Part shown: in pieces, positions 1 through 64,000 of the stretch | How the letters are laid out: the number at the start of each line of letters is the position of its first letter | Position numbering within the stretch: position 1 is the first letter of the stretch | IMG/VR virus record: IMGVR_UViG_3300035182_002586 | Location: 434,001-498,000 of that record | DNA: 64,000 nucleotides | Strand: one strand, 5' to 3' | Notes under the pieces: generated by a model | Database searches by the model: none | What the model was told of the DNA's origin: nothing | Seen by the model: the letters and a program-made list of their open reading frames with translations, nothing else | Program-made: the position numbers and the translations under genes

Positions 1-2
1 GA

Positions 3-495
3 ATGCAGCCAGTCTGTAGCGAGCAGGAAGAGGACGACTCGTTGGATGGGGTGTCCCTCTTCGAGGGGGAAACGCTCCGTATTTTGTGGCCCGACGGAAC
101 CCTAGAAGAACGGGACACCCACATCCGAGAAACCCCCACCAAGGGAAGGGGGGACCAGGTACAGGGCCTTCGTGGAGGAGGTTTTACGTGGCGTCACCGT
201 CGAGGTCCCCTTGCATGGGGTCAAGGCGGAACGGGTTCACCCCCCGAAGTTCCGGGTTGGGGATGTGGTGCACACCATCAACAGCTCGGACCGCCTCGCT
301 GGAAACACCCTCTGCATCACACAGATGGAGTGGGACGACCCGTGGAGGGTCGTTACCCGGCCCCTCTTCACCACGACGGGTTACTTCGTGTCGCACTTCA
401 CGGAGGAGGAACTCCGCGAAGGGCCCGACCCTAGAGAGCCCACCCCCTTCGCGGTCATCGCGGAAGACGGGAAAGTTGCCTACCGGCAGCTCTAG
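3..495 (+). CDS. hypothetical protein with SH3-like C-terminal part; 5' end uncertain, apparent +1 frameshift in G run 148-153
   Basis: frame of ORF 3.. (GETLRILWPDGTLEE) joins frame of ORF 172..495 (YRAFVEEVLRG...FRVGDVV) if one G is removed. Confidence 0.55.
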
Positions 496-511
496 CGTGT
501 GACACCTACTT

Positions 512-1087
512 ATGCGGGGGATTCAGATGGAGGCTCCACCCATGTACAGGTACGACCACCGCACCGTCACCGCAGACCGCTCGACGCAGGAAGGGCTAAT
601 GCGCCTGCACGACACGGTGCCGTACACGTATTTCCTGATGTCGAAGGACTTCACGGGGGTCCTGGACAAGCTCTCGCACCAGGCGCACTCGATCGCGGAC
701 CGCGCGGACGCCATCGCCGACGGGCGCAAGGGCGACACGGCGGACCTCTGCAACAAGATGCTGGACGTCCTCTCCAAGTCGATCGATCCCTTCCGCAAGT
801 GGGGCCCGGCGCACGAACACGAGTGCGCAGCGATCCACGGGATCGACCGCATGAAGGACGTGTACCGCGAGATGATGAACCTCGGGCACGTCTACAAGAA
901 GCTCGACCTGGTTCATCGCCAGGTCTACATGGCGGCCAAGGAGCCGCCCGCCAAGGCCGCAGAGGTGCTCGGCCAGGCGGCGATCGAGGTCTCCACCGCG
1001 CACTCGATCCTCAAGCAGCTCCACCACGCCTGGAAGGCGTACCTGGCGATGCCCTTCGTCGACCCGGGCGGTTCCACGAACTTCTGA
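512..1087 (+). CDS. hypothetical helical protein
   Basis: 191 aa ORF, GC3-rich codons; start may be 527. Confidence 0.75.
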   Translation: MRGIQMEAPPMYRYDHRTVTADRSTQEGLMRLHDTVPYTYFLMSKDFTGVLDKLSHQAHSIADRADAIADGRKGDTADLCNKMLDVLSKSIDPFRKWGPAHEHECAAIHGIDRMKDVYREMMNLGHVYKKLDLVHRQVYMAAKEPPAKAAEVLGQAAIEVSTAHSILKQLHHAWKAYLAMPFVDPGGSTNF

Positions 1088-1093
1088 GCAGAG

Positions 1094-1327
1094 CTAGACC
1101 GGATCCTCGTCAGCAATCCGCTCCCACAGCGTCTTGATCATCCCATCGGAGAGGTCGACGCGTGGGAGCAAGGGCTTCTCTCCGCCTTCGAGCTGCACGT
1201 AGTGGGCATCGAAGAGCCCGCCGACACGGCTCGTCACAACACCCGTCTGCCCTGCATGCTGGCCACCCGTGATGCGCACTCGCGTACCCACAGGAAAGCC
1301 CTCTGGTATCTCTCTGCCCGGCATCAT
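1094..1327 (-). CDS. KOW/SH3-like small protein with LWERI tail
   Basis: FPVGTRVRITGGQHAGQTGVV KOW motif; GGAGG SD; ends TLWERIADEDPV. Confidence 0.7.
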   Translation of the reverse strand: MMPGREIPEGFPVGTRVRITGGQHAGQTGVVTSRVGGLFDAHYVQLEGGEKPLLPRVDLSDGMIKTLWERIADEDPV

Positions 1328-1340
1328 CGTCACTGCCTCC

Positions 1341-1347
1341 GGTGTAC
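1341..1347 (+). promoter_or_regulatory. class B element GGTGTAC (leadered)
   Basis: upstream of GTG 1383. Confidence 0.4.
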
Positions 1348-1382
1348 CCATACCACACACCAAGTAGATCCTCGGAGGCCAC

Positions 1383-2183
1383 GTGATCACGTCGTGTCTC
1401 GCTACTGCCGGGTATGCCGCCAAGTTGCCCGCGCTCAAGGACCGCACGTTCACGTTCGGTCCCGGCCTCATCATTCTCTTCGGGCAGAACGGCTCGGGGA
1501 AGTCGACGTTACTGTCCATTCTCGCGAGCTACTCGGGGTGCTGGGAAGCTGGATGGACAGCGTTCTCTTCCAACTATGTGGGCTTCAACGACGCCCCGTT
1601 CCCGCACAGGCTCGCTACCCGTGGGAACCAAGCAGAGGTCGCGTGGGACGGCACCCCGAGCTTCTACAGCACGGGGCCCGAGTCCGGGCAGTCGGGGTTC
1701 AACAACGCCCTCGAAGACGGTGGTGAGGACGCGGACAACTACCTCCGGAGCCTCCTGGCTCCTGGTTCGGCAGGCCAAGGCCAGATCCAGTGGCTCAATC
1801 AGATGGAGAAGAAGCTCTCCGCGCCTCCGGATCTTCTCCGGGAAGACGGGACTCTACGCATACGTGGTCACGGTGAGGTCGAGAGGTCGAGCGTCAATAG
1901 CCTGTGGGGGGAGGCCATCGACGGCTTCCAGTCACACATCCGGTCGCTGCCCCACACGGGACCCGTGACGGTCCTTCTCGACGAACCCGACGCACACATG
2001 TCGCTGCCGAACCAGCACACCCTCTGGACGAAGGCCATCCCGCGCCTCTCCGTTGGGCGACAGGTCATCGTCGCCACGCACAGCGCATTCGCCCTATGCG
2101 CCCCGGACGCGACCATCATCGACCTCCAGCCGGGGTACGAGGATCGGTGCCGGAAGGTTCTTCGGGCTCTTCGCGAAGTCTGA
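1383..2183 (+). CDS. ABC/AAA-family ATPase (AAA_21-like)
   Basis: Walker A GQNGSGKST, Walker B VLLDEPD, H-loop IVATHS. Confidence 0.85.
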   Translation: MITSCLATAGYAAKLPALKDRTFTFGPGLIILFGQNGSGKSTLLSILASYSGCWEAGWTAFSSNYVGFNDAPFPHRLATRGNQAEVAWDGTPSFYSTGPESGQSGFNNALEDGGEDADNYLRSLLAPGSAGQGQIQWLNQMEKKLSAPPDLLREDGTLRIRGHGEVERSSVNSLWGEAIDGFQSHIRSLPHTGPVTVLLDEPDAHMSLPNQHTLWTKAIPRLSVGRQVIVATHSAFALCAPDATIIDLQPGYEDRCRKVLRALREV

Positions 2184-2210
2184 TGGATCGCTCCCCGCCT
2201 CGCATTGTAG
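2182..2210 (+). promoter_or_regulatory. class A promoter GATGGATC-N17-GTAG
   Basis: 7 nt to ATG 2218; overlaps upstream TGA stop. Confidence 0.8.
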
Positions 2211-2217
2211 GAGGGAC

Positions 2218-2565
2218 ATGGACACCAACACCACCCCCGCCGCCCCCGCTCTCGTCCGCTACCCCACCGACGGCCACACGCGTCCGCTGACGGTCGAGGA
2301 CATCACGGTCGGGCTCGTGACCCGTTACGTCATGTCCGACGGCGCGGTCGATCACTTCTCCGATTCCGTCATCACGAGCGTGGAGAAGAACGAGCACGGC
2401 CTGCTCTGCAAGATCGCTCGCCCCTACCTGCGGGTGACGCCGGACGGCACGCCGGTCGTGAGCTTCGAGAGTTACGAGGCGTACGCGCACCGACTCATCG
2501 AGCGCCACGTCGTGGTGATGTACTCGACGGGCAAGCCCGTGATCAACCTCGCGACGGAGAGCTGA
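2218..2565 (+). CDS. hypothetical protein
   Basis: ORF directly behind class A motif. Confidence 0.75.
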   Translation: MDTNTTPAAPALVRYPTDGHTRPLTVEDITVGLVTRYVMSDGAVDHFSDSVITSVEKNEHGLLCKIARPYLRVTPDGTPVVSFESYEAYAHRLIERHVVVMYSTGKPVINLATES

Positions 2566-2567
2566 AC

Positions 2568-2795
2568 ATGGCGAACACCCAAGTCGTTCGCGCACACCGC
2601 CTCGTCTTCGCGGTGCGTGACTGGAAGAACAACGGCGCCCTCGTCCCGCTTCGGACCCCGGGCCGCGAACCCTGGCCCGCTACGTGGGTCCGACGGGTCC
2701 CCGCCCTCTACGCGCTACACTCGGCCAACCAGTCGAGCCCCGGACGGTTCGCGCTGGTCACCCTGGACCTCGACAAACCCTACGCCGACGCATGA
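2568..2795 (+). CDS. hypothetical protein
   Basis: 75 aa ORF, tight packing. Confidence 0.7.
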   Translation: MANTQVVRAHRLVFAVRDWKNNGALVPLRTPGREPWPATWVRRVPALYALHSANQSSPGRFALVTLDLDKPYADA

Positions 2796-2796
2796 G

Positions 2797-3063
2797 ATGT
2801 CCTCTGCCCCTCCGCCCCCTCCAGTGTTCCACGCGATCTTCCCGGTCGCTGGAGCACTTCTCCAAGGGCATACCCTCCGTGTAAAGTCCCCTCCCTCCGA
2901 GGACGGGGGACCCTCAAAGGAAGTCGTGGCGGGGGAGGGCAAGGTCATCAACTGGTGCGGACAGATGATGCTCGAAGACGAAGACGCCTTCGAAACAGCT
3001 TGGCTCTTCATCGCGCTCGTAGGAACCGACGCCGCACTCCAGTCCGTCGAGGATGCCACCTAG
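2797..3063 (+). CDS. hypothetical protein
   Basis: ATG 1 nt after upstream stop. Confidence 0.65.
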   Translation: MSSAPPPPPVFHAIFPVAGALLQGHTLRVKSPPSEDGGPSKEVVAGEGKVINWCGQMMLEDEDAFETAWLFIALVGTDAALQSVEDAT

Positions 3064-3377
3064 TGAGGAGGCAGCGCGCGCCAAAGCACGACGACGCGCT
3101 TCATCACGTAGCCGGGGACAACACGGTCGGCCAGCACCACATCGGCCCCGTGCTCGAACAGATCGATCCAAGACTCGAACGCAATCGCCATGCGCCCCAA
3201 GTCGTGGCGTATCTCGTCCGCGTTCGCCGCAGTCATGACTTCCATCAGCTTGGCGAACAGCTCGGCGCGCAACAACACCCCGTGCTCATACGCCTCGAAG
3301 AGCTGCTTGGGTGTTCGTGTTTCCGCCACGACTGGGGGTTCGTAGAAGATGATCCTTGACCCCTGCTGCTGAGCCAT
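3060..3377 (-). CDS. hypothetical protein
   Basis: ATG abuts upstream TAG. Confidence 0.6.
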   Translation of the reverse strand: MAQQQGSRIIFYEPPVVAETRTPKQLFEAYEHGVLLRAELFAKLMEVMTAANADEIRHDLGRMAIAFESWIDLFEHGADVVLADRVVPGYVMKRVVVLWRALPPH

Positions 3378-3378
3378 C

Positions 3379-4005
3379 CTACGCCCCGACCCTCTCAAAC
3401 AGACGACCCCCAACTTGAGGGGCGCGCGCACGCAGCCGATCATCCGCAGTCAGCCACGTGTGGTTCGCCATCCGATAGAACTCGTTGGGGTTCGTTTCCA
3501 AGAGTAGCTTCTGCGCCAACATGTGATCTGGAGTCGGCACGTAGTCCCTAATGTGGACACAATAACGCGCCACGTCGATACCATCTTCCACGAGTACGAC
3601 GTTCATGGCAGAGCCACGCTCGATACGGAAGGTCCGTCCATCGGGGGCCCGAACGTGGAAGACGTTCTCCGCTGCGAGCTGCCGGCGGGCCTCTTCGTCA
3701 AGCAGGGCATCGAGGAGCCTCTCCGCCCGCGCCGTCGCTTGCCCCCACAGCTCTTCGCGGACTGCACGATCACGAGCCCGCAGTGCCTCGAAGTCCCGTC
3801 GTATGCCCTCGGGGAGCTGCCGGAAATGGAACAGGTCGATGGTCCACGCCCGCTCTTGGTCTCCACAGCCACAGGTGAACCCGAACCGCCGAGCGAACGC
3901 GAAGTCTTCCGTCCGACACCCCTCGTGAACGTGGTGCTCTCGGATTGCCTCTACCCACTCCCGTAGCGCCGGACGGAGTGCAGCCACACCAGGATCGTCG
4001 AACAT
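3379..4005 (-). CDS. conserved-looking hypothetical protein
   Basis: RAERLL..LL / YCVH..VP..DHMLAQKLLLE pattern; class B element upstream. Confidence 0.7.
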   Translation of the reverse strand: MFDDPGVAALRPALREWVEAIREHHVHEGCRTEDFAFARRFGFTCGCGDQERAWTIDLFHFRQLPEGIRRDFEALRARDRAVREELWGQATARAERLLDALLDEEARRQLAAENVFHVRAPDGRTFRIERGSAMNVVLVEDGIDVARYCVHIRDYVPTPDHMLAQKLLLETNPNEFYRMANHTWLTADDRLRARAPQVGGRLFERVGA

Positions 4006-4016
4006 CGCGAGGAGAT

Positions 4017-4032
4017 CTACACCACGGTGTAG
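4017..4032. promoter_or_regulatory. divergent class B pair TACACC-N2-GGTGTA
   Basis: 11 nt to ATG 4005 (-) and 8 nt to ATG 4041 (+). Confidence 0.7.
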
Positions 4033-4040
4033 GATGGAAC

Positions 4041-4886
4041 ATGACCCGTCTTGCTTGGGCCACCGACACGCATCTCGACCGCATGAACATGAAGCGGTTC
4101 CCGAGAGAGTTCGGCGCCAAGATCGCTGCGGACACCTCGGCGGAAGTCCTGCTCATCACCGGGGACATTGCCGAAGCGTCCACCTTCTCGAAGGCGCTCA
4201 TCGGCGTCTCGGAAGGGTTTGGGGGGCCCGTCTACTTCGTCCTCGGCAACCACGACGTGTGGGGGCAGAGCTTCGTGGACGCGCACCACAAGGCCGCGCG
4301 TCTGACGAGGAAGTACGAACGACTCACCTGGCTCACGGATGCAGGGGTCACCCTCCTGTCCGAGACGACCGCCCTCGTGGGGTTCGACGGTTGGTACGAC
4401 GCCAAGTGGGGTCCCACCAACCCCCCGAAGACACGCATGGGGGACTGGTCCAGGATCAAGGACTTCCAGCGCACTTGGAACCTGATGGCCATGACCTTCG
4501 AGGCGAGGGTCGACTTGATCATCCATCAGTGCCAGGAGAGGTGCGGCCTCATCGTGCAGTGGATCGAGAGGGACCTCCGGGCCGCGCTTGCCGTGCGGCC
4601 AAAGGTGGTGGTCGCCACGCACGTGCCGCCCTACCCGCAGAACGCCATCGAGCACATCGAGGGCAGGTCCGAAGAGGAAGACCGGTCCTGGCTCCCCTGG
4701 TACACGAACAAGGCGCTCGGGGACATGCTCCTGCGGGTCGCGGACGAGCACCCGGACCGGGAGATCCTCGTGCTCTGCGGACATGCACACGCCGAGCACA
4801 ACCACGAGGTTCTACCCAACCTGCGCGTCCGAACGGGGAAGGCCACGTACGGCGCGCCCTCGCTCGCCGGGGTGCTCGATTTGTGA
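4041..4886 (+). CDS. calcineurin-like metallophosphoesterase
   Basis: DTH, GDIAE, GNHD, THVPP, CGHAH motifs. Confidence 0.9.
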   Translation: MTRLAWATDTHLDRMNMKRFPREFGAKIAADTSAEVLLITGDIAEASTFSKALIGVSEGFGGPVYFVLGNHDVWGQSFVDAHHKAARLTRKYERLTWLTDAGVTLLSETTALVGFDGWYDAKWGPTNPPKTRMGDWSRIKDFQRTWNLMAMTFEARVDLIIHQCQERCGLIVQWIERDLRAALAVRPKVVVATHVPPYPQNAIEHIEGRSEEEDRSWLPWYTNKALGDMLLRVADEHPDREILVLCGHAHAEHNHEVLPNLRVRTGKATYGAPSLAGVLDL

Positions 4887-4913
4887 TGGATCGGAGAAGG
4901 GACCGCACGGTAG
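4885..4913 (+). promoter_or_regulatory. class A promoter (N17)
   Basis: 7 nt to ATG 4921; overlaps upstream TGA. Confidence 0.8.
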
Positions 4914-4920
4914 TAGGGAC

Positions 4921-5190
4921 ATGAGCCGCTCCCGCCTGATCCCGGTCACCGTCAACTTCGTCACCGACAACGGCTATTGGACCCCGAGCGAGTGGCGTAC
5001 GCGTTCGACCCGTCAGGGTGGCTACAGCCACGGCAAGCCGACCCTGGAGAACCTCCAGAAGTACGTCGCAGATGCCGAAGCGGCGACGCAGCCCGGAGGC
5101 GTGAACGCCCACCTCGGTCCGACCAAGATCCTCAAGGCGTGGATCATCGACCAGCGCTCGGGCGAGAAGCTCGTGGAGTACACGGCATGA
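4921..5190 (+). CDS. hypothetical protein
   Basis: ORF behind class A motif. Confidence 0.75.
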   Translation: MSRSRLIPVTVNFVTDNGYWTPSEWRTRSTRQGGYSHGKPTLENLQKYVADAEAATQPGGVNAHLGPTKILKAWIIDQRSGEKLVEYTA

Positions 5191-5549
5191 CGCAGAACGT
5201 CGACAAGCGACAGCAGCGCGCAGAGGCTCTCGCCAAGGTGGTGCAGTACAGCTCCATCCCGCACCCCTACGAGTCCGACCGAGCGCGGAACTTCAAGGCG
5301 TACAGCGTGACGGTCCACGGAGTCGCCATCGGCGAGGTCTACCAGACGCACGAGGCCGTCCACAAGAAGGCCGGGCGTCTCATCTCCTCGACCCGTCACG
5401 TGAAGCGGTGGTCGAAGTCGTCCAAGGTGCCCTCCGCGCCCGAGTACGTCTTCTACTACGACACCCGCACCGAAGCCGTGTTCTCTTTGCTGAAGCGCAT
5501 GCTCGCCTCCGGGCATGACGTTCAGGAAGGGATGCTGGTGAGGTCATGA
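5187..5549 (+). CDS. hypothetical protein
   Basis: ATGA overlap with upstream gene. Confidence 0.7.
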   Translation: MTQNVDKRQQRAEALAKVVQYSSIPHPYESDRARNFKAYSVTVHGVAIGEVYQTHEAVHKKAGRLISSTRHVKRWSKSSKVPSAPEYVFYYDTRTEAVFSLLKRMLASGHDVQEGMLVRS

Positions 5550-5737
5550 GCGTGGCATCGTCCAAAGAGGAGTTCGCCAAAGCGGCCGCCGGCCTTCCGG
5601 TGTACGAAGGGGTGGACTTCGACGCCGAGGTCATCTGCATCGAGCCCATCGATGCAGCCTATTTCCGCAACAACAGCAAGCAGCGGTGCATCATCCGCCG
5701 AGCCAACGGCCGGCTGTACCTCGCTTCGTACGACTGA
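5546..5737 (+). CDS. hypothetical protein
   Basis: ATGA overlap. Confidence 0.65.
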   Translation: MSVASSKEEFAKAAAGLPVYEGVDFDAEVICIEPIDAAYFRNNSKQRCIIRRANGRLYLASYD

Positions 5738-5744
5738 GGGATCC

Positions 5745-5954
5745 ATGGCGAAAGAAGCCCTGTACTTCCCCGAAGAGGGCACGCCCACGATGGTGGCCAT
5801 CATCCGCGCCGGGCTGGAAGAGCTGGACGTACCGGATCAGGTACGTGAGCAGCTCACCCTCTGGTGTGACGAGACGATCGAGCACTGGAAAGATGGGCTG
5901 ACGATCCCCCTCGTGTCCCCGAAGCGCAAACGCCCCGCACCCAAGCAGACCTGA
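5745..5954 (+). CDS. hypothetical protein
   Basis: GAGGG SD, codon bias. Confidence 0.65.
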   Translation: MAKEALYFPEEGTPTMVAIIRAGLEELDVPDQVREQLTLWCDETIEHWKDGLTIPLVSPKRKRPAPKQT

Positions 5955-5962
5955 GGCACAAC

Positions 5963-8194
5963 GTGTTCAAACCTGGTGAAGTCGTCAGAATCCGACGGGG
6001 CGGGCAACAGCCTCAGCCCTCTGCCCAAGCGTCCGAGCGCACCATCACCGTCTTGAACGGCGCCCCCATACGGTCCAAGCACAAGTGGCCCGTCGTAACT
6101 AGCGAGGGCGTCTTCGACGAGAGTGAGCTGATCCCCGCCCACCCGAGCGTGATCGCTAACGCCAGCGGTCGAGACCTGTCTCAGGAGGCGTTCCTTGCGG
6201 GTACCGAGGAACGTGAGCAGACGAGGGTGAAACGGTACGAGGGGTTGCCCTTCGAACTCCGAGATGAGATCGAGAACGCCCTGAAAGAGACCACTTTCGA
6301 GTACAACGGCCACTGGAGGAACGGCGCCCTTCTCAAGGACTTCAAACCCTTGGAGCACCTCTTCGTCAGCGGCGACGCCATGACCGCGGCCGATGCGAAG
6401 GACTTCCTCTGCGCCGCGAAGGCCAAGAAGCCCATGGACCATTGGGTCCCCGTGGACGTGTCCCTCGCCCTGTCGAGCATCCGAGCGTGCTCCTACTGCG
6501 GCGAAGAGGGGTTCGGCACGGAAACGAACGGCCTCGTCCTGCGCTTCACTGGAAAGCCGTGCCGGTTCCCAGAGGGTCTCCCGCCGACTGAGTGGGAGCT
6601 GAACGTACCGAGTGGCAAGCTCGTGGTGGCCAACGACCTTCGCCGCGTTTTCCCCCTACTGGAAGACGACTTCGACATCAACACCACGAGGGGTTGCAGC
6701 CAGACCGCCCTCGCCTACGCCGCAATCGGCATGTCCCACGCGTTCGTCGGCAACACCTGCCCTGGCGTCTTCAAGTGCAAGGACGGCAGTTACAAGATCG
6801 CCAACGAACCCTCGGGCGAACGGTGGAACGGCAAGAAGTACGTGAAGGTCAAGGTCCCGAAATTCGACGGAGAAAACGTCGCCGGCATCTGCACTGACCT
6901 CTGGTGGTACTCCATCTGCGATCAGGACGAGTTCGAGCGTCGCTGCAAGCACTTCAAGCAGAAGGCGAAGGACTTCCGCACCACCGTCATCGACATCAAG
7001 CCCGGCGTGTACCGCTTCCGCCACGACGAGGATGCCCGGTCGCACAACGGGCCGGAAGAGTGCGTCTACACGAAGTTCGAGTGGATCCGTGGGCCTGATC
7101 CGGTCAAGGACTACCTCGCGTCCTACGAGAGCGTCGATGTCAACCCGAACGCTTACGTACAGGCGCAAGTGGCGCGCTGGCCCACCCTCTATGGGGTCGT
7201 CAAACGAGGCCCCGGCCGTCGCGAAACGGTCACCCCGTGGGCGAGCATGACTGAAGAGGAGCGCACCCACTCGTGGCAGAGGGTCGCCGACCAGACGATG
7301 TGCACCATCGGCGGGGGCATCGAATGGCACGAGAAGGGGTTCCCCAGGGCCAAGGTCGACCCCTCCGTCCCTGATGTGGAACCCCCGGCCTTCCGGGCCC
7401 AACACCACTGGTACCCGTTCTCCAAGCCCTACGGCGGTCTGTTCGAGCCCAAGGTCCTCTCCCCGGGTTTCGCCAAGCTCGCCTTCCGCGTCCTGGAGTC
7501 CGTCATCTCGTTCGGGCTGACGGTTCACGACAGTAACCATTCGCGAGAAGTCCACCCCACCAGGGAACGCATGCTCCTCGCCGTCAAGCGCTACCGCGAG
7601 CTGGCCAAGAAGTACCCGAACGAAGCCGACCCCGAGTACGTCGCCTGGCTCAACGATTCTGGACGCGCCGAGGCGTGGGTCGCGAGCTTCCCCCTCGGCC
7701 CGGAGTTCACCGAGAAGCACAGGAAGAACGCCGAGGCGCAGCGGTGGATGCCCAAGGACGCCTACGCGATCGCCTTTGACGCGCGCCTGCTCAAGGACGG
7801 CAGCTTCGCCTGGCACCCGAAAACGCCCTCCGTTGGTGGCTGCTGGGCCAACAAGAAGGACGCGCAGCGGTACGCCCTTCTGGAGCACGGCGACAACGGG
7901 CAACCCGGCGAGCACAACTGCTTCTGGACCTCCCACACCAGGAACACGAGCGTCCCTCTCTACTCCGTCGCCCGTATCGTCAAGGTCGGAAACGTCTCCC
8001 ACATGGGCGAAACCCTCGTCGAGCTGGAGTTCGACTACGGGACCCCGTGGATGAGGGACGCGAAGAAGCGTAAGGCCGTCGCCGAGTCCAAGGAGAAGGC
8101 GGCGATCACGATCCTGTCCAAGGAAGACTACGAACGGCTCCTCCCGGAGGCCGTCAAGTTCTTCGAGGACGCCGAAGCGGCGATCAAAGCGTAG
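5963..8194 (+). CDS. large hypothetical protein (743 aa), N-terminal SH3-like segment
   Basis: long ORF, strong GC3 bias; FKPGEVVRI...FDESELIP N-terminus. Confidence 0.85.
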   Translation: MFKPGEVVRIRRGGQQPQPSAQASERTITVLNGAPIRSKHKWPVVTSEGVFDESELIPAHPSVIANASGRDLSQEAFLAGTEEREQTRVKRYEGLPFELRDEIENALKETTFEYNGHWRNGALLKDFKPLEHLFVSGDAMTAADAKDFLCAAKAKKPMDHWVPVDVSLALSSIRACSYCGEEGFGTETNGLVLRFTGKPCRFPEGLPPTEWELNVPSGKLVVANDLRRVFPLLEDDFDINTTRGCSQTALAYAAIGMSHAFVGNTCPGVFKCKDGSYKIANEPSGERWNGKKYVKVKVPKFDGENVAGICTDLWWYSICDQDEFERRCKHFKQKAKDFRTTVIDIKPGVYRFRHDEDARSHNGPEECVYTKFEWIRGPDPVKDYLASYESVDVNPNAYVQAQVARWPTLYGVVKRGPGRRETVTPWASMTEEERTHSWQRVADQTMCTIGGGIEWHEKGFPRAKVDPSVPDVEPPAFRAQHHWYPFSKPYGGLFEPKVLSPGFAKLAFRVLESVISFGLTVHDSNHSREVHPTRERMLLAVKRYRELAKKYPNEADPEYVAWLNDSGRAEAWVASFPLGPEFTEKHRKNAEAQRWMPKDAYAIAFDARLLKDGSFAWHPKTPSVGGCWANKKDAQRYALLEHGDNGQPGEHNCFWTSHTRNTSVPLYSVARIVKVGNVSHMGETLVELEFDYGTPWMRDAKKRKAVAESKEKAAITILSKEDYERLLPEAVKFFEDAEAAIKA

Positions 8195-8240
8195 TCGCCC
8201 ACAACGCAAACGTCACGGACAAGCCTGAGGAGTGACCTGT

Positions 8241-8450
8241 ATGCAGGACATCATCGAGCAGCTCGACGCCATGGAGAAGGTCGCCAAAGAGCAGCAAGAG
8301 GCCATCGCCCGCTGTCGTGAGCAGCTTCTCGCCCACGACTACAAGGGCGCGAAGCACTCCGGAAAGACCATCATCGACAGTGCCAAGGCGAGCTACGGCT
8401 ACGGCTACCAGTTCGAGCGGGACATCCAGCGCGTCGGGGCCGACCGGTAG
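8241..8450 (+). CDS. hypothetical coiled-coil protein
   Basis: GAGGAG SD. Confidence 0.65.
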   Translation: MQDIIEQLDAMEKVAKEQQEAIARCREQLLAHDYKGAKHSGKTIIDSAKASYGYGYQFERDIQRVGADR

Positions 8451-8453
8451 GCC

Positions 8454-8579
8454 ATGGAGCACTTCGTCCTGCTGATCGTCCCCTTCTCGCTCATCGGCGT
8501 GGTGGGGTGGGTCGTCGTCACGGCGCTCCGAGACAAGCCTCACCCGGCCGTCAACGACCTCCCCATGAAGCGCAGGTGA
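8454..8579 (+). CDS. small membrane peptide (41 aa)
   Basis: MEHFVLLIVPFSLIGVVGWVVVTALR hydrophobic helix; not in ORF track. Confidence 0.5.
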   Translation: MEHFVLLIVPFSLIGVVGWVVVTALRDKPHPAVNDLPMKRR

Positions 8580-8622
8580 AGACGAGAATCCGTTTGTCGG
8601 AAAAGGGTGGGTGAGGCCCTTC

Positions 8623-9378
8623 ATGCGCAAAATTGCCAACACCCACGAGCTGACCGCTGAGCTGGCACGCATCTCTGCTTACGCGGGTACTCCGAACCCG
8701 TCACGGCAGGTGCTCGCAGCGGATCTCCGGGTGCTCGCGAGCCGCCTGGAAGAGCGGACCATCGAGGCTGCTCTTCCAGGGCAGGACCCCCTCAAGAACG
8801 CCGACATGCTGAAAAGGCTGTTGGGTTCGATGAAGGTCATGCAGATGTCCATCGAACACGTCGAGGGACAGGCCAAGCACATTCTCGCAGAAATGGCGAA
8901 GGCCATCCCCTTGATCGCGGACCCCGTGTTCAAGGGCGAGGCGGAAAAGCTGTTCACCAAGGGCGCACACGCTCCGCTGCTCATGTTCGCGAACCACAGC
9001 GCGTCACCCCTCTACAAGCTCCTCTCGGACGCTGCAACCCTCGGCTTCAAAGCCAAGGACGACCCGGGCATCGGGGCGCTCCGGCAACTCCACTCCAAGC
9101 TCCTGGACGGGACCTCGCACCTGGGTAAGGCGGTAGGCTCCGTCGGGGCTGAGGCAATGGACGTACTCGGCCACATCTACAACTGGCCCGACACGCACCC
9201 CGAGGCGAAGGCCCACATGGCGCCCCTGTTCGCCGCCATCAACAAGATCTCGTCGCTGTCCCCGTACAAGGCCCCGAAGGGCTCGGGGCTGCTTGCACCC
9301 GCCCCCGTCATCCACGGCGCGATGCACGCGGTCGAAACCCTCATCGGGATGTTCGAACAGGCCGCCAAAGCGGTGTGA
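8623..9378 (+). CDS. hypothetical helical protein
   Basis: 251 aa ORF, GAGG SD. Confidence 0.75.
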   Translation: MRKIANTHELTAELARISAYAGTPNPSRQVLAADLRVLASRLEERTIEAALPGQDPLKNADMLKRLLGSMKVMQMSIEHVEGQAKHILAEMAKAIPLIADPVFKGEAEKLFTKGAHAPLLMFANHSASPLYKLLSDAATLGFKAKDDPGIGALRQLHSKLLDGTSHLGKAVGSVGAEAMDVLGHIYNWPDTHPEAKAHMAPLFAAINKISSLSPYKAPKGSGLLAPAPVIHGAMHAVETLIGMFEQAAKAV

Positions 9379-9405
9379 TGGATCGCCCGCGTGTCCCCGT
9401 TGTAG
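9377..9405 (+). promoter_or_regulatory. class A promoter (N17)
   Basis: 8 nt to ATG 9414; overlaps upstream TGA. Confidence 0.8.
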
Positions 9406-9413
9406 ATAGGATC

Positions 9414-9956
9414 ATGCCCGCTCAAAGCATTCGCTACGAGATCCACGACTGCACGGTCCGCTTCCACGCCCTGGAGTACCAGGCGCAACGTCAAGCTGCG
9501 GCGCAACAGCGGTTCCACGGCGGCACGTGGCGGCCCGCGCAGGTCGAGGGCTACCAAGGGTGGCTCGCGGTGGACGACCAGGGACACGCCTCCGACTGGT
9601 CGGGCAACGTTCCTTCCCACATCGTGGCGCAGCTCAAGATTCCTGCCCGCAAAGTAGACGGAGAAGACATGCTTCTGAGCCTCGGTTACGGCATGATCGC
9701 GGCCGGTACGACGGCCTACGCGATGAAGAACACGCTCGGCCCCATGGTCATCGGCCTCTGTCGAAGAGGCAACCTCACGCTTAGCAACGTCCTGGTGACG
9801 TCGGTGGCTGCCGTCCCCCTCAGCGCGCTCTGCGTACTTGCGGGCGCGCTCTGGCCCGTGTACCTGCCGTACATCGGCTACAACGCGTGGAAGTACCCCA
9901 ACTGGAAACCCTACGTCCCCGGCAATCCTCTACCCGACACTCAGGAGGGCTCGTGA
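9414..9956 (+). CDS. hypothetical protein with hydrophobic C-half (possible two-gene fusion)
   Basis: internal SD+ATG at 9669. Confidence 0.65.
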   Translation: MPAQSIRYEIHDCTVRFHALEYQAQRQAAAQQRFHGGTWRPAQVEGYQGWLAVDDQGHASDWSGNVPSHIVAQLKIPARKVDGEDMLLSLGYGMIAAGTTAYAMKNTLGPMVIGLCRRGNLTLSNVLVTSVAAVPLSALCVLAGALWPVYLPYIGYNAWKYPNWKPYVPGNPLPDTQEGS

Positions 9957-10156
9957 AACGCTGGCTGAACCAACTCCCCTGGCCTTTCAAGATCGCCCTC
10001 TACCTCGGCACGCTCGTCGTGCTGGCGGGGAGGATGGCTGCGACTCCGCTCCCGATCTTCATCGTGGTCATGCTCGGGTTCTGCCTTCTCTTCCACGCGA
10101 TCTTCGACCCGCACCCGAGCCTCGTCCAGGAGGATCAGCGCGAAAAAACCCCCTAA
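9953..10156 (+). CDS. small membrane protein
   Basis: GTGA overlap; two hydrophobic segments. Confidence 0.6.
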   Translation: MKRWLNQLPWPFKIALYLGTLVVLAGRMAATPLPIFIVVMLGFCLLFHAIFDPHPSLVQEDQREKTP

Positions 10157-10160
10157 TCAC

Positions 10161-10187
10161 TTGCCACCGCTCTGCTCGTGCTATGCT
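10161..10187 (+). promoter_or_regulatory. housekeeping-sigma-like promoter TTGCCA-N15-(TGc)TATGCT
   Basis: extended -10; 6 nt to GTG 10194. Confidence 0.5.
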
Positions 10188-10193
10188 AGGCAA

Positions 10194-10919
10194 GTGAACA
10201 AGAAGTTGGTCGAAGAGGCTGTGCAGGCGAGCACATCCTACCGTCAGGTCGCCAAGCGTCTGGGGCTGTACCCTAAAGCTGCCAAAGCAGCCGTCTTGGA
10301 GAGTGGTGCGTCCACCGCTCACTTCGACTTCGGGCGACGATCATATAGCTACGTAGGCAAAACGTACAACCGTCTCACCATACAAGAAGTCATCAAGGAC
10401 CCAAACGGTCGGTGGTTGTGCCGGTGTGACTGTTCGTGCGGAACGAAGGACGTACTGAAACGCCTCGACGGAGTTCTAAACGGGCACGTCCTCTCGTGTG
10501 GGTGCGCCTACCGTCACCGTCCCTCTATGTTTGGAGACGGGAACCCTGCTTACACAGGGTGTGGGGAACTGTCTGGATCTCGTGTGTACTGGATCAAAAC
10601 GGAAGCAGCTCGTCGAGGGGTCCCATTTTCTGTGTCAAAGGAGTACCTCTGGCGGCTGTTCGACAAGCAAAATGGTCTCTGTGCCTTGTCGGGGGTGAAG
10701 CTAATGTTCGGTAGAGGGAACTCCAGACAGGGGGACGCATCCCTTGACCGTATCGACTCCTCTCGTGGTTATGTCGAGGGGAACGTCCAATGGGTCCACA
10801 AGGACGTGAATAGAATCAAGTGGGAGTTCGATCAGGAGTACTTTCTGTCGATGTGTGACAGGATCAGCGCCCATACTCGTACACGTAAACAAGTCGCCCC
10901 TGAAACGCTTGCTGAATGA
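10194..10919 (+). CDS. HNH-family homing endonuclease
   Basis: WLCRCDCSCG, CALSG, SLDRIDSSRGYVEGNVQWVHKDVN; lower GC than flanks. Confidence 0.8.
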   Translation: MNKKLVEEAVQASTSYRQVAKRLGLYPKAAKAAVLESGASTAHFDFGRRSYSYVGKTYNRLTIQEVIKDPNGRWLCRCDCSCGTKDVLKRLDGVLNGHVLSCGCAYRHRPSMFGDGNPAYTGCGELSGSRVYWIKTEAARRGVPFSVSKEYLWRLFDKQNGLCALSGVKLMFGRGNSRQGDASLDRIDSSRGYVEGNVQWVHKDVNRIKWEFDQEYFLSMCDRISAHTRTRKQVAPETLAE

Positions 10920-11406
10920 GCGGTTCGATAACTCGCCAATCACCCTGTGCAAGTCCCGTCCCAATTTTGGGCATGTGAATGCTGGCCTGCGTCCCCCCGA
11001 GCGTGTCGGGGAGCACCGACGTGATGAACTCCACGCGCCGGAGACAGTCCGCGAGGGCTTCGTAGCGGATCGGCGGGCCCTTGCCCCCACCTCGAAGCCC
11101 CTGCTGCGCGATCATGTTCGCGACGTACGTGTCGGGCGTCACCTGTACGAGCTGCACCTGACCGAGGGCGAAGTCACCGGTCGTGGTGATGATCTTCCCC
11201 TTCGTGGGGTTCTGCAACCGCATGCCCTTCAAGATCCGGTGCTCGGACCACTCGCGGTAACACGCCTCGGGCTGGGGCCAGCGCTTCGAGAGGGCCAAGA
11301 CGAAGCCTGCGCCCCATTTCCCATCCGTGTTGCAGATGTGCGGGATGACGTGCACCCCCTTCGTCTGTGGGTCGGTGGCGTCTCCGCGCAGGTACGTGAT
11401 CGGCAT
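10864..11406 (-). CDS. macrodomain ADP-ribose hydrolase (Poa1p/TARG1-like)
   Basis: GDAT, HICN..G.WGAGF, MPKIGTGLAQGDW motifs. Confidence 0.85.
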   Translation of the reverse strand: MPITYLRGDATDPQTKGVHVIPHICNTDGKWGAGFVLALSKRWPQPEACYREWSEHRILKGMRLQNPTKGKIITTTGDFALGQVQLVQVTPDTYVANMIAQQGLRGGGKGPPIRYEALADCLRRVEFITSVLPDTLGGTQASIHMPKIGTGLAQGDWRVIEPLIQQAFQGRLVYVYEYGR

Positions 11407-11417
11407 GGGGGGCGAGC

Positions 11418-11424
11418 GTACACC
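11418..11424 (-). promoter_or_regulatory. class B element GGTGTAC
   Basis: 11 nt to ATG 11406. Confidence 0.6.
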
Positions 11425-11427
11425 TGA

Positions 11428-11697
11428 TCAGGGGTCGGTCCACAGCGAGTGCGACATCGCATCGACCCCGCACTTCGAGCACGTGGCCGAGGAGCCGCTG
11501 CACCCCCGCCCGCTCCCCTTGCACAGGCGACACGTCTCGTCGGTGGCGTTGCCCTCGGCATCGAGCTTCTTCCCCTCGCCGTAACAGGAAGCGCAGGAGT
11601 CGGTCCAGGTCTTCTCCGGGCCGTCCCACTGGTGTGCCCCGCCTTTCGGGCACACGTCCGTCACACCACAGGAGAAGAACGCGGCGACCTCGCTCAT
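11428..11697 (-). CDS. DnaJ-type zinc-finger small protein
   Basis: CASCYGEG and CRLCKGSG CxxCxGxG repeats. Confidence 0.65.
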   Translation of the reverse strand: MSEVAAFFSCGVTDVCPKGGAHQWDGPEKTWTDSCASCYGEGKKLDAEGNATDETCRLCKGSGRGCSGSSATCSKCGVDAMSHSLWTDP

Positions 11698-11707
11698 GAC
11701 GTAGCTC

Positions 11708-11714
11708 TTACACC
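11708..11714 (-). promoter_or_regulatory. class B element GGTGTAA
   Basis: 10 nt to ATG 11697. Confidence 0.6.
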
Positions 11715-11775
11715 GGGAGGACCCCCAGGCGCGAATAGCTCCACAACACGGATCCCCTTGTCATGTCGCGCAGTT

Positions 11776-12198
11776 ATGATCTTCGAGACGATTCAACGTC
11801 CGGCGACCCCCGTTCCCCCGGGGCCGATCGGACACTGGCCGAAGCCCACCTTCGGACAGAAGGCGGCCGAAGCCGTCGCCCGTCTCGTCGGATCGTGGAC
11901 CTTCATCATCGGGCAGAGCGTCGTTCTTGTGGTGTGGGTAACACTGAACGTCCTCGCGTTCTTGCGTCACTGGGACCCGTACCCCTTCCTGCTACTCAAC
12001 GTGATCCTGTCTCTTCAAGCTGCCTACACGGCGCCGATGATCTTGATGGCACAGAACCGTCAAGCGGAGTACGATCGCGCTGTTCTGCACTACAACTACC
12101 AGATGATGGCGGAGGTACTTCGCCAGGTGGCCCCCAACACACTCCAGAGGGTCACGGAACAACCACACGTGACCGATGGTCAACGACAACGGCGCTAA
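11776..12198 (+). CDS. DUF1003 membrane protein
   Basis: GSW.FI, WDPYPFLLLN..LS.QAAY.AP.I.MAQNRQ signature. Confidence 0.85.
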   Translation: MIFETIQRPATPVPPGPIGHWPKPTFGQKAAEAVARLVGSWTFIIGQSVVLVVWVTLNVLAFLRHWDPYPFLLLNVILSLQAAYTAPMILMAQNRQAEYDRAVLHYNYQMMAEVLRQVAPNTLQRVTEQPHVTDGQRQRR

Positions 12199-12923
12199 GT
12201 GCAACCAGCCTTTCCGAAAGCGCAAGAAGACCTCAAAGTACTGCTCCCCCGAGTGCTACTTTGCTGCGACCAGAGGAAAGACCAGACCCCCTCGACCTCC
12301 TGAGGTTAGAGCGAAGATCTCTGCCTCTCATATGGGGCGTCCCGTGTCAGAGGAGACCCGACGTAAGCTCTCGGAGTGGCGTCAAGGGCGTAAGGCAGGG
12401 CCTATGCCTCTGGAGGTGCGAGCTAAGATCTCTGCTGCTCATAAGGGACGCAAGAAAAGCCCTGAGCACATTGCGGCGATGGCACGGGCGCATTGTAAAG
12501 GAAGGCCCCCTATGCCCGCTGCGGGACGATGGGCCGACCCCCGCTACTACACTTGGCAGGCAGCCGTGTTTGAGAGAGACAAGCACACTTGCCAGTCTTG
12601 CGGGTACCCCCGTGGAGGCTCTCGACAGGGCCATCGCTCGGGGTGGGTGGCCGAGCATGATCTCCAGCCGGCGGTTCCGGATGTACCAGGGGCGGCCGGG
12701 AGAGGTCATTGAGAAGATGGACGAGGAGACGCGGGCCCTTCTCCGCGAACTACGGAGCGACGACCTCGCCCCTGAGAAGACCAGCCGATACGCAGCCTGG
12801 CTCGGCCAGAGCCACGAGGACGACCAGGCCAGGCAGTTCTCCGAGATGCTCCTCAAGCACGACCGGGAAGTTCTTCGCCTCCCCCCTCCGCGCGTACGCA
12901 AGGCGCAGGTCCCGTGGGAGTGA
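12176..12923 (+). pseudogene. NUMOD3-repeat DNA-binding protein (homing-endonuclease-like N-part), frameshifted or fused near 12607
   Basis: KYCSPEC, RAKISASHMG/SEETRRKLS/RAKISAAHKG repeats, VFERDKHTCQSCG; then continues in another frame (from GTG 12612). Confidence 0.6.
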
Positions 12924-12930
12924 CCCTCTC

Positions 12931-12937
12931 GGTGTAG
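12931..12937 (+). promoter_or_regulatory. class B element GGTGTAG
   Basis: 8 nt to GTG 12946. Confidence 0.6.
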
Positions 12938-12945
12938 AGGCGGTC

Positions 12946-13194
12946 GTGAACATGACGATCAGAACCGCATTCGAGGAGATGCAGTCCCTCATCCGAGACC
13001 AGGGCGCCATCGGCACCGGAGCGGCGTTCGTCGCCAACACCTGCTTCCGACTCTCGGCCCTGTGCTTCCACACGGCTCTCGCGGACGGGTTCCGTGGCAC
13101 CCGGACCGGGCGCGGGCTGCGTCAGGTCGGGCGGAAGCTCGAAGGCGCGGCCGACTACCTTTGCGACCGGTACGACCCCGACAAGGGCAAGTAG
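12946..13194 (+). CDS. hypothetical protein
   Basis: ORF behind class B element. Confidence 0.65.
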   Translation: MNMTIRTAFEEMQSLIRDQGAIGTGAAFVANTCFRLSALCFHTALADGFRGTRTGRGLRQVGRKLEGAADYLCDRYDPDKGK

Positions 13195-13197
13195 GGC

Positions 13198-13374
13198 CTA
13201 CGCTTGGTCCCGCGAAGCCTTGAAGGCTTCGAATCGAGCACGTGCGGCCTTCCGAGCACGTCGCAAGCGCATGTGCTCACGCCATGCGTTCAGGGGGTTC
13301 TTGACCTGCCACCAGCGGAACGCGACTTCGGACCGTACGAGGTTCCACCACGAGGTGAGGGCTCTGTGTTCCAT
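13198..13374 (-). CDS. small basic hypothetical protein (58 aa)
   Basis: minus-strand class A motif 7 nt upstream. Confidence 0.6.
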   Translation of the reverse strand: MEHRALTSWWNLVRSEVAFRWWQVKNPLNAWREHMRLRRARKAARARFEAFKASRDQA

Positions 13375-13381
13375 GTCTTCA

Positions 13382-13409
13382 CTACACCGCGATGAGAATT
13401 CGATCCATT
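13382..13409 (-). promoter_or_regulatory. class A promoter AATGGATC-N16-GTAG
   Basis: 7 nt to ATG 13374; back-to-back with 13423 copy. Confidence 0.75.
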
Positions 13410-13422
13410 CGCACCTCGGTCG

Positions 13423-13451
13423 GATGGATCGATCCGGGGGTCGCGCGGTAG
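13423..13451 (+). promoter_or_regulatory. class A promoter (N17)
   Basis: 7 nt to ATG 13459. Confidence 0.8.
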
Positions 13452-13458
13452 TAGGGAC

Positions 13459-13896
13459 ATGAACACCAACTACGCCGCCCCCGTCGACACTTTCCGCCAG
13501 GACGCCGGGGTTCCGGTCGCGGAGTGGGAGAAGCTCCTCATGGTGTGGACGCTCCGTAGCCTCAACCCGGCGGCGGACAAGTTCACCACCCTCTCGTTCG
13601 CCATCCAGCAGGACGGGGAGACCTTCCGCGTGGTGGAGCGTGTCGACGGCATGTGCACGTCGACCGCCAACGGCGACTTCACGCTCTCGCAGACCTTCGA
13701 GGGGGCGGACGCCAAGAGCAAGGCGCTGTCCTACTTCATGGAGCAGATCCGCTGCGCGACCCCTCCGTGCCGCCAGGGCGCGCTGCCCGGGCTCGTCGAA
13801 GCTGCGGCGAACTTCGTGGAGACGTACGCCTACTTCGGCGGTTACGGCGGGTCGCCCTGCAACCAGAGCCACGTCCGGGTGGGCGGCTGGAACTGA
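13459..13896 (+). CDS. hypothetical protein
   Basis: ORF behind class A motif. Confidence 0.75.
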   Translation: MNTNYAAPVDTFRQDAGVPVAEWEKLLMVWTLRSLNPAADKFTTLSFAIQQDGETFRVVERVDGMCTSTANGDFTLSQTFEGADAKSKALSYFMEQIRCATPPCRQGALPGLVEAAANFVETYAYFGGYGGSPCNQSHVRVGGWN

Positions 13897-13898
13897 CC

Positions 13899-13905
13899 GG
13901 TGTAG
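13899..13905 (+). promoter_or_regulatory. class B element GGTGTAG
   Basis: 8 nt to ATG 13914. Confidence 0.6.
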
Positions 13906-13913
13906 TAGAGGGC

Positions 13914-14279
13914 ATGACCCACTGGCGCACGACCCTGATCCTCGCTGCCTGCAACGTCCTGGCCTTCTCGGCCGGATGGGGAGTTCGCGCCGCACAAGGG
14001 TGGGCAGAGAAACCCACTCTGGAAATCCGCAGCGCACACGCAGCCGCGGTCGACGAGAACGCGTGGCTCAAGGCCAGCCCCCTCCAGGGAGGTCTAGCTC
14101 CGAACTTCACGGCGGTCCCCATGAAGCTCTGCCCGCAAGACGGGGGAACGTTCTGCCCGTACGAGTCGTGCGCGGCGAGCTACCCGCAGAAGACTGACTA
14201 CGGCAAGCTATGGAATTCCTACGTGGTCCCGGGCAAAGACGGTCCCGTCGTCATCTGTGAGTGGCGCACGAAGTTCTGA
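13914..14279 (+). CDS. exported/membrane-anchored hypothetical protein
   Basis: N-terminal hydrophobic signal; 4 Cys in C-half. Confidence 0.7.
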   Translation: MTHWRTTLILAACNVLAFSAGWGVRAAQGWAEKPTLEIRSAHAAAVDENAWLKASPLQGGLAPNFTAVPMKLCPQDGGTFCPYESCAASYPQKTDYGKLWNSYVVPGKDGPVVICEWRTKF

Positions 14280-14303
14280 TCTCCTTGTGATCGGGCGATA
14301 GGC

Positions 14304-14495
14304 ATGGACTCGGAGGCCATCAAGGGGGTCTACAGGCTGTGCCTGCTGATCTGGTGTCTCGGGGTCACGGTGCTTCCGGTCCTCATCGGGCGAGGCATCA
14401 TCGAGCCCGCCCCTGCAATGCTCGCGGTGCACCTGTATCTCCTGGTCCACTTCGGGAGCCTCGGCTACCTCCACCTTCGGGGCATCGTGAAATGA
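14304..14495 (+). CDS. small membrane protein
   Basis: two hydrophobic helices. Confidence 0.6.
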   Translation: MDSEAIKGVYRLCLLIWCLGVTVLPVLIGRGIIEPAPAMLAVHLYLLVHFGSLGYLHLRGIVK

Positions 14496-14779
14496 CCTCC
14501 CAACGTGTTCTCGCCCGCTACCTCGCCGCCTCCAAGATCCAACCCCTGGTCATGGACAAGGAGCGCTTCACGCGTTGGATCGAGGGCGTGACCCACCGGA
14601 AGATCAAGAACCTCACGGTGCGGATGGACGGCCCGAACACGGCCGTGCTCATCGTGGGGTTCGACGACACCAAGGGCCCAGTACACGTGCGCTACGAGAT
14701 CGAGTTCGTCTTCTCGACCGTCTCCATCGATAGCGTGGCGATGACCCCGACCATCCGAAGCGTCAAACAGATCGACTAG
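14492..14779 (+). CDS. hypothetical protein (N-term QRVLARYLAAS)
   Basis: ATGA overlap; codon bias. Confidence 0.7.
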   Translation: MTSQRVLARYLAASKIQPLVMDKERFTRWIEGVTHRKIKNLTVRMDGPNTAVLIVGFDDTKGPVHVRYEIEFVFSTVSIDSVAMTPTIRSVKQID

Positions 14780-14780
14780 C

Positions 14781-14787
14781 GGTGTAC
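14781..14787 (+). promoter_or_regulatory. class B element GGTGTAC
   Basis: 8 nt to ATG 14796. Confidence 0.6.
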
Positions 14788-14795
14788 ATGAGGAC

Positions 14796-15179
14796 ATGAA
14801 GGTCCCGGCCCGCGTCGTTCTGTCGAAGCCCCTCAGTCGCCACGCCTCCAAGGTGCCCGGCTGCTTCGAGATGAACGCCTACGTCATCGGCCAGGCCCCA
14901 CAGCTCGAAGCCGCCACCGAAGCGTTCGAGCTGTGCGTCAAGGCGTTCCACGAGCAGCTCGAAGCTCTCGGTGTCGAGGTCATCACGTCCAAGGCCGAGC
15001 TGCGTGCCCTACTCGGGGAGGAGGCCATCGCGATCCTCCCCCGGAAGGAACACTACGCCCCCCACGGCAAGCACATTTGCCCCACGACCTTCGTGTCGGA
15101 GAAGCACCTGACGACGGACCCCGAAAAGGTGACCTGCCGCAACTGCCTCAAGCTGATGAAGGCGGGCAAGGTGCCGTGA
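14796..15179 (+). CDS. hypothetical protein with C-terminal H-C-VTCxxC zinc module
   Basis: HYAPHGKHIC...VTCRNC. Confidence 0.7.
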   Translation: MKVPARVVLSKPLSRHASKVPGCFEMNAYVIGQAPQLEAATEAFELCVKAFHEQLEALGVEVITSKAELRALLGEEAIAILPRKEHYAPHGKHICPTTFVSEKHLTTDPEKVTCRNCLKLMKAGKVP

Positions 15180-15181
15180 TG

Positions 15182-15210
15182 GATGGATCGGACCCACTGA
15201 CACGATGTAG
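15182..15210 (+). promoter_or_regulatory. class A promoter (N17)
   Basis: 7 nt to ATG 15218. Confidence 0.8.
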
Positions 15211-15217
15211 AGGGGGC

Positions 15218-15526
15218 ATGCACCCGATCGACGCCATGCTCATCCGGTCAGGCTTCGCGCCCGTTGGGGACGGCGACCGGTTCATCCGCGTGACCGATGA
15301 CGGTGTTCGCATCATCGTGGCGAGCGGAGTCGTGGCCGGCGAGCCCGTCCGAGACACCGCCGTCGTCCGCGTGGAGCGCGTGCGCCCGGGTTGGACGGAG
15401 ACGTGCTTCCGCCGTACCGTCTCGGTCGGTTCGGCCAGCGACAACCAGATCACGTCACTCCTGAACCTGATGCGCTACGCCTGGCAGTTTGCCCGCGCGG
15501 TGGCGAAGAAGGACCACCATGTCTGA
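15218..15526 (+). CDS. hypothetical protein
   Basis: ORF behind class A motif. Confidence 0.7.
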   Translation: MHPIDAMLIRSGFAPVGDGDRFIRVTDDGVRIIVASGVVAGEPVRDTAVVRVERVRPGWTETCFRRTVSVGSASDNQITSLLNLMRYAWQFARAVAKKDHHV

Positions 15527-15791
15527 CCTTCGGTTCATGACCGACAAGAACGTCGGGTGGGAACGTGTGTGGAACCTCATCGCGCACACGTTTGGGTCCT
15601 TCGACTGTCTAGAGAACAACGAGGTCTGGCAGTACATGGGCACGACAGAGCGGGAGCACCAGTTCCGTCACCGCTCGTTCCGTGGCCAGCGCAAGTACCA
15701 CAACATCGCGATCGACCCCCACGACTTCGACACGCCCCCCGAAGAGCCCGCCCCGACCCTGTGGGAACGCCTGGAGGAGCCCCTTTTCTGA
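15519..15791 (+). CDS. hypothetical protein with LWERL tail
   Basis: ends PPEEPAPTLWERLEEPLF. Confidence 0.75.
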   Translation: MSDLRFMTDKNVGWERVWNLIAHTFGSFDCLENNEVWQYMGTTEREHQFRHRSFRGQRKYHNIAIDPHDFDTPPEEPAPTLWERLEEPLF

Positions 15792-16123
15792 TGGCTTCCC
15801 CCGACGAACGTGTGCTCTGGCTACTTCGCTGGATGACCAATCCGGTGAAGTGTTCTTCCGGGTTCCTGGTCGCGTGGAACGAGAACATCGTGGACGCATT
15901 CGTCCAAGCTTTCCCCGAGGCGCAGAAAGCACTCCGCTACTACATGATTGGCCCCAACTCCTGCCCCATGTTGAACGCTGCGGCGAAGCGGGCCAAGGAC
16001 GCAGGGTACATCACCCCCGGGGTCATCGGGAATGAGGGGGCGCGAGACTACAACCAACGCACGTGGTGCCGCACCTGGAACGTCACTCCGGCGGGGCGCG
16101 CAGCCGCAGAGAAGACCCCATGA
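15791..16123 (+). CDS. hypothetical protein (possible winged helix)
   Basis: TGATG coupling; C-terminal WNVTPAGRAA wing-like motif. Confidence 0.65.
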   Translation: MASPDERVLWLLRWMTNPVKCSSGFLVAWNENIVDAFVQAFPEAQKALRYYMIGPNSCPMLNAAAKRAKDAGYITPGVIGNEGARDYNQRTWCRTWNVTPAGRAAAEKTP

Positions 16124-16479
16124 TCGCCGTTGACCAGACCACGTTCGGCCATCCCGGCGGCAATTGCTTCTCCGCTTGTGTGGCGTCCCTGCTCCACCTG
16201 TCCGTCGAAGACGTGCCCTACTTCATGGGGCACGACGACTGGTACGAAGAATTCAGCAAGTGGCTCAAGCCACATGGGTTCGTCCCCCTGACATTCCGCC
16301 TCGACGGATGGACGCCCCCGGAAGGCGTCCTGTGCATCCTTGGGGGCAAGTCCCCTCGCGGGAGCCACGCCTGTGTGGGTCGAGGGAAGAAGATCGTCCA
16401 CGACCCACACCCAAGCCGTGACGGCCTAACCGCGATCGAGGACATCACCTTCTTGATCCCCTACGAGCCCGTCCGCTAG
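16120..16479 (+). CDS. putative papain-fold (C39-like) peptidase domain protein
   Basis: QTT..GNCFSACVASLL, SHACV, HDPHP catalytic-like Cys/His/Asp. Confidence 0.45.
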   Translation: MIAVDQTTFGHPGGNCFSACVASLLHLSVEDVPYFMGHDDWYEEFSKWLKPHGFVPLTFRLDGWTPPEGVLCILGGKSPRGSHACVGRGKKIVHDPHPSRDGLTAIEDITFLIPYEPVR

Positions 16480-17054
16480 CTCTCACGGGGCTTCCGTGCA
16501 CCACCCGTGCGCCCGATGAGCCTTGCCTCCTCAGGCGTCCATACATGGGCCGTCCCCCGTGCGTGGCAGATCTTGCCCGCTGCCGCCCCCGTCTCGGAGG
16601 TGAACTTTGAGGCCGTCCCCTTCGCTTGCGCAGCTCGTCCGCCCTGACCCGCCCGCTCGCGTCGTTGCTCGGGCGTCAGGATCGAGAACCCGCTCGGCTT
16701 TGAGAGACCCACCCGGAACACTGCGAGAGGGGTGGCCCCTCGAAGAGCCGCGCACGGAGCGCAGTACCCCTCTTGCGAGATTGGGGCAGTGAAGGTGCGG
16801 CACGCCGCGCAGAGACGGTGGCCCGCAACGTCCACGAGGTAGCACTCGAAGCACCAGCCTGGGGTTACGACCTTGTGGCCACACAACTTGAAGCACTTGC
16901 CGCACGGGGCCGGGACCCGTGGCACCGCCTTGTGCCCGTGTGCCGTGTGACACCCGCGGCAGCACGCCCACGGCTTGCCGAAACGGCTCGGTGTGTACGC
17001 CTCTCTCGGGAGGTCGCGACGGCACCGGGGGCAATGTTGCGTATCAGCAGGCAC
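16476..17054 (-). CDS. multi-CxxC zinc-finger protein fused to KGG-type stress repeat
   Basis: six or more CxxC pairs then GFSILTPEQRRERAGQGGRAAQAKGTASKFTSE..AAAG..HARGTAHVWTPEEAR..GRTGG. Confidence 0.65.
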   Translation of the reverse strand: MPADTQHCPRCRRDLPREAYTPSRFGKPWACCRGCHTAHGHKAVPRVPAPCGKCFKLCGHKVVTPGWCFECYLVDVAGHRLCAACRTFTAPISQEGYCAPCAALRGATPLAVFRVGLSKPSGFSILTPEQRRERAGQGGRAAQAKGTASKFTSETGAAAGKICHARGTAHVWTPEEARLIGRTGGARKPRES

Positions 17055-17259
17055 GGGGCGCCGGTACACCGAGTGGGGGACGCCGAGAGGCGCGGCTCAC
17101 CTCCCAGTAATAGCGGCAGCCCTTCTCCGCGTTCAAGCGGTTGAGACGCTCGGTTTGTTGGTCGGCCTCATCGACCGACCCGACGACCAACTTCACAACC
17201 ACTCGGTCCCCGTCGGCCCGAAGAACCACGAAGCAGGGCTCAATTGTAGCGGGGTTCAT
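17044..17259 (-). CDS. hypothetical protein
   Basis: 71 aa; class B element upstream. Confidence 0.55.
   Translation of the reverse strand: MNPATIEPCFVVLRADGDRVVVKLVVGSVDEADQQTERLNRLNAEKGCRYYWEVSRASRRPPLGVPAPRAC
17064..17070 (-). promoter_or_regulatory. class B element GGTGTAC
   Basis: 9 nt to GTG 17054. Confidence 0.55.
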
Positions 17260-17272
17260 CTCAGCGCTGCCG

Positions 17273-17292
17273 GTACACCGCGTCTGGTGTAC
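17273..17292. promoter_or_regulatory. divergent class B pair TACACC-N6-GGTGTA
   Basis: 13 nt to ATG 17259 (-), 9 nt to ATG 17302 (+). Confidence 0.7.
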
Positions 17293-17301
17293 CCCAGAGG
17301 T

Positions 17302-17883
17302 ATGCCTCCGAAGAAGATCACGCTCCCCGAAGACGCGACGCTCCAGGCCGCACGAGATGCCGTCGAGTTCGGAAGAACTGGCCGCGAGGGGGTGATCTGC
17401 CCCTGCTGCGATCAGCAGGCTACGATGTACCGGCGCAAGGTCACCGCAGCCATGGCGAAGGTACTCCTGGCGCTCTACTGCCGGGATCTGACGGCACCCG
17501 GCGCTTGGGTTCGCATCCCGTCTCTTCTCAGCACGATGAAGGGGGCCGACGGCCAGGGAGGCGATTGGGGGAAACTCGCCCACTGGGACCTCGTAGAGAA
17601 GGGCACTGGGAAGCGTGAGGACGGCAGTAGCCGCACGGGCTACGCCCGAATCACGTCCTTCGGTCGGAAGTTCGCAGCACGGGGTGCCCGGATCCTACAG
17701 ATCGCACACGTCTTCAACGACAAGTGCTTCGGTTACGACGGACCCCTCGTCACCATCGACGACTGCCTCGGGAAAGAAAACGCCTTCCTGTACAACGAGA
17801 TCCTCTCGGGCGTCAGCATCCCAGAAGAGGACACCCGGGAGGAGCCGACCGAAGAGGCGAAGTTCTTCGAGTCCCTCATCTGA
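17302..17883 (+). CDS. conserved-looking phage protein (CPCC motif, probable winged helix)
   Basis: G..CPCC.Q...YRRK, GDWGKLAHW, YARITSFG. Confidence 0.75.
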   Translation: MPPKKITLPEDATLQAARDAVEFGRTGREGVICPCCDQQATMYRRKVTAAMAKVLLALYCRDLTAPGAWVRIPSLLSTMKGADGQGGDWGKLAHWDLVEKGTGKREDGSSRTGYARITSFGRKFAARGARILQIAHVFNDKCFGYDGPLVTIDDCLGKENAFLYNEILSGVSIPEEDTREEPTEEAKFFESLI

Positions 17884-18251
17884 TGAGCCGCGAGAACCCC
17901 CAAGTCCAAGTGCTCCTGGCCCCCATCGACCAGGACTCCGCTGGAAGCTGCTTGCTTCTCGCACGCAACATCCGAGCGTGGGGGATCTCGTGTCTCGTGG
18001 ACGGGCGCGCCGTCCGCCTGAAAAAGAAGATCGAGTGGGCCGTGAAGATGGACGCGTTCTTCGTCCTCATCGTCGGGCCGGACGACATCGCAGCCGGAGT
18101 GGTGCAGATCAAGGACCTCGACGAGAGCACCCAACAGACGGTCCCCCTCGCGAACACCCCCCGCTACCTCGCCGGCCAGCTCCTCGCCCCCGACGAGATG
18201 CGGCGGATCAAGCTGGACCGGGAAGTCGAAGACTTCAACAAGCAAGGCTGA
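17883..18251 (+). CDS. stand-alone class II aaRS (HisRS-like) anticodon-binding domain
   Basis: VLLAPID..A...L.LA..IR..GI.C.VD....RLKKKIEWA.K...FVLIVG.D....G.V.IKDL....Q..VPL. Confidence 0.75.
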   Translation: MSRENPQVQVLLAPIDQDSAGSCLLLARNIRAWGISCLVDGRAVRLKKKIEWAVKMDAFFVLIVGPDDIAAGVVQIKDLDESTQQTVPLANTPRYLAGQLLAPDEMRRIKLDREVEDFNKQG

Positions 18252-18284
18252 GATCCGGTGTTACGCTTGGCCGAGGCCAGGAGG

Positions 18285-18842
18285 ATGAACATGGATCGAA
18301 GGACCGCCATCAGCACGCTTACCGGGATCGCTGCACTCACCGTCGCCGCACCCGCGCTCGCAGCCGCGCCGGGCACCCCTACCACGACTCCGGGGTGCCC
18401 GAAGGATCACGAGTACATCGCCCTCGTCATCAGAACCCCCACGGCGCTCAAGACCAAGGAGGGCGTCGCCGAAGCCCTCCGGCAGAGGGTGCGGACCGAG
18501 CTGGCGAACCTTCCCGGGTGGGGCTACTGCGGGCTGATCCGGATCCGCGCCGAGGGCATCGACGAGAGCCTGACGGAAAAGGACCGTCTGGCCCACCTCG
18601 CGATGGTCGAGGAGACGGTGAAGAACGATCCCGATTACGTGTTCGTCGCGAACTACGCCGCTAACGAGTGGCGGGTACGGGACGCAACGGTCGTGCTGGA
18701 AGAGGAAGCGGCCGACTTCACGTTCAAGCACCAGGAGTACGAGTGGCTCGTCGACGAGACGCTCAAGAACTGGACGCACGGGTTCGCGCCCTCCCACATC
18801 GAGTTCATCGCCTACGTGTCCGCTCCCAAGAAGAAGGCGTGA
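18285..18842 (+). CDS. putative Tat-exported protein
   Basis: MDRRTAISTLTGIAALTVAAPALAAA twin-Arg, h-region, AxA; AGGAGG SD. Confidence 0.65.
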   Translation: MNMDRRTAISTLTGIAALTVAAPALAAAPGTPTTTPGCPKDHEYIALVIRTPTALKTKEGVAEALRQRVRTELANLPGWGYCGLIRIRAEGIDESLTEKDRLAHLAMVEETVKNDPDYVFVANYAANEWRVRDATVVLEEEAADFTFKHQEYEWLVDETLKNWTHGFAPSHIEFIAYVSAPKKKA

Positions 18843-18855
18843 CGCTTCGGGCCCC

Positions 18856-18862
18856 GGTGTAC
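18856..18862 (+). promoter_or_regulatory. class B element GGTGTAC
   Basis: 11 nt to ATG 18874. Confidence 0.55.
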
Positions 18863-18873
18863 GCGGACTGCCC

Positions 18874-19503
18874 ATGCAGTACGTGATCGAGACGCGAGAC
18901 GGGGAGAAGCCGTGGGAGCCCTTCACCGAGCCCACCCTCGGCTTCGCGATTCTCGGCAAGGGGACGCAGCAGCTCAACCAGGTCCAGCGGATCTACCGGA
19001 CCGAGAAAGAGGCTGAGGATCGCGTGGGGGAGCTAGAGCGGCGCCTCCCCCGAAAGTCCCCACTCGCGTACCGGGCCGTGGGCCTCCAACGACCGAACCT
19101 CGAAACCCCTGAGTTCGAGTGGGCCCGTGATGGCGCCCCCACGGCCGAGACTATCGCCGCCAAGAAGGCCGAGCTGGACGAGCGCCTCATCGCCCTGGAA
19201 GCGGAGAAGGCCAAGCTCACCGAGGAGTCCAACCAGCTTCTTGGGTACACCCTGGTCACATGTACCCGGAACTGTCATGGCCCCGGGTGCGGCAAGGCCA
19301 CCCCCATCCGCGAGCTGGTCTACATCCAGACGCACTGGTACGTCGAGCCTCACGGCTGCACGGGTGGGGACTATTGGAGAGCAGGGGAGGGCAACTTCGA
19401 CTGCCCTCACTGCGGGCACCGCAACCGGCTCTATGACCGCAAGCCCATCGAAGCGCTCAGGCACCTGTTCCGGGGCGTCACCAACGAACACCGGGACAGG
19501 TAG
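18874..19503 (+). CDS. hypothetical protein, coiled coil plus Cys cluster
   Basis: 209 aa ORF; CTRNC..GCG, CPHCG. Confidence 0.75.
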   Translation: MQYVIETRDGEKPWEPFTEPTLGFAILGKGTQQLNQVQRIYRTEKEAEDRVGELERRLPRKSPLAYRAVGLQRPNLETPEFEWARDGAPTAETIAAKKAELDERLIALEAEKAKLTEESNQLLGYTLVTCTRNCHGPGCGKATPIRELVYIQTHWYVEPHGCTGGDYWRAGEGNFDCPHCGHRNRLYDRKPIEALRHLFRGVTNEHRDR

Positions 19504-19971
19504 CTACCCGAGGGTGACCATCGAGGCGTAGGCAGCAGGCTTCGGAGGGTCGACCTTCATCGTGGTCAGGTGTCCCAACGAGTGGGCGAACGTGATGATC
19601 CACGCCTTCAAGTAGACCCCCGTGACACGGTGGACCGTGCGTCCGGGCCCCGCCAGTGCCTTGGCTGCCAGGACGACCTTCTCCTCAGGGGTCTTGGCCG
19701 GGACACGGACGATGCGGTCCGGTACGGGCAGAGAGCCCTCGACGGTGCATGTGACGACCAGGTAGGTGTCTGCCGGGGCGATGGAGCGGAACATCCCGTG
19801 ATAGGGCTGCGGAACGTCGTCGAGGCTGGCGATTGGGGGTGCCATCGTCTCCACGGCTCCGACCGCTCCGTCCCGCATCAGGTCGAGAACCTCGGCCGGG
19901 TCTGTCACGCCCTCCTCCGCCAGCACAGCGAGGATCTTCCTGCCCACTCGTTCCTTCTTCGCAGTGTCCAT
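19504..19971 (-). CDS. hypothetical protein
   Basis: TATGCT 7 nt upstream of ATG. Confidence 0.65.
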   Translation of the reverse strand: MDTAKKERVGRKILAVLAEEGVTDPAEVLDLMRDGAVGAVETMAPPIASLDDVPQPYHGMFRSIAPADTYLVVTCTVEGSLPVPDRIVRVPAKTPEEKVVLAAKALAGPGRTVHRVTGVYLKAWIITFAHSLGHLTTMKVDPPKPAAYASMVTLG

Positions 19972-19978
19972 CTCGCGA

Positions 19979-19984
19979 AGCATA
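19979..19984 (-). promoter_or_regulatory. -10-like TATGCT (leaderless spacing)
   Basis: 7 nt to ATG 19971. Confidence 0.45.
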
Positions 19985-19998
19985 ACCACGCTGCATGA

Positions 19999-20005
19999 GG
20001 TGTAG
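19999..20005 (+). promoter_or_regulatory. class B element GGTGTAG
   Basis: 9 nt to ATG 20015. Confidence 0.6.
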
Positions 20006-20014
20006 AAGCGGATC

Positions 20015-20299
20015 ATGAGCACCGAACCCGCCCTCATGACCTTCGAGATGCTTCGCGACATCGCCACCCGGAAGGGCACGGTCCGCTGGACGGCCTCGGG
20101 CATCGTCGAGCACCTGCGGCTACACAAGAAGGGCTTCGTGATCGCCCGGAAGGTCAAGGACACCAAGGAGCACCGGATCAAGACCCACGACGACGGCTAC
20201 CGCTGCATCGAGGTCGCCAGGGACTCTCGGTTCCCGTCCGACCATCCGGAGGGCTTCGTCCCCACGATCCCCGCCGAGACACTCACGGGCCTGGTGTAG
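20015..20299 (+). CDS. hypothetical protein
   Basis: 94 aa ORF. Confidence 0.7.
   Translation: MSTEPALMTFEMLRDIATRKGTVRWTASGIVEHLRLHKKGFVIARKVKDTKEHRIKTHDDGYRCIEVARDSRFPSDHPEGFVPTIPAETLTGLV
20293..20299 (+). promoter_or_regulatory. class B element GGTGTAG doubling as Val-stop
   Basis: 8 nt to ATG 20308. Confidence 0.6.
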
Positions 20300-20307
20300 T
20301 CAGGACC

Positions 20308-21057
20308 ATGGAGACTGACACCGAGCGGCTGGTCCGAGAGGCAGAAGAGGCGGGGAAGAAATTGCTGGCCGACCTCCAGCAAGAGACCGACGCCCTACGC
20401 GAGAGGCTTCTCCCCATCGGAGAGACCCTTCGAGAAGCCGAGGTGTACCACGAGCGTGGGAGCACAGCCGGCTCGATGGTGTTCGTCCTGAGGGCGCTCC
20501 GCGAGTACGGAGCGGTCCTCACCGGCATCCTCGACCTCATGTGTGACTCGCCCGAGAAACGGGCCGAGAAGGCTGCGAACCTACCGAAGGTGCACCACGC
20601 GCCGAAGGGGCCCCGAGCAACGTGCGGAGCCCTGCTCGTCGAATGGGACAAGTGGTCCGACACCTTCGAGGGGGTGACCTGCGAAGCGTGTCGGGCAAGG
20701 GTTAAGGAGATCCGTGCGGCGGCCAAGATGATCCCGTTCACGAGCTACCCGCGGATCCCCGTCGTCCACGTGCTTCGTGAGGGACTCCCTGTCTGTGCCT
20801 TCTCTAGCCGGGTCCCGGGGGAGTGGCCGAGCGGTCACCAGTGGGTCTCGGAGGAGCACCTCTCCGATGTCACGTGCGGCGTCTGCAAGGGCGTGACGCA
20901 ACACTACGAGATCATCGGTGGCCACACGAACGAGGTCATCGGCTGCACGACGGGTGAACACGGGAAGGAAGACGTGCTCGCCGAAGAACCTGGAGCCACC
21001 TTCCGGCCCATCACGCGAGCCGACTGTGCCTCCTGCAAAGAAGCCAGGAGCAAGTAG
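20308..21057 (+). CDS. hypothetical protein with tandem H-C-VTCxxC zinc modules
   Basis: VTCEAC, VTCGVC, DCASC. Confidence 0.75.
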   Translation: METDTERLVREAEEAGKKLLADLQQETDALRERLLPIGETLREAEVYHERGSTAGSMVFVLRALREYGAVLTGILDLMCDSPEKRAEKAANLPKVHHAPKGPRATCGALLVEWDKWSDTFEGVTCEACRARVKEIRAAAKMIPFTSYPRIPVVHVLREGLPVCAFSSRVPGEWPSGHQWVSEEHLSDVTCGVCKGVTQHYEIIGGHTNEVIGCTTGEHGKEDVLAEEPGATFRPITRADCASCKEARSK

Positions 21058-21060
21058 CCC

Positions 21061-21366
21061 GTGACGAAGACCGCAGCGGAAGCGGAGGAGCGGCGCGCGT
21101 GGGAGTGGATCCACGCGCAGTGCGAAGCGCACGGGGTTACGTGGAAGACTCTCAGCCTGGCAGAGCAGCGAGACCTTACGCGAGCGATCCCCTGCAACCT
21201 CCGATGCTGGAGGGTCGGAGGTGCGGTCGACACGACCCCCGGGCAACCCTGCCCCGAGTGCGGCCGCCCGGTTCCACACCTCTCGCTGTGGGAGCGTCTG
21301 GTGGATGACGAGCACGGACCGATGGATCCCCACGTTCTACGCACGGTAGATGGACGGGAGATCTAA
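21061..21366 (+). CDS. zinc-ribbon protein with LWERL motif near C-terminus
   Basis: CNLRC, CPECG, HLSLWERLVDDEHGP. Confidence 0.7.
   Translation: MTKTAAEAEERRAWEWIHAQCEAHGVTWKTLSLAEQRDLTRAIPCNLRCWRVGGAVDTTPGQPCPECGRPVPHLSLWERLVDDEHGPMDPHVLRTVDGREI
21321..21349 (+). promoter_or_regulatory. class A promoter (N17), leadered
   Basis: embedded in 3' end of upstream ORF; GGGAG SD then ATG 21369. Confidence 0.7.
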
Positions 21367-21368
21367 CC

Positions 21369-21569
21369 ATGTCCGCACGCAAGTACTCCGAACCCCTTCG
21401 CGCCTGTGCCGCCGAGATCGCCGAAGAAGTCGTCTTCACCGGCCGAAGCACCGGATGGTCCGGCACCCTCGAACAGTGCGAGGAGGTCCAGGACATCCTC
21501 CGCCCCTTCAACATCGCGTACGTCGACGACATGCTCGGCGAGTATGCGGCCCGCCCCCCGAAGCCGTAG
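21369..21569 (+). CDS. hypothetical protein
   Basis: 66 aa ORF. Confidence 0.65.
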   Translation: MSARKYSEPLRACAAEIAEEVVFTGRSTGWSGTLEQCEEVQDILRPFNIAYVDDMLGEYAARPPKP

Positions 21570-21575
21570 GCGAGC

Positions 21576-21797
21576 ATGGACGACGAGCCCTTCCTCTTCG
21601 CCTTCACGGCCGTAGTCGACTCGCGAGGCTATCTGGTCGGGCGTGCAGATGTCGGCACGAAGGGCTACACACCCGTTCTCCGTGAGGGGTTCTTCCCCAC
21701 ATACCACGCCGCGAAGGCGAGGGCCGAAGAGTTGAACAAACTCATGGGGATACCCAACGACGAGGCCGATCGCATCGTCACCAGCACGATGCGCTAG
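21576..21797 (+). CDS. hypothetical protein
   Basis: 73 aa ORF. Confidence 0.7.
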   Translation: MDDEPFLFAFTAVVDSRGYLVGRADVGTKGYTPVLREGFFPTYHAAKARAEELNKLMGIPNDEADRIVTSTMR

Positions 21798-21827
21798 CTG
21801 TAAAGCACAGACGAGGCGCACCACAGA

Positions 21828-21860
21828 GGGTAAATCGATCGAACCCCGGTCGATTTACCC
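21828..21860. terminator. hairpin between convergent genes
   Basis: GGGTAAATCGA-N11-TCGATTTACCC perfect 11-bp inverted repeat. Confidence 0.6.
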
Positions 21861-22073
21861 TTCAAGTGCTTCCTGAGAGGTGTACGCAGACCATGCGTCA
21901 TGGCTGTGGAAAACACGTGCACGGAGGGCAAGCAGTCCGAATTTTAACGTGACTTCGCGCAACGGACCCGTACTTCGGGCACCTAGAGTCAACCTCCACT
22001 CAATGAGCGGGGCGTAGACCTGCACGATGAAGCCGTAACCCCCACACTTCCAGCACGGCGGGTCTTTGGTCAC
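21855..22073 (-). CDS. hypothetical protein (CWKCGG)
   Basis: class B element 9 nt upstream; lower GC. Confidence 0.5.
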   Translation of the reverse strand: MTKDPPCWKCGGYGFIVQVYAPLIEWRLTLGARSTGPLREVTLKFGLLALRARVFHSHDAWSAYTSQEALEG

Positions 22074-22082
22074 GTTGACCCT

Positions 22083-22103
22083 CTACACCGCGCTGTGGTG
22101 TAG
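22083..22103. promoter_or_regulatory. divergent class B pair TACACC-N7-GGTGTA
   Basis: 9 nt to GTG 22073 (-) and 9 nt to ATG 22113 (+). Confidence 0.7.
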
Positions 22104-22112
22104 GGTAGAAGC

Positions 22113-22595
22113 ATGATGCCCCGGCTGACGGAGAACGTCGCCCACCCCCTCTCCACGTTCAAGCGCTGCCAGCTCTGTGGCTTCGAGGGTCACCGGGACA
22201 TCTGCGAGTTCCGCATGTGGGTCGAGTGCGACGAACAGGACAAGCCCGAGCCGGGCAACGTTCTGGTCGTCTGCCGTGGGGAAGCGTGCCGGAAGGCCAT
22301 CAGCGACCACCCACGGCTCTACATCGAGGTACCGTGGGGCGAGGGCCTCCCCGGGCACTTCATGCTCCTGTGCGGCGACTGTGCCTTCCGGAAAGGGGTT
22401 GGCTGCACGCACCCCGACCTCAAGTCGAACGGGGGCGCCGGGTTGAAGGTCAGCATCGGCGGGCCCTTCTCAAACGTCCGGGTGTGCTTCTCGGACGGGA
22501 CCTCCAGCACGGGGCCGCACCCGGCTGTCGAATGCATCGGGCAGACGGCGATCCCGCCGCCCTCCGTGTGGGAGCGCCTCGGGGAAGACCTCTAA
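22113..22595 (+). CDS. Cys-rich hypothetical protein with VWERL tail
   Basis: CQLCG, CGDC; ends IPPPSVWERLGEDL. Confidence 0.75.
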   Translation: MMPRLTENVAHPLSTFKRCQLCGFEGHRDICEFRMWVECDEQDKPEPGNVLVVCRGEACRKAISDHPRLYIEVPWGEGLPGHFMLLCGDCAFRKGVGCTHPDLKSNGGAGLKVSIGGPFSNVRVCFSDGTSSTGPHPAVECIGQTAIPPPSVWERLGEDL

Positions 22596-22597
22596 AA

Positions 22598-23020
22598 CTA
22601 CGGAAGAAACTCGAACGGAAGAGAGTCCAGGAACAGGACTGTCCCTCGTGAGGCTTCGTGTCGAACGAAGGTATCGACCCCGAAGAAGGCTCCCACATAA
22701 CCTCTTGGCCCCGGGCTGAGTCCCTGACCGAGGGCTGCGAACTGAGCCACCCCGTTAAGCGCGTGGAGGATGTCGGCGAAGTCGGCCGGGTGGATGACCA
22801 TGGCCCGCACCGTGCGGTTCTGCCTCTGCGTCTCTGCGAGAAGCTCCCGGACGCGTTCGGCGGTTAGAGGGCCGAACCTCCGGTCCAGGTGGCCTGGGAG
22901 CGTCTGCTCTTCGAGCACGGGGACCGGAGGCTTCGGTGGTGGCGGAAGCTCTGGCTCTTCTTCCCCCGGCTCAAGGGGATCGTCGAGGAGGAGCCTCTCG
23001 TACGAGTTGAGTCGAGCCAT
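22598..23020 (-). CDS. hypothetical protein; Pro-rich N-part, capsid-A-domain-like C-part
   Basis: MVIHPADFADIL...YVGAFFGVDTFV...GTVLF. Confidence 0.65.
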   Translation of the reverse strand: MARLNSYERLLLDDPLEPGEEEPELPPPPKPPVPVLEEQTLPGHLDRRFGPLTAERVRELLAETQRQNRTVRAMVIHPADFADILHALNGVAQFAALGQGLSPGPRGYVGAFFGVDTFVRHEASRGTVLFLDSLPFEFLP

Positions 23021-23033
23021 CGCGGTTCCCCCG

Positions 23034-23040
23034 GTACACC
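23034..23040 (-). promoter_or_regulatory. class B element GGTGTAC
   Basis: 13 nt to ATG 23020; abuts class A copy at 23041. Confidence 0.55.
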
Positions 23041-23069
23041 GATGGATCGATCCCGGTCACGTGCGGTAG
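23041..23069 (+). promoter_or_regulatory. class A promoter (N17)
   Basis: 7 nt to ATG 23077. Confidence 0.8.
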
Positions 23070-23076
23070 TAGAGAC

Positions 23077-23208
23077 ATGGACAACCACTCGTACCGACGG
23101 GCTTTCAAGGCATACCGCCGCGCAAACTTCATCGTCGAGGGACCGTTTGAGAAACGCCAGGCCAACCGGGCTTCCCGTAGGCTCTCGCGGGTTCTGGTGC
23201 GCCTGTGA
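23077..23208 (+). CDS. small basic peptide (43 aa)
   Basis: behind class A motif; not in ORF track. Confidence 0.6.
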   Translation: MDNHSYRRAFKAYRRANFIVEGPFEKRQANRASRRLSRVLVRL

Positions 23209-23553
23209 GCGTCTTCATCAACAGCGTGTGGGTCAAAGAGGGCGAGTGCGTGGACTGGCCCTTGAACGTGCCCGTGAAGCTCGTCGACGGCTCGACCGCT
23301 ACGGCGCGGGAGCACCGGAAGACCAAGCAGGCACAGATCGCGGGTACAGTGGGACGGCCGCAACCGCAAGGTCACGAAGGTCCCGGACTTCGGAACGAGC
23401 TTCACGGGCACCGCGATGGCCTCGAAGGGGTGGGAGCCCCGCTGGTACATGGTCGGCAAAGCGGCATTCGCGCGCTCGACGGTCGACGGTAAGTTCTTCC
23501 CGTGTACGCACCGCCCCAAGGTCGCCCCCGGTTTCGTGATGGATCCCGCCTGA
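23205..23553 (+). pseudogene. hypothetical protein with apparent +1 frameshift near 23343
   Basis: removing one G from GCGGGTA joins MSVFINSVW...QIA to VQWDGRNRKV...MDPA*. Confidence 0.55.
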
Positions 23554-23565
23554 CCCACGTTGTAG
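23538..23565 (+). promoter_or_regulatory. class A promoter (N16)
   Basis: 7 nt to ATG 23573. Confidence 0.8.
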
Positions 23566-23572
23566 AGGAAAC

Positions 23573-23872
23573 ATGACCACCACCAAGACCCTCCGCAAAC
23601 CGACCGTCCACCTGAACGGCACGAGCCCCGACGCCCTCTTCGAGCAGCTCGCCAACGTGAACGGCGCGATCCGCAAGGCGATCAGCACCCTGCAAGAAGC
23701 TGCCCCCCACGGACGGGACTACTACCCGCAAGGGGACAACGCGATCAACGAGGCCACGAAGGAACACCTGGACCGCATCGCGCGTCTTCGGTCCGTGATG
23801 TCCGAGATCGAGGAGCTGGCCGAGCACGTGGCCGACGCGCGTGACGCGCGAGCGGCTCGGAAAGCCCGCTGA
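23573..23872 (+). CDS. conserved-looking hypothetical protein
   Basis: PTVHLNGTS..L...APHGRDYYPQG pattern. Confidence 0.75.
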   Translation: MTTTKTLRKPTVHLNGTSPDALFEQLANVNGAIRKAISTLQEAAPHGRDYYPQGDNAINEATKEHLDRIARLRSVMSEIEELAEHVADARDARAARKAR

Positions 23873-23890
23873 CGCACAGCGTAAGAACGT

Positions 23891-23930
23891 GGCCACAGGT
23901 TCTCCCGAACCTGTGGCCTTTCGGCTATTT
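23891..23930 (+). terminator. rho-independent terminator
   Basis: GGCCACAGGTTC-tccc-GAACCTGTGGCC followed by T-rich tract. Confidence 0.7.
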
Positions 23931-23976
23931 ACCGCATCCTTTTCGCGGTCGAAATCAGGCTTCGGCTCCGTGACCT

Positions 23977-23983
23977 GGTGTAC
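23977..23983 (+). promoter_or_regulatory. class B element GGTGTAC (leadered)
   Basis: intergenic, after terminator, before ATG 24057. Confidence 0.45.
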
Positions 23984-24056
23984 GGGATAGGGACAACCTA
24001 CCTCTGGAACTCGGTGTTGGCCGAGACCCCCAAGACACGAAAGGAGTCGGACAGGC

Positions 24057-24359
24057 ATGGCAGCCGAAACGATGTCAATGAAGGTCCTCGCGGCGCTGAA
24101 CGAGGGGGCCAAGACCCTCGCAGACGTCACAGAGAAGACGGGGATCCCTCGGCCCAAGACCTACGCAACGCTCCACCAGCTCCTCAAGGAAGGCAAGGCC
24201 ACCAGAACCGGGCCGCGCGGATGGGAACGAGGCCGATGGGCACCCTCCGCAGCGGCGACCTCAGAAGAAGCGACCCCCTCAGAGGAGACGATCGAGGAAC
24301 CGAAGTCAGGGATTCGCACTCGAAGCACGATGCGCTCCGCCACCCGCCTCGCCGGCTGA
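24057..24359 (+). CDS. TrmB/IclR-like winged-helix DNA-binding protein
   Basis: VLAAL..GAKTLADV.EKTGIPRPKTY.TL..L.KEG. Confidence 0.7.
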   Translation: MAAETMSMKVLAALNEGAKTLADVTEKTGIPRPKTYATLHQLLKEGKATRTGPRGWERGRWAPSAAATSEEATPSEETIEEPKSGIRTRSTMRSATRLAG

Positions 24360-24372
24360 CACCGCAGAACGA

Positions 24373-24412
24373 CGAAAGGCTCCCGACCCCGCGATGGGGT
24401 GGGAGCCTTTCG
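24373..24412. terminator. bidirectional hairpin between convergent genes
   Basis: CGAAAGGCTCCC(g)ACCCC-gcgat-GGGGTGGGAGCCTTTCG. Confidence 0.65.
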
Positions 24413-24428
24413 CACGTCCGGGGGTCGA

Positions 24429-26483
24429 CTACGAGGCGCCGTTGGTCGGCGTCGCCGGGGTCTTCTTGCCGACCTCGGCGCGGATCTGGTTCCGCAGTGC
24501 CTCGGTCTCCGGGCTCCGCTTGGGGGCCGCCGAGAGCACCGTGTCAGCCGCGAACTTGTCCGACATCACCATCGTCAGCAGAGTCTCCAGGATGCCCGAG
24601 CCCTGGCCGTTCTGACTCCCGACGACGATGCGAGGCACCACATCGACCTTCGACTCACGGATGGCGTTCGAGAAGCCCTCCATGACCTGCTGAGTGAGCT
24701 GGAACTTCGGACCACCGTAGGCAGCCACCTGCTCCTCGATCGCCACGGCCTGCGCGATACCGACGCGTGCAGCCCGGTCCGCCTCGGCTTCGGCGAGGTA
24801 GCGAACCTTGTCCGCTTCGGCGCGCGCCATCGCGCGAACCTTGTCGGCCTCCGCTTCTGCCATCGCACGGATCTGCGAGGCCGTCTGAATCGACCGCTGG
24901 TACTGCGCCTTGCCCTCGTTCTCCTGCGTCCGGATGGAGATCTCGGACTCGGTGAGCTGCTGCTGAGCCCTCGAAACCGCCTCGGCCTCGCGAAGCGCGC
25001 GTTCCTTCTCCGCAGCCTTCTGCTGGCGGTCGTAGGTGCCGATCTGCTCTTCGGCGATCTGACGCGAGCGGAGCTGCGTCAGGATGGTGCCGATCTGCTT
25101 GTCGTTGTCGTCCGGCGACGGCGTGCCGATGAGGACCTCTTCCAGCTCCAGGTTGTACTGCGCGAACTTGGCCTTCATCCCCACGGCCGACTCGCTCTGG
25201 ATCTCGCTGCGCTCCTGAATGAGCTGGATCAGCGTCCGGGTCTGCGCCACGTTCTTGAAGTACGCGCTGACCATCGGGTCGAGCGTCTGGTTCACGAGGC
25301 GCTGGATGTCACCGAAGCGCTGGACAACGAGCGGCGCCTTGCGGTAGTCGATGTGCACGACAACCGAGAGCGGCAGCCAGGGCTCGAACGCGTCCTTGGT
25401 GATGAGCCCGACCTCGCAGAGGTTCTCGTCGAACTTGTGAGCAGACACTTCCGTCTCTTCCCACTTGAGGATGAAGTTCGTGGTCGGGACCGTGACGATC
25501 TTCCCGGCGTACGTGTTGAACGCGTACTTGCCCGGCATCAGAGCCTCGTCCCACACGCCGCGCTGACCCTTGCGAACCAGCTCCCCGTGCGAGTAGTCCG
25601 ACCCCGAGAGGTCCGCGCCCGCCTCGCCCGTGTAGGAGACTACGACGCCGACCGTGCCGACCTCGATGACCGTCTTGGGGATCAGCTCGACCGTCGCGAA
25701 GAGCCGGTTGATGTAGTAGGTCCCGTCGACGAGCACCTGCATCTGGCGCCCACGACGGCCGCCCGCAGCCAGGAAGAGCAGAGGGTCCTGGAAGTTGTTG
25801 TGGTAGGAGGGCTTCTCCGGATCCTCTCCGACGAGCGGGGCGATCACGTCCCCGTGGGAGAGACCCGGGCCGTCGTGCACGGTCACGACCCCGATCTTGT
25901 CGTCCGTGCCCCGGATCACGATCGGCTTGAAGCCATCACGCTCCCGGATGATGGTCGACATCTTCTCCAGCTCGTGCTTGTCATTCGACAGGCTCAGCCC
26001 ATACACCTCGTCCTCGGTGAAGACCGCGAAGAGGGCCGGGTTGATGGCGTACGTCCCCTCACGGAGGATCGTCATCTGCGGGCCCCGCTGACCTCCCCCT
26101 GCGAGGAACGCCCGAGCATCCCCGTAATTGGCGCACCCCACCACGCATCCTGCGAGGGTCTGCGTCGCTTCGAGCTGCTTGCCGTCGCGCGCGAAGACGT
26201 AGCCGATCTTGCCCTGCGGCACGGTGACCAGCGGCGCCTTGTGGACGCGGTACTGAATCGGCGTGAGCCAGTGGATGCCGCCACGGAGCATGTCGGGCTG
26301 GTAGCCCGCCTCGCCCCCGAGGGCCATGAAGCCGCTCTTGACGGAGCCCTTGCGTGACCACCGTTTCTCAACGACGGCCACGCGATTGTTCGGGATGACT
26401 CGTACCCCTGAGAGGAGCACAAAGAAGACGAGGAGGCCCAAGGCCACCTCGATGAGGAATGCCGGTTCGGGCAGGTGGTGCAT
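24429..26483 (-). CDS. SPFH/band 7 flotillin-family membrane protein
   Basis: N-terminal TM, LITKDAFE..LP.SVVVHID SPFH core, AEA/EAE coiled coil. Confidence 0.85.
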   Translation of the reverse strand: MHHLPEPAFLIEVALGLLVFFVLLSGVRVIPNNRVAVVEKRWSRKGSVKSGFMALGGEAGYQPDMLRGGIHWLTPIQYRVHKAPLVTVPQGKIGYVFARDGKQLEATQTLAGCVVGCANYGDARAFLAGGGQRGPQMTILREGTYAINPALFAVFTEDEVYGLSLSNDKHELEKMSTIIRERDGFKPIVIRGTDDKIGVVTVHDGPGLSHGDVIAPLVGEDPEKPSYHNNFQDPLLFLAAGGRRGRQMQVLVDGTYYINRLFATVELIPKTVIEVGTVGVVVSYTGEAGADLSGSDYSHGELVRKGQRGVWDEALMPGKYAFNTYAGKIVTVPTTNFILKWEETEVSAHKFDENLCEVGLITKDAFEPWLPLSVVVHIDYRKAPLVVQRFGDIQRLVNQTLDPMVSAYFKNVAQTRTLIQLIQERSEIQSESAVGMKAKFAQYNLELEEVLIGTPSPDDNDKQIGTILTQLRSRQIAEEQIGTYDRQQKAAEKERALREAEAVSRAQQQLTESEISIRTQENEGKAQYQRSIQTASQIRAMAEAEADKVRAMARAEADKVRYLAEAEADRAARVGIAQAVAIEEQVAAYGGPKFQLTQQVMEGFSNAIRESKVDVVPRIVVGSQNGQGSGILETLLTMVMSDKFAADTVLSAAPKRSPETEALRNQIRAEVGKKTPATPTNGAS

Positions 26484-26493
26484 GGGCGCGGTG

Positions 26494-26500
26494 GTACACC
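26494..26500 (-). promoter_or_regulatory. class B element GGTGTAC
   Basis: 10 nt to ATG 26483. Confidence 0.6.
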
Positions 26501-26521
26501 GAGTCCACCCCGAACGAGGCC

Positions 26522-27631
26522 CTACTTTCCCTTGCCGAGGAACTCCTTGATCGAGGGGAGGATCGCATCGCGGTCTGCGATCTGGCTCAGGGTCACCCGA
26601 TCGTCGTCGGGGAATGCCGTTCGGAGGTCCTTGTAGAACTGCCCCGACCCGTACGGAGAATCGACCTGTCCGTACGAGAACACGTTCACGACGGGCAGGA
26701 GGCGATCGCGCAGGACCTTGATGCAATCCTCCGTGTCCTCAGTCGACCAGTTGTCCCCGTCGGAGAAGTGGAAAGGGTAGATGTTCCACGAAGATGAGGG
26801 GTAGTCCTTGTCGATGATCTTCATGCACAGGTCCAGAGCCGACGAGATCCTCGTCCCTCCAGACTCGCGCGTGTGGAAGAACGTGTGCCGGTCGACCTCG
26901 CGCGCCTCTGCGTCGTGGGTGATGAACCGGGTCTCGATGCCCTTGTACTGACGTCGGAGCCAGAGGTCGATCCAGAAGGACTCCAGGCGGACGATCTCTT
27001 TCTGGTCGTCGCCCATCGAGCCCGACACGTCCATCATGTAGATGACGACGGCCTGCGCCTGCGGCTTGAGGGTGATGTCCGGCGCGCGGTAGCGCCAGTC
27101 GTCTCGCACGGGCATGAGCACGGGCTGGTCGGGGTTGTAGTCCCCCGACGAGATGGCGCGCTTGAGCGTCTCCTTGTAGCTGCGCTTCATGTGGCGCAGC
27201 GACCCGGGCCCCACTCTGGAGATCCCCGTGTACTTGTTCGAGTCCTGGATGATGTTCTCTTTGCCCTTGTTCTCGATCTTCGGGAGTTGGAGTTCGTCTC
27301 CGAGCATGTCGGCGAGTTCATCCATGGAGATGTCCGCCTCGATCCCGTGCTTGTCCGTGTCCTTGCCGGCCTTCTTGCCCTTGCCCTTCTGGTCCGGGTC
27401 GCCGCCCACGGGATCGCCTACGTCCCCATCCCCCTGTCCTGCGCCCCCCGCCTGCTTGTCACCGTAGACGAAGCGCGGCATGTCGATCTGAGGGATCGGC
27501 ACGGACACGACATCCTTGCCGACGCGGCCGAGAAGCTCCCCCGAAGAGATGTACTTCGAGAGGTTCCCGCGCACCTTCTTGCGGATGATGTCCTTGAACC
27601 TCGAATGGTCTGCGCCGATGCGATTCGACAT
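26522..27631 (-). CDS. yeaH: YeaH/YhbH family (DUF444) protein
   Basis: DHSRFKDII, MMDVSGSM, SGGT.ISSA, NIYPFHFSDGDNW. Confidence 0.9.
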   Translation of the reverse strand: MSNRIGADHSRFKDIIRKKVRGNLSKYISSGELLGRVGKDVVSVPIPQIDMPRFVYGDKQAGGAGQGDGDVGDPVGGDPDQKGKGKKAGKDTDKHGIEADISMDELADMLGDELQLPKIENKGKENIIQDSNKYTGISRVGPGSLRHMKRSYKETLKRAISSGDYNPDQPVLMPVRDDWRYRAPDITLKPQAQAVVIYMMDVSGSMGDDQKEIVRLESFWIDLWLRRQYKGIETRFITHDAEAREVDRHTFFHTRESGGTRISSALDLCMKIIDKDYPSSSWNIYPFHFSDGDNWSTEDTEDCIKVLRDRLLPVVNVFSYGQVDSPYGSGQFYKDLRTAFPDDDRVTLSQIADRDAILPSIKEFLGKGK

Positions 27632-27642
27632 GGAGCCTCCCG

Positions 27643-27660
27643 GTACACCGGACGGTGTAG
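27643..27660. promoter_or_regulatory. divergent class B pair TACACC-N4-GGTGTA
   Basis: 11 nt to ATG 27631 (-), 9 nt to ATG 27670 (+). Confidence 0.7.
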
Positions 27661-27669
27661 CTTAGCGCA

Positions 27670-28086
27670 ATGGCCGACGAAGAAGCCAAGGTCGACGTCG
27701 TGATCGCCACGCGCCTGTGGAAGCTCTATAACCTCGTGTGGACGGGCAATCTCTACGAGAAGGCCCGAGCGAACACGCTCCAGAAGTACCCCGCAGTCCA
27801 CGAGTTCGTCCCCGAAGACAAGCGCACGAACCTCCCGGACGCCTGGGACCTCGGACGGGTCCGGCACTTCTACGAGCTGCTGCGCGCGGGCAAGTCCATC
27901 GACCCCATCGACGTGGACAACGAGTGCCACAACGGGTTCATCTACCCCGTCCCCATCGTCCTCGATGGCCACCACCGGCTCGTTGCGGCCGCCCTCGCAA
28001 GGGCCCGCATCCCCGTGCACTACGGTGGCCGGATTGACCTTCTCGACTACCTCACGGGCAAGCGACGGACGGCCCCGACGGCCTAG
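27670..28086 (+). CDS. ParB/Srx-like N-terminal domain protein
   Basis: IDPIDVD...IVLDGHHRLVAA. Confidence 0.7.
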   Translation: MADEEAKVDVVIATRLWKLYNLVWTGNLYEKARANTLQKYPAVHEFVPEDKRTNLPDAWDLGRVRHFYELLRAGKSIDPIDVDNECHNGFIYPVPIVLDGHHRLVAAALARARIPVHYGGRIDLLDYLTGKRRTAPTA

Positions 28087-28089
28087 CCG

Positions 28090-28422
28090 TCAGCTCGCTC
28101 CGCGCTGCTGCATGTACCCAAGCCCGTAGCTTGGGGTGGAGAGCGCAGCCTCGCCACGCTCCTCGAAGGGTCGGGGGTCGATCGCCAGACCCTTCGAGGT
28201 CAGAAGCTCGCAGTACGTCCGGATCTGCTCCCACGAGACGTGGATCCCCATCTCCCTGAAGTCCCTCGACCGAGCCACAATCAGGCCGTGGTTCCAGTCC
28301 GTGGTGACGAAGAAGACCTCGCCTGGTCGGAGCCACGTACGTCCCGTGTCGAAGGACCGGAGCACGCGCAGGGTGTCGATGGGTTGGAGGCGCTCGATCC
28401 CGTGGCCACGTCGTTTGGACAT
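28090..28422 (-). CDS. hypothetical protein
   Basis: class B element 8 nt upstream. Confidence 0.6.
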   Translation of the reverse strand: MSKRRGHGIERLQPIDTLRVLRSFDTGRTWLRPGEVFFVTTDWNHGLIVARSRDFREMGIHVSWEQIRTYCELLTSKGLAIDPRPFEERGEAALSTPSYGLGYMQQRGAS

Positions 28423-28430
28423 GTCCACAT

Positions 28431-28437
28431 GTACACC
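28431..28437 (-). promoter_or_regulatory. class B element GGTGTAC
   Basis: 8 nt to ATG 28422. Confidence 0.55.
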
Positions 28438-28439
28438 GG

Positions 28440-29099
28440 TCAACGCTTGGAGCGGTCGTACTCCCCGGCCAGGTGCTTCTTGAGGGTCTCCCCCAGAGCG
28501 CGCTCCAAGAGCCCTACGAGGTCCAGCTCCCGTTCGTAGGTGACCTCCCATGCGTAGGTCGCGCCCCCACCGAAACCCTCCACGATCCGAGACTTGTGGG
28601 CTCGACACCCCGTACCAAGACCTTTCGCCAACAGCTCGTTGGCGTCCGGAGCCTCGTGCCACTCCGACTCGGCCTCCTCGTGGGACTGCGCCCATCCGTA
28701 GCAGAGGCGAAAGCGCATCTCCAGCTTGTTCCCCTTCGCCGAAGCCTGCACGTACTCGACCGAGGGGCTCGTGGACTCGTGGTTCACAGCCGTCAGAGCG
28801 GCCTCGATGGCCTCGTCCAGCTTCGGAGAGTACAGCACCGGGTGCAGAGCCTCCCCCGTTGCCTCGTGCATGGTCTTGACGATCTCGTGGTACGCATGCG
28901 CCACGTAGGCTTCACGCGTCATCGCCTCCGGGGCGTCGGTGGCGTCGAGGTAGGTGGTACACCGGAGTACCTCCGTGACCATCCGGGTCGTCTCGTGCGG
29001 CTGGATCGCCTTGAAGGCGTTCAGGAAGAACTTGGGGTAGGTGGCCGCCACGATTGCCCGTTGGTTGTACTGGTAGGACATCTCACACCAGGGTTTCAT
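28440..29099 (-). CDS. hypothetical protein
   Basis: 219 aa ORF. Confidence 0.75.
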   Translation of the reverse strand: MKPWCEMSYQYNQRAIVAATYPKFFLNAFKAIQPHETTRMVTEVLRCTTYLDATDAPEAMTREAYVAHAYHEIVKTMHEATGEALHPVLYSPKLDEAIEAALTAVNHESTSPSVEYVQASAKGNKLEMRFRLCYGWAQSHEEAESEWHEAPDANELLAKGLGTGCRAHKSRIVEGFGGGATYAWEVTYERELDLVGLLERALGETLKKHLAGEYDRSKR

Positions 29100-29106
29100 A
29101 GAAGAA

Positions 29107-29113
29107 GTACACC
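29107..29113 (-). promoter_or_regulatory. class B element GGTGTAC
   Basis: 7 nt to ATG 29099. Confidence 0.55.
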
Positions 29114-29145
29114 AGCGCGCTTTTTCCTTCTAGGCTTCCAAGGGT

Positions 29146-29553
29146 ATGGCCCTCCGCACGGTCGGAGATCCCCGGTCCGAAGTCGTGGTCCTTGGACCCC
29201 AAGGACGCATCGTGGGCCATATTTTCGTCGACCTCAGCCTCTACGGCATCGACGACCCCGTTCTCGATGACCAGGACCTACGACCCTTCATCATCAACTG
29301 CCTCGACGGGATCATCCTCGTCGCCCACCGGCAGGTCGACCGCAAGTCGCGGTTCCTCGAACTCGGGCCCATGGATCTAGAGCACGAGCCGGTTCTGCGC
29401 GAAGCCTTCGAGATGCCCGCCGCGCACATGTACACGAGCGACTACATCAGGCACACGCAAGCGGTGAACAACACCGAAGTCTTGCGGATCAAGGGGTTGG
29501 CCGGAGCCCATTTCGGACGACGGGCCCGTGCATCCAGTGGTCTCCCGAACTGA
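29146..29553 (+). CDS. hypothetical protein
   Basis: 135 aa ORF; 3' overlap with ligase gene. Confidence 0.65.
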   Translation: MALRTVGDPRSEVVVLGPQGRIVGHIFVDLSLYGIDDPVLDDQDLRPFIINCLDGIILVAHRQVDRKSRFLELGPMDLEHEPVLREAFEMPAAHMYTSDYIRHTQAVNNTEVLRIKGLAGAHFGRRARASSGLPN

Positions 29554-30151
29554 CGTGATCCTTTCGGACCCACTTTCCAACCGCGCGTGAGAACTCGCCC
29601 TCTCCGAAGCCGCAGGCCCACCGAACGACGACGCCCTCCCTCTCCCCACCGCAGGCTGACGGCTGCACCGCGAAGCGCTCAACGATGGCCTGGAGGTCCT
29701 GCGCTCGGGGTGCTGGAGCGGGCTGTGCGAGAACCGGGACTGTCGGTAGCCCGAGGGACGCCGCACACTCCTCGACCTCGGCCCACGAGTGCCAACGGAG
29801 TGTCTGCGCGTTGCGTACTCCGAAGACGGTCAGGTAGGCGGGCAGCGCCGTGTAGGCGATCGAGTGCTTCGCCCAGAGCCACTCCCCGAACACCTGGAGG
29901 TTGTCGGGGATGCTGTCGCGCAACGACGCCCACAGAGCCTTGAAGGCGTCGAAGCTCGGGTGCGACGGCGGCTTCCCGTGGCTGCGCGCAAAACACCCCT
30001 CCCGTTCGAGGCTCACGTTGCTGCCGTCGAGCTTCTCGGTGAAGACGAGGGGCACCTTGAGGAGCGAACCGACGCTCTTCATGCGCTTGTCGTCGCTCTC
30101 GCCTCCAGGGGAGAACGGGAAGTGGGAGGTGCGGGGGTACTTGAGGCTCAT
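29489..30151 (-). CDS. ATP-dependent RNA ligase, Rnl2-like family
   Basis: KYPRT.H, motif I TEKLDGSN, FGE, REGVVVR, KWVR. Confidence 0.85.
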   Translation of the reverse strand: MSLKYPRTSHFPFSPGGESDDKRMKSVGSLLKVPLVFTEKLDGSNVSLEREGCFARSHGKPPSHPSFDAFKALWASLRDSIPDNLQVFGEWLWAKHSIAYTALPAYLTVFGVRNAQTLRWHSWAEVEECAASLGLPTVPVLAQPAPAPRAQDLQAIVERFAVQPSACGGEREGVVVRWACGFGEGEFSRAVGKWVRKDHVSSGDHWMHGPVVRNGLRPTP

Positions 30152-30154
30152 GGC

Positions 30155-31027
30155 TCAACTCCGGGGCTTCCGTAGTCGGACCCACTCCTCCGTCGTTCCC
30201 TCGAACCCCGACGGCTTCGGCCCGCACCCTACCGGCACGTCCTCGAACTCCCCAGGCCCCGTCTGAACCAGATACGTCTCAGGTTCGGGCACAGGCTCGA
30301 AGGCCGCAGCGGGGGGCAGGCAAAGACAGTCTCGCGAACGTCCACAGGTGTCGCAGTAGTACCCGCCGTCCGTGATGACACAGAGAGGGGCGGGGGGCGG
30401 GTTCTTCCGGCGCATCTTCGGGACGGGCTTGCCACAGAACGGGCAGAACCGACCCTCAGGATCCGTGTCGTAGTGACCATCCGGCGCGAGGTCCGTGTGG
30501 TAGCTCGTGCGCCACCACGCCTTACCTGTGATGGAGTCTGGGTCGACCCTGACCGTAAAGACGATCGCCGGGTGCACCCGCGCCTCTTCGCAGCATTCGA
30601 GACGCGGAATCGCGTTCTTCTGGAATCGCTGGTACTCGTCGAAGAGGTCGCTAAGCTCCCACCGCTCCTGTTCGGACAGTGCCTCCCCGTCCTCGTGACG
30701 CGCCGCGCCTTCCTTTGCACTGAGAACGCGGAACCGTTCGATACGGGTCAAGTCCATGCGAAGGGAGGTACACCATCGGAGTGCGTCGCGAAGCTCCCCC
30801 GTCGGAGCCAGCTCCCGGTTCCCATCCTCGGGGGTAATGAGCACCAGCGCGGACCCGACGACGTTCGTGTTCGCCGTGTTGCACACGTGGAACCGGCGCT
30901 CTGCCCGATCGACCACGGTGGTGCCCGCATTCGGCCGCGCGAAGAGCTTCGTCTCTGCCGACCGGAGCATCACTGCCCATGCGTCCATCGAGGGCGAGAA
31001 GCGGCTGTCGAGGATCTCGTAGACCAT
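30155..31027 (-). CDS. Cys-rich hypothetical protein
   Basis: FCPFCG, YCDTCG..DCLC. Confidence 0.7.
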   Translation of the reverse strand: MVYEILDSRFSPSMDAWAVMLRSAETKLFARPNAGTTVVDRAERRFHVCNTANTNVVGSALVLITPEDGNRELAPTGELRDALRWCTSLRMDLTRIERFRVLSAKEGAARHEDGEALSEQERWELSDLFDEYQRFQKNAIPRLECCEEARVHPAIVFTVRVDPDSITGKAWWRTSYHTDLAPDGHYDTDPEGRFCPFCGKPVPKMRRKNPPPAPLCVITDGGYYCDTCGRSRDCLCLPPAAAFEPVPEPETYLVQTGPGEFEDVPVGCGPKPSGFEGTTEEWVRLRKPRS

Positions 31028-31503
31028 CAGAACACCGCCAGTGCCCCAGCCACGAAGCCCTCGGAGTAGACGACGAGGGCTTCGCGCTTCTTTTTGGTGA
31101 ACGAGTCCCACTCGTTCACGGCGATCCCGAGCTTCCCGGTGGGGCCACCGTGGACCTTGATGTCCCAGATGTGATCGTCCCGGTCCAGAGACCAGAGGAC
31201 TTCCTTGAGGTTCGCGGCCAGAGCTTCGAGAACCTTGACCTCGCTGCACGTCACCAGGCGAACGTAGCGGCCGCTGTACTCCTCCTGCCAGACGGGGCAC
31301 TCGGGCCGCCCGTCGATGCCGCCCCAGCAGTAGTCGCTGAACGGGTCTCCGAGTCCCTTCCGAGAGCAGTCGATGTCCTCTGCGCTCGGCTTGTAGTCCC
31401 CACAGCCGGGGCAGACCTCGCCGCTCCCGACCCTAGGGGCACTCTCGCCTTCGCCTTCCGCCTTGGTGGCGTCCTCCCCGGGGAGCACTTCGTCGTCTTC
31501 CAT
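31027..31503 (-). CDS. hypothetical protein (CPGCG)
   Basis: class B element 9 nt upstream; TGATG coupling. Confidence 0.65.
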   Translation of the reverse strand: MEDDEVLPGEDATKAEGEGESAPRVGSGEVCPGCGDYKPSAEDIDCSRKGLGDPFSDYCWGGIDGRPECPVWQEEYSGRYVRLVTCSEVKVLEALAANLKEVLWSLDRDDHIWDIKVHGGPTGKLGIAVNEWDSFTKKKREALVVYSEGFVAGALAVF

Positions 31504-31512
31504 GCCCCCAAA

Positions 31513-31519
31513 GTACACC
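31513..31519 (-). promoter_or_regulatory. class B element GGTGTAC
   Basis: 9 nt to ATG 31503. Confidence 0.55.
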
Positions 31520-31553
31520 GGGAACCGGCACCCGAAAGAAAGTTGAGGGAGCC

Positions 31554-31581
31554 GATGGATCAGCACCCCCTCGCACGGTAG
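31554..31581 (+). promoter_or_regulatory. class A promoter (N16)
   Basis: 7 nt to ATG 31589. Confidence 0.8.
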
Positions 31582-31588
31582 TAGGAGC

Positions 31589-32236
31589 ATGGCCCGCTAC
31601 CTCCCCAAGAAGACCGGCGCACACACCTACGACAACAACGTCCTCGTCGCGAGCGAGATCGGCCTCACGGTCAAGGTCTACTCCGAGAGCGTCCAGGTCA
31701 TGTCGGACATCTTCGAGTACCAGACCTTCGCGGTTTGCTACAACCAGGCGACGGACTCGTTCGAGTCGCGGTACGTGAACTCGGACTACGGCTCCACGAC
31801 GGCGTACGCCGAGGTCGACGCCGAGCCCGAGCTGATGGTCCGCTACGCGGCGTGGCAGGTCGAGCAGGCGGCGGAGAACGCCGGCTTCCACCACTCGCGC
31901 GAGCTGGACGAAGCGCGGAACGAGCTGCGTCACGTCAAGTACGGCCGCAACGTCAAGGTTGTCCGTGGCCGCAAGGTCCCGGTGGGCACGACCGGTCGCG
32001 TGTTCTGGACCGGCGACAGCAAGTACGGCGCCCGCGTGGGCATCGAGCTGGCCTCCGGCGAACGCGTGTTCACGGCGACCCACAACGTCGAGGTCGAGGT
32101 CGACCCGGCCGAGGTCGCGAAGGTCGAGACGGTGTTCGCCAAGAGCGCCGTCCGCCAGGCGGCCAAGTTCGCCGCCGAGCGTGCCGCTGCGGTGGCGGCT
32201 GCCGAAGCGAAATACGCGGCCGCCCTGGCCGCGTGA
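31589..32236 (+). CDS. KOW/SH3-like conserved phage protein
   Basis: VKVVRGRKVPVGTTGRVFW...RVGI. Confidence 0.75.
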   Translation: MARYLPKKTGAHTYDNNVLVASEIGLTVKVYSESVQVMSDIFEYQTFAVCYNQATDSFESRYVNSDYGSTTAYAEVDAEPELMVRYAAWQVEQAAENAGFHHSRELDEARNELRHVKYGRNVKVVRGRKVPVGTTGRVFWTGDSKYGARVGIELASGERVFTATHNVEVEVDPAEVAKVETVFAKSAVRQAAKFAAERAAAVAAAEAKYAAALAA

Positions 32237-32262
32237 CCCCAACGAGACGAAAAGAGGCACCC

Positions 32263-32619
32263 GTGGGAATCATCGCAGACATCTACCGAAGTGGCATGGG
32301 CGACTGCTCCAACGGGGGCCTCTCGTCGAAGCACCAGAAGGTCTTGATCGTGAACGCCGAAGGGCCATTCGATCCGACCCCGACGTGCCCGGCCGTCCTG
32401 CTCCGCAAGGGGCCGATCAACACCATCCACGCGGTCCCCGCCAAGCTCGACGTGTACGGCAAGTGGGTCCCCGAAGACGAGACGTTCAGCTTCGGGGGCA
32501 CCTACGTCGCGTGCTGCGACAGCCGCTTCGGCGCCGCGGTCCGCCGGGTCGGCGGGCAGGACATCTACGGCGCGATCGCGTTCCACGACCGTCCCTGGTC
32601 CGACCTTGGGCCGGGCTGA
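32263..32619 (+). CDS. conserved-looking phage protein
   Basis: DCSNGG.S, FGG.Y..DSRF, AI.FHDR pattern. Confidence 0.75.
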   Translation: MGIIADIYRSGMGDCSNGGLSSKHQKVLIVNAEGPFDPTPTCPAVLLRKGPINTIHAVPAKLDVYGKWVPEDETFSFGGTYVACCDSRFGAAVRRVGGQDIYGAIAFHDRPWSDLGPG

Positions 32620-32636
32620 GAGGCCGCCCGATTCCC

Positions 32637-32665
32637 GATGGGTCACCCCGGAGGGCGCGTTGTAG
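32637..32665 (+). promoter_or_regulatory. class A variant GATGGGTC-N17-GTAG, leadered
   Basis: CAGGAG SD before ATG 32709. Confidence 0.6.
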
Positions 32666-32708
32666 TCCCGAACGCGCTCCCAACCCCAACCCTCAGGAGT
32701 GTGCCCTC

Positions 32709-32915
32709 ATGGCTCGTTTCGACCTCAAAGAGATCCTGGACATCTGCGTCACCAAGCACGGCTGCCGTATCGAGTACTATGGATCACACGTCCGCGTGCT
32801 GCCGCCCGACCCGAAGATGGGCATGGTCGGGATCTCGCAGCACCCGAGCGATCACCGGGCGATCCGGAACTTCATCGCGCAGCTCCGGCGCGCGGGCATC
32901 GACGTGAAGGTGTAA
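32709..32915 (+). CDS. HicA-like dsRBD-fold small protein
   Basis: GSHVRV..P...V.I..HPSDHRAIRN..AQLRRAG. Confidence 0.55.
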   Translation: MARFDLKEILDICVTKHGCRIEYYGSHVRVLPPDPKMGMVGISQHPSDHRAIRNFIAQLRRAGIDVKV

Positions 32916-32924
32916 GAGGATCCC

Positions 32925-33335
32925 ATGACCTGCGAGCACCTGACCGGCTGCCACAAGAACTCGAAGGGCGATCGCGTCTGCAACGGCTGTGGTCTTGTGA
33001 ATCCCCGCCGGCACTCGTGGCGGGGCCGCAAGCACGACGTGAAGTGCCGCCACTGCGGGATGGTCCGCAAGCACCTCGGGGGCGGCGTGTGGGCCTGCCA
33101 GACCAAGGACGGCAAAGCCCTCGTCGGAAGCGTGCACGAGTGCCCGCCAGAGCCCGAGGTGTGCGGGGACAAGGTGATCGTCGCCGACGGTGAGCAGGTC
33201 ACGTGCTCCCTGGAGAAGGATCACCCGGTCGTGGGCATCGACAACGGCAAGACCCGCAAGTACCAGTTCCACCAAGGTGGCGAGTGGGTGTGGGACGAGA
33301 AGTGCGCCTGGAAGAAAGGCGAGGAACCACGATGA
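32925..33335 (+). CDS. Cys/His-rich hypothetical protein
   Basis: multiple CxxC. Confidence 0.7.
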   Translation: MTCEHLTGCHKNSKGDRVCNGCGLVNPRRHSWRGRKHDVKCRHCGMVRKHLGGGVWACQTKDGKALVGSVHECPPEPEVCGDKVIVADGEQVTCSLEKDHPVVGIDNGKTRKYQFHQGGEWVWDEKCAWKKGEEPR

Positions 33336-34072
33336 ACGCCGTGTTCCGCATCGTCCGTTGGGTGCTCGGCCAGTTGTGGGAGAAGATCAACCTCCCGGCC
33401 ATCTACCGGGAGCTGCGCGCCCTCGGCAAGAAGCACGGCAAGCGGTTCTTCTGGGCGGCGCTCATCTGGGAGCTGATCGAAGATGTGCTCTTCCCGTACC
33501 TCTCGTGGCTCGCCGGGATGCCCGAGCTGATCCCCCTCTTCCTCGTGCTCCACTTCGAGCCCATCGTCTACCCCGTCTTCTTCTGGGCCTTCCGCACGTA
33601 CGACCGCTACAAGGACCGCGAGCCATGGGAGCCGGACCGCAGCGCGCAGTCGAGCCACTGGCGCTCGGCCGTGAAGGTCGGTGTATACAAGGTCGCCTCG
33701 CTCGGGTGGTTCACCGCCGTCTTCCTCGCGTGGCACGCGACGCCGAAGATGCTCGTCCTGTACGCCGTCCTGATGGCCCTCTTCGGGTTCATCCACGAGC
33801 GCATCTGGCACGACTCGAACTACGGGATCCTCCCGAACGATGTGGTTGAGGTCCGCCGAATCACCATGAAGGCCCTCACGTACCGCATCGTGTCGACGAT
33901 GATCTTCTACCCCTTCCTTCGCGCCACCCTCGGGACGGTGCCCTGGAAGCTCCTCCTGCTCTGCCAGGGAGTCGGGCTCGTCCTCTACATCGTCCTCGAA
34001 TCCGTGTGGGCGCGCTCCATGTGGGGCTGCTCCCCCGTCTCGCAACCCAAGACTGAGGAAGTGCCATGCTGA
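33332..34072 (+). CDS. membrane protein with tandem DUF2061-like repeats
   Basis: SHWRSAVK..YK...IHERIW and RRI.MKALTYRI...LESVW. Confidence 0.6.
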   Translation: MNAVFRIVRWVLGQLWEKINLPAIYRELRALGKKHGKRFFWAALIWELIEDVLFPYLSWLAGMPELIPLFLVLHFEPIVYPVFFWAFRTYDRYKDREPWEPDRSAQSSHWRSAVKVGVYKVASLGWFTAVFLAWHATPKMLVLYAVLMALFGFIHERIWHDSNYGILPNDVVEVRRITMKALTYRIVSTMIFYPFLRATLGTVPWKLLLLCQGVGLVLYIVLESVWARSMWGCSPVSQPKTEEVPC

Positions 34073-34251
34073 CCGACGCCATGAAGCGTGAAATCGTGGA
34101 GTACACCCTGGCCTTCTCGAAGGGCCTCATCGAAGACGACCAGTCGTGCCCCGAGGTCTGCAAGGCCGTCGACGACAAGGCCGTCACGTGGGGCGAGCTG
34201 GAAGAGTACGTGGAGAAGTGCAAGGAGGCCCTCCTCAAGAATCTCCCCTGA
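34066..34251 (+). CDS. hypothetical protein
   Basis: 61 aa ORF with SD. Confidence 0.6.
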   Translation: MLTDAMKREIVEYTLAFSKGLIEDDQSCPEVCKAVDDKAVTWGELEEYVEKCKEALLKNLP

Positions 34252-34255
34252 CCCG

Positions 34256-34283
34256 GATGGATCGTCGCCCCCTCGCACGGTAG
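34256..34283 (+). promoter_or_regulatory. class A promoter (N16)
   Basis: 7 nt to ATG 34291. Confidence 0.8.
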
Positions 34284-34290
34284 TGGAGTC

Positions 34291-34527
34291 ATGGCCCTCG
34301 TCGTCCACGTCACCAAGTCGAAGTCGGTTGCCGTTGCCTCGTTCGCTGAGGCGGCCAAGCTCGTGGTCGCGCAGTGGGGCTCCAAGAGCTACCACGCGAT
34401 GTACCGCGACCCCAAGGCGGGCATCATCGAGCAGGACGGCGTGCCCTACGCGCACGTCTCCTACAACGGCCGCGTGTGGGCGACCCCGAACCGCCTCGCG
34501 AACAACGCCCCCGAGATCGCGATCTGA
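34291..34527 (+). CDS. hypothetical protein
   Basis: HVSYNGRVW motif; behind class A. Confidence 0.75.
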   Translation: MALVVHVTKSKSVAVASFAEAAKLVVAQWGSKSYHAMYRDPKAGIIEQDGVPYAHVSYNGRVWATPNRLANNAPEIAI

Positions 34528-34549
34528 TGTCCCTAGTGTCGTAAGCACG

Positions 34550-35101
34550 TCACTTCCTGGAGTCGTGTGCGGCCACAACTTTGCGGCATAGAGCCACGAA
34601 CTCCTCGTCAGACATGTCGTGCTTCGCAGTGTTGACCTCCAACAGAACCCATCGGAGGTTACCCCTTACGGAAAGGCCGCCTTTAGACCGCGGTACTATG
34701 TGATCCAGGCTAGCGTTGACCCCTGGAATAAGCGGCTCACCTGTCACCGCACACAGCCCACACTGTTCATCCCAGATAGACTGTAGAAGGGCCGTACCAC
34801 CGTTCTTAGTTTGGAGCCCATATGGATTCCCGATGCCCTGGAACCAGTGGTACAGACAGAGAATGTTCGTCACCGCCTTCTGCTTACAGCGAATGCACCA
34901 CCCGTTCGCCAGTCGCGCCCCTTTCCAAGACTTGATGTACGTCCTGTACTGTTCTCGTTGTTCACTGGTCAGAGGTTTTCGAGTGGTGCGGCGGCACTCC
35001 TTACAGGGCATTCTCGGCCGCCCACTCGTCATCGAGTAGAAGTCTTTTCGAGGTTTGGGGAGCGAGCAGTCCCGGCACCGGATCAGTTCTACGTCTGACA
35101 T
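34550..35101 (-). CDS. HNH endonuclease
   Basis: CAVTG, SLDHIVPRSKGG...NLRWV...N.AK; lower GC. Confidence 0.85.
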   Translation of the reverse strand: MSDVELIRCRDCSLPKPRKDFYSMTSGRPRMPCKECRRTTRKPLTSEQREQYRTYIKSWKGARLANGWCIRCKQKAVTNILCLYHWFQGIGNPYGLQTKNGGTALLQSIWDEQCGLCAVTGEPLIPGVNASLDHIVPRSKGGLSVRGNLRWVLLEVNTAKHDMSDEEFVALCRKVVAAHDSRK

Positions 35102-35117
35102 TTGCTACCTAAGAGCT

Positions 35118-36128
35118 ATGACACACCTCGACAAGATCGGCTTCTACACCCTGCAAGACGAACGCGCCCGCACGTGTAGCACCACGTCCCCCATGACACG
35201 GGCGTGCTTCATGATCACCGGGCGTTGTAACTTCCGTTGCGTTTATTGCAACGGCTCGGTGTGCGACCGGGACTTCACCGTCGAGCAGGTTGGCGCGCTG
35301 CTCACGGACCTAGCCAACCACCAGATCCAGGCGGTCCGCTTCACGGGCGGGGAGCCGACCTTGCACCGTGACCTGCTCACGATGGTTCGGACCGCGCGCG
35401 ACCTCGGGATCCCGAAGATCGCCGTCTCGACGAACGGGGCCGCACGCCCCGAGCTGTACCGCGAGCTGGTCGAGGCCGGGGTCAACGACTTCTCGATCTC
35501 GGCCGACTGCCAAGACCTGGAGCTGGCCGCGAAGCTCTCGGGCCGCCCGGGGACGTGGGACCGGGTGAAAGAGAACATCCGGATGCTCTCGAAGCTCACC
35601 TACGTGATCATCGGGACCACCATCACGGAAGAGAACCTCGCGCAGATCCCGGAGACACTGGCGTTTCTCGGAGCCCTTGGGGTGGCCGACATCAAGCTGG
35701 CGACGGCGACACAGCTCAGGAGGGATATCCCCCTCGACATTCTCGACAAGATCTCGCCCGAGCTGCTCGAACGGATGCCCGTCCTACGCTACCGGATCGA
35801 GCACTACAAGGCCGGGAGACCGGTTCGGGGGCTCGTCGAGGGTCGGGACAGCCACCACTGCTGGTGGGTCCAGGACGACATCGTGCTGACCCCCGATGGC
35901 CACTACCCGTGCATCGTGTACCCCCGGGAGAAGGGGACGCCGATCGGACCCCTCGCGTCCGTGGCGGAGATGCGGGAAGCCCGCCTCGCGTGGGCGCGCA
36001 GCCGGGACACCCACGAGGATCCCATCTGCGTGCCCTACTGCATGGACATCTTCGCCGACTGCAACAAGCGGATCGAGGACCTCCAGGGGCTCGTCCCGGC
36101 TTCCAGGCTGAGGCGAACCACGGCCTGA
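35118..36128 (+). CDS. radical SAM enzyme (MoaA/NirJ-like fold)
   Basis: CNFRCVYC, FTGGEPTL, STNG. Confidence 0.9.
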   Translation: MTHLDKIGFYTLQDERARTCSTTSPMTRACFMITGRCNFRCVYCNGSVCDRDFTVEQVGALLTDLANHQIQAVRFTGGEPTLHRDLLTMVRTARDLGIPKIAVSTNGAARPELYRELVEAGVNDFSISADCQDLELAAKLSGRPGTWDRVKENIRMLSKLTYVIIGTTITEENLAQIPETLAFLGALGVADIKLATATQLRRDIPLDILDKISPELLERMPVLRYRIEHYKAGRPVRGLVEGRDSHHCWWVQDDIVLTPDGHYPCIVYPREKGTPIGPLASVAEMREARLAWARSRDTHEDPICVPYCMDIFADCNKRIEDLQGLVPASRLRRTTA

Positions 36129-36137
36129 ACTTTCCCC

Positions 36138-36165
36138 GATGGATCGATCCCGGGTCGCGTTGTAG
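36138..36165 (+). promoter_or_regulatory. class A promoter (N16)
   Basis: 7 nt to ATG 36173. Confidence 0.8.
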
Positions 36166-36172
36166 AGGGTAC

Positions 36173-36832
36173 ATGGCCCTCATTCACACCATCCAGGTCG
36201 TCGACGAGAAGCGCAACCACTCAACCGTCAGCTCGACCCGCAAGAGCGAGACGCGCCGCTACCTGGCGTGCATCGTCGCGACGACGACCGAGGCGAGCCT
36301 CAAGATCGACGCCGGCAAGAAGGCGGCCGTCGAGGCCGAGCTGGTGACCGCCAAGGCCCGGCTGGCCGAGCTGACGGCCAAGTTCGGGATGACCCCGGAA
36401 GAGGCCGAGGCCAAGCACGAGGTCGAGAGCGACCGTTGGTACAACCGTGAAGACGGGATCTTCGAGACGGGCCAACGCATCCGTCTGGCGAAGAGTGGGA
36501 GCACGTACGGCCACGTCCACAACCTGGACAGCATCGTCAAGGCCGACCTCCTCGCGCGCGGCTTCGTTGACCCCTATGACAAGAGCGGGACGTACGGCAT
36601 CTGCGACGTGTACTCCACCGTCCGGCGTTGCGAAGCCACCCTCAAGGGCTGGTTCAAGCTCACCCTTGGCTCGGAAGGCGTCATCTCGTGGCACGGGACG
36701 ACGGACCTGGCGCAGAAGGCGATGGGCAGCCTCGACTACATCCGCGAGCGGGGCGACACGCTGGCCATCCGTACGGACATCACCATCACCGAGACCAAGA
36801 AGCGCGCCAAGAAGAACGAAGCGGCGGAGTGA
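36173..36832 (+). CDS. hypothetical protein
   Basis: 219 aa behind class A motif. Confidence 0.75.
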   Translation: MALIHTIQVVDEKRNHSTVSSTRKSETRRYLACIVATTTEASLKIDAGKKAAVEAELVTAKARLAELTAKFGMTPEEAEAKHEVESDRWYNREDGIFETGQRIRLAKSGSTYGHVHNLDSIVKADLLARGFVDPYDKSGTYGICDVYSTVRRCEATLKGWFKLTLGSEGVISWHGTTDLAQKAMGSLDYIRERGDTLAIRTDITITETKKRAKKNEAAE

Positions 36833-36849
36833 CCCTCGGGCACCACCAG

Positions 36850-36906
36850 CTCTCAGATCTGATAGATCAGCGCCTCAAAGTGGCGACAATATACCAGATC
36901 TGAGAG
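36850..36906. other. intergenic inverted repeat with internal hairpin
   Basis: CTCTCAGATCTG...CAGATCTGAGAG (12 bp arms, 33 nt loop containing CGCC-N7-GGCG). Confidence 0.55.
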
Positions 36907-36913
36907 TCCACGG

Positions 36914-36920
36914 GGTGTAT
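36914..36920 (+). promoter_or_regulatory. class B element GGTGTAT (leadered)
   Basis: GGAGG SD then ATG 36938. Confidence 0.45.
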
Positions 36921-36937
36921 GGACGGAGGACTGAACC

Positions 36938-37216
36938 ATGAGCTACGACCCCGACGAGGACTACGACGACGAGGACTACGACGACGAGGACTACGACGAC
37001 GAGGATGCGGGCGACTTCGACCTCGACGACGAGGACGACCGCTCGATGTTCGCCGACCCCGGTGGCAAGAGCGCCCTGCGCGCGGCGACCCCGGACAACC
37101 CCCGGGACCTCCCGTGCCCGACCTGCCACCAGCCGGACAAGCTCACGCCCGCCGACAAGGCGCTCGGCTACCAGTGCGACGACTGCGCCGACCGGGCCGA
37201 GGGCGGGGGCTATTGA
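36938..37216 (+). CDS. acidic-N-terminus zinc-ribbon protein
   Basis: (DYDDE)n then CPTC...CDDC. Confidence 0.75.
   Translation: MSYDPDEDYDDEDYDDEDYDDEDAGDFDLDDEDDRSMFADPGGKSALRAATPDNPRDLPCPTCHQPDKLTPADKALGYQCDDCADRAEGGGY
36961..37005 (+). repeat. 15-bp tandem repeat x3
   Basis: CTACGACGACGAGGA x3. Confidence 0.9.
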
Positions 37217-37425
37217 TGCCCAAGCCGAAGAAGCCGAGCCGCAAGGACCTCCACAAGGCCGCGCAGAAGCTCCTCTTCGCGCTCGCGATCTACCCGAACT
37301 ACCGCGTCGACAGCCGGGGCCCGAGGGGGTGCCTCCTCGACGCGCTCGATGTTCTCGACCCCAAGGCAGCGGCTAAGCTCCGAGACGGACAAGACGCCCA
37401 CGACCTGCTCGATGAGGAAGGCTGA
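37216..37425 (+). CDS. hypothetical protein
   Basis: TGATG coupling. Confidence 0.65.
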   Translation: MPKPKKPSRKDLHKAAQKLLFALAIYPNYRVDSRGPRGCLLDALDVLDPKAAAKLRDGQDAHDLLDEEG

Positions 37426-37427
37426 CC

Positions 37428-37595
37428 ATGCACGTCTGCAAGGAAGAGACGAAGGAAGTCGTGCTCCCGGTCCTTGGCCGCTGCACCGTGGCCGAGGTCA
37501 AGAACGAACCCGGCCACTACCTGTGGCTGGACCTCATGGGTTGGCACGACTGCACGCGGGGCGAAGACGCCATCATCCGGAGCCAGAAGTCGTGA
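37428..37595 (+). CDS. small hypothetical protein (55 aa)
   Basis: fills gap, codon bias; not in ORF track. Confidence 0.55.
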   Translation: MHVCKEETKEVVLPVLGRCTVAEVKNEPGHYLWLDLMGWHDCTRGEDAIIRSQKS

Positions 37596-37972
37596 ACCAG
37601 CGCGATGTCGTGTACCCCGGCCACCCGATCACCGTGGCCCTCATCATCACGCAGGTGTTCCCCAACTTCGAGGGGGCCAACTACAACGCGCTCGGTTCCA
37701 GCGCCATTCCCGGTGCGGGCGGCAACGTCCACCAGGCGCTCGACCTCCTCCGGGACGCGAAAGACGGCAAACCCCTCGACGAGGTGTTCGCGGAAGCCGA
37801 CAAGGCTTGGGCCGAGTGTGATGCACAGGCGAAGGGAGGCTACGCCGGCAACGAGGAGCACCGCAACCACTTCGTCGAACGCTGGATGGAAGGTCAGGAG
37901 CAGGCGGACAAGGTGAAGGACGAGCTGCGCGCCCGCCTCACCCCCTGGCTACTCGCTGTCCCGGGCCGCTAG
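37592..37972 (+). CDS. hypothetical protein
   Basis: GTGA overlap. Confidence 0.7.
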   Translation: MNQRDVVYPGHPITVALIITQVFPNFEGANYNALGSSAIPGAGGNVHQALDLLRDAKDGKPLDEVFAEADKAWAECDAQAKGGYAGNEEHRNHFVERWMEGQEQADKVKDELRARLTPWLLAVPGR

Positions 37973-38149
37973 GCGGAGCGCCTCTTCACGCGCGCCACGC
38001 TTGGCAGCGCGCTTCATCCGCTTCTCGACCGCCCGATCCGCCTTGGTCTTCGGGTTGCTGGAAGTCCCGTGCGGCCGCCCATCGATGTAGGCTTGCACGG
38101 TCCCGGATCCGTAGACCTCACGTCCGAGACGCTTTTCCATCGTCGCCAT
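37949..38149 (-). CDS. small basic hypothetical protein
   Basis: GAGGTG SD. Confidence 0.55.
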   Translation of the reverse strand: MATMEKRLGREVYGSGTVQAYIDGRPHGTSSNPKTKADRAVEKRMKRAAKRGAREEALRLAARDSE

Positions 38150-38152
38150 GAC

Positions 38153-38788
38153 TCACCTCAGAGAGGCCAGCTCTTCGAGCGTCGTGATCGGCCGCGCACT
38201 CAGGACGACCGCTCGACTCCAGCCCATGGAACGAAACTCGCTCTGCCCCGGCGTTCCCGCCACGGGGATCTCGAACATCCCCCACGAGGGGTCCCCGCCG
38301 TCCGCGTGCGCTACGAACGAGAGGTCCGCCGTCACCACGAAGTGCGTCGGCTGCCGGATCCAAGGGCGGTCCGAGTCCACGTAGCGGCCGGCAGCGTACG
38401 CCGCAGCGTAGGCACCCGTCAGATGTGGGACGAGCAGCGCCGCCGACTGCGGCGTGTGCGTCACCAGGAAGACCTTTGCCTGCTTCCCCTTCGGCCAGCC
38501 GATGGGCACGTACGTGTACCCCGTGACTGCCGGAAACCCCGCCCACTCACCCTTGATCAGCATCTTGGCCATACTGCCCGACTGTAACACAGGATCATCG
38601 GGGGTTGTCGAGGGTAGGACACGATGGGCTGCCCTGCGAACCGCCTCCTCCGACACCTCGTGCCCCTCGACCTGGAGCGACTGTCGAACGCTCCGTATCA
38701 GGGCGTCGCTGACCAGAACACCAGGCGGGGCCCGGCGCCGGGGACGCGCCAGAAGCTCGCTCAGCTTCGTGTCCGGGGTGACCTTCAC
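38153..38788 (-). CDS. hypothetical protein (start uncertain, 38788 or 38572)
   Basis: GTGA overlap with upstream stop. Confidence 0.55.
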   Translation of the reverse strand: MKVTPDTKLSELLARPRRRAPPGVLVSDALIRSVRQSLQVEGHEVSEEAVRRAAHRVLPSTTPDDPVLQSGSMAKMLIKGEWAGFPAVTGYTYVPIGWPKGKQAKVFLVTHTPQSAALLVPHLTGAYAAAYAAGRYVDSDRPWIRQPTHFVVTADLSFVAHADGGDPSWGMFEIPVAGTPGQSEFRSMGWSRAVVLSARPITTLEELASLR

Positions 38789-39093
38789 AACGAGGTTGTG
38801 CCCGTCCACCCACAGCCGGGACACCCGATCCGCCGCTGCGGTGGGTAGGACGTGAGCACGACGCCCCCGCTGATGTCGTACAACTCCGTCTTGCAGTGGT
38901 CGCAAGCGAAGCCACAGGGGCTTGCACCCCCTCCAACGATCACCGCATGGATCCGGTCCCGCATCTGCTCCGTAACCCCCTCGCGGAGCGGGATCTGCTG
39001 GCTCTGGATCGCGAGGACCCTATCTGCACGCTCCTGCGCCTTCCGGGCACGCGACTCTTCTCGCCACGCCTTCTCTTCGTTGAGCGTCCTCAT
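38785..39093 (-). CDS. zinc-ribbon hypothetical protein
   Basis: CDHC...CPGCGW. Confidence 0.7.
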   Translation of the reverse strand: MRTLNEEKAWREESRARKAQERADRVLAIQSQQIPLREGVTEQMRDRIHAVIVGGGASPCGFACDHCKTELYDISGGVVLTSYPPQRRIGCPGCGWTGTTSL

Positions 39094-39102
39094 GCGCTCC
39101 TA

Positions 39103-39123
39103 GTACACCACGGTCCGGTGTAA
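39103..39123. promoter_or_regulatory. divergent class B pair TACACC-N7-GGTGTA
   Basis: 9 nt to ATG 39093 (-), 9 nt to ATG 39133 (+). Confidence 0.7.
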
Positions 39124-39132
39124 GCCCCTCAC

Positions 39133-39501
39133 ATGGGTGCGACCCGGACCGTTCGCGTTGACGCGCTTCTCGTCGAGTACATGCAGGCCACCGCCTCGGT
39201 CAGAAAACTCCGAGATCGCACGAAGGTTCTGCAACGCCAGATCCTCTTGAAGGCGGGCTGGAAGGTCCACGCTCCGGGTTCCACGGGATGGCTGAAAGGG
39301 ATCGAGCGGCACGTCGCCTCGAACCCCAAGTCCAAGGTGACCGCCGGGTTCTACCAACGCTACTACGCGAACAAGGAGGTCTGGGTCGATCCCGTCATGA
39401 AGGATCTCCTCTTCATGGTGTCCTACGCCTGGACCCGGCATTTCGGGCGAATCAGCCGCTCCTGCGATCTCATCGCCAACGGTGTAGAGGCACGAGCATG
39501 A
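39133..39501 (+). CDS. hypothetical protein
   Basis: 122 aa ORF. Confidence 0.7.
   Translation: MGATRTVRVDALLVEYMQATASVRKLRDRTKVLQRQILLKAGWKVHAPGSTGWLKGIERHVASNPKSKVTAGFYQRYYANKEVWVDPVMKDLLFMVSYAWTRHFGRISRSCDLIANGVEARA
39481..39487 (+). promoter_or_regulatory. class B element GGTGTAG
   Basis: 10 nt to ATG 39498. Confidence 0.5.
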
Positions 39502-39842
39502 AGAAGTGGACACCGTGGACGCGTGACCTCGCGTTCGACTTCATCGCGAGAGCCATCCCCGTGATGAAAGACGCCGGGTACGCGTGCGCCCTCGCGGGAA
39601 GTCTCCTGATCAAGAACGAGAGTCAGAAGGATCTGGATCTGGATCTCGTTCTCTTCCCCTACGACAACACCAAGTCACGCGTGGACGATGCTCTCGAAGC
39701 CCTCCGGTCCCTCGGGATGGCCTGCGTGTTCGACGTGGCGTTCGTACACGAGAAGTGGGCGAACCAGGGGAGCACGGATCGAAAGCACGTCGAGGTGTGG
39801 GAGTACGACGGCCACCGCATCGATGTCTTCTGGCTGGAGTGA
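39498..39842 (+). CDS. minimal nucleotidyltransferase-fold protein
   Basis: LAGSLL...S.KDLDLDL and RIDVF, Pol-beta-like G-S/DxD/D. Confidence 0.6.
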   Translation: MKKWTPWTRDLAFDFIARAIPVMKDAGYACALAGSLLIKNESQKDLDLDLVLFPYDNTKSRVDDALEALRSLGMACVFDVAFVHEKWANQGSTDRKHVEVWEYDGHRIDVFWLE

Positions 39843-39844
39843 AC

Positions 39845-40105
39845 ATGTCGAGTTACGGCGAACGAGTCCGCACTCTGCTCGAACACGGGACGGTCATCTG
39901 CGAGTGCCACACGTGCATGGGGTCGGACGGCACCGCTGTCCTCCGCATCCTGTGGGACGATGGACACATCAGCGAGATGCCTTACTACAAGGTCGTCCCG
40001 TCGGACAAACCCGGACGCCCGCTCTTCAACGGGCAGCCCGCAACGGACGGCCGAACGCCGCGAGTACCGCAGCATCCCGTTCAAGCACCTGCACGGGAGG
40101 TATGA
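39845..40105 (+). CDS. hypothetical protein
   Basis: 86 aa ORF. Confidence 0.6.
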   Translation: MSSYGERVRTLLEHGTVICECHTCMGSDGTAVLRILWDDGHISEMPYYKVVPSDKPGRPLFNGQPATDGRTPRVPQHPVQAPAREV

Positions 40106-40170
40106 CGCGACGTACCTCCCGGACCCCCTTCCTCGACACACGAGCCCTCTCACCCTTCCCTGAGGCCACG

Positions 40171-40689
40171 ATGATGCCCCGCAAGAACATGACGATCCGT
40201 GGGAACTACGCTCTCTTCTGGGGCCAGTGGCCGTCCAACTGGGAGGCGTCCCCCTTCACCATCGACGGCAAGAGCTACACGTGCGTCGAGCAGTGGATGA
40301 TGGCGGAGAAGGCTCGCCTCTTCGGCGACACCGTGGCGGAGGCCCGCATCATGGCGACTGCGGACCCCGCGGATCAGAAGCGCTACGGCCGTGGCGTGAA
40401 GGGGTACGTCGAGGACCAGTGGGCGGCTGTCCGCTACCAGATCGTGCTTCGAGGCGTCGTCGAGAAGTACAGGCAGAACGAGCACTTGCGGGAGAAGCTC
40501 CTCGCGACGGGAGACCTCCAGTTCGTCGAGGCGTCCCCCGAAGACCGGGTGTGGGGCATCGGCATGCGCGCGACGGATCCCGGTGCCGACAACCCCCGCC
40601 AGTGGCGGGGCCAGAACCTCCTCGGCAAGGCCACGACGGAAGCGCGGGAGACCATCCGCGCGGAGATGGCCCTCGCAGGCATCCCGTGA
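40171..40689 (+). CDS. ybiA: NADAR family (YbiA-like) N-glycosidase / ADP-ribosylhydrolase
   Basis: FW...SNW..SPF, EQWMMAEKARLFGD, EASP.DRVWGIG, G.NLLGK. Confidence 0.9.
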   Translation: MMPRKNMTIRGNYALFWGQWPSNWEASPFTIDGKSYTCVEQWMMAEKARLFGDTVAEARIMATADPADQKRYGRGVKGYVEDQWAAVRYQIVLRGVVEKYRQNEHLREKLLATGDLQFVEASPEDRVWGIGMRATDPGADNPRQWRGQNLLGKATTEARETIRAEMALAGIP

Positions 40690-40697
40690 GAACCCCG

Positions 40698-40976
40698 ATG
40701 ACCAAGGACACCCCCAAGCTCACCTACACCAAAGCGCGGGCGAAAGCCGCAGCGCTCGACGAGAAGCTCCTCGCGACGGACAAGCGACTCGACGGCAGCG
40801 TGATCGTCGTGCACCAGGACGGCTCGATCTTCTACTTCAACCGAGCCTTCGTGCTCCAGTACCAGGACTTCGCCATTATCCTGACGGAGCACCACGGTCC
40901 GCACGTCTACGCGACGTACGACCTCAAAGACATGCGCGCCTTGGGCCCGCGCATGTCCATCAAGAAGACCCGATGA
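40698..40976 (+). CDS. hypothetical protein
   Basis: 92 aa ORF. Confidence 0.7.
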   Translation: MTKDTPKLTYTKARAKAAALDEKLLATDKRLDGSVIVVHQDGSIFYFNRAFVLQYQDFAIILTEHHGPHVYATYDLKDMRALGPRMSIKKTR

Positions 40977-41161
40977 CCGAACCCAAGCCCACCGACCTGC
41001 ACTATTGGGGTTACGCAGGGAAGCCTACGTTCGGGATCCCCTGCGGCGCGCCATCGAACAACCACTCCAAGGTCACGGGCTACGCGAACGACGTCACGTG
41101 CCCGGGCTGCCGGGCTGCACTAGACGCCTCGTTCGCTTCCACCGTCACCCGACCCCGATGA
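40973..41161 (+). CDS. H-C-VTCxxC zinc-module protein
   Basis: LHYW...PCG...VTCPGC. Confidence 0.65.
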   Translation: MTEPKPTDLHYWGYAGKPTFGIPCGAPSNNHSKVTGYANDVTCPGCRAALDASFASTVTRPR

Positions 41162-41337
41162 GCATCAAGAACAAGAGCGGCTTCCTGCCCCCTGAGGACG
41201 ACCTTCCGCCTTACGCGAAGGACACGCCGTGCTGGGGCTGCGGCAACCTCTTCGACTTCACCGAGCTACTCGCCAAAGACGAAGGACTCTGCACCAAGTG
41301 TGCGAAAACCGTAAGGAAGACTGAGGGCTCGACATGA
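41158..41337 (+). CDS. small zinc-ribbon protein
   Basis: CWGC...CTKC. Confidence 0.6.
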   Translation: MSIKNKSGFLPPEDDLPPYAKDTPCWGCGNLFDFTELLAKDEGLCTKCAKTVRKTEGST

Positions 41338-41858
41338 CGACTCAGAGCTACAAGCGATGCGGCAAATGTGGGGCTCAGTACATCTACACGGGGAGCGGAC
41401 ACGGCTGTCTGAAGCCCCTGAACAACTCGACCTGGTGCCCCGACTGCACGAGAGTCGTCAACGCGGCCCTCGCGAACATCCCGAGGAAGTTCGAGGGGCG
41501 TTGGACCCCCATCGCCGAAGTGCCACACCTCGCGGGCGTCACCCCGGAGCACATTCGGGCCTGGGAGGAAGCGGCGCACCGTGAAGCTGAAGAGAGGCAG
41601 GCCGCAGGGCAGATCGTGGCCCGTCGCGTCTTCTCGCCCCTCTTCAACCTCCAGACCGGCGACTCTCAGAACGTGCGAGAGGTCCGTGGCCGCGACGAGT
41701 TCCAAGGGCACACGTTCAAGGTCGCCTCTTGGCGTCAAGCGGGAGGAATCGAGATCGAGGTCAACATGGAGTACGACCTCCAGAACAACCGCTACACCGG
41801 ACACGAATGGCCCCGCGCGGTCCCAAAGCGCGGATCGGTGTACCCCCGAGAGAGCTGA
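41334..41858 (+). CDS. zinc-ribbon hypothetical protein
   Basis: CGKCG...WCPDC. Confidence 0.75.
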   Translation: MTTQSYKRCGKCGAQYIYTGSGHGCLKPLNNSTWCPDCTRVVNAALANIPRKFEGRWTPIAEVPHLAGVTPEHIRAWEEAAHREAEERQAAGQIVARRVFSPLFNLQTGDSQNVREVRGRDEFQGHTFKVASWRQAGGIEIEVNMEYDLQNNRYTGHEWPRAVPKRGSVYPRES

Positions 41859-41859
41859 C

Positions 41860-42111
41860 ATGAAACTCGACATCCCGATCGTCGTCATCCACCGACCGAC
41901 CCCGGAGTATTCCAACATCCCGGGCCCCCGTCTCGACTGGACTGCTCGAAGCCTACTGCCCCTTCCGAGCTTCATGATGGGCGACCCCTTCTGGCAACCG
42001 GCAGCCGCAGGGGAGACTCGCGAAGAAGCCGTCAAGCACCTCAGGACCACGATCGAACGATGGTCCAAGGAACACCGGGCCGAGCTGGCAACCTTCACGG
42101 TGGAGACATGA
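41860..42111 (+). CDS. hypothetical protein
   Basis: AAGETREEAV C-terminal motif; GGTGTAC at 41837. Confidence 0.65.
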   Translation: MKLDIPIVVIHRPTPEYSNIPGPRLDWTARSLLPLPSFMMGDPFWQPAAAGETREEAVKHLRTTIERWSKEHRAELATFTVET

Positions 42112-42482
42112 TCGTCAACGTCTCCGCCGGCTCCGTCGAGGGTGAGGTCGTCCCCTTCCCGATGACGAAAGAACAACGGCATGTCGCCTGTGAGAAGCTG
42201 GCCGGAGGCCCTTCCCGTCAAACGGCGGAGTACGACGGAGTGCAGCTCTTCCGGGCTAACAAGCCTGTCCTGACCCTCGACGGACTGCCAGTCCTACCCG
42301 AACCCAAGACTCGCAAGTGTCACGCCTGTGGTTCAACCGTGCCGTCCAAACGAGCCCCGAAGGTGAAGGCCCGTCGCGCACGCAAGCAGAAGTGGTGGCT
42401 CTACTACGGACCCAACCGCCTCTCGGGCGGCTTCCCGACGAAGCAAGAGGCGATGAACTGGTACCTCAAGGGCGGGAGGTAG
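42108..42482 (+). CDS. hypothetical protein
   Basis: ATGA overlap. Confidence 0.65.
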   Translation: MIVNVSAGSVEGEVVPFPMTKEQRHVACEKLAGGPSRQTAEYDGVQLFRANKPVLTLDGLPVLPEPKTRKCHACGSTVPSKRAPKVKARRARKQKWWLYYGPNRLSGGFPTKQEAMNWYLKGGR

Positions 42483-42484
42483 CC

Positions 42485-42742
42485 GTGATCACCCAAGGAA
42501 ATTACAGACATTTCAAAGGGTCGCTCTACAGAGTCGTCATCATCGGCAAGGACTCTGAGACCCAAGAACCGACGGTCGTGTACCACAAGTACCCTTACCC
42601 CGAGCGACGCGACGAGCGTGGGCTCGTGATGTCCTTCCTCAAGTCACCCGACTGGTGGATCCGGCCCGCCCGGATGTTCGAGGAAGAAGTCGTCTGGCCT
42701 GACGGGATCAAGCGGCCCCGCTTCGTTCGCGAGGGGGACTAG
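42485..42742 (+). CDS. DUF1653 domain protein
   Basis: G.YRHFKG..YRV....DSET.E..VVY, WIRP..MF...V...RF. Confidence 0.85.
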   Translation: MITQGNYRHFKGSLYRVVIIGKDSETQEPTVVYHKYPYPERRDERGLVMSFLKSPDWWIRPARMFEEEVVWPDGIKRPRFVREGD

Positions 42743-43113
42743 TGCGCCACATGTGGGGTGATACCGAGCTGTGGGGTCGCAAGGCGCTCGCCTGCGAAGC
42801 CTGTGGGCTCCACATCGTAGATGCGGACCTCGGAGTCGCCTGGAAGTCGGAGGGTATGCTGCACCTTCTTGCTGAGGGCCCCATCCCCGAGGGTGTGCAG
42901 CTCGTCCGTTGGCAGGTGAGTAACGTCCTGAACTACGGCTTCAAGGACCGTACGCGCGAAGAGATCATCGCCTACGCCGAAGACGAGTTCAACCGCGAGT
43001 GCTCCGGGGACAAGTCCGCCAGGTGGGAGCCCTACGAGCGCATCGTGATCCCCGTGACCGGGCCCACCCGACGCAAGAAGGCAGCGTTCAAGGGACGGGC
43101 TACGAAGCGCTGA
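42742..43113 (+). CDS. hypothetical protein
   Basis: TAGTG coupling; CEACG. Confidence 0.65.
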   Translation: MRHMWGDTELWGRKALACEACGLHIVDADLGVAWKSEGMLHLLAEGPIPEGVQLVRWQVSNVLNYGFKDRTREEIIAYAEDEFNRECSGDKSARWEPYERIVIPVTGPTRRKKAAFKGRATKR

Positions 43114-43114
43114 C

Positions 43115-43121
43115 GGTGTAG
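43115..43121 (+). promoter_or_regulatory. class B element GGTGTAG
   Basis: 9 nt to ATG 43131. Confidence 0.6.
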
Positions 43122-43130
43122 ATCGTGGGC

Positions 43131-43817
43131 ATGGACCCGCGAGACATCCGAGCCTGGCTCCGAGACCCCGAGACCAACGGGGGCGACCTCTGGCTCAAAG
43201 CCAACGGAGAGGAAGCGATCCGTCTCCTGCTTGGGCGTCTCGACGCCTTCGAGGATCGAGACGAGACGATCGCGCGCGACTCGGCGGAGCGGAGGGCACG
43301 CATGGACGCCTTCATCGCGAAGCTCGAAGAGAACGCGCCGCCCCCTCCGACCCCGGAGGAGATGGAGAAGACTGCGGAGAGCTTCGCCGAAATGTTCAAG
43401 CCGTGCGAGCACTGCGGCAAGTCCGGCATGTCCTGCATCGAGGACGAAAGCTGCCACTGCTGCTACGGCTGCATCCGCCTGCGGGACATCCTGCACGCCG
43501 TCCTGACCAACCCGAAGAGCGAGACCCTCGCGGCTGCGCGGGCAGCCTACGAGGAGAGTGACCCCCGCCAGTGGATCGGGTCCGAGATCGCCTACCGGCT
43601 CAAGGACCTTGGCGTGGAGGTGGTCCGGAGCCCGTTCCCCGACTTCATCCAGGGCAGCAAGGGGGACAAGACCTTCGCGGCGCGAGCGGACGGGATCAAG
43701 GTCTTCTACTGGATCAACCACGGGGAGGAGAAGCAGGCGGAGTACCTGGTCGACCTGATCGACACTCTCGTGGCCGAATTCCAAACCCCTCTGGATGGAT
43801 CGGCCCCGCCCCCCTGA
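43131..43817 (+). CDS. hypothetical protein with Cys cluster
   Basis: CEHC..SC..SCHCCYGC. Confidence 0.75.
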   Translation: MDPRDIRAWLRDPETNGGDLWLKANGEEAIRLLLGRLDAFEDRDETIARDSAERRARMDAFIAKLEENAPPPPTPEEMEKTAESFAEMFKPCEHCGKSGMSCIEDESCHCCYGCIRLRDILHAVLTNPKSETLAAARAAYEESDPRQWIGSEIAYRLKDLGVEVVRSPFPDFIQGSKGDKTFAARADGIKVFYWINHGEEKQAEYLVDLIDTLVAEFQTPLDGSAPPP

Positions 43818-43822
43818 GGTAG
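43794..43822 (+). promoter_or_regulatory. class A promoter (N17)
   Basis: 7 nt to ATG 43830. Confidence 0.8.
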
Positions 43823-43829
43823 TAGGGGC

Positions 43830-44078
43830 ATGAGCAGCACGCCCCTCCCCGAAGTCGGCCAGAAGATCGCCTACTGCATCGGCAGCGATCGCTACGCGGT
43901 CACGATCAAGGACGTTCAGCGCGGGGGCCAGACGGTCATCGTCGAGCTGCGTCAGGGCCGCAACGTCCACGAGTACGAGTGCACCAAGGGCCGCGACGGC
44001 GTGTACCGGGAGAAGGGTCACCGTATCGGGATGCTCGACTTCACGCGCAGCGACGGCCACCTGTCGCGGGAGTTCTGA
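43830..44078 (+). CDS. conserved-looking phage protein
   Basis: PEVG....GSDRYAVTI..V ...YLSREF-like end. Confidence 0.75.
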   Translation: MSSTPLPEVGQKIAYCIGSDRYAVTIKDVQRGGQTVIVELRQGRNVHEYECTKGRDGVYREKGHRIGMLDFTRSDGHLSREF

Positions 44079-44079
44079 G

Positions 44080-44295
44080 ATGGGGGCCAAGCGCGAGAAG
44101 CTGAAAGAAGACCTGCGGGAGGCCATCCGCCTCATCCGCATGTTCGTCGACGGGGAGTACTGCACCTTCCACTACGACCGCAAGGACGGCGAGACGTGCA
44201 AGGAAGCACAGTCGCGTAAGCAGGGTGTCCCCATGCCCGGGTGCGACCAATGCCAGGCCCGCGACTTCCTCAAGAAAATGAAGGACTTCCGATGA
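44080..44295 (+). CDS. Cys-containing hypothetical protein
   Basis: 71 aa; CDQC. Confidence 0.65.
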   Translation: MGAKREKLKEDLREAIRLIRMFVDGEYCTFHYDRKDGETCKEAQSRKQGVPMPGCDQCQARDFLKKMKDFR

Positions 44296-44612
44296 AGACG
44301 ACGATCACCGAGTGGTACGCGCGGGGTGGTGGCATCGCGAAGTCTGGCCCCCACGCGTCGCAGGCGATGGCTGCGGCCGCGATCATGGGCGTCAACGGCT
44401 TCCCCGTGGAAGACGCCTTCATCTGGCCCGTCGAGGTCGAGCGCGAGGTGCTGAGCACCTCCGACGAGTACGTCGTGTGGGCCGCCCTCTCCGCCATGGT
44501 CGACGACGTGCACTGCGCGCAGGACCAGCTCACCGAAGAGCAGTGGGCGCACGCCAGCAACCTCTTCCAGCGCCTCACCAAGAAGCTGAACGCCAAGTCG
44601 GAGTCGAAGTAG
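44292..44612 (+). CDS. hypothetical protein
   Basis: ATGA overlap. Confidence 0.7.
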   Translation: MKTTITEWYARGGGIAKSGPHASQAMAAAAIMGVNGFPVEDAFIWPVEVEREVLSTSDEYVVWAALSAMVDDVHCAQDQLTEEQWAHASNLFQRLTKKLNAKSESK

Positions 44613-44613
44613 C

Positions 44614-45435
44614 ATGTTCCACACCCTCGCCGCCCACGACGACCTCGAAGCGAAGCGCGAAGCCCTCGCGGCGAAGCTGCTGCGTCCGGTCTACATCGTC
44701 AGCGCGACCTGCAAGAGCAACGGGACGCACTTCAAGCGCCCGCGCAGCATGAAGTACGCTCCGATGGGCGCCCTGGAGCTATACCTCTCGACGCTCACCG
44801 ACGACAACCGCTGCGTCAAGCGCGTGAAGGTCAACGACGACTCGGCCAACGACCACTACTACTTTGACCTCCGCGAAGCGGACTTCCTCCACGTCGTCTA
44901 CCCGATGACGGACCAAGAGAGCACGCTGCCGGGGATTCGCGACGCGTTCAAGTCCGTGGACCTGACGAGTGGCCTCAGCCCGTGCGAGAACGTCTACCCC
45001 TCGTCGGGCGAGCCGATCCCGCCGGAGCTGGAGAAGTATCTCCGCTCGAAGAAGGTCCGCAGCGGGGTGACGCGCATGGGAATTCTCTTCGCGCGCAGCG
45101 AGGCGATCGCCACCCCGAACAAGCTCCACGAGCGCTGGCACCGGGGTCTGAGGGTCGAGGGGAAGTACGCCCCGCCGTTCGTGACCCTCCAGGCGCCGGG
45201 CTGGTACCACGGCAAGCCGATCACCACGGTCGAGAACATCAACCGCTTCGGCCTCCTCGACACCGACCCGGGCCCCTGCACCGTCTGCCACGGAAAGAGC
45301 GGAGATCGCCGTCACATCGCCCCGGTGCAGTCGGCGGGCCCGGACGCCTACCTCGCGGGTCACCTGTGTCGCACCTGCGCGAAGGACGCCTTCGCGCAGT
45401 GGGCCAACCTACTCGACGACGCTACGCCGATCTAG
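44614..45435 (+). CDS. hypothetical protein with C-terminal zinc finger
   Basis: 273 aa; CTVC...CRTC. Confidence 0.8.
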   Translation: MFHTLAAHDDLEAKREALAAKLLRPVYIVSATCKSNGTHFKRPRSMKYAPMGALELYLSTLTDDNRCVKRVKVNDDSANDHYYFDLREADFLHVVYPMTDQESTLPGIRDAFKSVDLTSGLSPCENVYPSSGEPIPPELEKYLRSKKVRSGVTRMGILFARSEAIATPNKLHERWHRGLRVEGKYAPPFVTLQAPGWYHGKPITTVENINRFGLLDTDPGPCTVCHGKSGDRRHIAPVQSAGPDAYLAGHLCRTCAKDAFAQWANLLDDATPI

Positions 45436-45436
45436 G

Positions 45437-45790
45437 GTGTCGTTCGAGGATACCCTCACGGACGACAACCCACTGGCCGACGAGACCATCAGCGAGGGTG
45501 AGCTGGAGGTCTACCTGTCCGTGTTCCTCGGCGATCTGTTGACCAAGCTGGACCCCCGCGAGCGAAACGTCGTCGACCGTAGGTTCACGGACAACCCCGA
45601 AACACTCGAAGAGATCGCCAACAGCTTCGGCCTGTCGCGGGAGCGCGTCCGTCAGATCGAGGAGCGCTGCCTGAACAAGATCAGGGACGCCATGGCGAAA
45701 GGCGGCCACTTGGGCGTCCCGGGGACCTGGCGCATCGGCCTCGACGACTGGCCCGTGGTCATGGACAAGATGACACTGGTGGGGGAGTGA
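45437..45790 (+). CDS. stand-alone sigma70 region 3.2-4 (HTH) protein
   Basis: LDPRERNVVDRRF...TLEEIANSFGLSRERVRQIE..CL.KIR. Confidence 0.85.
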   Translation: MSFEDTLTDDNPLADETISEGELEVYLSVFLGDLLTKLDPRERNVVDRRFTDNPETLEEIANSFGLSRERVRQIEERCLNKIRDAMAKGGHLGVPGTWRIGLDDWPVVMDKMTLVGE

Positions 45791-45816
45791 TGGATCGAGC
45801 CATCACCGCCTTGTAG
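45789..45816 (+). promoter_or_regulatory. class A promoter (N16)
   Basis: 7 nt to ATG 45824; overlaps upstream TGA. Confidence 0.8.
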
Positions 45817-45823
45817 TAGACTC

Positions 45824-46123
45824 ATGACGAAGAAATACGTTGGATACTTCGCGCACCTCTCCGACCTGCCGGTCAAGCGCGGTCAGACGGTGACGATCCC
45901 CAAGGGGACTGTGATCCACACGACCGGACCCACGAAGAAGCGGATCGCGAAGCGCACCTACAAGATCAAGGTGCACAGCGTCGGCTGTGGCCAGAACCAC
46001 CCCGAAGGTCACCCCGACCACATCGGTGGCTACTCCGTGCGCAACCCCGACGTCACGTGGGTCGGCGAGGGCGGCTACTGGTTCTCGGTGGACATCAACG
46101 ACGTCCCCGAGGCGAACGCCTGA
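45824..46123 (+). CDS. hypothetical protein
   Basis: W.G.GGYW motif; behind class A. Confidence 0.75.
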   Translation: MTKKYVGYFAHLSDLPVKRGQTVTIPKGTVIHTTGPTKKRIAKRTYKIKVHSVGCGQNHPEGHPDHIGGYSVRNPDVTWVGEGGYWFSVDINDVPEANA

Positions 46124-46131
46124 CGATTCCG

Positions 46132-46160
46132 GATGGATCGGACTCTCCCTCGCGAGGTAG
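46132..46160 (+). promoter_or_regulatory. class A promoter (N17)
   Basis: 7 nt to ATG 46168. Confidence 0.8.
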
Positions 46161-46167
46161 TAGGGTC

Positions 46168-46524
46168 ATGAGCCGCCAATACGTCCTCGAAATCCGCCGC
46201 ACGGTGTGGGTCCTTTGGGGCTACGGTCCGAGCGGCGTCGTCGAGCATGTGGAGCCCGCCTGTACCCTCATCGACGTCGGCGTCGGCGAGCCCCTGGACT
46301 TCCCCTTCGAGCTTCCCGAGACCACCGGTACGCTCCCGGCCCCGGTCGAGTACGAGCGCCGTGAGGGCCTGGCCTGGCGGTTCACGAACCGCGCGGGCAA
46401 CGACACCGGCTGGAAGCTCGTCGAGAGCGATGAAGCCGCCCTGACGGCCGCACAGGCGAAGATCGACCAGATGCCTGTCCACGCCCGCACCCACTTCCAG
46501 AACGCCCCCGTCGTTCACTCGTGA
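46168..46524 (+). CDS. hypothetical protein
   Basis: behind class A motif. Confidence 0.75.
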   Translation: MSRQYVLEIRRTVWVLWGYGPSGVVEHVEPACTLIDVGVGEPLDFPFELPETTGTLPAPVEYERREGLAWRFTNRAGNDTGWKLVESDEAALTAAQAKIDQMPVHARTHFQNAPVVHS

Positions 46525-46531
46525 GGATCCC

Positions 46532-46942
46532 ATGGCACGGAAAGCCCCCGAACAGTCCTTCGCTGCTGCCGCCGCTCCGCCGGCCACGCCACCCGCCCCA
46601 ACCCTGATGGACAAGCTCCGCGCCAAGGAAGCGGAGTTCAACGCTGCCCGGCAGCGCGCCGTCGAGGCTGCCAAGGTGGAAGAGGCTGCCAAGCGCGAGC
46701 TGGCGACCCTCCAGGCAGAGCAGAAGCGTCAGCGCAACATGGCGTTCGCGAAGATGCTGGAGAAGGACGACGACCTGATCGACGTTCTGGCTCCCGAGCA
46801 CTCGCGTACCTCGTGTTCGGACACCGAGTTCGACAACTACTCGCGCGGCTGCACCCGGTGCGCCCTGCTGCACCTGCATACGCTTTCGGACTACGACGAC
46901 TTCGAGTTCGAGTTCACCGCCAAGGTCCCGAGGGACTACTGA
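46532..46942 (+). CDS. coiled-coil protein with C-terminal Cys motif
   Basis: H.RTSCSD...CTRCALL. Confidence 0.75.
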   Translation: MARKAPEQSFAAAAAPPATPPAPTLMDKLRAKEAEFNAARQRAVEAAKVEEAAKRELATLQAEQKRQRNMAFAKMLEKDDDLIDVLAPEHSRTSCSDTEFDNYSRGCTRCALLHLHTLSDYDDFEFEFTAKVPRDY

Positions 46943-46944
46943 CC

Positions 46945-47151
46945 ATGACCCTCCTCGAAGAACTTGAAGAGATCCGCAAGAGGCTCCGCGCCATCGAGCC
47001 CAAGGACTGCTGCAAGAAGCAGCCGATGGTGGCGGCGGGCAAGACCGAGATGCTCTGTGGGCCCGACTGCTCCTGGATGCAGCTCGAAACCGCGCTGATG
47101 TACGTCATCCTCGACGCTGAGCAGAGAGAGAAGCAGTCGCGCGGTGTATGA
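46945..47151 (+). CDS. hypothetical protein
   Basis: 68 aa. Confidence 0.6.
   Translation: MTLLEELEEIRKRLRAIEPKDCCKKQPMVAAGKTEMLCGPDCSWMQLETALMYVILDAEQREKQSRGV
47143..47149 (+). promoter_or_regulatory. class B element GGTGTAT
   Basis: 9 nt to GTG 47159. Confidence 0.5.
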
Positions 47152-47158
47152 ACGAGGG

Positions 47159-47287
47159 GTGCCGTACCCTCCCCGCAAGTGGATCGAGAAGTGGTCCTAC
47201 GATCACCCGTGGCAGGCGGCCGTCCTGTTGGTCGTCTGGCTCGGGATCGTCGCCACCTTCCTCTGGATGCTGATCACCGGACCCTGA
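47159..47287 (+). CDS. small membrane peptide (42 aa)
   Basis: HPWQAAVLLVVWLGIVATFLWMLI helix; not in ORF track. Confidence 0.55.
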   Translation: MPYPPRKWIEKWSYDHPWQAAVLLVVWLGIVATFLWMLITGP

Positions 47288-47295
47288 GGTCCCCC

Positions 47296-47583
47296 ATGTT
47301 CGAGATGCGAAAAGTCCGCGAGCGGGTGATGGCGAAGGCTCGGGTTCTCCGGGAGCCTGGCGAGGACTTCCTGCACGAGCAGTACTCCACCGAGGTCTAC
47401 CGAGAGCTGGAAGAGGTGCACAAGAAGGTGACCGTGGCGGGCGAAGCCCTGCGCTCGACCCTTCGGTCCATCGTCACCGCCAACATCCCCGGGAAGGGGG
47501 TCACCGTCGTCGATGCGGAACGCGTCAACGAGGCCCTGCGCGGCGTCGAAGCCCTCCTGGCCGAGGTCCGGGGGCTCCGATGA
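47296..47583 (+). CDS. hypothetical coiled-coil protein
   Basis: GAGGT SD. Confidence 0.65.
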   Translation: MFEMRKVRERVMAKARVLREPGEDFLHEQYSTEVYRELEEVHKKVTVAGEALRSTLRSIVTANIPGKGVTVVDAERVNEALRGVEALLAEVRGLR

Positions 47584-47735
47584 GGGTCCGCCTCTACGTC
47601 CGGCTGTACAGCATGTGGTGGCACACGGCGCCATCGAACCCACGCGCCGACAACCTGTGCCTCTGCATGAACAACCGGTGGTCCCGGATGACCCCCGAGG
47701 AGCGAGCCCTCGCTCGGTCGCTGGAGACCCGATGA
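47580..47735 (+). CDS. small hypothetical protein (51 aa)
   Basis: ATGA overlaps at both ends; not in ORF track. Confidence 0.55.
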   Translation: MRVRLYVRLYSMWWHTAPSNPRADNLCLCMNNRWSRMTPEERALARSLETR

Positions 47736-47962
47736 ACAGCGGCAAACACCCCGACGACTGTGGATGCTCGACCGGCATCCACGAGGGGATCACCTTCGGG
47801 CGGGGTCGCCTCGACTTCAACGGGTTCTGGGAGTTCCCCTGCCGCCCCTGCGCCGTCGCGTGGGACAAGGCCCACCCGGACGACTCCCACGGGCCAGCAT
47901 GGCCCTACGACGACGGCCCCTACGAGCCGGTCGACGAAGCTCGATTCCCGTTCTCGCGCTGA
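47732..47962 (+). CDS. Cys/His-containing hypothetical protein
   Basis: CGCSTGIH...PCRPC. Confidence 0.65.
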   Translation: MNSGKHPDDCGCSTGIHEGITFGRGRLDFNGFWEFPCRPCAVAWDKAHPDDSHGPAWPYDDGPYEPVDEARFPFSR

Positions 47963-47970
47963 GGAGCCTC

Positions 47971-48363
47971 ATGACCCCGTACCCGAAGGCCGACATATCG
48001 TTCGACGAACTCCCCATCACGCGCACGCACCTGCGCATGAAGCTGACGTGGGGGCTACCGGTCACGCCGACAACGACGTGCCAGGAGATCATCGCGCAGC
48101 ACGCTGCCGCGTTCACGCACGCGGATACAATCGCGGACGGCTACGGCAACGCCATCATCAGGTCGCAGAAGGAACGGTGCCCCGACGTGACCAGCTCGTT
48201 CCGCGAGGAGAGCGCGAGCGTCTCGATGCAGGCAACCAATGGAGAGCTTCTCTTCACCGCGACCGTGATCCTCAAGTTCGAGGAGCGTGTGACGATGAAG
48301 GACCGTGTTCCCGCGCGGGACTACCTGAAAACGGTCGCCAGCCGCATTATCGAGAGCATGTGA
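47971..48363 (+). CDS. hypothetical protein
   Basis: GAGGAG SD. Confidence 0.65.
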   Translation: MTPYPKADISFDELPITRTHLRMKLTWGLPVTPTTTCQEIIAQHAAAFTHADTIADGYGNAIIRSQKERCPDVTSSFREESASVSMQATNGELLFTATVILKFEERVTMKDRVPARDYLKTVASRIIESM

Positions 48364-48372
48364 GGGTCGGGT

Positions 48373-48400
48373 GATGGATCGGGGCCGGGTCGCGTTGTAC
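48373..48400 (+). promoter_or_regulatory. class A promoter GATGGATC-N16-GTAC
   Basis: 7 nt to ATG 48408. Confidence 0.75.
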
Positions 48401-48407
48401 TAGGACC

Positions 48408-48599
48408 ATGACCCCGACCCTCGTTCCGGTTCCCTCGTGCGGCATGTTCGTGACGCTCGCCGACGACGGCAAGACCATCCTCTGCGCCCCGGAGAACCTC
48501 GACGGCACCCCGGACATGGACTCGCTCTGCGAGATGGACATGATCTCGGCCGAAGACAGCACGATCGCCGCCGCCAAGGCCGCCCTCGGTCTGGTGTGA
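48408..48599 (+). CDS. hypothetical protein
   Basis: behind class A motif. Confidence 0.7.
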   Translation: MTPTLVPVPSCGMFVTLADDGKTILCAPENLDGTPDMDSLCEMDMISAEDSTIAAAKAALGLV

Positions 48600-48601
48600 C
48601 C

Positions 48602-48763
48602 GTGGATCGCATGGACCGTCTCGGGTTCTGCCTCTTCTGCGGGGTCCTCGCGGGTGCACTGGCCGTCGTGCTGCCCCAAATGGCCGCGTTCGCCGTGATC
48701 GCCCTGCTGGTCACCAAGCTCGTGTGGGAAGGGCTCAAAGCCCACGATCAGATCAAGCCGTGA
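48602..48763 (+). CDS. small membrane protein
   Basis: two hydrophobic segments. Confidence 0.55.
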   Translation: MDRMDRLGFCLFCGVLAGALAVVLPQMAAFAVIALLVTKLVWEGLKAHDQIKP

Positions 48764-48769
48764 GGGAAC

Positions 48770-49627
48770 ATGCCCGCCAAGAAGTCTGAACTCAAGCCGT
48801 GGCCCGCTGATGGGTCGTACGTCCCCGCCGAGCAACTCGTCGAGGGCGTCCTCAAGCTCCTCAGGGACACGTACAAGCTCCAGCGCAAGGGCCGGACGGT
48901 CCCTCCCTACGTAGGCTACGGCCTCGGGACGAAGGACCTCGCCGGTCAGCCAAACGTCGACGAGCAGTTCCAACCGGACATGCTCGCCTACCACCGGGCG
49001 CGCGGCCGCGACATCCTGGACATCGCCGCCTACATGCTGCTGAACCTCGGCATCGAGCAAGGGCGACGGCTTGCCGCCGAAGACAGCCGAAGTGACCTCC
49101 GAGATCAAGAGCTGATCGGCTACTGCCGTGGGCTTCTCCAGGGGCTCGACACCTCCGAGTCGAAGAAGGCCAAGCTCCGCGCGGAGACCGCCAGCACCCT
49201 CGACTTCTACAAGACGCGCCGGCCGTCCCTCATGGCCGAAGATCCGACGAAGCTCAAGCCCTTCCCCGCAGGCGATGTGGTCTTGAACGCCAAGGCTCGA
49301 CAGAAGATCAAGGTCATCCGGAAGCTCTGGCAGGACCTCAGCGGCGCCAAGACGGCCGCTCTCCAGGCCGCCAAGGGTGACGACGGAGGCTCCTGCAACT
49401 TCGACGCGTGCGCTCTCAAGGGCGGTGCGGATGTCGGCCGCGCCCTCCGACTGGCGGGCCTCACGAGCCGCTCCGGCTCGGGCCGTCTGTGGCGTGGCTA
49501 CTGGCTGATCGATCCCCCCCCCCCCGTCAACGGCCAAGCCGCCGTTCGCACGCGGCAGGCCGAAGCCATGGAGAAGCACCTCAAGGCGCTCAAGTACGAG
49601 GTCACCGTCTACTACCAGGCGGACTGA
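48770..49627 (+). CDS. two-domain hypothetical protein
   Basis: C-domain DDGGSCNFD...GQ...RT.QAEAM...L....Y.V..YYQ.D. Confidence 0.8.
   Translation: MPAKKSELKPWPADGSYVPAEQLVEGVLKLLRDTYKLQRKGRTVPPYVGYGLGTKDLAGQPNVDEQFQPDMLAYHRARGRDILDIAAYMLLNLGIEQGRRLAAEDSRSDLRDQELIGYCRGLLQGLDTSESKKAKLRAETASTLDFYKTRRPSLMAEDPTKLKPFPAGDVVLNAKARQKIKVIRKLWQDLSGAKTAALQAAKGDDGGSCNFDACALKGGADVGRALRLAGLTSRSGSGRLWRGYWLIDPPPPVNGQAAVRTRQAEAMEKHLKALKYEVTVYYQAD
49514..49525 (+). repeat. poly-C12 tract inside CDS
   Basis: GAT-C12-GTC, in frame (PPPP). Confidence 0.85.
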
Positions 49628-49654
49628 TGGATCGCCGCCACCCTCACACTGTAG
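49626..49654 (+). promoter_or_regulatory. class A promoter (N17)
   Basis: 7 nt to ATG 49662; overlaps upstream TGA. Confidence 0.8.
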
Positions 49655-49661
49655 AGGGAGC

Positions 49662-49898
49662 ATGACCACGACCGACGAGAACCCCGACTTCGTGTGCTTC
49701 GGTGACGTGTGCCGCAAGCGTATCGGCATCCAGTGCCAGTACAGCCGCCACTACCTCCGAGAGCCCGGGATCGGCGAAGGCATCCGCTGGCAGGGCCGGT
49801 TCGAGGATTACCACGGGCTCACGATCCACAAGGACGACGTGGAGCTGTTCGTCGAACGCGCAATCGCGTGGCGCAGGAAGATGGGGATCATCGCATGA
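49662..49898 (+). CDS. hypothetical protein
   Basis: behind class A motif. Confidence 0.75.
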   Translation: MTTTDENPDFVCFGDVCRKRIGIQCQYSRHYLREPGIGEGIRWQGRFEDYHGLTIHKDDVELFVERAIAWRRKMGIIA

Positions 49899-50098
49899 GC
49901 AAGCACTTCGACCACTGCAACGCCAACGGCCTGGTGGACGGGAGGATCCCGGTGGGCAAGCCCTGCCCCTTCCTCGCCAAGTGCCCGATGGCAAGCGAAC
50001 GTTGCCCCGGCTTCGAGGGGCAGCTCAAGCCCGTCGCCTACTCGTGCGCCGCCGCGCGAGGCTTCTCCATCTGCATGGAACCCAAGGATCCGGTGTAA
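49895..50098 (+). CDS. Cys-rich small protein
   Basis: CPF..KC....RCP...YSCAAARGF. Confidence 0.65.
   Translation: MSKHFDHCNANGLVDGRIPVGKPCPFLAKCPMASERCPGFEGQLKPVAYSCAAARGFSICMEPKDPV
50092..50098 (+). promoter_or_regulatory. class B element GGTGTAA doubling as Val-stop
   Basis: 8 nt to ATG 50107. Confidence 0.6.
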
Positions 50099-50106
50099 AA
50101 AGAACC

Positions 50107-50544
50107 ATGACCCTCCAGACCAGCATCGACCGCCTCACGGCGATGTTCACGGCCGCCCTCCTGAACGCCATCCGAGAGACCGTCTCCAACACCTCCCTCA
50201 TCGGCCTCGCGGCCATGACCGAGCCGCGACGACCCGGCCGCCCGCCCCGGTGGAAGACTGAGGCCCTGCGCACCTTCGAGAAGACCACGGCGGTCGCCGC
50301 CGCCCCCAAGATCAAGAGGGCTCCCAAGGCCAAGCCCGTGAAGACGGAGACGGTCGAGGCGTTCACCCCGCCACCGGCTCCCAAGGCCAAGCCCGTGCCC
50401 ATCGTCGGGATCGTCAAGGGCAGCCTTGTCATCACCGAGAAGGACGGCCGATTCTCCATGAAGCTGAACGGCAAGCAGTACGGCGCGTCCCGCCGTCGCG
50501 ACCTCGTGCGCCAGGCGCGCCGGATCGGCGTCGCCCTGGTGTAG
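50107..50544 (+). CDS. basic protein with AT-hook-like PGRPP and APKAKPV repeats (putative nucleoid-associated)
   Basis: RRPGRPPR; 22-bp direct repeat at 50319-50340 and 50376-50397. Confidence 0.6.
   Translation: MTLQTSIDRLTAMFTAALLNAIRETVSNTSLIGLAAMTEPRRPGRPPRWKTEALRTFEKTTAVAAAPKIKRAPKAKPVKTETVEAFTPPPAPKAKPVPIVGIVKGSLVITEKDGRFSMKLNGKQYGASRRRDLVRQARRIGVALV
50538..50544 (+). promoter_or_regulatory. class B element GGTGTAG doubling as Val-stop
   Basis: 10 nt to ATG 50555. Confidence 0.6.
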
Positions 50545-50554
50545 AAGACGGGGC

Positions 50555-50776
50555 ATGAACCACTCGAAGTTCTCCCTCGCCCTGGAAGCATTCGCCATTC
50601 GGGGCGACAGGAAGCCCGTGCTCTCCCTCACCCCGAGCGAGATCCCCCCGAAGTTCTACCCGACCGTCATCAGACTGCGCGCGTGGCCTCTCATCGAACC
50701 GAGTGTCCGGTTCACCGAGACCCGGCGCATCATGGAGCACCTCGCAACCGTAGGCGCGTGCCGCCAGGCCGCCTGA
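50555..50776 (+). CDS. hypothetical protein
   Basis: 73 aa. Confidence 0.6.
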   Translation: MNHSKFSLALEAFAIRGDRKPVLSLTPSEIPPKFYPTVIRLRAWPLIEPSVRFTETRRIMEHLATVGACRQAA

Positions 50777-51027
50777 TGTCCCTGGAAGTTCTCCGCGAGG
50801 AGAACCCTGAGGCTCTCCTCGCGGACGGGTTTGAGGATGCGTTCCTCGGCATCTGCCGGCGTTATGGGCAGCCCGCTCTGGCTGCCTATGACCGCGCCAA
50901 GTGCATCAACATCCTCATGGTCCGCGACGGCATGACCGAAGATGCCGCTGAGGAGTTCTTCGAGTACAACGTCATCGGTGCGTGGGTGGGAGAAGGAACT
51001 CCCGTCTTCATCGAGGTCGCCCCATGA
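50776..51027 (+). CDS. conserved phage hypothetical protein
   Basis: ADGFEDA.LG...Y...C..IL..DGM....A.EFFEYNV.GAWVGE.TP.F. Confidence 0.8.
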   Translation: MSLEVLREENPEALLADGFEDAFLGICRRYGQPALAAYDRAKCINILMVRDGMTEDAAEEFFEYNVIGAWVGEGTPVFIEVAP

Positions 51028-51428
51028 GCCACTGGGATACGTGCGAACACTGCCGAGCGAACTTCCAAGAACCGCCCGGCGTCGTGCACATCTACGGGCA
51101 GCATAGCTGGCACGGGGAAGCGTATATCGTCGCGGACGAGAAGGGTCTCACCCTTGTCCGCGACGCCATCAACCGGGCCCTCGCCGAAGGCCAGGCCCAC
51201 GTGGGGCTCTCCCCCGCCGATGGGGAGGGCTTCCTCCTCTACGTCGTCAAGCACGACACCGAGCGGATGGACAAGCTCACGCTGCCGTACCCCGAGCACC
51301 CGGGGTCGGAGAAGACCCACCGCCCCCCGTACAGCATCGTCAAGGAACCCACGGACGGGGTAGAGGACGAGATCCTCGGGGACGACGAGTGGTTCGAGTT
51401 CATGCGCAGAACGGGGATGATCGAATGA
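51024..51428 (+). CDS. conserved-looking hypothetical protein
   Basis: HIYGQ.SWHGEAYIV...GL..RDAI..AL...DGEG. Confidence 0.75.
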   Translation: MSHWDTCEHCRANFQEPPGVVHIYGQHSWHGEAYIVADEKGLTLVRDAINRALAEGQAHVGLSPADGEGFLLYVVKHDTERMDKLTLPYPEHPGSEKTHRPPYSIVKEPTDGVEDEILGDDEWFEFMRRTGMIE

Positions 51429-51724
51429 GCACCGAAGACACCAAGGCCCTGATCGCCCGCCTGCGGGAGCTGCGGGCGAAGACGCCACAGGGCACGTGGA
51501 TGACGTACTCCGAGGAAGGCCCCTACCAGGGCACGACCCGACAGACGCACTCCGTCTGCATCTACGACCCGACCTTCAATCACGACGAAGACCACGTGTG
51601 CGTCACCACGGGCGTCGGAGACGACGAAGAGCAGGCACGCAACGTCGCGATCTTCATCGCCGAAGCCCACACCGCGCTCCCCCGCCTCCTCGACGAGCTG
51701 GAAGCGGCACTGGCGGGCAAGTGA
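51425..51724 (+). CDS. Ead/Ea22-like hypothetical protein
   Basis: L..L..K.TPGTW ...NA.FIA.AH...P.LL.EL. Confidence 0.55.
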   Translation: MSTEDTKALIARLRELRAKTPQGTWMTYSEEGPYQGTTRQTHSVCIYDPTFNHDEDHVCVTTGVGDDEEQARNVAIFIAEAHTALPRLLDELEAALAGK

Positions 51725-51972
51725 CGAGGAACAGCTTCGACGTGCTATCCCGTCCCATGGGCGGGCTCAAGGTGCTGTTCGCCAAGTGCAGTGATGGGGT
51801 CGTCCACGCCTTCGGCCTGAACGGGGACAAGGTGGAGGCCACGCCTGCGTGCAACGCCGAGGTCGGGAGCAAGCGCGTCCCCGCCACCGATGCTGACCCC
51901 GCCTGCGAGAGCTGCGGGGCTGCTGCCGAAGCGTGGGCTCAAGGCGCGCCCCTCCGGATGATCCAAACCTGA
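51721..51972 (+). CDS. H-C-CxxC zinc-module protein
   Basis: VHAF...ACN...ACESC. Confidence 0.65.
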   Translation: MTRNSFDVLSRPMGGLKVLFAKCSDGVVHAFGLNGDKVEATPACNAEVGSKRVPATDADPACESCGAAAEAWAQGAPLRMIQT

Positions 51973-51999
51973 TGGATCGCCCCTAACCACACGAGGTAG
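51971..51999 (+). promoter_or_regulatory. class A promoter (N17)
   Basis: 7 nt to ATG 52007; overlaps upstream TGA. Confidence 0.8.
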
Positions 52000-52006
52000 A
52001 GGGATC

Positions 52007-52222
52007 ATGCCGACTGCCACCGTGTGCGCGAATGACCGTGGGGAACGGTACGTCGAGGCCGAGTGCAGCGGCTACACCTTCCAGTACAGGTCCGACGAGC
52101 TTCCCTCCGAAGGCACGGAGGTCGAGGTCGAGACCTACATGGGCATCGGGGACGTGTACTGCGCCGACATCACCTGGACCGACTTCGAGAGCCGCTACCA
52201 CATCACCGCGACCGGCTGGTGA
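52007..52222 (+). CDS. hypothetical protein
   Basis: behind class A motif. Confidence 0.7.
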   Translation: MPTATVCANDRGERYVEAECSGYTFQYRSDELPSEGTEVEVETYMGIGDVYCADITWTDFESRYHITATGW

Positions 52223-52472
52223 GCGGCTTCGCGCAGAACGCGCACGCCCCGTCCTTGACGTAGCTCCCGTGCCCGTCCAGACGCCCGTTAGGCGTGATGC
52301 AGGATACGAGGTCCCACTCCCCACGGGCCACGAGGTTCGCAGCAGCGATCACCGCCGTCATGCTCCCCTCGGCCACCACCTGGAGTTCCCTCAAAGGCTG
52401 GTGTTTGGGCTCCGGCGCGCGGCACAGACTCGCTCGACCACCACCCAAGTCGATCACCACGTACGGCTTCAT
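52203..52472 (-). CDS. hypothetical protein
   Basis: 89 aa; CAFC. Confidence 0.6.
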   Translation of the reverse strand: MKPYVVIDLGGGRASLCRAPEPKHQPLRELQVVAEGSMTAVIAAANLVARGEWDLVSCITPNGRLDGHGSYVKDGACAFCAKPLTSRSR

Positions 52473-52473
52473 C

Positions 52474-53427
52474 CTAGGACCCCTTCACCCGAAGACGGCG
52501 AATCTCCTCGATGAGCACGGGTAGATCGTCGAGAGCTTGATAGGCCGTCGCGATGTCCGCGTCGTTGTCCAGGGCGAAGCCAGGGACCCGGGCGCTGACT
52601 GCCCGCTCCGTGATGGCAGCCAGCGCTTCCTCCGAGAGCGGGACCTCCCTCGCCTTGAACCGCTCGACCTGGTAGCGACCACGAAGCTCCAGGAGGCACA
52701 TCACGAGCATCTGGCAGCGAGACCCTGTGTAGTGCTCCAGCTCGTGGATGGCATCGTCCAGCGTCTCCCACCGCTTGGGGTCCGTGATGGCTTCCGCTAG
52801 CGGACGGGGCTCCCCCTCCATCGCTCTCACGATGCGCTGCGTGCGCTCCACGACGGCCGCTGCACTCGCAGGGTCGACGACCAAGGGGTGACGAATCACC
52901 ACGGCGTCGAGGTTGGACGCACCCCCTTCGATGTCTTCGTCCCCGCACCCCGCCTCGCGCGCACGTGCGAGATCTTCCGAATCCGGCTCATAGTCGTCGG
53001 TGTCCGGATAGTCGGGGTAGTCGTAGTCGTCCCGGTCGTCCATGGGTCGAGAGTCCCCCTGACACTCTTCACATGCCGTCGCCTCCCACAGGTGCTTGGA
53101 GTAGACGCGACGCCCGGGCTTCCCGCACTGCTCGCACGTCTCGCCGCTCCGGTCGATGGCCTCCTTGACGATGGCCTGGACCTCGGGCGTGCCGCCGAAA
53201 GGTTCATCGGAGATCCTCGTGGGAACCATGTTGAGGGTGGCGTACTTCTCCTTGATGTACGTGAACGACGCCCCGAGCTTCTCCGCCTTCGCCCCGAGGT
53301 CCATCAGGATGGCTTCCCACCCCTCGTCGTGGGCGAAGTGGCAGTTGCCGTAGACCGTCGGGTACGCCGCGCGCAACCGCGCCGTCATCGTTGCAAGCTG
53401 CTTCGCGGACTCTTCGTGCGTCTTCAT
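52474..53427 (-). CDS. multi-module hypothetical protein
   Basis: N-domain GW..IL...YIKEKY.TL...S.ETCEQCG.PG...W..T.CEEC; acidic mid-segment. Confidence 0.8.
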   Translation of the reverse strand: MKTHEESAKQLATMTARLRAAYPTVYGNCHFAHDEGWEAILMDLGAKAEKLGASFTYIKEKYATLNMVPTRISDEPFGGTPEVQAIVKEAIDRSGETCEQCGKPGRRVYSKHLWEATACEECQGDSRPMDDRDDYDYPDYPDTDDYEPDSEDLARAREAGCGDEDIEGGASNLDAVVIRHPLVVDPASAAAVVERTQRIVRAMEGEPRPLAEAITDPKRWETLDDAIHELEHYTGSRCQMLVMCLLELRGRYQVERFKAREVPLSEEALAAITERAVSARVPGFALDNDADIATAYQALDDLPVLIEEIRRLRVKGS

Positions 53428-53438
53428 CGCGTAGAGGG

Positions 53439-53445
53439 CTACACC
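53439..53445 (-). promoter_or_regulatory. class B element GGTGTAG
   Basis: 11 nt to ATG 53427. Confidence 0.55.
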
Positions 53446-53448
53446 GGA

Positions 53449-53700
53449 TCAGCAGTGGAGCATTGAGGAAAGGAACACCCCGAGGACGATCCCCCACGAG
53501 AAGATGAGCAACGCCTGCTTCGTCGTGTACCCGGGAGGCTTCGGGGGGTCCGGCCACTTCAAATCGTCGGGCGTCGGCGCGGGCGGCGGAAGCGTGTACA
53601 TCGGCTTCCGTGAGGTCGGTCGAGGGTCGTATCGATCCTGGCAACGCGGACACGGGATCACTCTCCCGCACGTGTTGCAACGGCCCTCGTCCCAGGCCAT
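53449..53700 (-). CDS. zinc-ribbon protein with C-terminal TM helix
   Basis: CNTC..CPRC, Pro-rich linker, LLIFSWGIVLGVFL. Confidence 0.65.
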   Translation of the reverse strand: MAWDEGRCNTCGRVIPCPRCQDRYDPRPTSRKPMYTLPPPAPTPDDLKWPDPPKPPGYTTKQALLIFSWGIVLGVFLSSMLHC

Positions 53701-53966
53701 CAGCCGGGCCCACACGACTGGATGTACACGCTCACCGGGATCGCGCGACTCACCACCCACGAAGGCTCGAAGAAAAGGCTCCCCTTGGGGTCGAAGGTGT
53801 TAGGGTTCGGCCACCCCCACACGCGCGCAAGTCGTGTCGCCGCCTTCCCCATGAGCGTCCGCTCGATGTACTCGGCCAGGGTCTCCCCCGGCTGATAGCA
53901 CCCGTAGAAGTCCAAGTGGCTCTCCACCACAGGCTTCAGATCGAGAGAGCGGGAAGCGTTTGACAT
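53700..53966 (-). CDS. hypothetical protein
   Basis: class B element 11 nt upstream; TGATG coupling downstream. Confidence 0.55.
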   Translation of the reverse strand: MSNASRSLDLKPVVESHLDFYGCYQPGETLAEYIERTLMGKAATRLARVWGWPNPNTFDPKGSLFFEPSWVVSRAIPVSVYIQSCGPG

Positions 53967-53977
53967 CACAGAGGATC

Positions 53978-53984
53978 CTACACC
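53978..53984 (-). promoter_or_regulatory. class B element GGTGTAG doubling as Val-stop
   Basis: 11 nt to ATG 53966. Confidence 0.55.
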
Positions 53985-54925
53985 GCAGGAGCCGGGAATG
54001 ATGCGATCAGAGCACGCATAGCATCTTCCGCGACCTTGATCCCGTCCGCGTATACCCCACCCATGACGCGTCCGCGCACGGATTGTGTGTCGTACTTGCT
54101 GCTCCCGATGTTCCGGGTCACGTCCCAATAGGCCCACCGAACCCCGGAACCGTCGTTCAACCCCTCGCAGTTCTCGGACACCCCGATCGCCGTGAGGCTC
54201 CAACCCTGGAGGACAGTCCAGCACCCACAGAGGAACCGGCTCTCGTCCGCCATGGGGATCCCGTAGCCTGCGGCCGCAGCACGTGCCTGTGTCTCCGCCT
54301 CTTCCCACGTCCCCGCGCTGCCTGTCAGACGGTCCCGGGGCGGGCCGTCAGGTGGGTTCACGACGTGCGGCTTCACGCTCCACTCGAAGGTCTGCCGGAC
54401 GGGCACACGGCAAAGAAGCTCCTCCCACCCTCCAACCGGGAACTCCCCCATCTGCACCCTATCGTCGTAGAGCTTCCGGAGCCAGGCGGTGTCCCGCATC
54501 GTGTGCTTGACCTCCACCTTCCCCGCCTCGTTGCGCCACGTCGTGGAGGCGTGCGTCTGCACACCCCCGGCGAGGAACGACCAAGGCTTGTCCCGACGAA
54601 GTTCCTCGGAGAGCCCGTGGATCAGCAGGCCGGCACGCGCGATGGGATGCGCGCCCCGCTCGATCCTGTCGAGATCCTGCGTCAGCTCAGTTCTATCGTG
54701 GAGACGCCAGTAGCTCACGATCCACTGGAGGAAGGATTCCCCCACCAGCATGGCCCCGTCCCGCACCGAGGTCCCACGGTAGATCGCATCTCGCACCTCG
54801 GGCGGAGCCCGGCGACGCAGCTCCAAGACCGCATCACGGTACGTCGCCGGGATGTTCTCCGTCCCGTCCGCTGTCCGGTCCATCAGCGGAGCGAGAGAGT
54901 CCTCTAGCAGCAAACGCTCGTACAT
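53978..54925 (-). CDS. hypothetical protein starting MYERLLLEDSL
   Basis: 315 aa from ATG 54925, GGAGA SD. Confidence 0.7.
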   Translation of the reverse strand: MYERLLLEDSLAPLMDRTADGTENIPATYRDAVLELRRRAPPEVRDAIYRGTSVRDGAMLVGESFLQWIVSYWRLHDRTELTQDLDRIERGAHPIARAGLLIHGLSEELRRDKPWSFLAGGVQTHASTTWRNEAGKVEVKHTMRDTAWLRKLYDDRVQMGEFPVGGWEELLCRVPVRQTFEWSVKPHVVNPPDGPPRDRLTGSAGTWEEAETQARAAAAGYGIPMADESRFLCGCWTVLQGWSLTAIGVSENCEGLNDGSGVRWAYWDVTRNIGSSKYDTQSVRGRVMGGVYADGIKVAEDAMRALIASFPAPAV

Positions 54926-54935
54926 CGCTTCTCCG

Positions 54936-54942
54936 GGTGTAC
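54936..54942 (+). promoter_or_regulatory. class B element GGTGTAC
   Basis: 10 nt to ATG 54953. Confidence 0.55.
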
Positions 54943-54952
54943 CATGAGGCAC

Positions 54953-55180
54953 ATGATGCCCCCTCCGCCCAACCCCGCACGCGTCCCCGTCTTCCTCGTT
55001 CTTGAGGGACTCGACGACAAGGGGGCCACGTACACCGTGGTGGAAGCATCCGGCTTCAAGCTCGATGGTGGCACCTGGAGCATCCGCAAGGGCTGCATGA
55101 TCAACGTCGTGCAAGCCGAGAAGGTCTACCTGTCCAGGGGCGCCGCCGAAGCGCGCATCGAGGAGCTGCGTAAGAGATGA
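54953..55180 (+). CDS. hypothetical protein
   Basis: 75 aa. Confidence 0.65.
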   Translation: MMPPPPNPARVPVFLVLEGLDDKGATYTVVEASGFKLDGGTWSIRKGCMINVVQAEKVYLSRGAAEARIEELRKR

Positions 55181-55323
55181 CCACCAGGGTCCAGGTCACC
55201 GTCTTCGGCGCGGCGCTCCTCGGAGCCCTGTGGTTCGGCTTCGCTGGACACCCGGTCCCCACTGCCGTCTGCATCGCCATCGCGTACTACACGAAGGAAG
55301 CACCCGTCGAGGATGAGGAGTGA
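55177..55323 (+). CDS. small membrane protein (48 aa)
   Basis: ATGA/TGATG overlaps; hydrophobic; not in ORF track. Confidence 0.55.
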   Translation: MTTRVQVTVFGAALLGALWFGFAGHPVPTAVCIAIAYYTKEAPVEDEE

Positions 55324-55712
55324 TGCGCCACTCATTCTCCTACCGCTTCACCCACCTCGTGACCGGGCCCTTCCCGTTCGAGTACTGGACCTGGACAGGC
55401 AAGTCCGGCGCTCACGCGTGGAGCCGACCCAACGCCCTGTCCGCCACGATGAAGATCGCCTTCCCGAGGCACACCATCACCGGAAGCCCCACCGACGTTC
55501 GCGCCCGCTACGATGACGCGATCGCACACCTCCCCCGAGGCGTACGGACAACGATCACCGGGATCAGGGACAACGATAACGGCTCGATCGACCTCGGCAC
55601 CATCGCCTGCGTGCAGGACGTTGATCTCACCGAGGACGAGTGCCCCTTCTGGTTCGAGCCACCGGAGCCTCAACCCCTGTGGGAGAAGCTCCTCGTGGAC
55701 GACCCGTTCTAG
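55323..55712 (+). CDS. hypothetical protein with LWEKL tail
   Basis: ends EPPEPQPLWEKLLVDDPF. Confidence 0.75.
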   Translation: MRHSFSYRFTHLVTGPFPFEYWTWTGKSGAHAWSRPNALSATMKIAFPRHTITGSPTDVRARYDDAIAHLPRGVRTTITGIRDNDNGSIDLGTIACVQDVDLTEDECPFWFEPPEPQPLWEKLLVDDPF

Positions 55713-56218
55713 CCGACCGCGAACTGCCCCACGTGCTCGAACTCGGGCGGGGTCTCGATCGCCACGTACTTGCCGTCGTGGAAGCGACCGTCCTCGTGGC
55801 GCTCGCCCTTGTCGTATCGGAACCAGTACTGGTCCCGATGGAAGCCGCCGTACGCGTAGCCCATCGCGAACGACTCGATCACGGCGAAGCCGTAGCTGTA
55901 CTCCCACCAGAACTCGCCGCGATCACCACTGATCGCCTCGACGGCCTCGTCGAATGTCTCCAGGATCATCACGGTCCGCGTCCCACCGTAGCGCACGCTC
56001 GACGCGATCGTCGTCAGCGTGTACGCCCGCTTGCCCTTGAAGTCCGGGCTGAGCGGCTTCTCCGTGTGCCCCTCGGGCTTCAAGACCGAGTTCTCGAACG
56101 CCTTGTCGTACTCCTGCTCCGCCTCGGTCCGGACCCTCGGGTCCTGCGACAGAGCGGCCGCCACGCTCGCCAGTGCGTTGTTGCTCACAACCAGCGTCGG
56201 CTCTTCCTTCTCGCTCAT
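55709..56218 (-). CDS. hypothetical protein
   Basis: DFWEY..AVIE-like pattern; class B upstream. Confidence 0.75.
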   Translation of the reverse strand: MSEKEEPTLVVSNNALASVAAALSQDPRVRTEAEQEYDKAFENSVLKPEGHTEKPLSPDFKGKRAYTLTTIASSVRYGGTRTVMILETFDEAVEAISGDRGEFWWEYSYGFAVIESFAMGYAYGGFHRDQYWFRYDKGERHEDGRFHDGKYVAIETPPEFEHVGQFAVG

Positions 56219-56228
56219 GGGGGTCCTT

Positions 56229-56235
56229 GTACACC
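56229..56235 (-). promoter_or_regulatory. class B element GGTGTAC
   Basis: 10 nt to ATG 56218; divergent from class A at 56240. Confidence 0.6.
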
Positions 56236-56239
56236 GCTG

Positions 56240-56268
56240 GATGGATCACCCCACCCCCCGCGCTGTAG
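56240..56268 (+). promoter_or_regulatory. class A promoter (N17)
   Basis: 7 nt to ATG 56276. Confidence 0.8.
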
Positions 56269-56275
56269 AGAGGAC

Positions 56276-56464
56276 ATGGGAAACGAAATCGTCTACATCA
56301 AGCTCCCCCCGCCCGAGAGCCCTCTCGGGGGGCTCACCGGCTTCACGTCCAAGGTCCTCGAACGCAAGAAGGGCCACGTCCTCGTGGACTACCCCCTCTC
56401 GTTCGGACACTGCACCCACCAGTGGGTCCCCGAAGCGTGGGTCGCCTGGACGCTCCCGAGCTGA
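56276..56464 (+). CDS. small SH3-like hypothetical protein
   Basis: behind class A motif. Confidence 0.65.
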   Translation: MGNEIVYIKLPPPESPLGGLTGFTSKVLERKKGHVLVDYPLSFGHCTHQWVPEAWVAWTLPS

Positions 56465-56467
56465 CAT

Positions 56468-56716
56468 ATGGAAACCCCGCAACGCCCCGCTCTCCTGGTC
56501 ACCGTCGACGAAGCCTCCCACACGATGCGCCGCGTCGAGAAGTCGTCGTTCCTCCGGGATCAAGGGGTCACGGTCTACACCGTCCCCTCGGAGACCCCCA
56601 TCTACGTGGACGAGCGCAAGGTCCCGGCCGTGGTGCTCATGGTCCGCGCAGAGACGGACTACCTCGTCGGCGTGGGCGTCGGGTTCGTGACGCTCCTCGT
56701 TGAGGGCCTCCGCTGA
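56468..56716 (+). CDS. hypothetical protein
   Basis: 82 aa. Confidence 0.65.
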   Translation: METPQRPALLVTVDEASHTMRRVEKSSFLRDQGVTVYTVPSETPIYVDERKVPAVVLMVRAETDYLVGVGVGFVTLLVEGLR

Positions 56717-56721
56717 TTTCG

Positions 56722-56749
56722 GATGGATCGGTTCCCCCTCGCGCTGTAG
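56722..56749 (+). promoter_or_regulatory. class A promoter (N16)
   Basis: 7 nt to ATG 56757. Confidence 0.8.
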
Positions 56750-56756
56750 AGGGGAC

Positions 56757-56993
56757 ATGACCACGACGACCGCCCCCGCCATCGACGCGATGCTCGAAGT
56801 TCTCCTGACCGCGTGGGCGCTGTCGCAGGTCAAGGGCCCGGCCCCGAAGCTGAACGTGGCCTTCCCGCCCCGCCTCCAGTCGGCCCTCCGCAAGGCCCGC
56901 AAGCTCGAATACGTAACCGTCGACGATGCCGGCGTCTACCTCGACGAACTCGGCTGCCTCTACCTCGCCGAACACGGCAACCCCCAGATCTGA
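56757..56993 (+). CDS. hypothetical protein
   Basis: behind class A motif. Confidence 0.7.
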   Translation: MTTTTAPAIDAMLEVLLTAWALSQVKGPAPKLNVAFPPRLQSALRKARKLEYVTVDDAGVYLDELGCLYLAEHGNPQI

Positions 56994-57003
56994 GGAAGTC
57001 ACC

Positions 57004-57300
57004 ATGGAACGCACCACCGACCTCGACGTCATCCGCAAGCACCGCGCCCGCTTCACGTGGGGCAGCGTCCAGGAAATCCACGACATCGGCCCCTACACGA
57101 TCGTCGAGTACATCTCCCGCAACCGAGACAAGGAAGACGAGACCTGCTTCCACGTCTACGTCGACGGCAAGAACACCAGCTCGTCGACCTCGACGCTCGA
57201 AGGCGCCATGATCCTCGCCATCGCCCACAAGCACCTGGAGGTCAACGAGGCTCGCTACATGGCGATGGCCGCCTGCAAGATCCTCGGCGTCAAGGAGTAG
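57004..57300 (+). CDS. conserved-looking hypothetical protein
   Basis: FTWG.V..IHDIGPY.IVEY...FH.YVDG...S.S..TLE.A.I.AIA.K. Confidence 0.75.
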   Translation: MERTTDLDVIRKHRARFTWGSVQEIHDIGPYTIVEYISRNRDKEDETCFHVYVDGKNTSSSTSTLEGAMILAIAHKHLEVNEARYMAMAACKILGVKE

Positions 57301-57308
57301 GTGACCCC

Positions 57309-57458
57309 ATGCCCGACAGGTCCCTGATCCGCGCGCTGCTCCTGGTCGCGTACCACCTCACCCGCTGCTTGCTGGTTGCGGTGGCCCTGCTGCCGCTCGT
57401 CGGCTTCATCTGGTTCCTCGGGCTGTTCTTCGAGTGGGCGCCACAGGAAGGGGCGTAG
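57309..57458 (+). CDS. small membrane protein
   Basis: hydrophobic 49 aa. Confidence 0.55.
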   Translation: MPDRSLIRALLLVAYHLTRCLLVAVALLPLVGFIWFLGLFFEWAPQEGA

Positions 57459-57460
57459 CG

Positions 57461-57763
57461 ATGTCCACGAACACGTTCCCCAACTGGCTGGCCCTCATGG
57501 AGACCTGGTTGTGGGTCCACCACAAGGGTCAGCCCGCCGTCATCTTCTCCTACCCCATCGCCGGTCCTGATCCTGGCTTCGCCGATCGAGTCAAGCGACT
57601 GCAAGAACGCTTCGGCGCGGACTTCCCGAGTCTCGTTGGCGCCGAGTTCGCTGTCCTCGTGTGCCCCACCTTCGAGGAAGCGGGCCGCATCCTGCGCGAG
57701 ACCCCCGAGAACGACCCCTACACCCTCGTGTGGGACGGGAACAAGATCACGGGCCACCACTGA
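57461..57763 (+). CDS. hypothetical protein
   Basis: 100 aa. Confidence 0.7.
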   Translation: MSTNTFPNWLALMETWLWVHHKGQPAVIFSYPIAGPDPGFADRVKRLQERFGADFPSLVGAEFAVLVCPTFEEAGRILRETPENDPYTLVWDGNKITGHH

Positions 57764-57768
57764 AACCG

Positions 57769-57797
57769 GATGGATCGGCCCGTACCTCGCGGTGTAA
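57769..57797 (+). promoter_or_regulatory. hybrid class A/B promoter GATGGATC-N14-GGTGTAA, leadered
   Basis: GAGGT SD before ATG 57832. Confidence 0.7.
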
Positions 57798-57831
57798 CTA
57801 AGGCAGGTCGCGCATCCACACGAGGTTACCC

Positions 57832-58497
57832 ATGAACGTGTCTGTTCTTCGCCCCGAGGTGTCGAAGGTCGCCGTGAAGGTCGCGCTGCAAGGCGTCGCA
57901 GCGGAGGGCTTCAAGTACGACGCCCATCTGGTCGATCTCGTGCGCCGGAACACGACCATGCGCGGCCGGCAGGTGCAGTTCGGGCTCGACGCTCTCCGCC
58001 GTACGACCCGTTGGGCGCAAGTCGCCACGGGGATGAGCACGATCTTCGAGGAGGGGGTCAGCTCTCAGGACGCGCGTGACCGCTTCGAGGCCATCCGCGA
58101 ACGCCCGAACTACTACTTCATGGTGACGAACTACCTCGGGCGCCAGGCGACCAAGAAGGGAACCACCGCCCCGAACGAGAAGCTCCTGACGGCCGAGCAG
58201 GCGTGCACGATCCTCGGCCTCAAGTGGGGCATGTGGAAGAAGCGCATGTGGCGGTTCCACAAGGGGGAGCCCAACACCTACAAGAAGGACGACCGCCGCC
58301 GCTTCACCGGTTGGATGCCCACGCCAGTGGAAGGGGCCTACCTCTCCAAGAAGGCGCTGTTCACGGCCGCCGACATCGCCAGGGTTCAGCGCCTCCATGG
58401 AGGTAAGGATCCGACTGTCGAGGTGAAGGTGACGCCGGAGAACGATGTCGAACCCGCCCCCAAGGCTTGGCCGCGCGCGGCGCGAGGAGGCCGGTGA
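57832..58497 (+). CDS. putative DNA-binding protein with excisionase/MerR-like HTH
   Basis: LLTAEQACTILGL...FTAADIAR. Confidence 0.6.
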   Translation: MNVSVLRPEVSKVAVKVALQGVAAEGFKYDAHLVDLVRRNTTMRGRQVQFGLDALRRTTRWAQVATGMSTIFEEGVSSQDARDRFEAIRERPNYYFMVTNYLGRQATKKGTTAPNEKLLTAEQACTILGLKWGMWKKRMWRFHKGEPNTYKKDDRRRFTGWMPTPVEGAYLSKKALFTAADIARVQRLHGGKDPTVEVKVTPENDVEPAPKAWPRAARGGR

Positions 58498-59186
58498 TGA
58501 AAAGCCCCCGTCCGCGTCTCCACCTGAAGGACGACGACTTCCGCGCCCTTCGCCACATGGCCATCGACACGGACCGCACGGTCGGTGACCTGGTGGCCGA
58601 AGCGATCCAGCTTCTCTTCAAGCACCACAACTACGTGTGGGGGCAGACGAAACCTGAGAAAACGACCACACCCGCGAGCTGCGGCTCGACCCCGAAGAAG
58701 GGAGTTCGACCGATCGGCCGCCCGCGTCGGGCCCTCAACACCCCTCCGGAAGGGATCGAAGTCGAGCGCGTCCGACTCGGGTTGTCGAAACGCGAACACG
58801 CGAAGAAGATCGGGATCCCGATCGCAACGTACCTGGCCGCAGTGCAACGCGAAAGTGTAACGCCTGTGGTCACCGAGAAGCCCAACAAGGCTCCGGTCAC
58901 CGAGAAGCCCAACAAGGCTCCGGTCACCGGAATCTCCCTGGAGACGTTCGCGAAGCGACGTGGCGTGCCCGTGTCGCAGATCGTCAAAGAGGGCCCGGAC
59001 GCGCCGCTCAAGATTCGGTCGAAGACGACGGGACGGTGCCTCACGACGAAGGGTGAGTGGGCAGACCTTCATCGCAGGACCATCGTGCTGACGACGGCGC
59101 AAGAAGCCGAGGAGTTCGTGAAGAGCGTCTTCGGGGAGTTGAGTGGTACGTCGGACGTGGAGATCGTTCCGGTCTACGCCAACTGA
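58494..59186 (+). CDS. multi-domain regulator: RHH + AT-hook-like + XRE-like HTH
   Basis: LHLKDDDFRALRHMAIDTDRTVGDLVAEAI; IGRPRR; RVRLGLSKREHAKKIGI. Confidence 0.65.
   Translation: MMKSPRPRLHLKDDDFRALRHMAIDTDRTVGDLVAEAIQLLFKHHNYVWGQTKPEKTTTPASCGSTPKKGVRPIGRPRRALNTPPEGIEVERVRLGLSKREHAKKIGIPIATYLAAVQRESVTPVVTEKPNKAPVTEKPNKAPVTGISLETFAKRRGVPVSQIVKEGPDAPLKIRSKTTGRCLTTKGEWADLHRRTIVLTTAQEAEEFVKSVFGELSGTSDVEIVPVYAN
58869..58929 (+). repeat. 27-bp tandem repeat x2.3 (VTEKPNKAP)
   Basis: GTCACCGAGAAGCCCAACAAGGCTCCG repeated exactly. Confidence 0.9.
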
Positions 59187-59189
59187 TCG

Positions 59190-59217
59190 GATGGATCGCC
59201 ACCGACTCACGCTGTAG
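59190..59217 (+). promoter_or_regulatory. class A promoter (N16)
   Basis: 7 nt to ATG 59225. Confidence 0.8.
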
Positions 59218-59224
59218 TAGGAAC

Positions 59225-59563
59225 ATGACCCCCGAAACCGCCCGCGCTGCCGTCGCCCTCTTCGTCAAGGCCGCCGAGACCCGCCTCTGCCACGAACCCG
59301 ACGAGGAGACCCGCGAGATCGAAGGCAAGAGCATGATGCGCATCAGCGCAATGCTCGTCCCGTACAACAAGGCGAAGGTCGACCGTCTCTACGTGTGGCT
59401 GACCGACGAAACCATCACGGTCCAGGTCGCCGGCCAGACCCCTTCCCCCGAAGGCGCCGAGTACGGCTTCACCTCGGTCTCGGCCAAGGCCGAGACCAAC
59501 GCCCAGTTCGACGCCGCCGGGCTCTGCCAGTTCTTCCTCGCCCTCGCCAAGGGGATGCGCTGA
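59225..59563 (+). CDS. hypothetical protein
   Basis: behind class A motif. Confidence 0.75.
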   Translation: MTPETARAAVALFVKAAETRLCHEPDEETREIEGKSMMRISAMLVPYNKAKVDRLYVWLTDETITVQVAGQTPSPEGAEYGFTSVSAKAETNAQFDAAGLCQFFLALAKGMR

Positions 59564-59883
59564 TGCCCGCCGAGATCCGCATCGTATACAAGCGCCCGGG
59601 TTGCCTCGCGGACGTGCAGTTCGTCGAGAACTCCCTCCAGGGGTTCCGCGCCCTGCTCGACGGCGGACACATCGAGTTCATCCGCCTCCGCGAGTACGGC
59701 CAGGGCATCCACGGGTACGCGGACGAGGAAGGACGCCTCAAGGACCTGCCCTACAACCTCGACGTGGACGGCGAGCCCATCGTCGGCCCCATCTTCTTCT
59801 CGAAGGGTGACGGCGAAGGGGAAGACATCGGCTTCGAGGATGTCGAGGAAGCGTTCGCCCTCTGCCGCTTCCTCAACGCCTGA
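59563..59883 (+). CDS. DUF3846 domain protein
   Basis: NSLQGFRALLDGG.IE...DEEGRLK.LP.N...IVGPIFF. Confidence 0.8.
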   Translation: MPAEIRIVYKRPGCLADVQFVENSLQGFRALLDGGHIEFIRLREYGQGIHGYADEEGRLKDLPYNLDVDGEPIVGPIFFSKGDGEGEDIGFEDVEEAFALCRFLNA

Positions 59884-59910
59884 TGGATCGCTCCGTCCCT
59901 CATGCTGTAG
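59882..59910 (+). promoter_or_regulatory. class A promoter (N17), leadered
   Basis: overlaps upstream TGA; AGGAGGT SD before GTG 59939. Confidence 0.75.
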
Positions 59911-59938
59911 AGGAAGGGGATAAACCAGGAGGTGTGCT

Positions 59939-60412
59939 GTGGGAGGAAAAACCGTAGGAGACTGGGGCCAGGCACACAGCCGAGCACGCAACGCGCGAGA
60001 GTCCAACGACACCAAGGTCGAAGCCGCCCTTCGGGAGAAACGGGACGCCGAACGCTCCGTTGCTCTGATGCACATCAAGTGGATCCTCGAATCCCCCTAC
60101 GTGACCGATCCGGCGTGGGTCATCAGGATTCGTACGAACCTCTTGGAGAACCCAACCCTGGTACCAGCCCGGAGGGAGCAAGTCGCCCTCGAACGCCTCT
60201 TGTTTTCGTTGCACCTCCGGGATTTGAACGGAGGCGAGAGCAAGCCGCGTTCCCCCGAAGAGGTCGAAGCTGCTAGGGCGAAACGCCGCGCTCTCGTCGC
60301 TGCCGTGCAAGAGAGGGGCAAGTTTCGAGAGAAGATCAATCAAGCCGCCTTCCGCCCACAAGGGGAGCCACCGCCCAAACCACCCCGCAAAGTCTCTGTG
60401 GGTGACTACTGA
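59939..60412 (+). CDS. hypothetical basic protein
   Basis: 157 aa, lower GC. Confidence 0.65.
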   Translation: MGGKTVGDWGQAHSRARNARESNDTKVEAALREKRDAERSVALMHIKWILESPYVTDPAWVIRIRTNLLENPTLVPARREQVALERLLFSLHLRDLNGGESKPRSPEEVEAARAKRRALVAAVQERGKFREKINQAAFRPQGEPPPKPPRKVSVGDY

Positions 60413-60439
60413 CGGATCGCACCACCCCCAGCAGTGTTA
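60411..60439 (+). promoter_or_regulatory. degenerate class A copy GACGGATC-N17-GTTA
   Basis: overlaps upstream stop; GAGGAG SD before ATG 60459. Confidence 0.4.
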
Positions 60440-60458
60440 CCTGTGAGGAGAACCCCCG

Positions 60459-60677
60459 ATGCTGACCGTAGGGATGCGCGTGATCTATGAGCAGCCGGGC
60501 CACCGCCGGGAGACCGGCGTGCTGCTTCGCCTCATGGGAACAATGAGTTGCGAGATTCGCACGGACCGCTGCGCCTCTGACCCCAAGGGATGGCCGATCC
60601 CTTGGAGGACGCTCACCCTCAACGTCAACCGCGCCTTCGTGAGGCCGGAAGCGTCGAACTACCCGAAGGCAGGGTAG
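60459..60677 (+). CDS. small SH3-like hypothetical protein
   Basis: LTVGMRVIY...TGVL. Confidence 0.6.
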   Translation: MLTVGMRVIYEQPGHRRETGVLLRLMGTMSCEIRTDRCASDPKGWPIPWRTLTLNVNRAFVRPEASNYPKAG

Positions 60678-60691
60678 GCGGAGATCGAACC

Positions 60692-61525
60692 ATGAAACCG
60701 ACTTTGAACCTACCCTCGCTAGCGGCCGCTCTGCGCATTCACCCCACACACGCTGCTCACCTTGTGAGGGCGATGAGGGCGATGAGGGCGGGAACAAGTC
60801 AAGTGGCTGCCCTCGCCGACGAGATCGAGAGGGTGGCGCAACGCCGGAGTCCGCGGGAATCGATCAGCGTAACGCCTCCGCGACCAACAAGGGGACCCGA
60901 AGAACGGGAGTGGCGCCGACTGTACGCGCGTACGAGTGAGGCCCGAAGTAACAACCTTACCCGCAAGGCCGCCGCTGCCATGCGGTTTGACTACAACGAC
61001 GGCGACTCGCAATACGAAGCGTTCTGCAAGCGTTTCGGCTACGGTTCAACCGAAGAGGTGTTCCGCGCCGCTATTCGCCCGTGGGAGATCGGTTGGCGCG
61101 GTGTGGAAGTCGGAAATGTCCGGTTCGGCAAGCTGGAAAAACCACTGAGCCCGACGATGCCCCCGTCTCGTCGATCCAATACACCCGTCGACTTCTACCG
61201 GTTGCTGTACCTCACGAAGCCGGTAGGTGTCTCGTTCGACGACATGTACGGTCAGTCGATCTGTGGGTTCACGAGCCCGTGCCGTCGTTTCGCTATGGCC
61301 TTCTACTTCCACAAGTATGAGCTTGCAGCCTACCAATACGTCCGCAAAGACCTTGCTGTACGTACGCGTGAACTGCGCGGGCAGTTCATCATTCAGTCTG
61401 GTATCCCGGGCGTCGACAATGGTGTCAATACGAACGACGTCGACGCGAAACGATGGTTCCGAATGGTAGCTACCGCTATGCGCCGAAAGTGGAAGGTCTA
61501 CCCGGGTAACAACTTCGACATATAA
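60692..61525 (+). CDS. hypothetical protein (lower-GC island)
   Basis: 277 aa, weak codon bias. Confidence 0.7.
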   Translation: MKPTLNLPSLAAALRIHPTHAAHLVRAMRAMRAGTSQVAALADEIERVAQRRSPRESISVTPPRPTRGPEEREWRRLYARTSEARSNNLTRKAAAAMRFDYNDGDSQYEAFCKRFGYGSTEEVFRAAIRPWEIGWRGVEVGNVRFGKLEKPLSPTMPPSRRSNTPVDFYRLLYLTKPVGVSFDDMYGQSICGFTSPCRRFAMAFYFHKYELAAYQYVRKDLAVRTRELRGQFIIQSGIPGVDNGVNTNDVDAKRWFRMVATAMRRKWKVYPGNNFDI

Positions 61526-61624
61526 CCGCGAACTGATCGAGGCCCAAAGGAAGTGACGATGTGAACAGGTGCACCGCTGCACCGCAATCACTTCAAGTGC
61601 CTGTCGCCGAACGAGAGCTGAAAC

Positions 61625-61957
61625 ATGAGCCTAGCCCGCCACTGGATCATCCCCGGAGAAGTCACGCAAGAGGAGTTCGACTTCCTCGCGCACAGGCTAG
61701 GCGTCGTCTTCCCCGACCTCGGCGGGAAGTTCGAGCGCAACGCCCTCCAGAAGATGGTATGGGAAGTCGACCTCGACGAAGAGGACGCTCGGCGTGGTCA
61801 CAACCTGAGCCGGGAGGTGAAGGTCGACCTCACGGTCCGACTGCGCAACAGCGCGCTCGCGAACCTCGTCGCCTACCGGAACCGGACGCCCGGAGCCATC
61901 CCGAAGGCCGAGCACATCACCCTGTGGGATCGCATCCTCAAGGACGACGGACTCTAG
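61625..61957 (+). CDS. hypothetical protein with LWDRI tail
   Basis: ends AEHITLWDRILKDDGL. Confidence 0.75.
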   Translation: MSLARHWIIPGEVTQEEFDFLAHRLGVVFPDLGGKFERNALQKMVWEVDLDEEDARRGHNLSREVKVDLTVRLRNSALANLVAYRNRTPGAIPKAEHITLWDRILKDDGL

Positions 61958-62226
61958 TAGGGGTTCTCCTCCATCAGGAGCGCCTCGTAGACGTCCGCCA
62001 CGTCGCCGCGCGGACTCGGCCTCTCCATCGACGCCTCGCGCTCCATGGACATTTGGTTCAACCACCCGACCCTCATGGCACCGAGAATCTGAGGGCAGGT
62101 GAAGTCTCGATCCTTGCAGTAGACCCGGCCGGCATCGTCCACCCAGACGACCTCCCCGATGTCGATGTGGAACTTGACCTTCCCCGCCACCACATCGAAG
62201 GGACGCGCCGCGACGTAGCAATGCAT
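61954..62226 (-). CDS. hypothetical protein ending VYEALLMEENPY
   Basis: class B element 10 nt upstream. Confidence 0.65.
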   Translation of the reverse strand: MHCYVAARPFDVVAGKVKFHIDIGEVVWVDDAGRVYCKDRDFTCPQILGAMRVGWLNQMSMEREASMERPSPRGDVADVYEALLMEENPY

Positions 62227-62236
62227 GCGGCCGCCC

Positions 62237-62243
62237 CTACACC
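62237..62243 (-). promoter_or_regulatory. class B element GGTGTAG
   Basis: 10 nt to ATG 62226. Confidence 0.6.
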
Positions 62244-62249
62244 GCGAGG

Positions 62250-62483
62250 TCAGAGAAGGGGCCGGATCTTCTCCACCGTCTCCGCGTACGCCAGCGAGAC
62301 CGGCTGCTCGTCCTCGTCATCACCCCACGTGCGGCCCACCTTCGAGTGAGCCTCGCAGGCGAAGTACATGTCCCCCGCGTAGTCCACGCAACGCTTGGTG
62401 GCCGTCTCCGAGCACTGGTAGCACAGGGGAAGCTGACCGAGGAGCGTCTTGACCAGACCGCGAAGCTCGCCGTCGTCACACAT
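62250..62483 (-). CDS. zinc-finger hypothetical protein
   Basis: CYQC...CEAH. Confidence 0.6.
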   Translation of the reverse strand: MCDDGELRGLVKTLLGQLPLCYQCSETATKRCVDYAGDMYFACEAHSKVGRTWGDDEDEQPVSLAYAETVEKIRPLL

Positions 62484-62599
62484 GGGGTTCTTTCCTAGCA
62501 CGGGAGACGAACCGAGTCTCACAAGATACCAAGCGGCGCGAAGCGCCGCGCCCGGGGGTAAAGTCGATTTTTCAACCCCGGCCCACGATACCCGGCAAA

Positions 62600-63298
62600 T
62601 CAGGCCAGTGCGTCCCACAGGGCCGAAAGACGCCGCATCTCGGCCCCTATCTCCCCGAGCGCCTTCTTCACGTACGGCGCCATGTGCTTCGCGATGATCG
62701 CCGAGTGACGCTCCAGGTGCTTGTCCCGGCCCGCCACGTCCTTCGGGCACTCCCCCATCGCCCGGATCTCCTGACGCATCGCCTCCAACACGTCCTCCGG
62801 AGTCCCCGGAGCGAACGCCAGCTCCCGCGCCACCGGAGCGCTCAGACGCTCCCGGCCCATGCGGACCCCGTGCACGTCGTACGCGCACCAGCGGACGCCC
62901 TTCGGCAGCTTGTCCGCCTCCTTGTGACTCCCCACCACGATGACCGGCCACGCCTCGTACCCGTCGTAGACCGTGTACGGCACCGGCATCTGGAACGTGT
63001 GGCCCTTCACCACGTCGCGGCTGAACCGCCTCTTCGTCGACCCTACCCGGATCGCCATCCACCGGAGCGCCGTGTACGTGTACTCGCGCTCCATCCCGTG
63101 CAGGTGCGAAGCGTAGTCGAACCCGATCAGACGTTTGCCCCGGTCGTAGGACAGGTCCTCCGACGGGTCGCCCGCCGACCGGAACCCGCCCGGCTTGCCC
63201 TTCACCTCGGGCCAGCCCCGGAAGTTCGCCTGCATGAAGGCGACCATCTTCCGCTGCGCCGCCTCGGACTTCGTACGGATCGCGATGCTGTAACCCAT
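62600..63298 (-). CDS. hypothetical protein
   Basis: 232 aa; LSYD.GK..IGFDY..YDG.E motifs. Confidence 0.8.
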   Translation of the reverse strand: MGYSIAIRTKSEAAQRKMVAFMQANFRGWPEVKGKPGGFRSAGDPSEDLSYDRGKRLIGFDYASHLHGMEREYTYTALRWMAIRVGSTKRRFSRDVVKGHTFQMPVPYTVYDGYEAWPVIVVGSHKEADKLPKGVRWCAYDVHGVRMGRERLSAPVARELAFAPGTPEDVLEAMRQEIRAMGECPKDVAGRDKHLERHSAIIAKHMAPYVKKALGEIGAEMRRLSALWDALA

Positions 63299-63308
63299 GG
63301 AATGGGTC

Positions 63309-63315
63309 GTACACC
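63309..63315 (-). promoter_or_regulatory. class B element GGTGTAC
   Basis: 10 nt to ATG 63298. Confidence 0.6.
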
Positions 63316-63341
63316 AAGCTCGACCCCTTGCCCAGATGTCC

Positions 63342-63347
63342 TATGAT
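63342..63347 (+). promoter_or_regulatory. -10-like TATGAT (leaderless spacing)
   Basis: 6 nt to ATG 63354. Confidence 0.45.
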
Positions 63348-63353
63348 CCGAAC

Positions 63354-63587
63354 ATGGGCTACGACGTCTGGATCGAAGCCACCCTCCACGGACGAAAGGG
63401 ACGGGCCACGCGCACCGGCAGACCCGCCACCCACTCGTGGGACGAATGGCTCTTCGTCCCGGACGAGCCCAAGGACGAGATCGATCACGACCACCCCAAG
63501 CAGGGGGACGCAGGGTTCGAGCTGCACGGCACGGTCGTCGGCCCGCCCCCCTGGTGGAAGTACCACGGGATCAAGCCCCTCCTGTAG
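63354..63587 (+). CDS. hypothetical protein
   Basis: 77 aa. Confidence 0.6.
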   Translation: MGYDVWIEATLHGRKGRATRTGRPATHSWDEWLFVPDEPKDEIDHDHPKQGDAGFELHGTVVGPPPWWKYHGIKPLL

Positions 63588-63593
63588 CGCCCC

Positions 63594-63600
63594 GGTGTAC
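63594..63600 (+). promoter_or_regulatory. class B element GGTGTAC
   Basis: 12 nt to ATG 63613. Confidence 0.5.
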
Positions 63601-63612
63601 CGTCACCACCCG

Positions 63613-64000
63613 ATGCTCGCCCACGCTACGCTCGACGCACGCCCCGGTTGGACCGAAGGGCTCAAGGACCTCCCGCCCGGCGCCCACGTCGCCGTTCTCG
63701 GAGCCCGCCCCTCCCACTGCATGGAGGGCCGACGCGCCGGCCTGGAGTTCCGGGACACCATCCTCCTCGTCACGGCCAAGGGCCTCTCCGCCGCCGCCCT
63801 CTTCCGCCTCCCGTTCGACGGCACCGTCGCGACACAGATGACGAAGACGGCCACGGGCGGCCTCTGGGTCGACGGGTGCCGCGTCAGCACCACACCGAGC
63901 GACGATATCTTCGCAAAAAACCCCACACAAGGGGAGGGTTCGGACACGGGAACGCGCAAGTCTATGGGGACAGCGCAGGAGCCCCCAACTACAACCCGTC
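63613..64000 (+). CDS. N4/N6 DNA-methyltransferase-like protein, 3' partial
   Basis: GLEFRDTI...FRLPFDGTVA....ATGGLWVDGCRV resembles the RKPLEGTVA..GTGALNIDGCR segment of phage MTases; runs off window. Confidence 0.55.
   Translation, partial: MLAHATLDARPGWTEGLKDLPPGAHVAVLGARPSHCMEGRRAGLEFRDTILLVTAKGLSAAALFRLPFDGTVATQMTKTATGGLWVDGCRVSTTPSDDIFAKNPTQGEGSDTGTRKSMGTAQEPPTTTR

Follow-up and report, generated by a model that had tools for sequence, protein, structure and literature searches.

The window analysed here is a 64-kb stretch from the genome of an uncultured huge phage of ~0.6 Mb (IMG/VR 3300035182_002586, a 620-kb JGI contig taken as viral from its IMG/VR classification and its gene content). 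Six of its genes encode small, otherwise unrelated proteins that have in common a C-terminal tag, Pro-Thr-Leu-Trp-Glu-Arg-Leu followed by acidic residues. All six tails appear in the translated window exactly as quoted in the initial annotation, and JGI's public annotation of that contig also calls all six open reading frames as genes, with slightly different starts for two of them.

The gene at 1094..1327 (JGI call L204 5132-5365) lies on the minus strand, which the initial annotation had left out, and encodes a KOW-like protein of 77 aa ending in TLWERIADEDPV; its tag, KT-LWERI-ADEDPV, is encoded at 1097..1135, and its match to the KOW family of Pfam is marginal (21.6 bits vs. a cut-off of 22.3). 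On the plus strand, 15519..15791 (JGI start 15537) encodes an ORFan of 84-90 aa, with no family found for it, that ends in PTLWERLEEPLF and carries the tag PT-LWERL-EEPLF (15753..15788) behind the linker TPPEEPA. The protein from 21061..21366 (plus strand, 101 aa) has four cysteines in a zinc-ribbon-like arrangement and the tag LS-LWERL-VDDE, encoded at 21280..21312; here SLWERLVDDEHGP is followed by 15 more residues, a C-terminal extension (21313..21363) that reads through the start-associated motif of the next gene. This agrees with the earlier description of a promoter-derived tail, since the extension is translated in frame from a conserved motif ahead of the ATG of the next gene. Close by, 22113..22595 (plus strand, JGI start 22116) encodes a Cys-rich protein of 159/160 aa, from a family widespread in huge-phage-like contigs, which ends in SVWERLGEDL, with the tag PS-VWERL-GEDL at 22560..22592 and the linker TAIPP before it. 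The remaining two genes, also on the plus strand, are 55323..55712, a JGI-called ORFan of 129 aa ending in PLWEKLLVDDPF (tag QP-LWEKL-LVDDPF, 55671..55709, behind the linker EPPEP), for which a database search returned nothing but the protein itself, and 61625..61957, which encodes 110 aa ending in TLWDRILKDDGL (tag IT-LWDRI-LKDDGL, 61916..61954). The tagged genes are set among small genes on the same strand, in an accessory region that looks early.

A possible degenerate seventh tag, GGR-LFERV-GA, ends a 208-aa protein encoded on the minus strand at 3379..4005. Phe replaces Trp in it and both Pro-Thr and the acidic tail are missing; the Phe variant PTLFERL is present in a second phage described below, which also encodes a homologue of this protein (L134, E=1e-14). 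Judged from its sequence, this gene may be a tag carrier, although a weak candidate. One further match to the motif, GQ-LWEKI-NLP (33374..33388, plus strand), lies near the N-terminus of the product of 33332..34072, has neither the Pro-Thr/Ser cap nor an acidic tail nor a C-terminal position, and was judged a chance match.

A conserved peptide on unrelated bodies

The tag follows the consensus P-[TS]-L-W-[ED]-R-[LI]-x-[DE]-[DE], downstream of a Pro-rich linker and with the stop codon 0-21 residues away. Across 26 examples, P is found in 17, T or S in 24, L in 20, W in 23, E in 23, R in 25 and the final L in 21. Proline makes up 21% of the linker before the tag (background, 6%), while beyond the motif Asp and Glu together reach 40%, vs. 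11-13%, and Lys and Arg 3%. The spacing from motif to stop takes values of 0, 2, 3, 4, 5, 6, 9, 11, 14, 19 or 21 aa. A six-frame scan with [LVIM]W[ED][RK][LIVM], a pattern picked after the data were seen, gave seven matches in the 64 kb, every one in a coding frame: five lie 4-6 aa before the stop, one 21 aa before it and one is internal. Residue shuffles of the 140 called proteins predict 0.26 such matches in total and 0.05 in the C-terminal 22 aa, where six were observed; the enrichment at C-termini that had been proposed as a check is therefore present. Because the motif is replicated independently in other loci, chance is removed as an explanation.

The initial annotation took the variety of synonymous codons as a sign of selection on the protein and not of a DNA repeat. 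This holds: Glu and Asp are encoded by GAG, GAA or GAT, and Arg and Lys by CGG, CGC, CGT or AAG, and across 22 copies almost all synonymous codons are in use (Leu as CTG, TTG or CTA, Arg as CGN or AGR), the Leu/Ile/Val position occurs in several codon forms and the amino-acid substitutions are conservative. Third positions and six-fold-degenerate codons vary freely, with wobble varied nearly everywhere, while the peptide is kept, and tag codons differ between orthologues only synonymously, which confirms the point. Since the bodies are unrelated and the codons vary freely, selection acts on the peptide. A translated DNA-level feature, such as a repeat, a recombination boundary or a regulatory site, could call on the core CTGTGGGAGCG, which recurs in several copies, and on the real repeated DNA motif that this genome holds at gene starts. 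However, nearly all synonymous codons are used and what is conserved instead is the reading frame and the position relative to the stop; moreover, a repeat search did not group the tails as a repeat family, with the one exception of a three-copy 31-nt family (D19, 71% identity) overlapping the tail at 55677. The DNA-level explanation is thus largely refuted, and we give it hardly any credence.

Once the tails are cut off, the carrier bodies show no significant similarity to one another, as the initial annotation had stated, and a search of the bodies against Pfam and PHROG returned no fitting family. In the family of the 22113..22595 protein the tail occurs in one of 65 database matches, which is the window's own copy; the other 64 homologues are more distant (at most 62% identity) and have no tail, and the tail is therefore a lineage-specific add-on. 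Between closer relatives it is retained, which answers the earlier call for conservation in orthologues: at 59-71% identity the tail is kept though the linker diverges. Two orthologues of the 21061..21366 protein, P0070 (59% identity) and P0071 (62%), end in VQTLWERLLDNAHDPMDPSPSRAVEGT and VPTLWERLLDDG, respectively, with only synonymous differences between their motif codons, and one orthologue of this protein is without the extension, its motif unchanged. P0067, an orthologue of the 61625..61957 protein at 71% identity, ends in IPTLWDRLKGDDDL.

Further members were found beyond the window, two elsewhere on the source contig, one on a soil contig and at least 13 on two contigs from another phage, a distant relative that shares proteins with the source phage at only 28-30% identity. 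In this second phage ten tagged genes, out of about 14 consecutive genes of L122, lie in one 14-kb operon. Three more distant relatives, covering ~56 kb, yielded no tail. On the source contig every match falls in the last 95 kb (three complete pattern scans), and in the second phage the tags are likewise at contig ends, a concentration in one part of the genome that fits a variable accessory arm. We found no mention of a PTLWERL-type tail in the literature. Non-homologous carriers, a linker context, retention in orthologues and gain and loss apart from the domain, the generic features of modular short linear motifs, are all found here. That the tag is a functional protein-level module is very likely, and the tails are probably instances of a lineage-specific C-terminal short linear motif carried by unrelated small accessory proteins.

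Proposed docking and its alternatives

An AF2 model of the 22113..22595 protein (pLDDT 92), which has no fold match in PDB or BFVD, places tail residues 152-159 in a helix. Going by this model, the tag peptide would most likely form a two-turn helix, in which the N-terminal Thr or Ser would make a capping box with the Glu, Leu, Trp and Leu would line one face, and the acidic residues would trail after the helix. Such a helix could fit a hydrophobic groove of one common receptor, which would thereby bring a variable arsenal of proteins together at one place. A similar grammar is known from eukaryotes, where the W-x-x-L of LIR/AIM motifs and the LWKLL of p53, which binds MDM2, are acidic-flanked, amphipathic L-W-x-x-L peptides, helical or in strand form, that insert Trp and Leu into two hydrophobic pockets; the likeness in the L-W-x-x-L spacing and the acidic neighbours would be one of physical chemistry only.

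Because the motif lies at variable distances (0-21 aa) from the stop, the motif itself and not a free C-terminus would be recognised, and this spacing bears on two other functions. A cis-acting nascent-peptide signal, which would regulate the downstream gene by arrest or termination control, would account for the conserved Trp close to the stop, a feature of TnaC-type arrest peptides, and for the overlap or abutment of several tagged genes with the next gene. In arrest peptides the spacing to the peptidyl-transferase centre has to be fixed, but here the spacing to the stop ranges over 0-21 codons and one orthologue loses the extension without any change in the motif. The tags do not classify as ribosome arrest peptides, with no fixed distance from key residue to stop, and we regard this kind of signal as very improbable.

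The other function is that of a shared degron, through which a protease or an SspB-like adaptor would remove an early or accessory cohort on schedule. A C-terminal tag on a flexible linker is the usual format of bacterial degrons, one tag on many unrelated short-lived proteins would bring about coordinated turnover, and a distant relative encodes a weak SspB-like protein. However, that relative shows no such tails, the readable genome parts (~92 kb) showed neither a protease nor an adaptor, and the ends are variable and acidic, running 0-21 aa beyond the motif, whereas in known C-terminal degrons the last residues and the free carboxylate are decisive (LAA, for example). Compared with ssrA-like degrons (LAA-COOH, read by ClpX/ClpA, with an SspB site upstream), the tag ends are variable and mostly acidic and none is AA. 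A degron therefore appears improbable to us.

A third alternative is docking on a hub of replication, transcription or translation. The tail could recruit its carriers to a conserved host protein (RNA polymerase, sigma region 4, SSB, the sliding clamp or the ribosome) or to a phage equivalent of these, in the way that clamp-binding motifs and acidic-aromatic tails work. The seven-residue motif is nearly invariant between two phages whose shared proteins are 28-30% identical, as would be expected, and easily explained, if a host target evolved slowly. Small early-like genes surround the tagged ones, a sigma-70 region-4-only protein is encoded nearby, and this setting suits host-takeover proteins docking on a host machine at least as well as it suits a phage-built destination. 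In addition, several carriers resemble nucleic-acid binders (KOW-like, zinc-ribbon-like), and some tails end in DDPF or EEPLF, reminiscent of SSB tails. Against this, the motif fits neither QL[SD]LF nor DDDIPF, a Pro/Leu-Phe end is found in only two of 26 tails, with C-terminal distances of 0-21 aa, enzyme domains of DNA or RNA metabolism were recognisable in none of the carriers, and a replisome or RNA polymerase hub would not usually have more than 20 different clients that lack enzymatic domains. When 185,579 bacterial species were scanned for P[ST]LWERLx[DE], as one narrow DNA pattern (CTG/GAG codons) that tailed host proteins may escape, no family of C-terminally tagged host proteins was found; the only matches were scattered or belonged to a motif inside the proteins of an alpha/beta-hydrolase family. 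We consider docking on such a hub rather unlikely.

Two classes of hub-binding peptide, to which the initial annotation had likened the tails, can be compared directly. The C-terminus of SSB and the tails of T7 gp2.5 and gp4 also end a flexible docking tail with an acidic stretch and a hydrophobic residue, as do the two window tails in DDPF and EEPLF. In those systems the tail sits on the hub, serves many partners and depends on its terminal Phe and carboxylate; here, in contrast, the upstream PTLWERL is conserved, the ends vary (P-F or L-F in two of 26, the others including V, L, E, G, D, P and A) and many proteins carry the tail instead of one. Clamp-binding motifs (QL[SD]LF, or the PIP box) are likewise short, often C-terminal, and bring many proteins to one hub, but the clients of the clamp are DNA-metabolism enzymes, whereas the carriers of the tag have no such domains and the tag has a different hydrophobic pattern and no Gln (0 of 26 at the required position). 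Membership of the SSB-tail and clamp-motif families, whose sequence rules the tails do not follow, is accordingly the part of the address-tag reading that falls; the parts that are supported are selection on the peptide, modularity, conservation in orthologues and recurrence in a second phage. On balance it seems likely that the tag is a docking or address tag for one receptor. None was found in the readable sequence, ~92 kb of this 620-kb genome plus ~32 kb from the second phage.

Candidate destinations of the tagged proteins

Our preferred reading, to which we give a probability of roughly 0.6 as a whole, is a lineage-specific tag that would dock as a helix on a receptor specified by the phage, and not on a universal host hub, with the assembling prohead as the preferred destination, for co-injection, in the manner of the T4 capsid-targeting sequence and the encapsulin cargo-loading peptides. 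The capsid destination, the phage origin of the receptor, its singleness and the docking by a helix are all steps that we infer. By analogy, delivery to the virion or to another phage-built container is a tentative proposal. No capsid, scaffold or protease genes were seen near the tagged genes.

The T-even internal proteins, a diverse and fast-evolving small set that share only a short terminal peptide directing them to the scaffolding core (PMC3012670), are the closest precedent. As with the T4 capsid-targeting sequence, a short terminal peptide alone is common to diverse small phage accessory or defence proteins, and their genes cluster in variable regions. The T4 peptide is N-terminal, ~10 aa long and removed by the prohead protease; the tag described here is C-terminal in all cases and of another sequence, so that it does not belong to the T4 type. 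The cargo peptides of Family 1 encapsulins are C-terminal, with the consensus SDGSLGIGSLKRS, and bind a pocket on the HK97-fold shell (PMC8346489). They too are short C-terminal peptides behind a flexible linker on unrelated cargo, and the shell fold is that of tailed-phage capsids. However, PTLWERLxDD is unlike SDGSLGIGSLKRS and cannot be assigned to that family, and the tagged genes are scattered in the accessory arm, whereas encapsulin cargo genes adjoin the shell gene; the ~92 kb of annotated loci (620-kb genome) contain no shell or capsid Pfam families. Finally, encapsulation peptides of bacterial microcompartments (BMC) bring unrelated enzymes to a protein shell by a terminal amphipathic helix behind a poorly conserved linker. 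The tag resembles them in its predicted terminal helix and linker on unrelated proteins and differs from them in that they are ~18 aa long and their sequence consensus is weak; no BMC shell domains are annotated by Pfam in the readable loci (~92 kb).

Implications for huge-phage biology

A huge phage has hundreds of genes without a known function; the tag places at least 20 such genes in a single functional cohort, with the peptide itself as a direct experimental handle, a bait for the receptor. We suggest, as a possibility, that it is a C-terminal heptapeptide sorting code used by some huge phages, similar to the peroxisomal PTS1 signal, that would load a fast-diversifying arsenal of operon size, with more than 20 unrelated effectors, into the capsid or another phage compartment for delivery to the next host. 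If the destination is the virion or a phage compartment, the tag would mark the set of injected or compartmentalised effectors straight from sequence; such loading, if true, would amount to a way of addressing proteins that has not been seen before, and the tag could then serve to package foreign cargo. If it is instead a host hub, the tag would point to the machine taken over by these phages. Either way, the tag has been gained by a conserved protein, retained among orthologues and spread across unrelated proteins, a rare and clean case of short-linear-motif evolution in bacterial viruses.

Terminal enrichment and further copies of the tag

The six tails that the initial annotation had put forward as a candidate docking or targeting tag were found in the sequence exactly as quoted, the first on a protein encoded on the minus strand (1094..1327) and the others on the plus strand (15519..15791, 21061..21366, 22113..22595, 55323..55712 and 61625..61957). 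All six ORFs had been called independently as genes by the JGI pipeline. A six-frame scan of the window with the pattern [LVIM]W[ED][RK][LIVM] gave 7 matches, every one in a coding frame, and 6 of them lay no more than 21 residues from the stop. Residue shuffles of the called proteome predict 0.26 matches overall and 0.05 near C-termini, so the terminal enrichment on which the docking proposal depended is indeed above chance. Since this pattern was defined after seeing the data, the decisive test is replication at other loci, and the motif does replicate.

Two further tails were found on the same contig, 16 kb past the window: ..EPALSLWERLGEDE ends a protein of 326 aa and ..PPSVWDRISDDPDL one of 226 aa. 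In a second, distantly related phage, a locus on a different contig of 182 kb (L122) carries PTLWERL-type tails on 10 of about 14 consecutive, partly overlapping genes, and its loci L063 and L134, on same-sample contigs, add 4 more. A pattern scan of metagenomes contained, among the matches listed, at least one convincing extra member, ending in ..PPPPPEVYRPTLWERLATDD on a short soil contig (L260); several other matches proved to be off-frame, GC-rich ORFs. Scanning IMG/VR with a degenerate DNA pattern, which yielded the two tails past the window and L122, otherwise returned mostly noise, and the members obtained from it are a lower bound. Within the window, the protein encoded at 3379..4005 (minus strand) ends in ..GGRLFERVGA, which may be a decayed copy of the tag.

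The consensus of the tails (n=26) is P(17)-T/S(24)-L(20)-W(23)-E(23)-R(25)-L(21), followed by a small residue and two D/E positions. Proline makes up 21% of the 10 residues preceding the motif, against a background of 6%, and the residues that follow it are 40% acidic and 3% basic, compared with 11% and 17% in untagged C-termini. A shared degron is a possible reading of such a set, but it fits poorly with these variable, acidic tail ends. The distance from motif to stop ranges from 0 to 21 residues, which effectively excludes an arrest peptide.

In leave-one-out scoring, a tail HMM reached 12-27 bits, which would be too low for a reportable E-value in a library of 1.84 billion proteins. A locus search with the tail alignment, an earlier version of which was too variable for this use, matched 34 stretches, approximately the number expected by chance, and its own query locus was the sole confirmed match. 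The ESM Atlas queried with the tail alone was uninformative, and a full-text literature search gave nothing relevant on the peptide strings or on comparable phage motifs.

Selection on the peptide and independence from the carrier bodies

Over 22 copies, the first Leu of the motif is encoded by CTG, TTG or CTA, or gives way to Ile, Val or Ala; both Glu codons (GAG and GAA) occur, the Arg position is CGN, AGR or AAG, and the final Leu position uses six different codons. Among three orthologues of the zinc-ribbon-like protein at 21061, the motif codons differ only synonymously. This variation, across copies and between orthologues, agrees with the earlier suggestion that selection acts on the peptide rather than on the DNA, and a DNA repeat is effectively excluded as the source of the tails because synonymous codons vary while the peptide is kept. 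In a DNA repeat search the tails did not form a repeat family, the exception being three copies of a 31-nt element (D19, 71% identity) that overlaps the 55677 tail.

The bodies of the carriers had been described as unrelated, and pairwise comparison of the tail-less proteins with blastp and phmmer detected no significant similarity in any pair. Pfam and PHROGs searches over all carriers gave no convincing family: the KOW match of one carrier falls just below the Pfam threshold and the zinc-finger matches are weak. Neither net charge nor pI shows a trend among the carriers. A larger shared C-terminal domain and a gene-calling artefact were both considered as explanations of the tails and rejected.

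Orthologues in closer relatives retain the tail. The 61625 protein has an orthologue at 71% identity that terminates in ..IPTLWDRLKGDDDL, and two orthologues of the 21061 protein, at 59% and 62% identity and in conserved gene order, end in ..VQTLWERLLDNAHDPMDP.. and ..VPTLWERLLDDG, respectively. No such tail occurs in ~56 kb of sequence from three relatives at greater distance. In the Cys-rich 22113 family (65 database hits) the body terminates at a conserved ..C-x-G motif, past which TAIPPPSVWERLGEDL continues in the window's own copy only, from which we conclude that an existing protein acquired the tail in this lineage.

Genomic setting and a start-associated DNA motif

The window covers positions 434001-498000 of the IMG/VR contig IMGVR_UViG_3300035182_002586, which is 528,957 bp long. 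Its sequence is also found within a JGI metagenome contig of 620,031 bp (JGI 3300035182, Ga0373636_0000001), the first ~90.6 kb of which are absent from the IMG/VR record and may have been trimmed as non-viral. The window (64% G+C) is packed with ~140 mostly small genes, predominantly on the plus strand; gene starts are our own calls wherever no JGI call existed. Among GenBank phages there is no near DNA relative of the window, and a tblastn search with one carrier was also without a match. No virion genes were seen in the ~92 kb read (~15% of the genome), so the grounds for the huge-phage label are the IMG/VR classification, the gene content and relatives found as contigs of 186-536 kb.

Recognisable domains are few in the window and adjoining loci (metallophosphatase, SPFH, DUF444, radical SAM, RNA ligase, NADAR and a sigma-70 region-4-only protein). 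The last of these, of 117 aa (45437..45790; Pfam E=6e-18), is essentially that domain alone and might act on the host RNA polymerase as a decoy or adaptor. An SPFH/Band-7 protein of 684 aa adjoins a DUF444 (YeaH-like) protein on the minus strand (24429..27631), an unusual pair for a phage; IMG/VR holds no close relative of the DUF444 protein, which was considered as a candidate partner of the tag. The 92-aa product of gene 36938..37216 has N-terminal DYDDE repeats, encoded by a 15-nt tandem repeat at 36930..37034. The JGI contig also encodes a TnpB/Cas12f-like protein of 767 aa (L202, 3150-5453) some 5 kb beyond the right-hand end of the window; genes for a D12-class methyltransferase and a MUG113-family protein lie close by.

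In three complete pattern scans all matches on this contig lay within its last 95 kb, as did, among the matches listed, those of a fourth. For one of these patterns, which picks up three of the eight known tags, ~14 matches would be expected in the other 434 kb if evenly spaced, and 0 were observed. Tagged genes of the second phage are likewise at contig ends, which suggests a location in a variable accessory arm, with the proviso that metagenome contig ends are often set by assembly breaks.

The initial annotation was right in calling the end of the 21061..21366 product a promoter-derived tail: the 21 residues after the tag's core motif are an in-frame reading of the conserved DNA motif ATGGATC-N15-17-GTAGWRGG-N3-ATG, and this C-terminal extension is a by-product. 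The read-through is common to the 21061 protein and one orthologue, while another orthologue stops just past the tag; a position at the extreme C-terminus is thus not required of the tag. The ~38-nt motif, ATGGATC(G)-N15-17-GTAG(W)(R)GG-N3-ATG, has at least 17 copies in the window, always on the plus strand (strict copies at 2183, 4886, 13424, 15183, 23042, 23539, 31555, 34257, 36139, 43795, 45790, 46133, 48374, 49627, 51972, 56723 and 59191; looser ones, for example, at 21321, 56241, 57769 and 59883). The ATG that closes each strict copy is the start codon of a called gene in 16 cases out of 17; the exception, at 48374, has no called gene at its ATG. It is also conserved at L325 and L327, which come from relatives, and it resembles either a promoter box specific to the phage combined with a Shine-Dalgarno sequence, or the "start-associated sequence" known from mycobacteriophages of cluster K.

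Structure, look-alikes and proposed role

An AF2 model of the 22113 protein, built on an alignment of 57 homologues, has a pLDDT of 92 and places residues 152-159 (VWERLGED) in a terminal helix (pLDDT ~83); fold searches of PDB and BFVD gave no match for its body. The sequence P-[TS]-x-x-E is well known as an N-cap or capping box of helices, and it would put Leu, Trp and Leu on one face.

As candidate partners we considered the only two families found common to both tag-using phages (28-30% identity) in the ~15% of the genome and the small parts of the second phage that were read. One is encoded at 62600..63298 (minus strand), adjoining a tagged gene, and at L063 10695-11399; the other is the 3379..4005 protein with the possible decayed tag, shared with L134 2-1759. 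Neither had a family, a PDB match or a useful Atlas neighbour.

Bacteria and archaea, represented by a single genome per species (185,579 species), were scanned with P[ST]LWERLx[DE]; the 67 matches include no family of C-terminally tagged proteins, which is weak negative evidence since the pattern is narrow. Most of the matches come from an alpha/beta-hydrolase family of Solirubrobacterales and related groups, where they form an internal helix (..LGTGALPSLWERLGEL..), and the remainder are scattered and also internal. In the corresponding loci (L136-L201, bacterial genomes, mainly Solirubrobacterales) the hydrolase, which we take to be MenH-like, has a strongly conserved internal ..LRGLGTGALPSLWERLGEL.. 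segment. This excess was rejected as a clue to the tag or to the host, the PSLWERLGEL helix being internal to the hydrolase. Phage proteins of an unrelated, coiled-coil family (L341 6355-6789, L345 6532-6879 and L363 7001-7480, on IMG/VR contigs of ~50% G+C) end in ..RSLWERI(R/M)NK(F). They have the LWERI core of the tag at the C-terminus, but their tail is basic and each locus has a single copy.

The tag is a short, linker-borne, strongly conserved amphipathic peptide that is carried by many unrelated proteins, is gained and lost independently of the carrier body and is restricted to particular phage lineages. These are the hallmarks of a docking or address motif that addresses a single receptor, and this is what the tag most likely is. 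Its closest phage precedent is found in the internal proteins of T-even phages, diverse defence proteins with a capsid-targeting sequence as their sole common element (PMC3012670), and its closest structural format in the C-terminal cargo peptide of encapsulins (PMC8346489); the tag falls outside both families, as its position or sequence differs. A conserved host machine is almost as probable a docking site as a phage-specified receptor, and would account for the constancy of the motif between distant phages. We favour a phage-specified receptor, at which the tag would gather an arsenal of unrelated proteins in one place.

What the first reader, a model, noticed from the sequence alone, without database searches (positions are those of the whole stretch)
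1341..63600. Second regulatory class: single-box GGTGTA(G/C/A) 7-13 nt before start codons
Seen: about 40 copies before gene starts (22 on +, 18 on -), 36 of them 7-13 nt from ATG/GTG. Most first genes of minus-strand units carry it, including macrodomain, flotillin and YeaH. No conserved -35 box is visible, except hybrids at 13409(-) and 57769 that carry both classes and share the GTA core. In four places GTG-TAG/TAA is both the box and the Val-stop of the previous gene (20293, 50092, 50538, 53978). About a dozen copies also occur inside CDSs, so the argument rests on position. Established analogy: T4 late promoters are single-box elements read by gp55. Inference: a second temporal class (middle or late) with very short leaders.
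Basis: partly seen in the sequence, partly recalled or inferred. Interest (0 to 1): 0.7.

Follow-up and report, generated by a model that had tools for sequence, protein, structure and literature searches.

The report
Phage gene-start box GGTGTA: single-box promoter
In this half-megabase uncultivated phage and its relatives, an exact 6-8 base word (Y-GGTGTA-S) sits about 10 bases before the start codon of roughly a fifth of all genes and most likely acts as a one-box, phage-specific promoter that makes messenger RNAs with almost no leader.

Summary
The window lies at 434,001-498,000 of a 528,957-bp, 64% GC virus record. GGTGTA occurs 332 times in the genome. In 139 copies (42%) an ATG/GTG that opens a coding-like ORF follows 7-14 nt later, against 3.9% for permuted hexamers. 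The window holds 60 copies, 33-41 of them start-linked.

The logo is Y-GGTGTA-S with no -35 box and no TANNNT. One-mismatch variants are not used.

Box genes lack a Shine-Dalgarno site (15%). When the box lies 15-40 nt upstream, one appears (12/14). Five divergent gene pairs have only 34-39 nt between start codons, filled by two back-to-back boxes. Two hybrids place the box exactly where the -10 part of a second, two-box cassette (GATGGATC-N17-GTAG-N7-ATG) sits.

The box is the top upstream hexamer in four of the five related phage loci examined (sigma-like protein 34-63% identical). It is about 30-fold rarer per Mb in three candidate host-lineage genomes. The phage encodes a divergent sigma-like protein and a stand-alone sigma region 4 protein.

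Best reading: a phage-specific single-element promoter giving leaderless or near-leaderless mRNAs. No RNA data exist, so no transcription start site is shown. Timing is untested, but structural genes lack the box, so "late" is unlikely.

The parts
4026..4031 (+). box CGGTGTAG, 9 nt before ATG 4041 (281 aa, metallophosphatase)
4018..4023 (-). box TGGTGTAG, 12 nt before ATG 4005 (ORF 3379-4005); back-to-back with the box at 4026
11419..11424 (-). box, 12 nt before ATG 11406
11709..11714 (-). box, 11 nt before ATG 11697
12931..12936 (+). box, 9 nt before GTG 12946
13372..13409 (-). hybrid: AATGGATC (-35 type box) - N13 - GGTGTAG - N7 - ATG 13374; the box sits in the register of the class A -10 part
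13899..13904 (+). box, 9 nt before ATG 13914
14781..14786 (+). box, 9 nt before ATG 14796
17065..17070 (-). box, 10 nt before GTG 17054 (probable start; fails my ORF filter)
17274..17279 (-). box, 14 nt before an ATG; back-to-back with the box at 17286
17286..17291 (+). box, 10 nt before ATG 17302
18856..18861 (+). box, 12 nt before ATG 18874
19999..20004 (+). box, 10 nt before ATG 20015
20293..20298 (+). box, 9 nt before ATG 20308; GTG-TAG is also the Val-stop of ORF 20015-20299
22084..22089 (-). box, 10 nt before GTG 22073; back-to-back with the box at 22097
22097..22102 (+). box, 10 nt before ATG 22113
23035..23040 (-). box, 14 nt before ATG 23020 (ORF 22598-23020)
26495..26500 (-). box, 11 nt before ATG 26483 (684 aa, SPFH/flotillin-like)
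27644..27649 (-). box, 12 nt before ATG 27631 (369 aa, DUF444/YeaH); kept upstream of the orthologue in two relatives
27654..27659 (+). box, 10 nt before ATG 27670; divergent partner of 27649 with 38 nt between the start codons
28432..28437 (-). box, 9 nt before ATG 28422
29108..29113 (-). box, 8 nt before ATG 29099
31514..31519 (-). box, 10 nt before ATG 31503; first gene of a minus-strand unit whose later genes are SD-led
32909..32914 (+). box, 10 nt before ATG 32925
39104..39109 (-). box, 10 nt before ATG 39093; back-to-back with the box at 39117
39117..39122 (+). box, 10 nt before ATG 39133
39481..39486 (+). box inside the end of the upstream gene, 11 nt before ATG 39498
43115..43120 (+). 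box, 10 nt before ATG 43131
50092..50097 (+). box, 9 nt before ATG 50107; GTG-TAA is the Val-stop of the upstream ORF
50538..50543 (+). box, 11 nt before ATG 50555; GTG-TAG is the Val-stop of the upstream ORF
53440..53445 (-). box, 12 nt before ATG 53427
53979..53984 (-). box, 9-12 nt before GTG/ATG 53969/53966; overlaps the Val-stop of ORF 53978-54925(-)
54936..54941 (+). box (G at -1), 11 nt before ATG 54953
56230..56235 (-). box, 11 nt before ATG 56218; lone minus-strand gene; the box abuts the GGATGGATCA box of the divergent class A promoter
62238..62243 (-). box, 11 nt before ATG 62226
63310..63315 (-). box, 11 nt before ATG 63298
63594..63599 (+). box, 13 nt before ATG 63613
1341..1346 (+). 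box with a leader: 36 nt before GTG 1383, with GGAGG in between
57768..57796 (+). hybrid with a leader: GGATGGATC - N14 - GGTGTAA, then 35 nt holding GAGG before ATG 57832
45437..45790 (+). gene for a 117-aa stand-alone sigma-70 region 4 protein (candidate part of the reading machinery; link inferred only)

Best explanation
Y-GGTGTA-S is a phage-specific, single-element promoter read on double-stranded DNA. Its GTA core corresponds to the -10 part of the phage's two-box promoters, and the upstream GG(T) takes the place of a -35 box. It is most likely read by host core RNA polymerase carrying a phage-encoded sigma-family factor. The candidate is the 393-aa sigma-like protein at genome 93,299-94,480, possibly acting with the small sigma region 4 proteins. 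Transcription would start a few bases downstream, at or within about 0-4 nt of the A of the ATG. The first cistron would then be translated as a leaderless mRNA without a Shine-Dalgarno site, while later cistrons of the same unit use ordinary SD sites.

Shown: position, exactness, conservation across relatives, complementarity with SD, and shared register with class A.

Inferred: that transcription starts there, which protein reads the box, and the timing.
For: 1. Position. 42% of all copies lie 7-14 nt before a coding-like start, against 3.9% for controls. 124 of 632 genes carry the box at -13..-20.

2. All-or-none. Each one-mismatch variant occurs 0-2 times at that position. This is typical of phage-specific promoters and unlike SD sites.

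3. Box and SD are complementary by distance. With the box 7-14 nt from the start, SD is present in 18/124. With the box 15-40 nt upstream, SD is present in 12/14 (Fisher p=1e-7). The overall SD rate is 38%.

4. Operon logic. Box or class A genes are the first genes of units and are followed by SD-led genes. The box is enriched (28% vs 17%, p=0.004) and SD depleted (19% vs 36%) after a divergent neighbour.

5. Divergent pairs. Five pairs have 34-39 nt between start codons, and this space holds only two back-to-back boxes.

6. Hybrids. Two sites put GGTGTA at the exact spacing from the GATGGATC box where class A has GTAG. One of them has a 35-nt leader with an SD.

7. No alternative signals. There is no sigma-70-type promoter and no terminator excess in 20 kb holding about 45 genes on both strands.

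8. Start codons. 89% are ATG, with Y at -1 in 82%. The starts are confirmed by Pfam domain boundaries for CoaE, Dam, adenosine deaminase and ClpX, and by full-length YeaH homologues.

9. Conservation. The box is the top upstream hexamer before independently called genes in four of five related loci: L135 16/40, L218 4/15, L219 8/32, L220 9/39, L222 10/20. In L135 no hexamer ranking was run. The box is kept before YeaH while its flanks diverge.

10. Not a host signal. GGTGTA-N9-11-ATG occurs 20-47 times per 6.2-8.7 Mb in three Polyangiaceae/Myxococcales MAGs, against 111 in the 0.53-Mb phage.

12. Precedent. phiEco32 gp36 reads a single element tAATGTAtA with the TSS 6-8 bp downstream (PMC8948821). 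In Deinococcus-Thermus, -10-only promoters abut ORFs (PMC12340547).
Against: - No transcription start site, no RNA data and no binding data exist; everything is positional.
- About 190 copies are not start-linked. If 6-8 bp sufficed as a promoter, many would be spurious promoters.
- Intragenic depletion on both strands (about 0.5 of a synonymous-codon shuffle) is no stronger than for other TA-containing words.
- Many box genes follow the upstream stop codon by only 17-24 nt, a layout also typical of ribosome-binding sites.
- The box lies 2-3 nt further from the ATG than the GTAG of class A, so the two classes cannot both start exactly at the A with the same geometry.
- The host assignment rests on one gene.
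Confidence: 0.68

Rival explanations
1. The box acts on RNA as an SD-independent translation-initiation signal. GGUGUA, 9-12 nt before the AUG, would be bound by the ribosome or by a phage-encoded factor, on transcripts that start further upstream.
For: - It occupies the general zone of a ribosome-binding site and replaces the SD there.
- It often follows the previous stop codon by a few bases inside same-strand gene rows.
- GGUG can pair with CACC of the 16S tail (textbook knowledge).
Against: - Only 4 nt are complementary to the anti-SD. GGUG ends 11-14 nt before the AUG, too far for that register.
- Neither GGTGAT-type nor one-mismatch variants are used.
- When the box is 15-40 nt upstream, a canonical SD is added in 12/14 cases.
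- Divergent pairs with 34-39 nt between starts leave no conserved promoter upstream.
- Hybrids place the box in the -10 register of a two-box promoter, once 35 nt from the start.
- The signal is not seen in candidate host genomes.
Confidence: 0.1
2. The box is an RNA cleavage site for a phage endoribonuclease. The enzyme would cut long transcripts just before each start codon and so produce short-leader mRNAs.
For: - An exact short word before many genes resembles sequence-specific processing, such as T4 RegB at GGAG (textbook knowledge).
- It would explain the lack of SD and the tight distance to the AUG.
Against: - Lone minus-strand genes and back-to-back divergent boxes would still need unseen promoters inside neighbouring genes.
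- No sigma-70-type promoters were found.
- The hybrids share register with a -35-type box.
- Leadered copies keep an SD downstream of the box, which fits a start site as well as a cut. That point does not discriminate between the two.
Confidence: 0.07
3. The box is the binding site of a phage transcription factor (repressor or activator) placed over core promoters that are themselves too weak in sequence to see.
For: - Exactness.
- Inverted pairs TACACC-N3-7-GGTGTA look like dimer operators.
- The phage encodes several HTH / sigma region 4-like proteins.
Against: - Most copies are single half-sites with a fixed orientation and a fixed distance to the start codon.
- The spacing between inverted copies varies from 3 to 10 nt.
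- No other promoter element is visible nearby.
Confidence: 0.1
4. The pattern is a compositional or gene-calling artefact.
For: - My gene caller is home-made and misses genes (81% coding).
Against: - An ORF-based test that needs no gene caller gives 42% against 3.9%.
- Independent JGI, ENA and Logan gene calls in relatives show the same box and distance.
Confidence: 0.01

Closest known systems
phiEco32 middle/late promoters read by the phage sigma gp36 (single element tAATGTAtA; PMC8948821, PMC12276001)
   Same: - A single, highly conserved element with no -35 box.
- A shared TGTA core.
- Phage-specific, with a divergent phage sigma present.
- In phiEco32 the TSS lies 6-8 bp downstream; the same distance here would put it at or just before the ATG.
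   Different: - About 6 promoters in a 77-kb coliphage, against more than 120 per genome here.
- Here the element is fused to start codons, in a leaderless design.
- The word differs (GGTGTA).
T4 late promoters (TATAAATA at -10; gp55 + gp33 + gp45)
   Same: - A single-box promoter read by a phage sigma-2-like protein, with a separate protein at the sigma-4 position.
- This phage also has a separate sigma region 4 protein.
   Different: - The sequence is unrelated.
- T4 late mRNAs have leaders with SD sites.
- The box genes here are non-structural.
- No gp55, gp33 or clamp link was tested.
-10-only promoters next to ORFs in Deinococcus-Thermus and their phages (TANNNT 6-7 bp before the ORF, PMC12340547; Lalka late TAGGGT, bioRxiv 10.64898/2026.04.20.719267)
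   Same: - One box a few bases before the start codon.
- No SD, leaderless mRNA, a high density of such promoters and few terminators.
- SD-led and box-led genes are two alternative classes.
   Different: - Those elements are true -10 hexamers of the host primary sigma, with A at position 2 and T at position 6.
- Here the sixth position is not T.
- The word is absent from candidate host genomes.
ECF-type sigma promoters (textbook: -35 GGAAC-like, 16-17 bp spacer, short -10 with a GT core)
   Same: - The companion class A cassette (GGATC-N17-GTAG) has this layout.
- The box shares its GTA core and register.
- The phage sigma-like proteins match the ECF superfamily model.
   Different: - The box class has no -35 element at all.
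- An upstream GG(T) extension is not a described ECF feature.

Membership tests
Primary-sigma -10 hexamer of leaderless genes (TANNNT) | A at position 2 and T at position 6 of the hexamer | tested here: not met
   With TA of the box as positions 1-2, position 6 is G 47%, C 23%, T 15%.
Primary-sigma -10 hexamer of leaderless genes (TANNNT) | The hexamer ends 5-7 nt before the start codon | tested here: met
   The modal gap after GGTGTA is 10-11 nt, so a hexamer starting at TA would end 6-7 nt before the ATG.
Primary-sigma -10 hexamer of leaderless genes (TANNNT) | The same signal is used by the host's own genes | tested here: not met
   20-47 matches per 6.2-8.7 Mb in three candidate host-lineage MAGs, against 111 in 0.53 Mb. 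The host identity is itself only a lead.
Single-element promoter of a phage-encoded sigma (phiEco32 gp36 / T4 gp55 kind) | One conserved element, no -35 box, upstream of many phage genes | tested here: met
Single-element promoter of a phage-encoded sigma (phiEco32 gp36 / T4 gp55 kind) | The phage encodes a sigma-family protein | tested here: met
Single-element promoter of a phage-encoded sigma (phiEco32 gp36 / T4 gp55 kind) | Transcripts start 6-9 bp downstream of the element | not testable with these tools
   No RNA run was listed.
Single-element promoter of a phage-encoded sigma (phiEco32 gp36 / T4 gp55 kind) | The phage sigma holoenzyme binds and initiates at the element | not testable with these tools
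   Needs in vitro transcription.
Shine-Dalgarno site | Complementarity to the 16S 3' tail, with degenerate variants in use | tested here: not met
   Only GGTG fits. One-mismatch variants are not enriched. The enriched SD words (GGAGG, AGGAG) belong to the other genes.
Shine-Dalgarno site | Not combined with a second SD on the same leader | tested here: not met
   12 of 14 boxes lying 15-40 nt upstream are followed by a canonical SD.
Extended -10 promoter (TGn + TATAAT) | TG one base upstream of a TANNNT hexamer | tested here: not met
   TG abuts TA directly (TGTA) and there is no TANNNT. The similarity is functional only: an upstream extension replaces the -35 box.

The most novel reading that the evidence does not exclude
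A split sigma system. One phage sigma-2-type factor would read the shared GTA core. At box sites the GG(T) extension would suffice. At class A sites a separately encoded, DNA-binding sigma region 4 protein (117 aa, window 45437-45790) would supply recognition of the GATGGATC box in trans. Together they would transcribe about a quarter of a half-megabase genome as leaderless mRNAs. Under this reading, promoter class is set by which sigma pieces are present, a layout not described for any phage or cell.
Probability: 0.12. Interest if true: 0.85.

Novelty: new variant of a known kind. Interest (0 to 1): 0.6.

Why it matters
Huge uncultivated phages are known almost only from gene content; how they time and drive expression is open. 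This work gives three things.

- A testable regulatory map: three upstream signal classes, at least 120 predicted one-gene promoters, and candidate sigma-like readers. It applies to a clade of 0.5-0.6-Mb phages found in sediment, mat, groundwater and hot-spring metagenomes.
- Evidence that large-scale leaderless expression may be a phage strategy outside Deinococcus-Thermus and Actinobacteria hosts.
- A practical aid: an exact 8-bp word that marks true start codons, which would improve annotation of these genomes.

Tried and rejected
- **RNA evidence.** No RNA run was listed for 6 kb or for 1.8 kb of the window. Laying DNA contigs of four metagenomes on 5.9 kb was swamped by bacterial YeaH homologues and truncated output. 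It was not usable for site-level conservation.
- **Relatives by DNA pattern.** Scanning IMG/VR with the class A pattern gave only scattered chance hits. Megablast against the phage collection found nothing. The search for related loci with YeaH in viral contigs found nothing.
- **A phage RNA polymerase.** No Pfam beta, beta' or T7-like hits. The T7-like search had no positive control. No clear DxDGD motif. Pfam and PHROGs on the largest proteins showed only tail and baseplate families. A very divergent polymerase is not excluded.
- **Intragenic avoidance as proof of DNA-level reading.** GGTGTA and TACACC are each about 2-fold depleted against synonymous shuffles. They rank only 14th and 16th of 120 control words, because TA words are depleted in general. 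This is not decisive.
- **Boxes before tRNA genes.** Boxes lie 13 and 15 nt before tRNA-Thr and tRNA-Ser, but 2 observed against 0.66 expected is not significant.
- **Orientation excess of leadered boxes.** 25 same-strand against 23 opposite, so no excess. Only the SD content of those genes is informative.
- **Literature.** Searches for the word itself returned only primer sequences.

Full report
**Context**

The window is bases 434,001-498,000 of a 528,957-bp IMG/VR virus record with 63.9% GC and the standard genetic code. The same sequence sits on a 620,031-bp contig in the large protein collection. No close record exists in the phage collection.

No gene finder is provided, so I trained a 3-periodic Markov model on the whole genome. 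GC3 is 85% and GC2 45%, so frames are easy to tell apart. The model called 632 genes. It misses some short genes. For that reason the key tests were repeated without gene calls, and again on relatives with independent public gene calls.

**The observation**

- GGTGTA occurs 60 times in the window (28 on +, 32 on -) and 332 times in the genome.
- It is the most enriched hexamer before called starts, with its first base at -15 to -18.
- 124 of 632 genes carry it at -13..-20 of a plausible start. Permuted hexamers average 3.2, and the only high controls are shifted versions of the same word.
- Without gene calls, 139 of 332 copies (42%) are followed 7-14 nt later (mode 10) by ATG/GTG opening an ORF of at least 40 codons with coding-type GC3. 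The figure is 3.9% for 10,476 control-word copies.
- In the window, 33 copies pass this strict test (19 on +, 14 on -). About eight more precede ORFs that fail the filter.
- The Val-stop overlaps and the two hybrids are as described.

**Anatomy**

- The logo is Y-GGTGTA-S. No position from -25 to -2 before the box carries information. There is no T where a TANNNT hexamer would need it.
- None of the 18 one-mismatch variants is enriched at the site; each occurs 0-2 times. The signal is therefore all-or-none.
- Start codons are ATG in 89% of cases, with a pyrimidine at -1 in 82%.
- Pfam domain boundaries (CoaE from residue 4, Dam from 9, adenosine deaminase from 7, the ClpX zinc finger from 7) and full-length YeaH homologues confirm that these proteins begin at the ATG right after the box.

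**A companion class**

Genes without the box show either ordinary SD words at -14..-8 or a 45-bp cassette: (G/T)GATGGATC, then 17 nt counted from GGATC, then GTAG, then 7 nt, then ATG. The cassette has about 50 copies. All its starts are ATG, and C is at -1 in 90%.

This is a two-box promoter that abuts the start codon. In the window, cassette genes open small plus-strand operons whose later genes are SD-led. Nearly every minus-strand unit opens with a GGTGTA box.

**Promoter or ribosome site?**

Several independent lines favour a DNA-level promoter.

(a) Box and SD depend on distance. With the box 7-14 nt from the start, an SD is present in 18/124 genes. With the box 15-40 nt upstream, 12/14 genes have a canonical SD between box and start (p=1e-7; overall SD rate 38%). 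Window 1341 is such a case.

(b) After a divergent neighbour, where a promoter is required, the box is enriched (28% vs 17%, p=0.004) and SD is depleted.

(c) Five divergent pairs have only 34-39 nt between start codons. That space is filled by TACACC-N-GGTGTA.

(d) The only two places in the genome where GGTGTA follows a (G/A)ATGGATC box have it at 13-14 nt. This is exactly the register of the class A GTAG. One of these sites abuts the ATG. The other has a 35-nt leader with GAGG.

(e) A consensus scan of 20 kb with about 45 genes on both strands finds no sigma-70-type promoter (1.7 expected by chance) and no terminator excess.

(f) As an SD the word fits poorly. Only GGTG pairs with the 16S tail, it ends 11-14 nt before the AUG, and neither GGTGAT-type nor degenerate forms are used.

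Two further tests were not decisive. Intragenic depletion on both strands is real but no stronger than for other TA-containing words. Boxes 13-15 nt before two tRNA genes are within chance.

**Conservation and specificity**

The YeaH gene of the window has homologues at 81% and 75% identity on metagenomic contigs. Both keep GGTGTA 11-13 nt before the ATG, although the flanks differ. On the 21-kb locus L135, 16 of 40 independently called genes have the box.

Homologues of the phage's sigma-like protein led to four more loci:

| Locus | Identity of sigma-like protein | Genes with the box |
|---|---|---|
| L218 | 63% | 4/15 |
| L219 (from a 624,784-bp scaffold) | 40% | 8/32 |
| L220 | 39% | 9/39 |
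| L222 | 34% | 10/20 |

In each of these four loci GGTGTA is the top upstream hexamer, and back-to-back divergent pairs occur in L218, L219 and L220.

The nearest cellular YeaH homologues are from Polyangiales/Myxococcales at 64-67% identity, which gives a host lead only. In three such MAGs, GGTGTA-N9-11-ATG occurs 20-47 times per 6.2-8.7 Mb, against 111 in the 0.53-Mb phage. The signal therefore belongs to the phage clade, not to the candidate host's general machinery.

**Candidate readers**

No RNA polymerase subunit or T7-like enzyme was detected. The genome does encode sigma-family proteins:

- A 117-aa stand-alone sigma-70 region 4 protein in the window at 45437-45790 (PF04545, E=5.6e-18).
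- A 215-aa protein with region 4.
- A 393-aa protein with weak region 2 and ECF-model matches.

**Timing**

Box genes are absent from the structural block (220-280 kb; baseplate J and tail families). They encode ArgRS, ClpX-like ATPase, two DNA methylases, CoaE, adenosine deaminase, SNF2 helicase, flotillin-like and YeaH proteins. This argues against a 'late' class in the structural sense. Early versus middle cannot be told. The structural block shows a third candidate word, TTCTTATC, 34-56 nt before SD-led genes.

**Comparison with known systems**

The closest functional precedent is the single-element promoter tAATGTAtA of phiEco32. It is read by the phage sigma gp36, with the TSS 6-8 bp downstream (PMC8948821). 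The same distance here would put the TSS at or just before the ATG.

T4 late promoters (gp55), and the -10-only promoters next to ORFs in Deinococcus-Thermus and in Thermus phages (PMC12340547; bioRxiv 10.64898/2026.04.20.719267), share the one-box or leaderless logic. They differ in sequence, in reader, or in being host-type signals.

I found no description of this word or of this clade's promoters in the papers searched. That search is limited.

**Verdict**

The promoter reading is well supported by indirect evidence (about 0.7) but lacks any TSS. The temporal label is untested, and 'late' is unlikely. I file it as a new variant of a known kind: a phage-specific single-element promoter, used here at very high density and fused to start codons.

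Noticed in passing
window 2184-2217, 4887-4920, 13425-13458, 31555-31588, 43796-43829, 45790-45823, 56242-56275 and others; genome-wide about 50 copies: A two-box cassette, (G/T)GATGGATC-N17-GTAG-N7-ATG, directly abuts ATG start codons. It precedes the first gene of small operons whose later genes are SD-led. Copies are concentrated at 420-529 kb and 0-20 kb of the genome. All starts are ATG, and C is at -1 in 90%.
   Followed up: partly
genome 211,471(-), 226,111(-), 240,385(-), 250,980(-), 397,066(-) and others (outside the window): A T-rich word, TTCTTATC, has 17 copies and lies 34-56 nt before SD-led genes of the structural (tail/baseplate) block. It is a candidate third (late?) promoter class.
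   Followed up: partly
window 45437-45790 (+): A 117-aa protein consists only of sigma-70 region 4 (PF04545, E=5.6e-18). It is closest to the C-termini of RpoH, RpoS and RpoD and lies inside a class A operon.
   Followed up: partly
genome 93,299-94,480 (+) (L115:13299-14480): A divergent sigma-like protein of 393 aa has a beta-rich insertion (residues about 136-245) inside the sigma-2-like domain. In relatives it is syntenic with the CoaE and N6/N4 methylase genes, both of which carry the box.
   Followed up: partly
genome 123,254-176,528 (+): 53 tRNA genes, including one with anticodon TTA ('tRNA-Stop'), plus a tmRNA with tag ANDNGTVITALKAAA, all on one strand.
   Followed up: no
L222:1-4733: A related phage contig carries type I-C-like cas genes (Cas3-like helicase, Cas7, Csd1, Cas5d) next to box-driven genes.
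   Followed up: no
genome about 290,890-290,949 (upstream of the gene at 290,950): Three tandem copies of GGGTAAGATATGGAG lie directly before a start codon.
   Followed up: no
window 24429-27631 (-): The flotillin-like (SPFH) and YeaH/DUF444 genes are adjacent. The closest cellular YeaH homologues are from Polyangiales/Myxococcales (64-67%). This is the only host lead.
   Followed up: partly
window 28119-28440: One metagenome (run X4) holds a variant in which about 320 bp (the gene at 28090-28422) is replaced by 31 other letters. Those letters again contain GTACACC, which is a box on the minus strand.
   Followed up: no
whole record: IMG/VR labels the 529-kb record 'provirus', while the same protein lies on a 620,031-bp contig in the large collection. 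The roughly 91 kb that were trimmed off were not examined.
   Followed up: no
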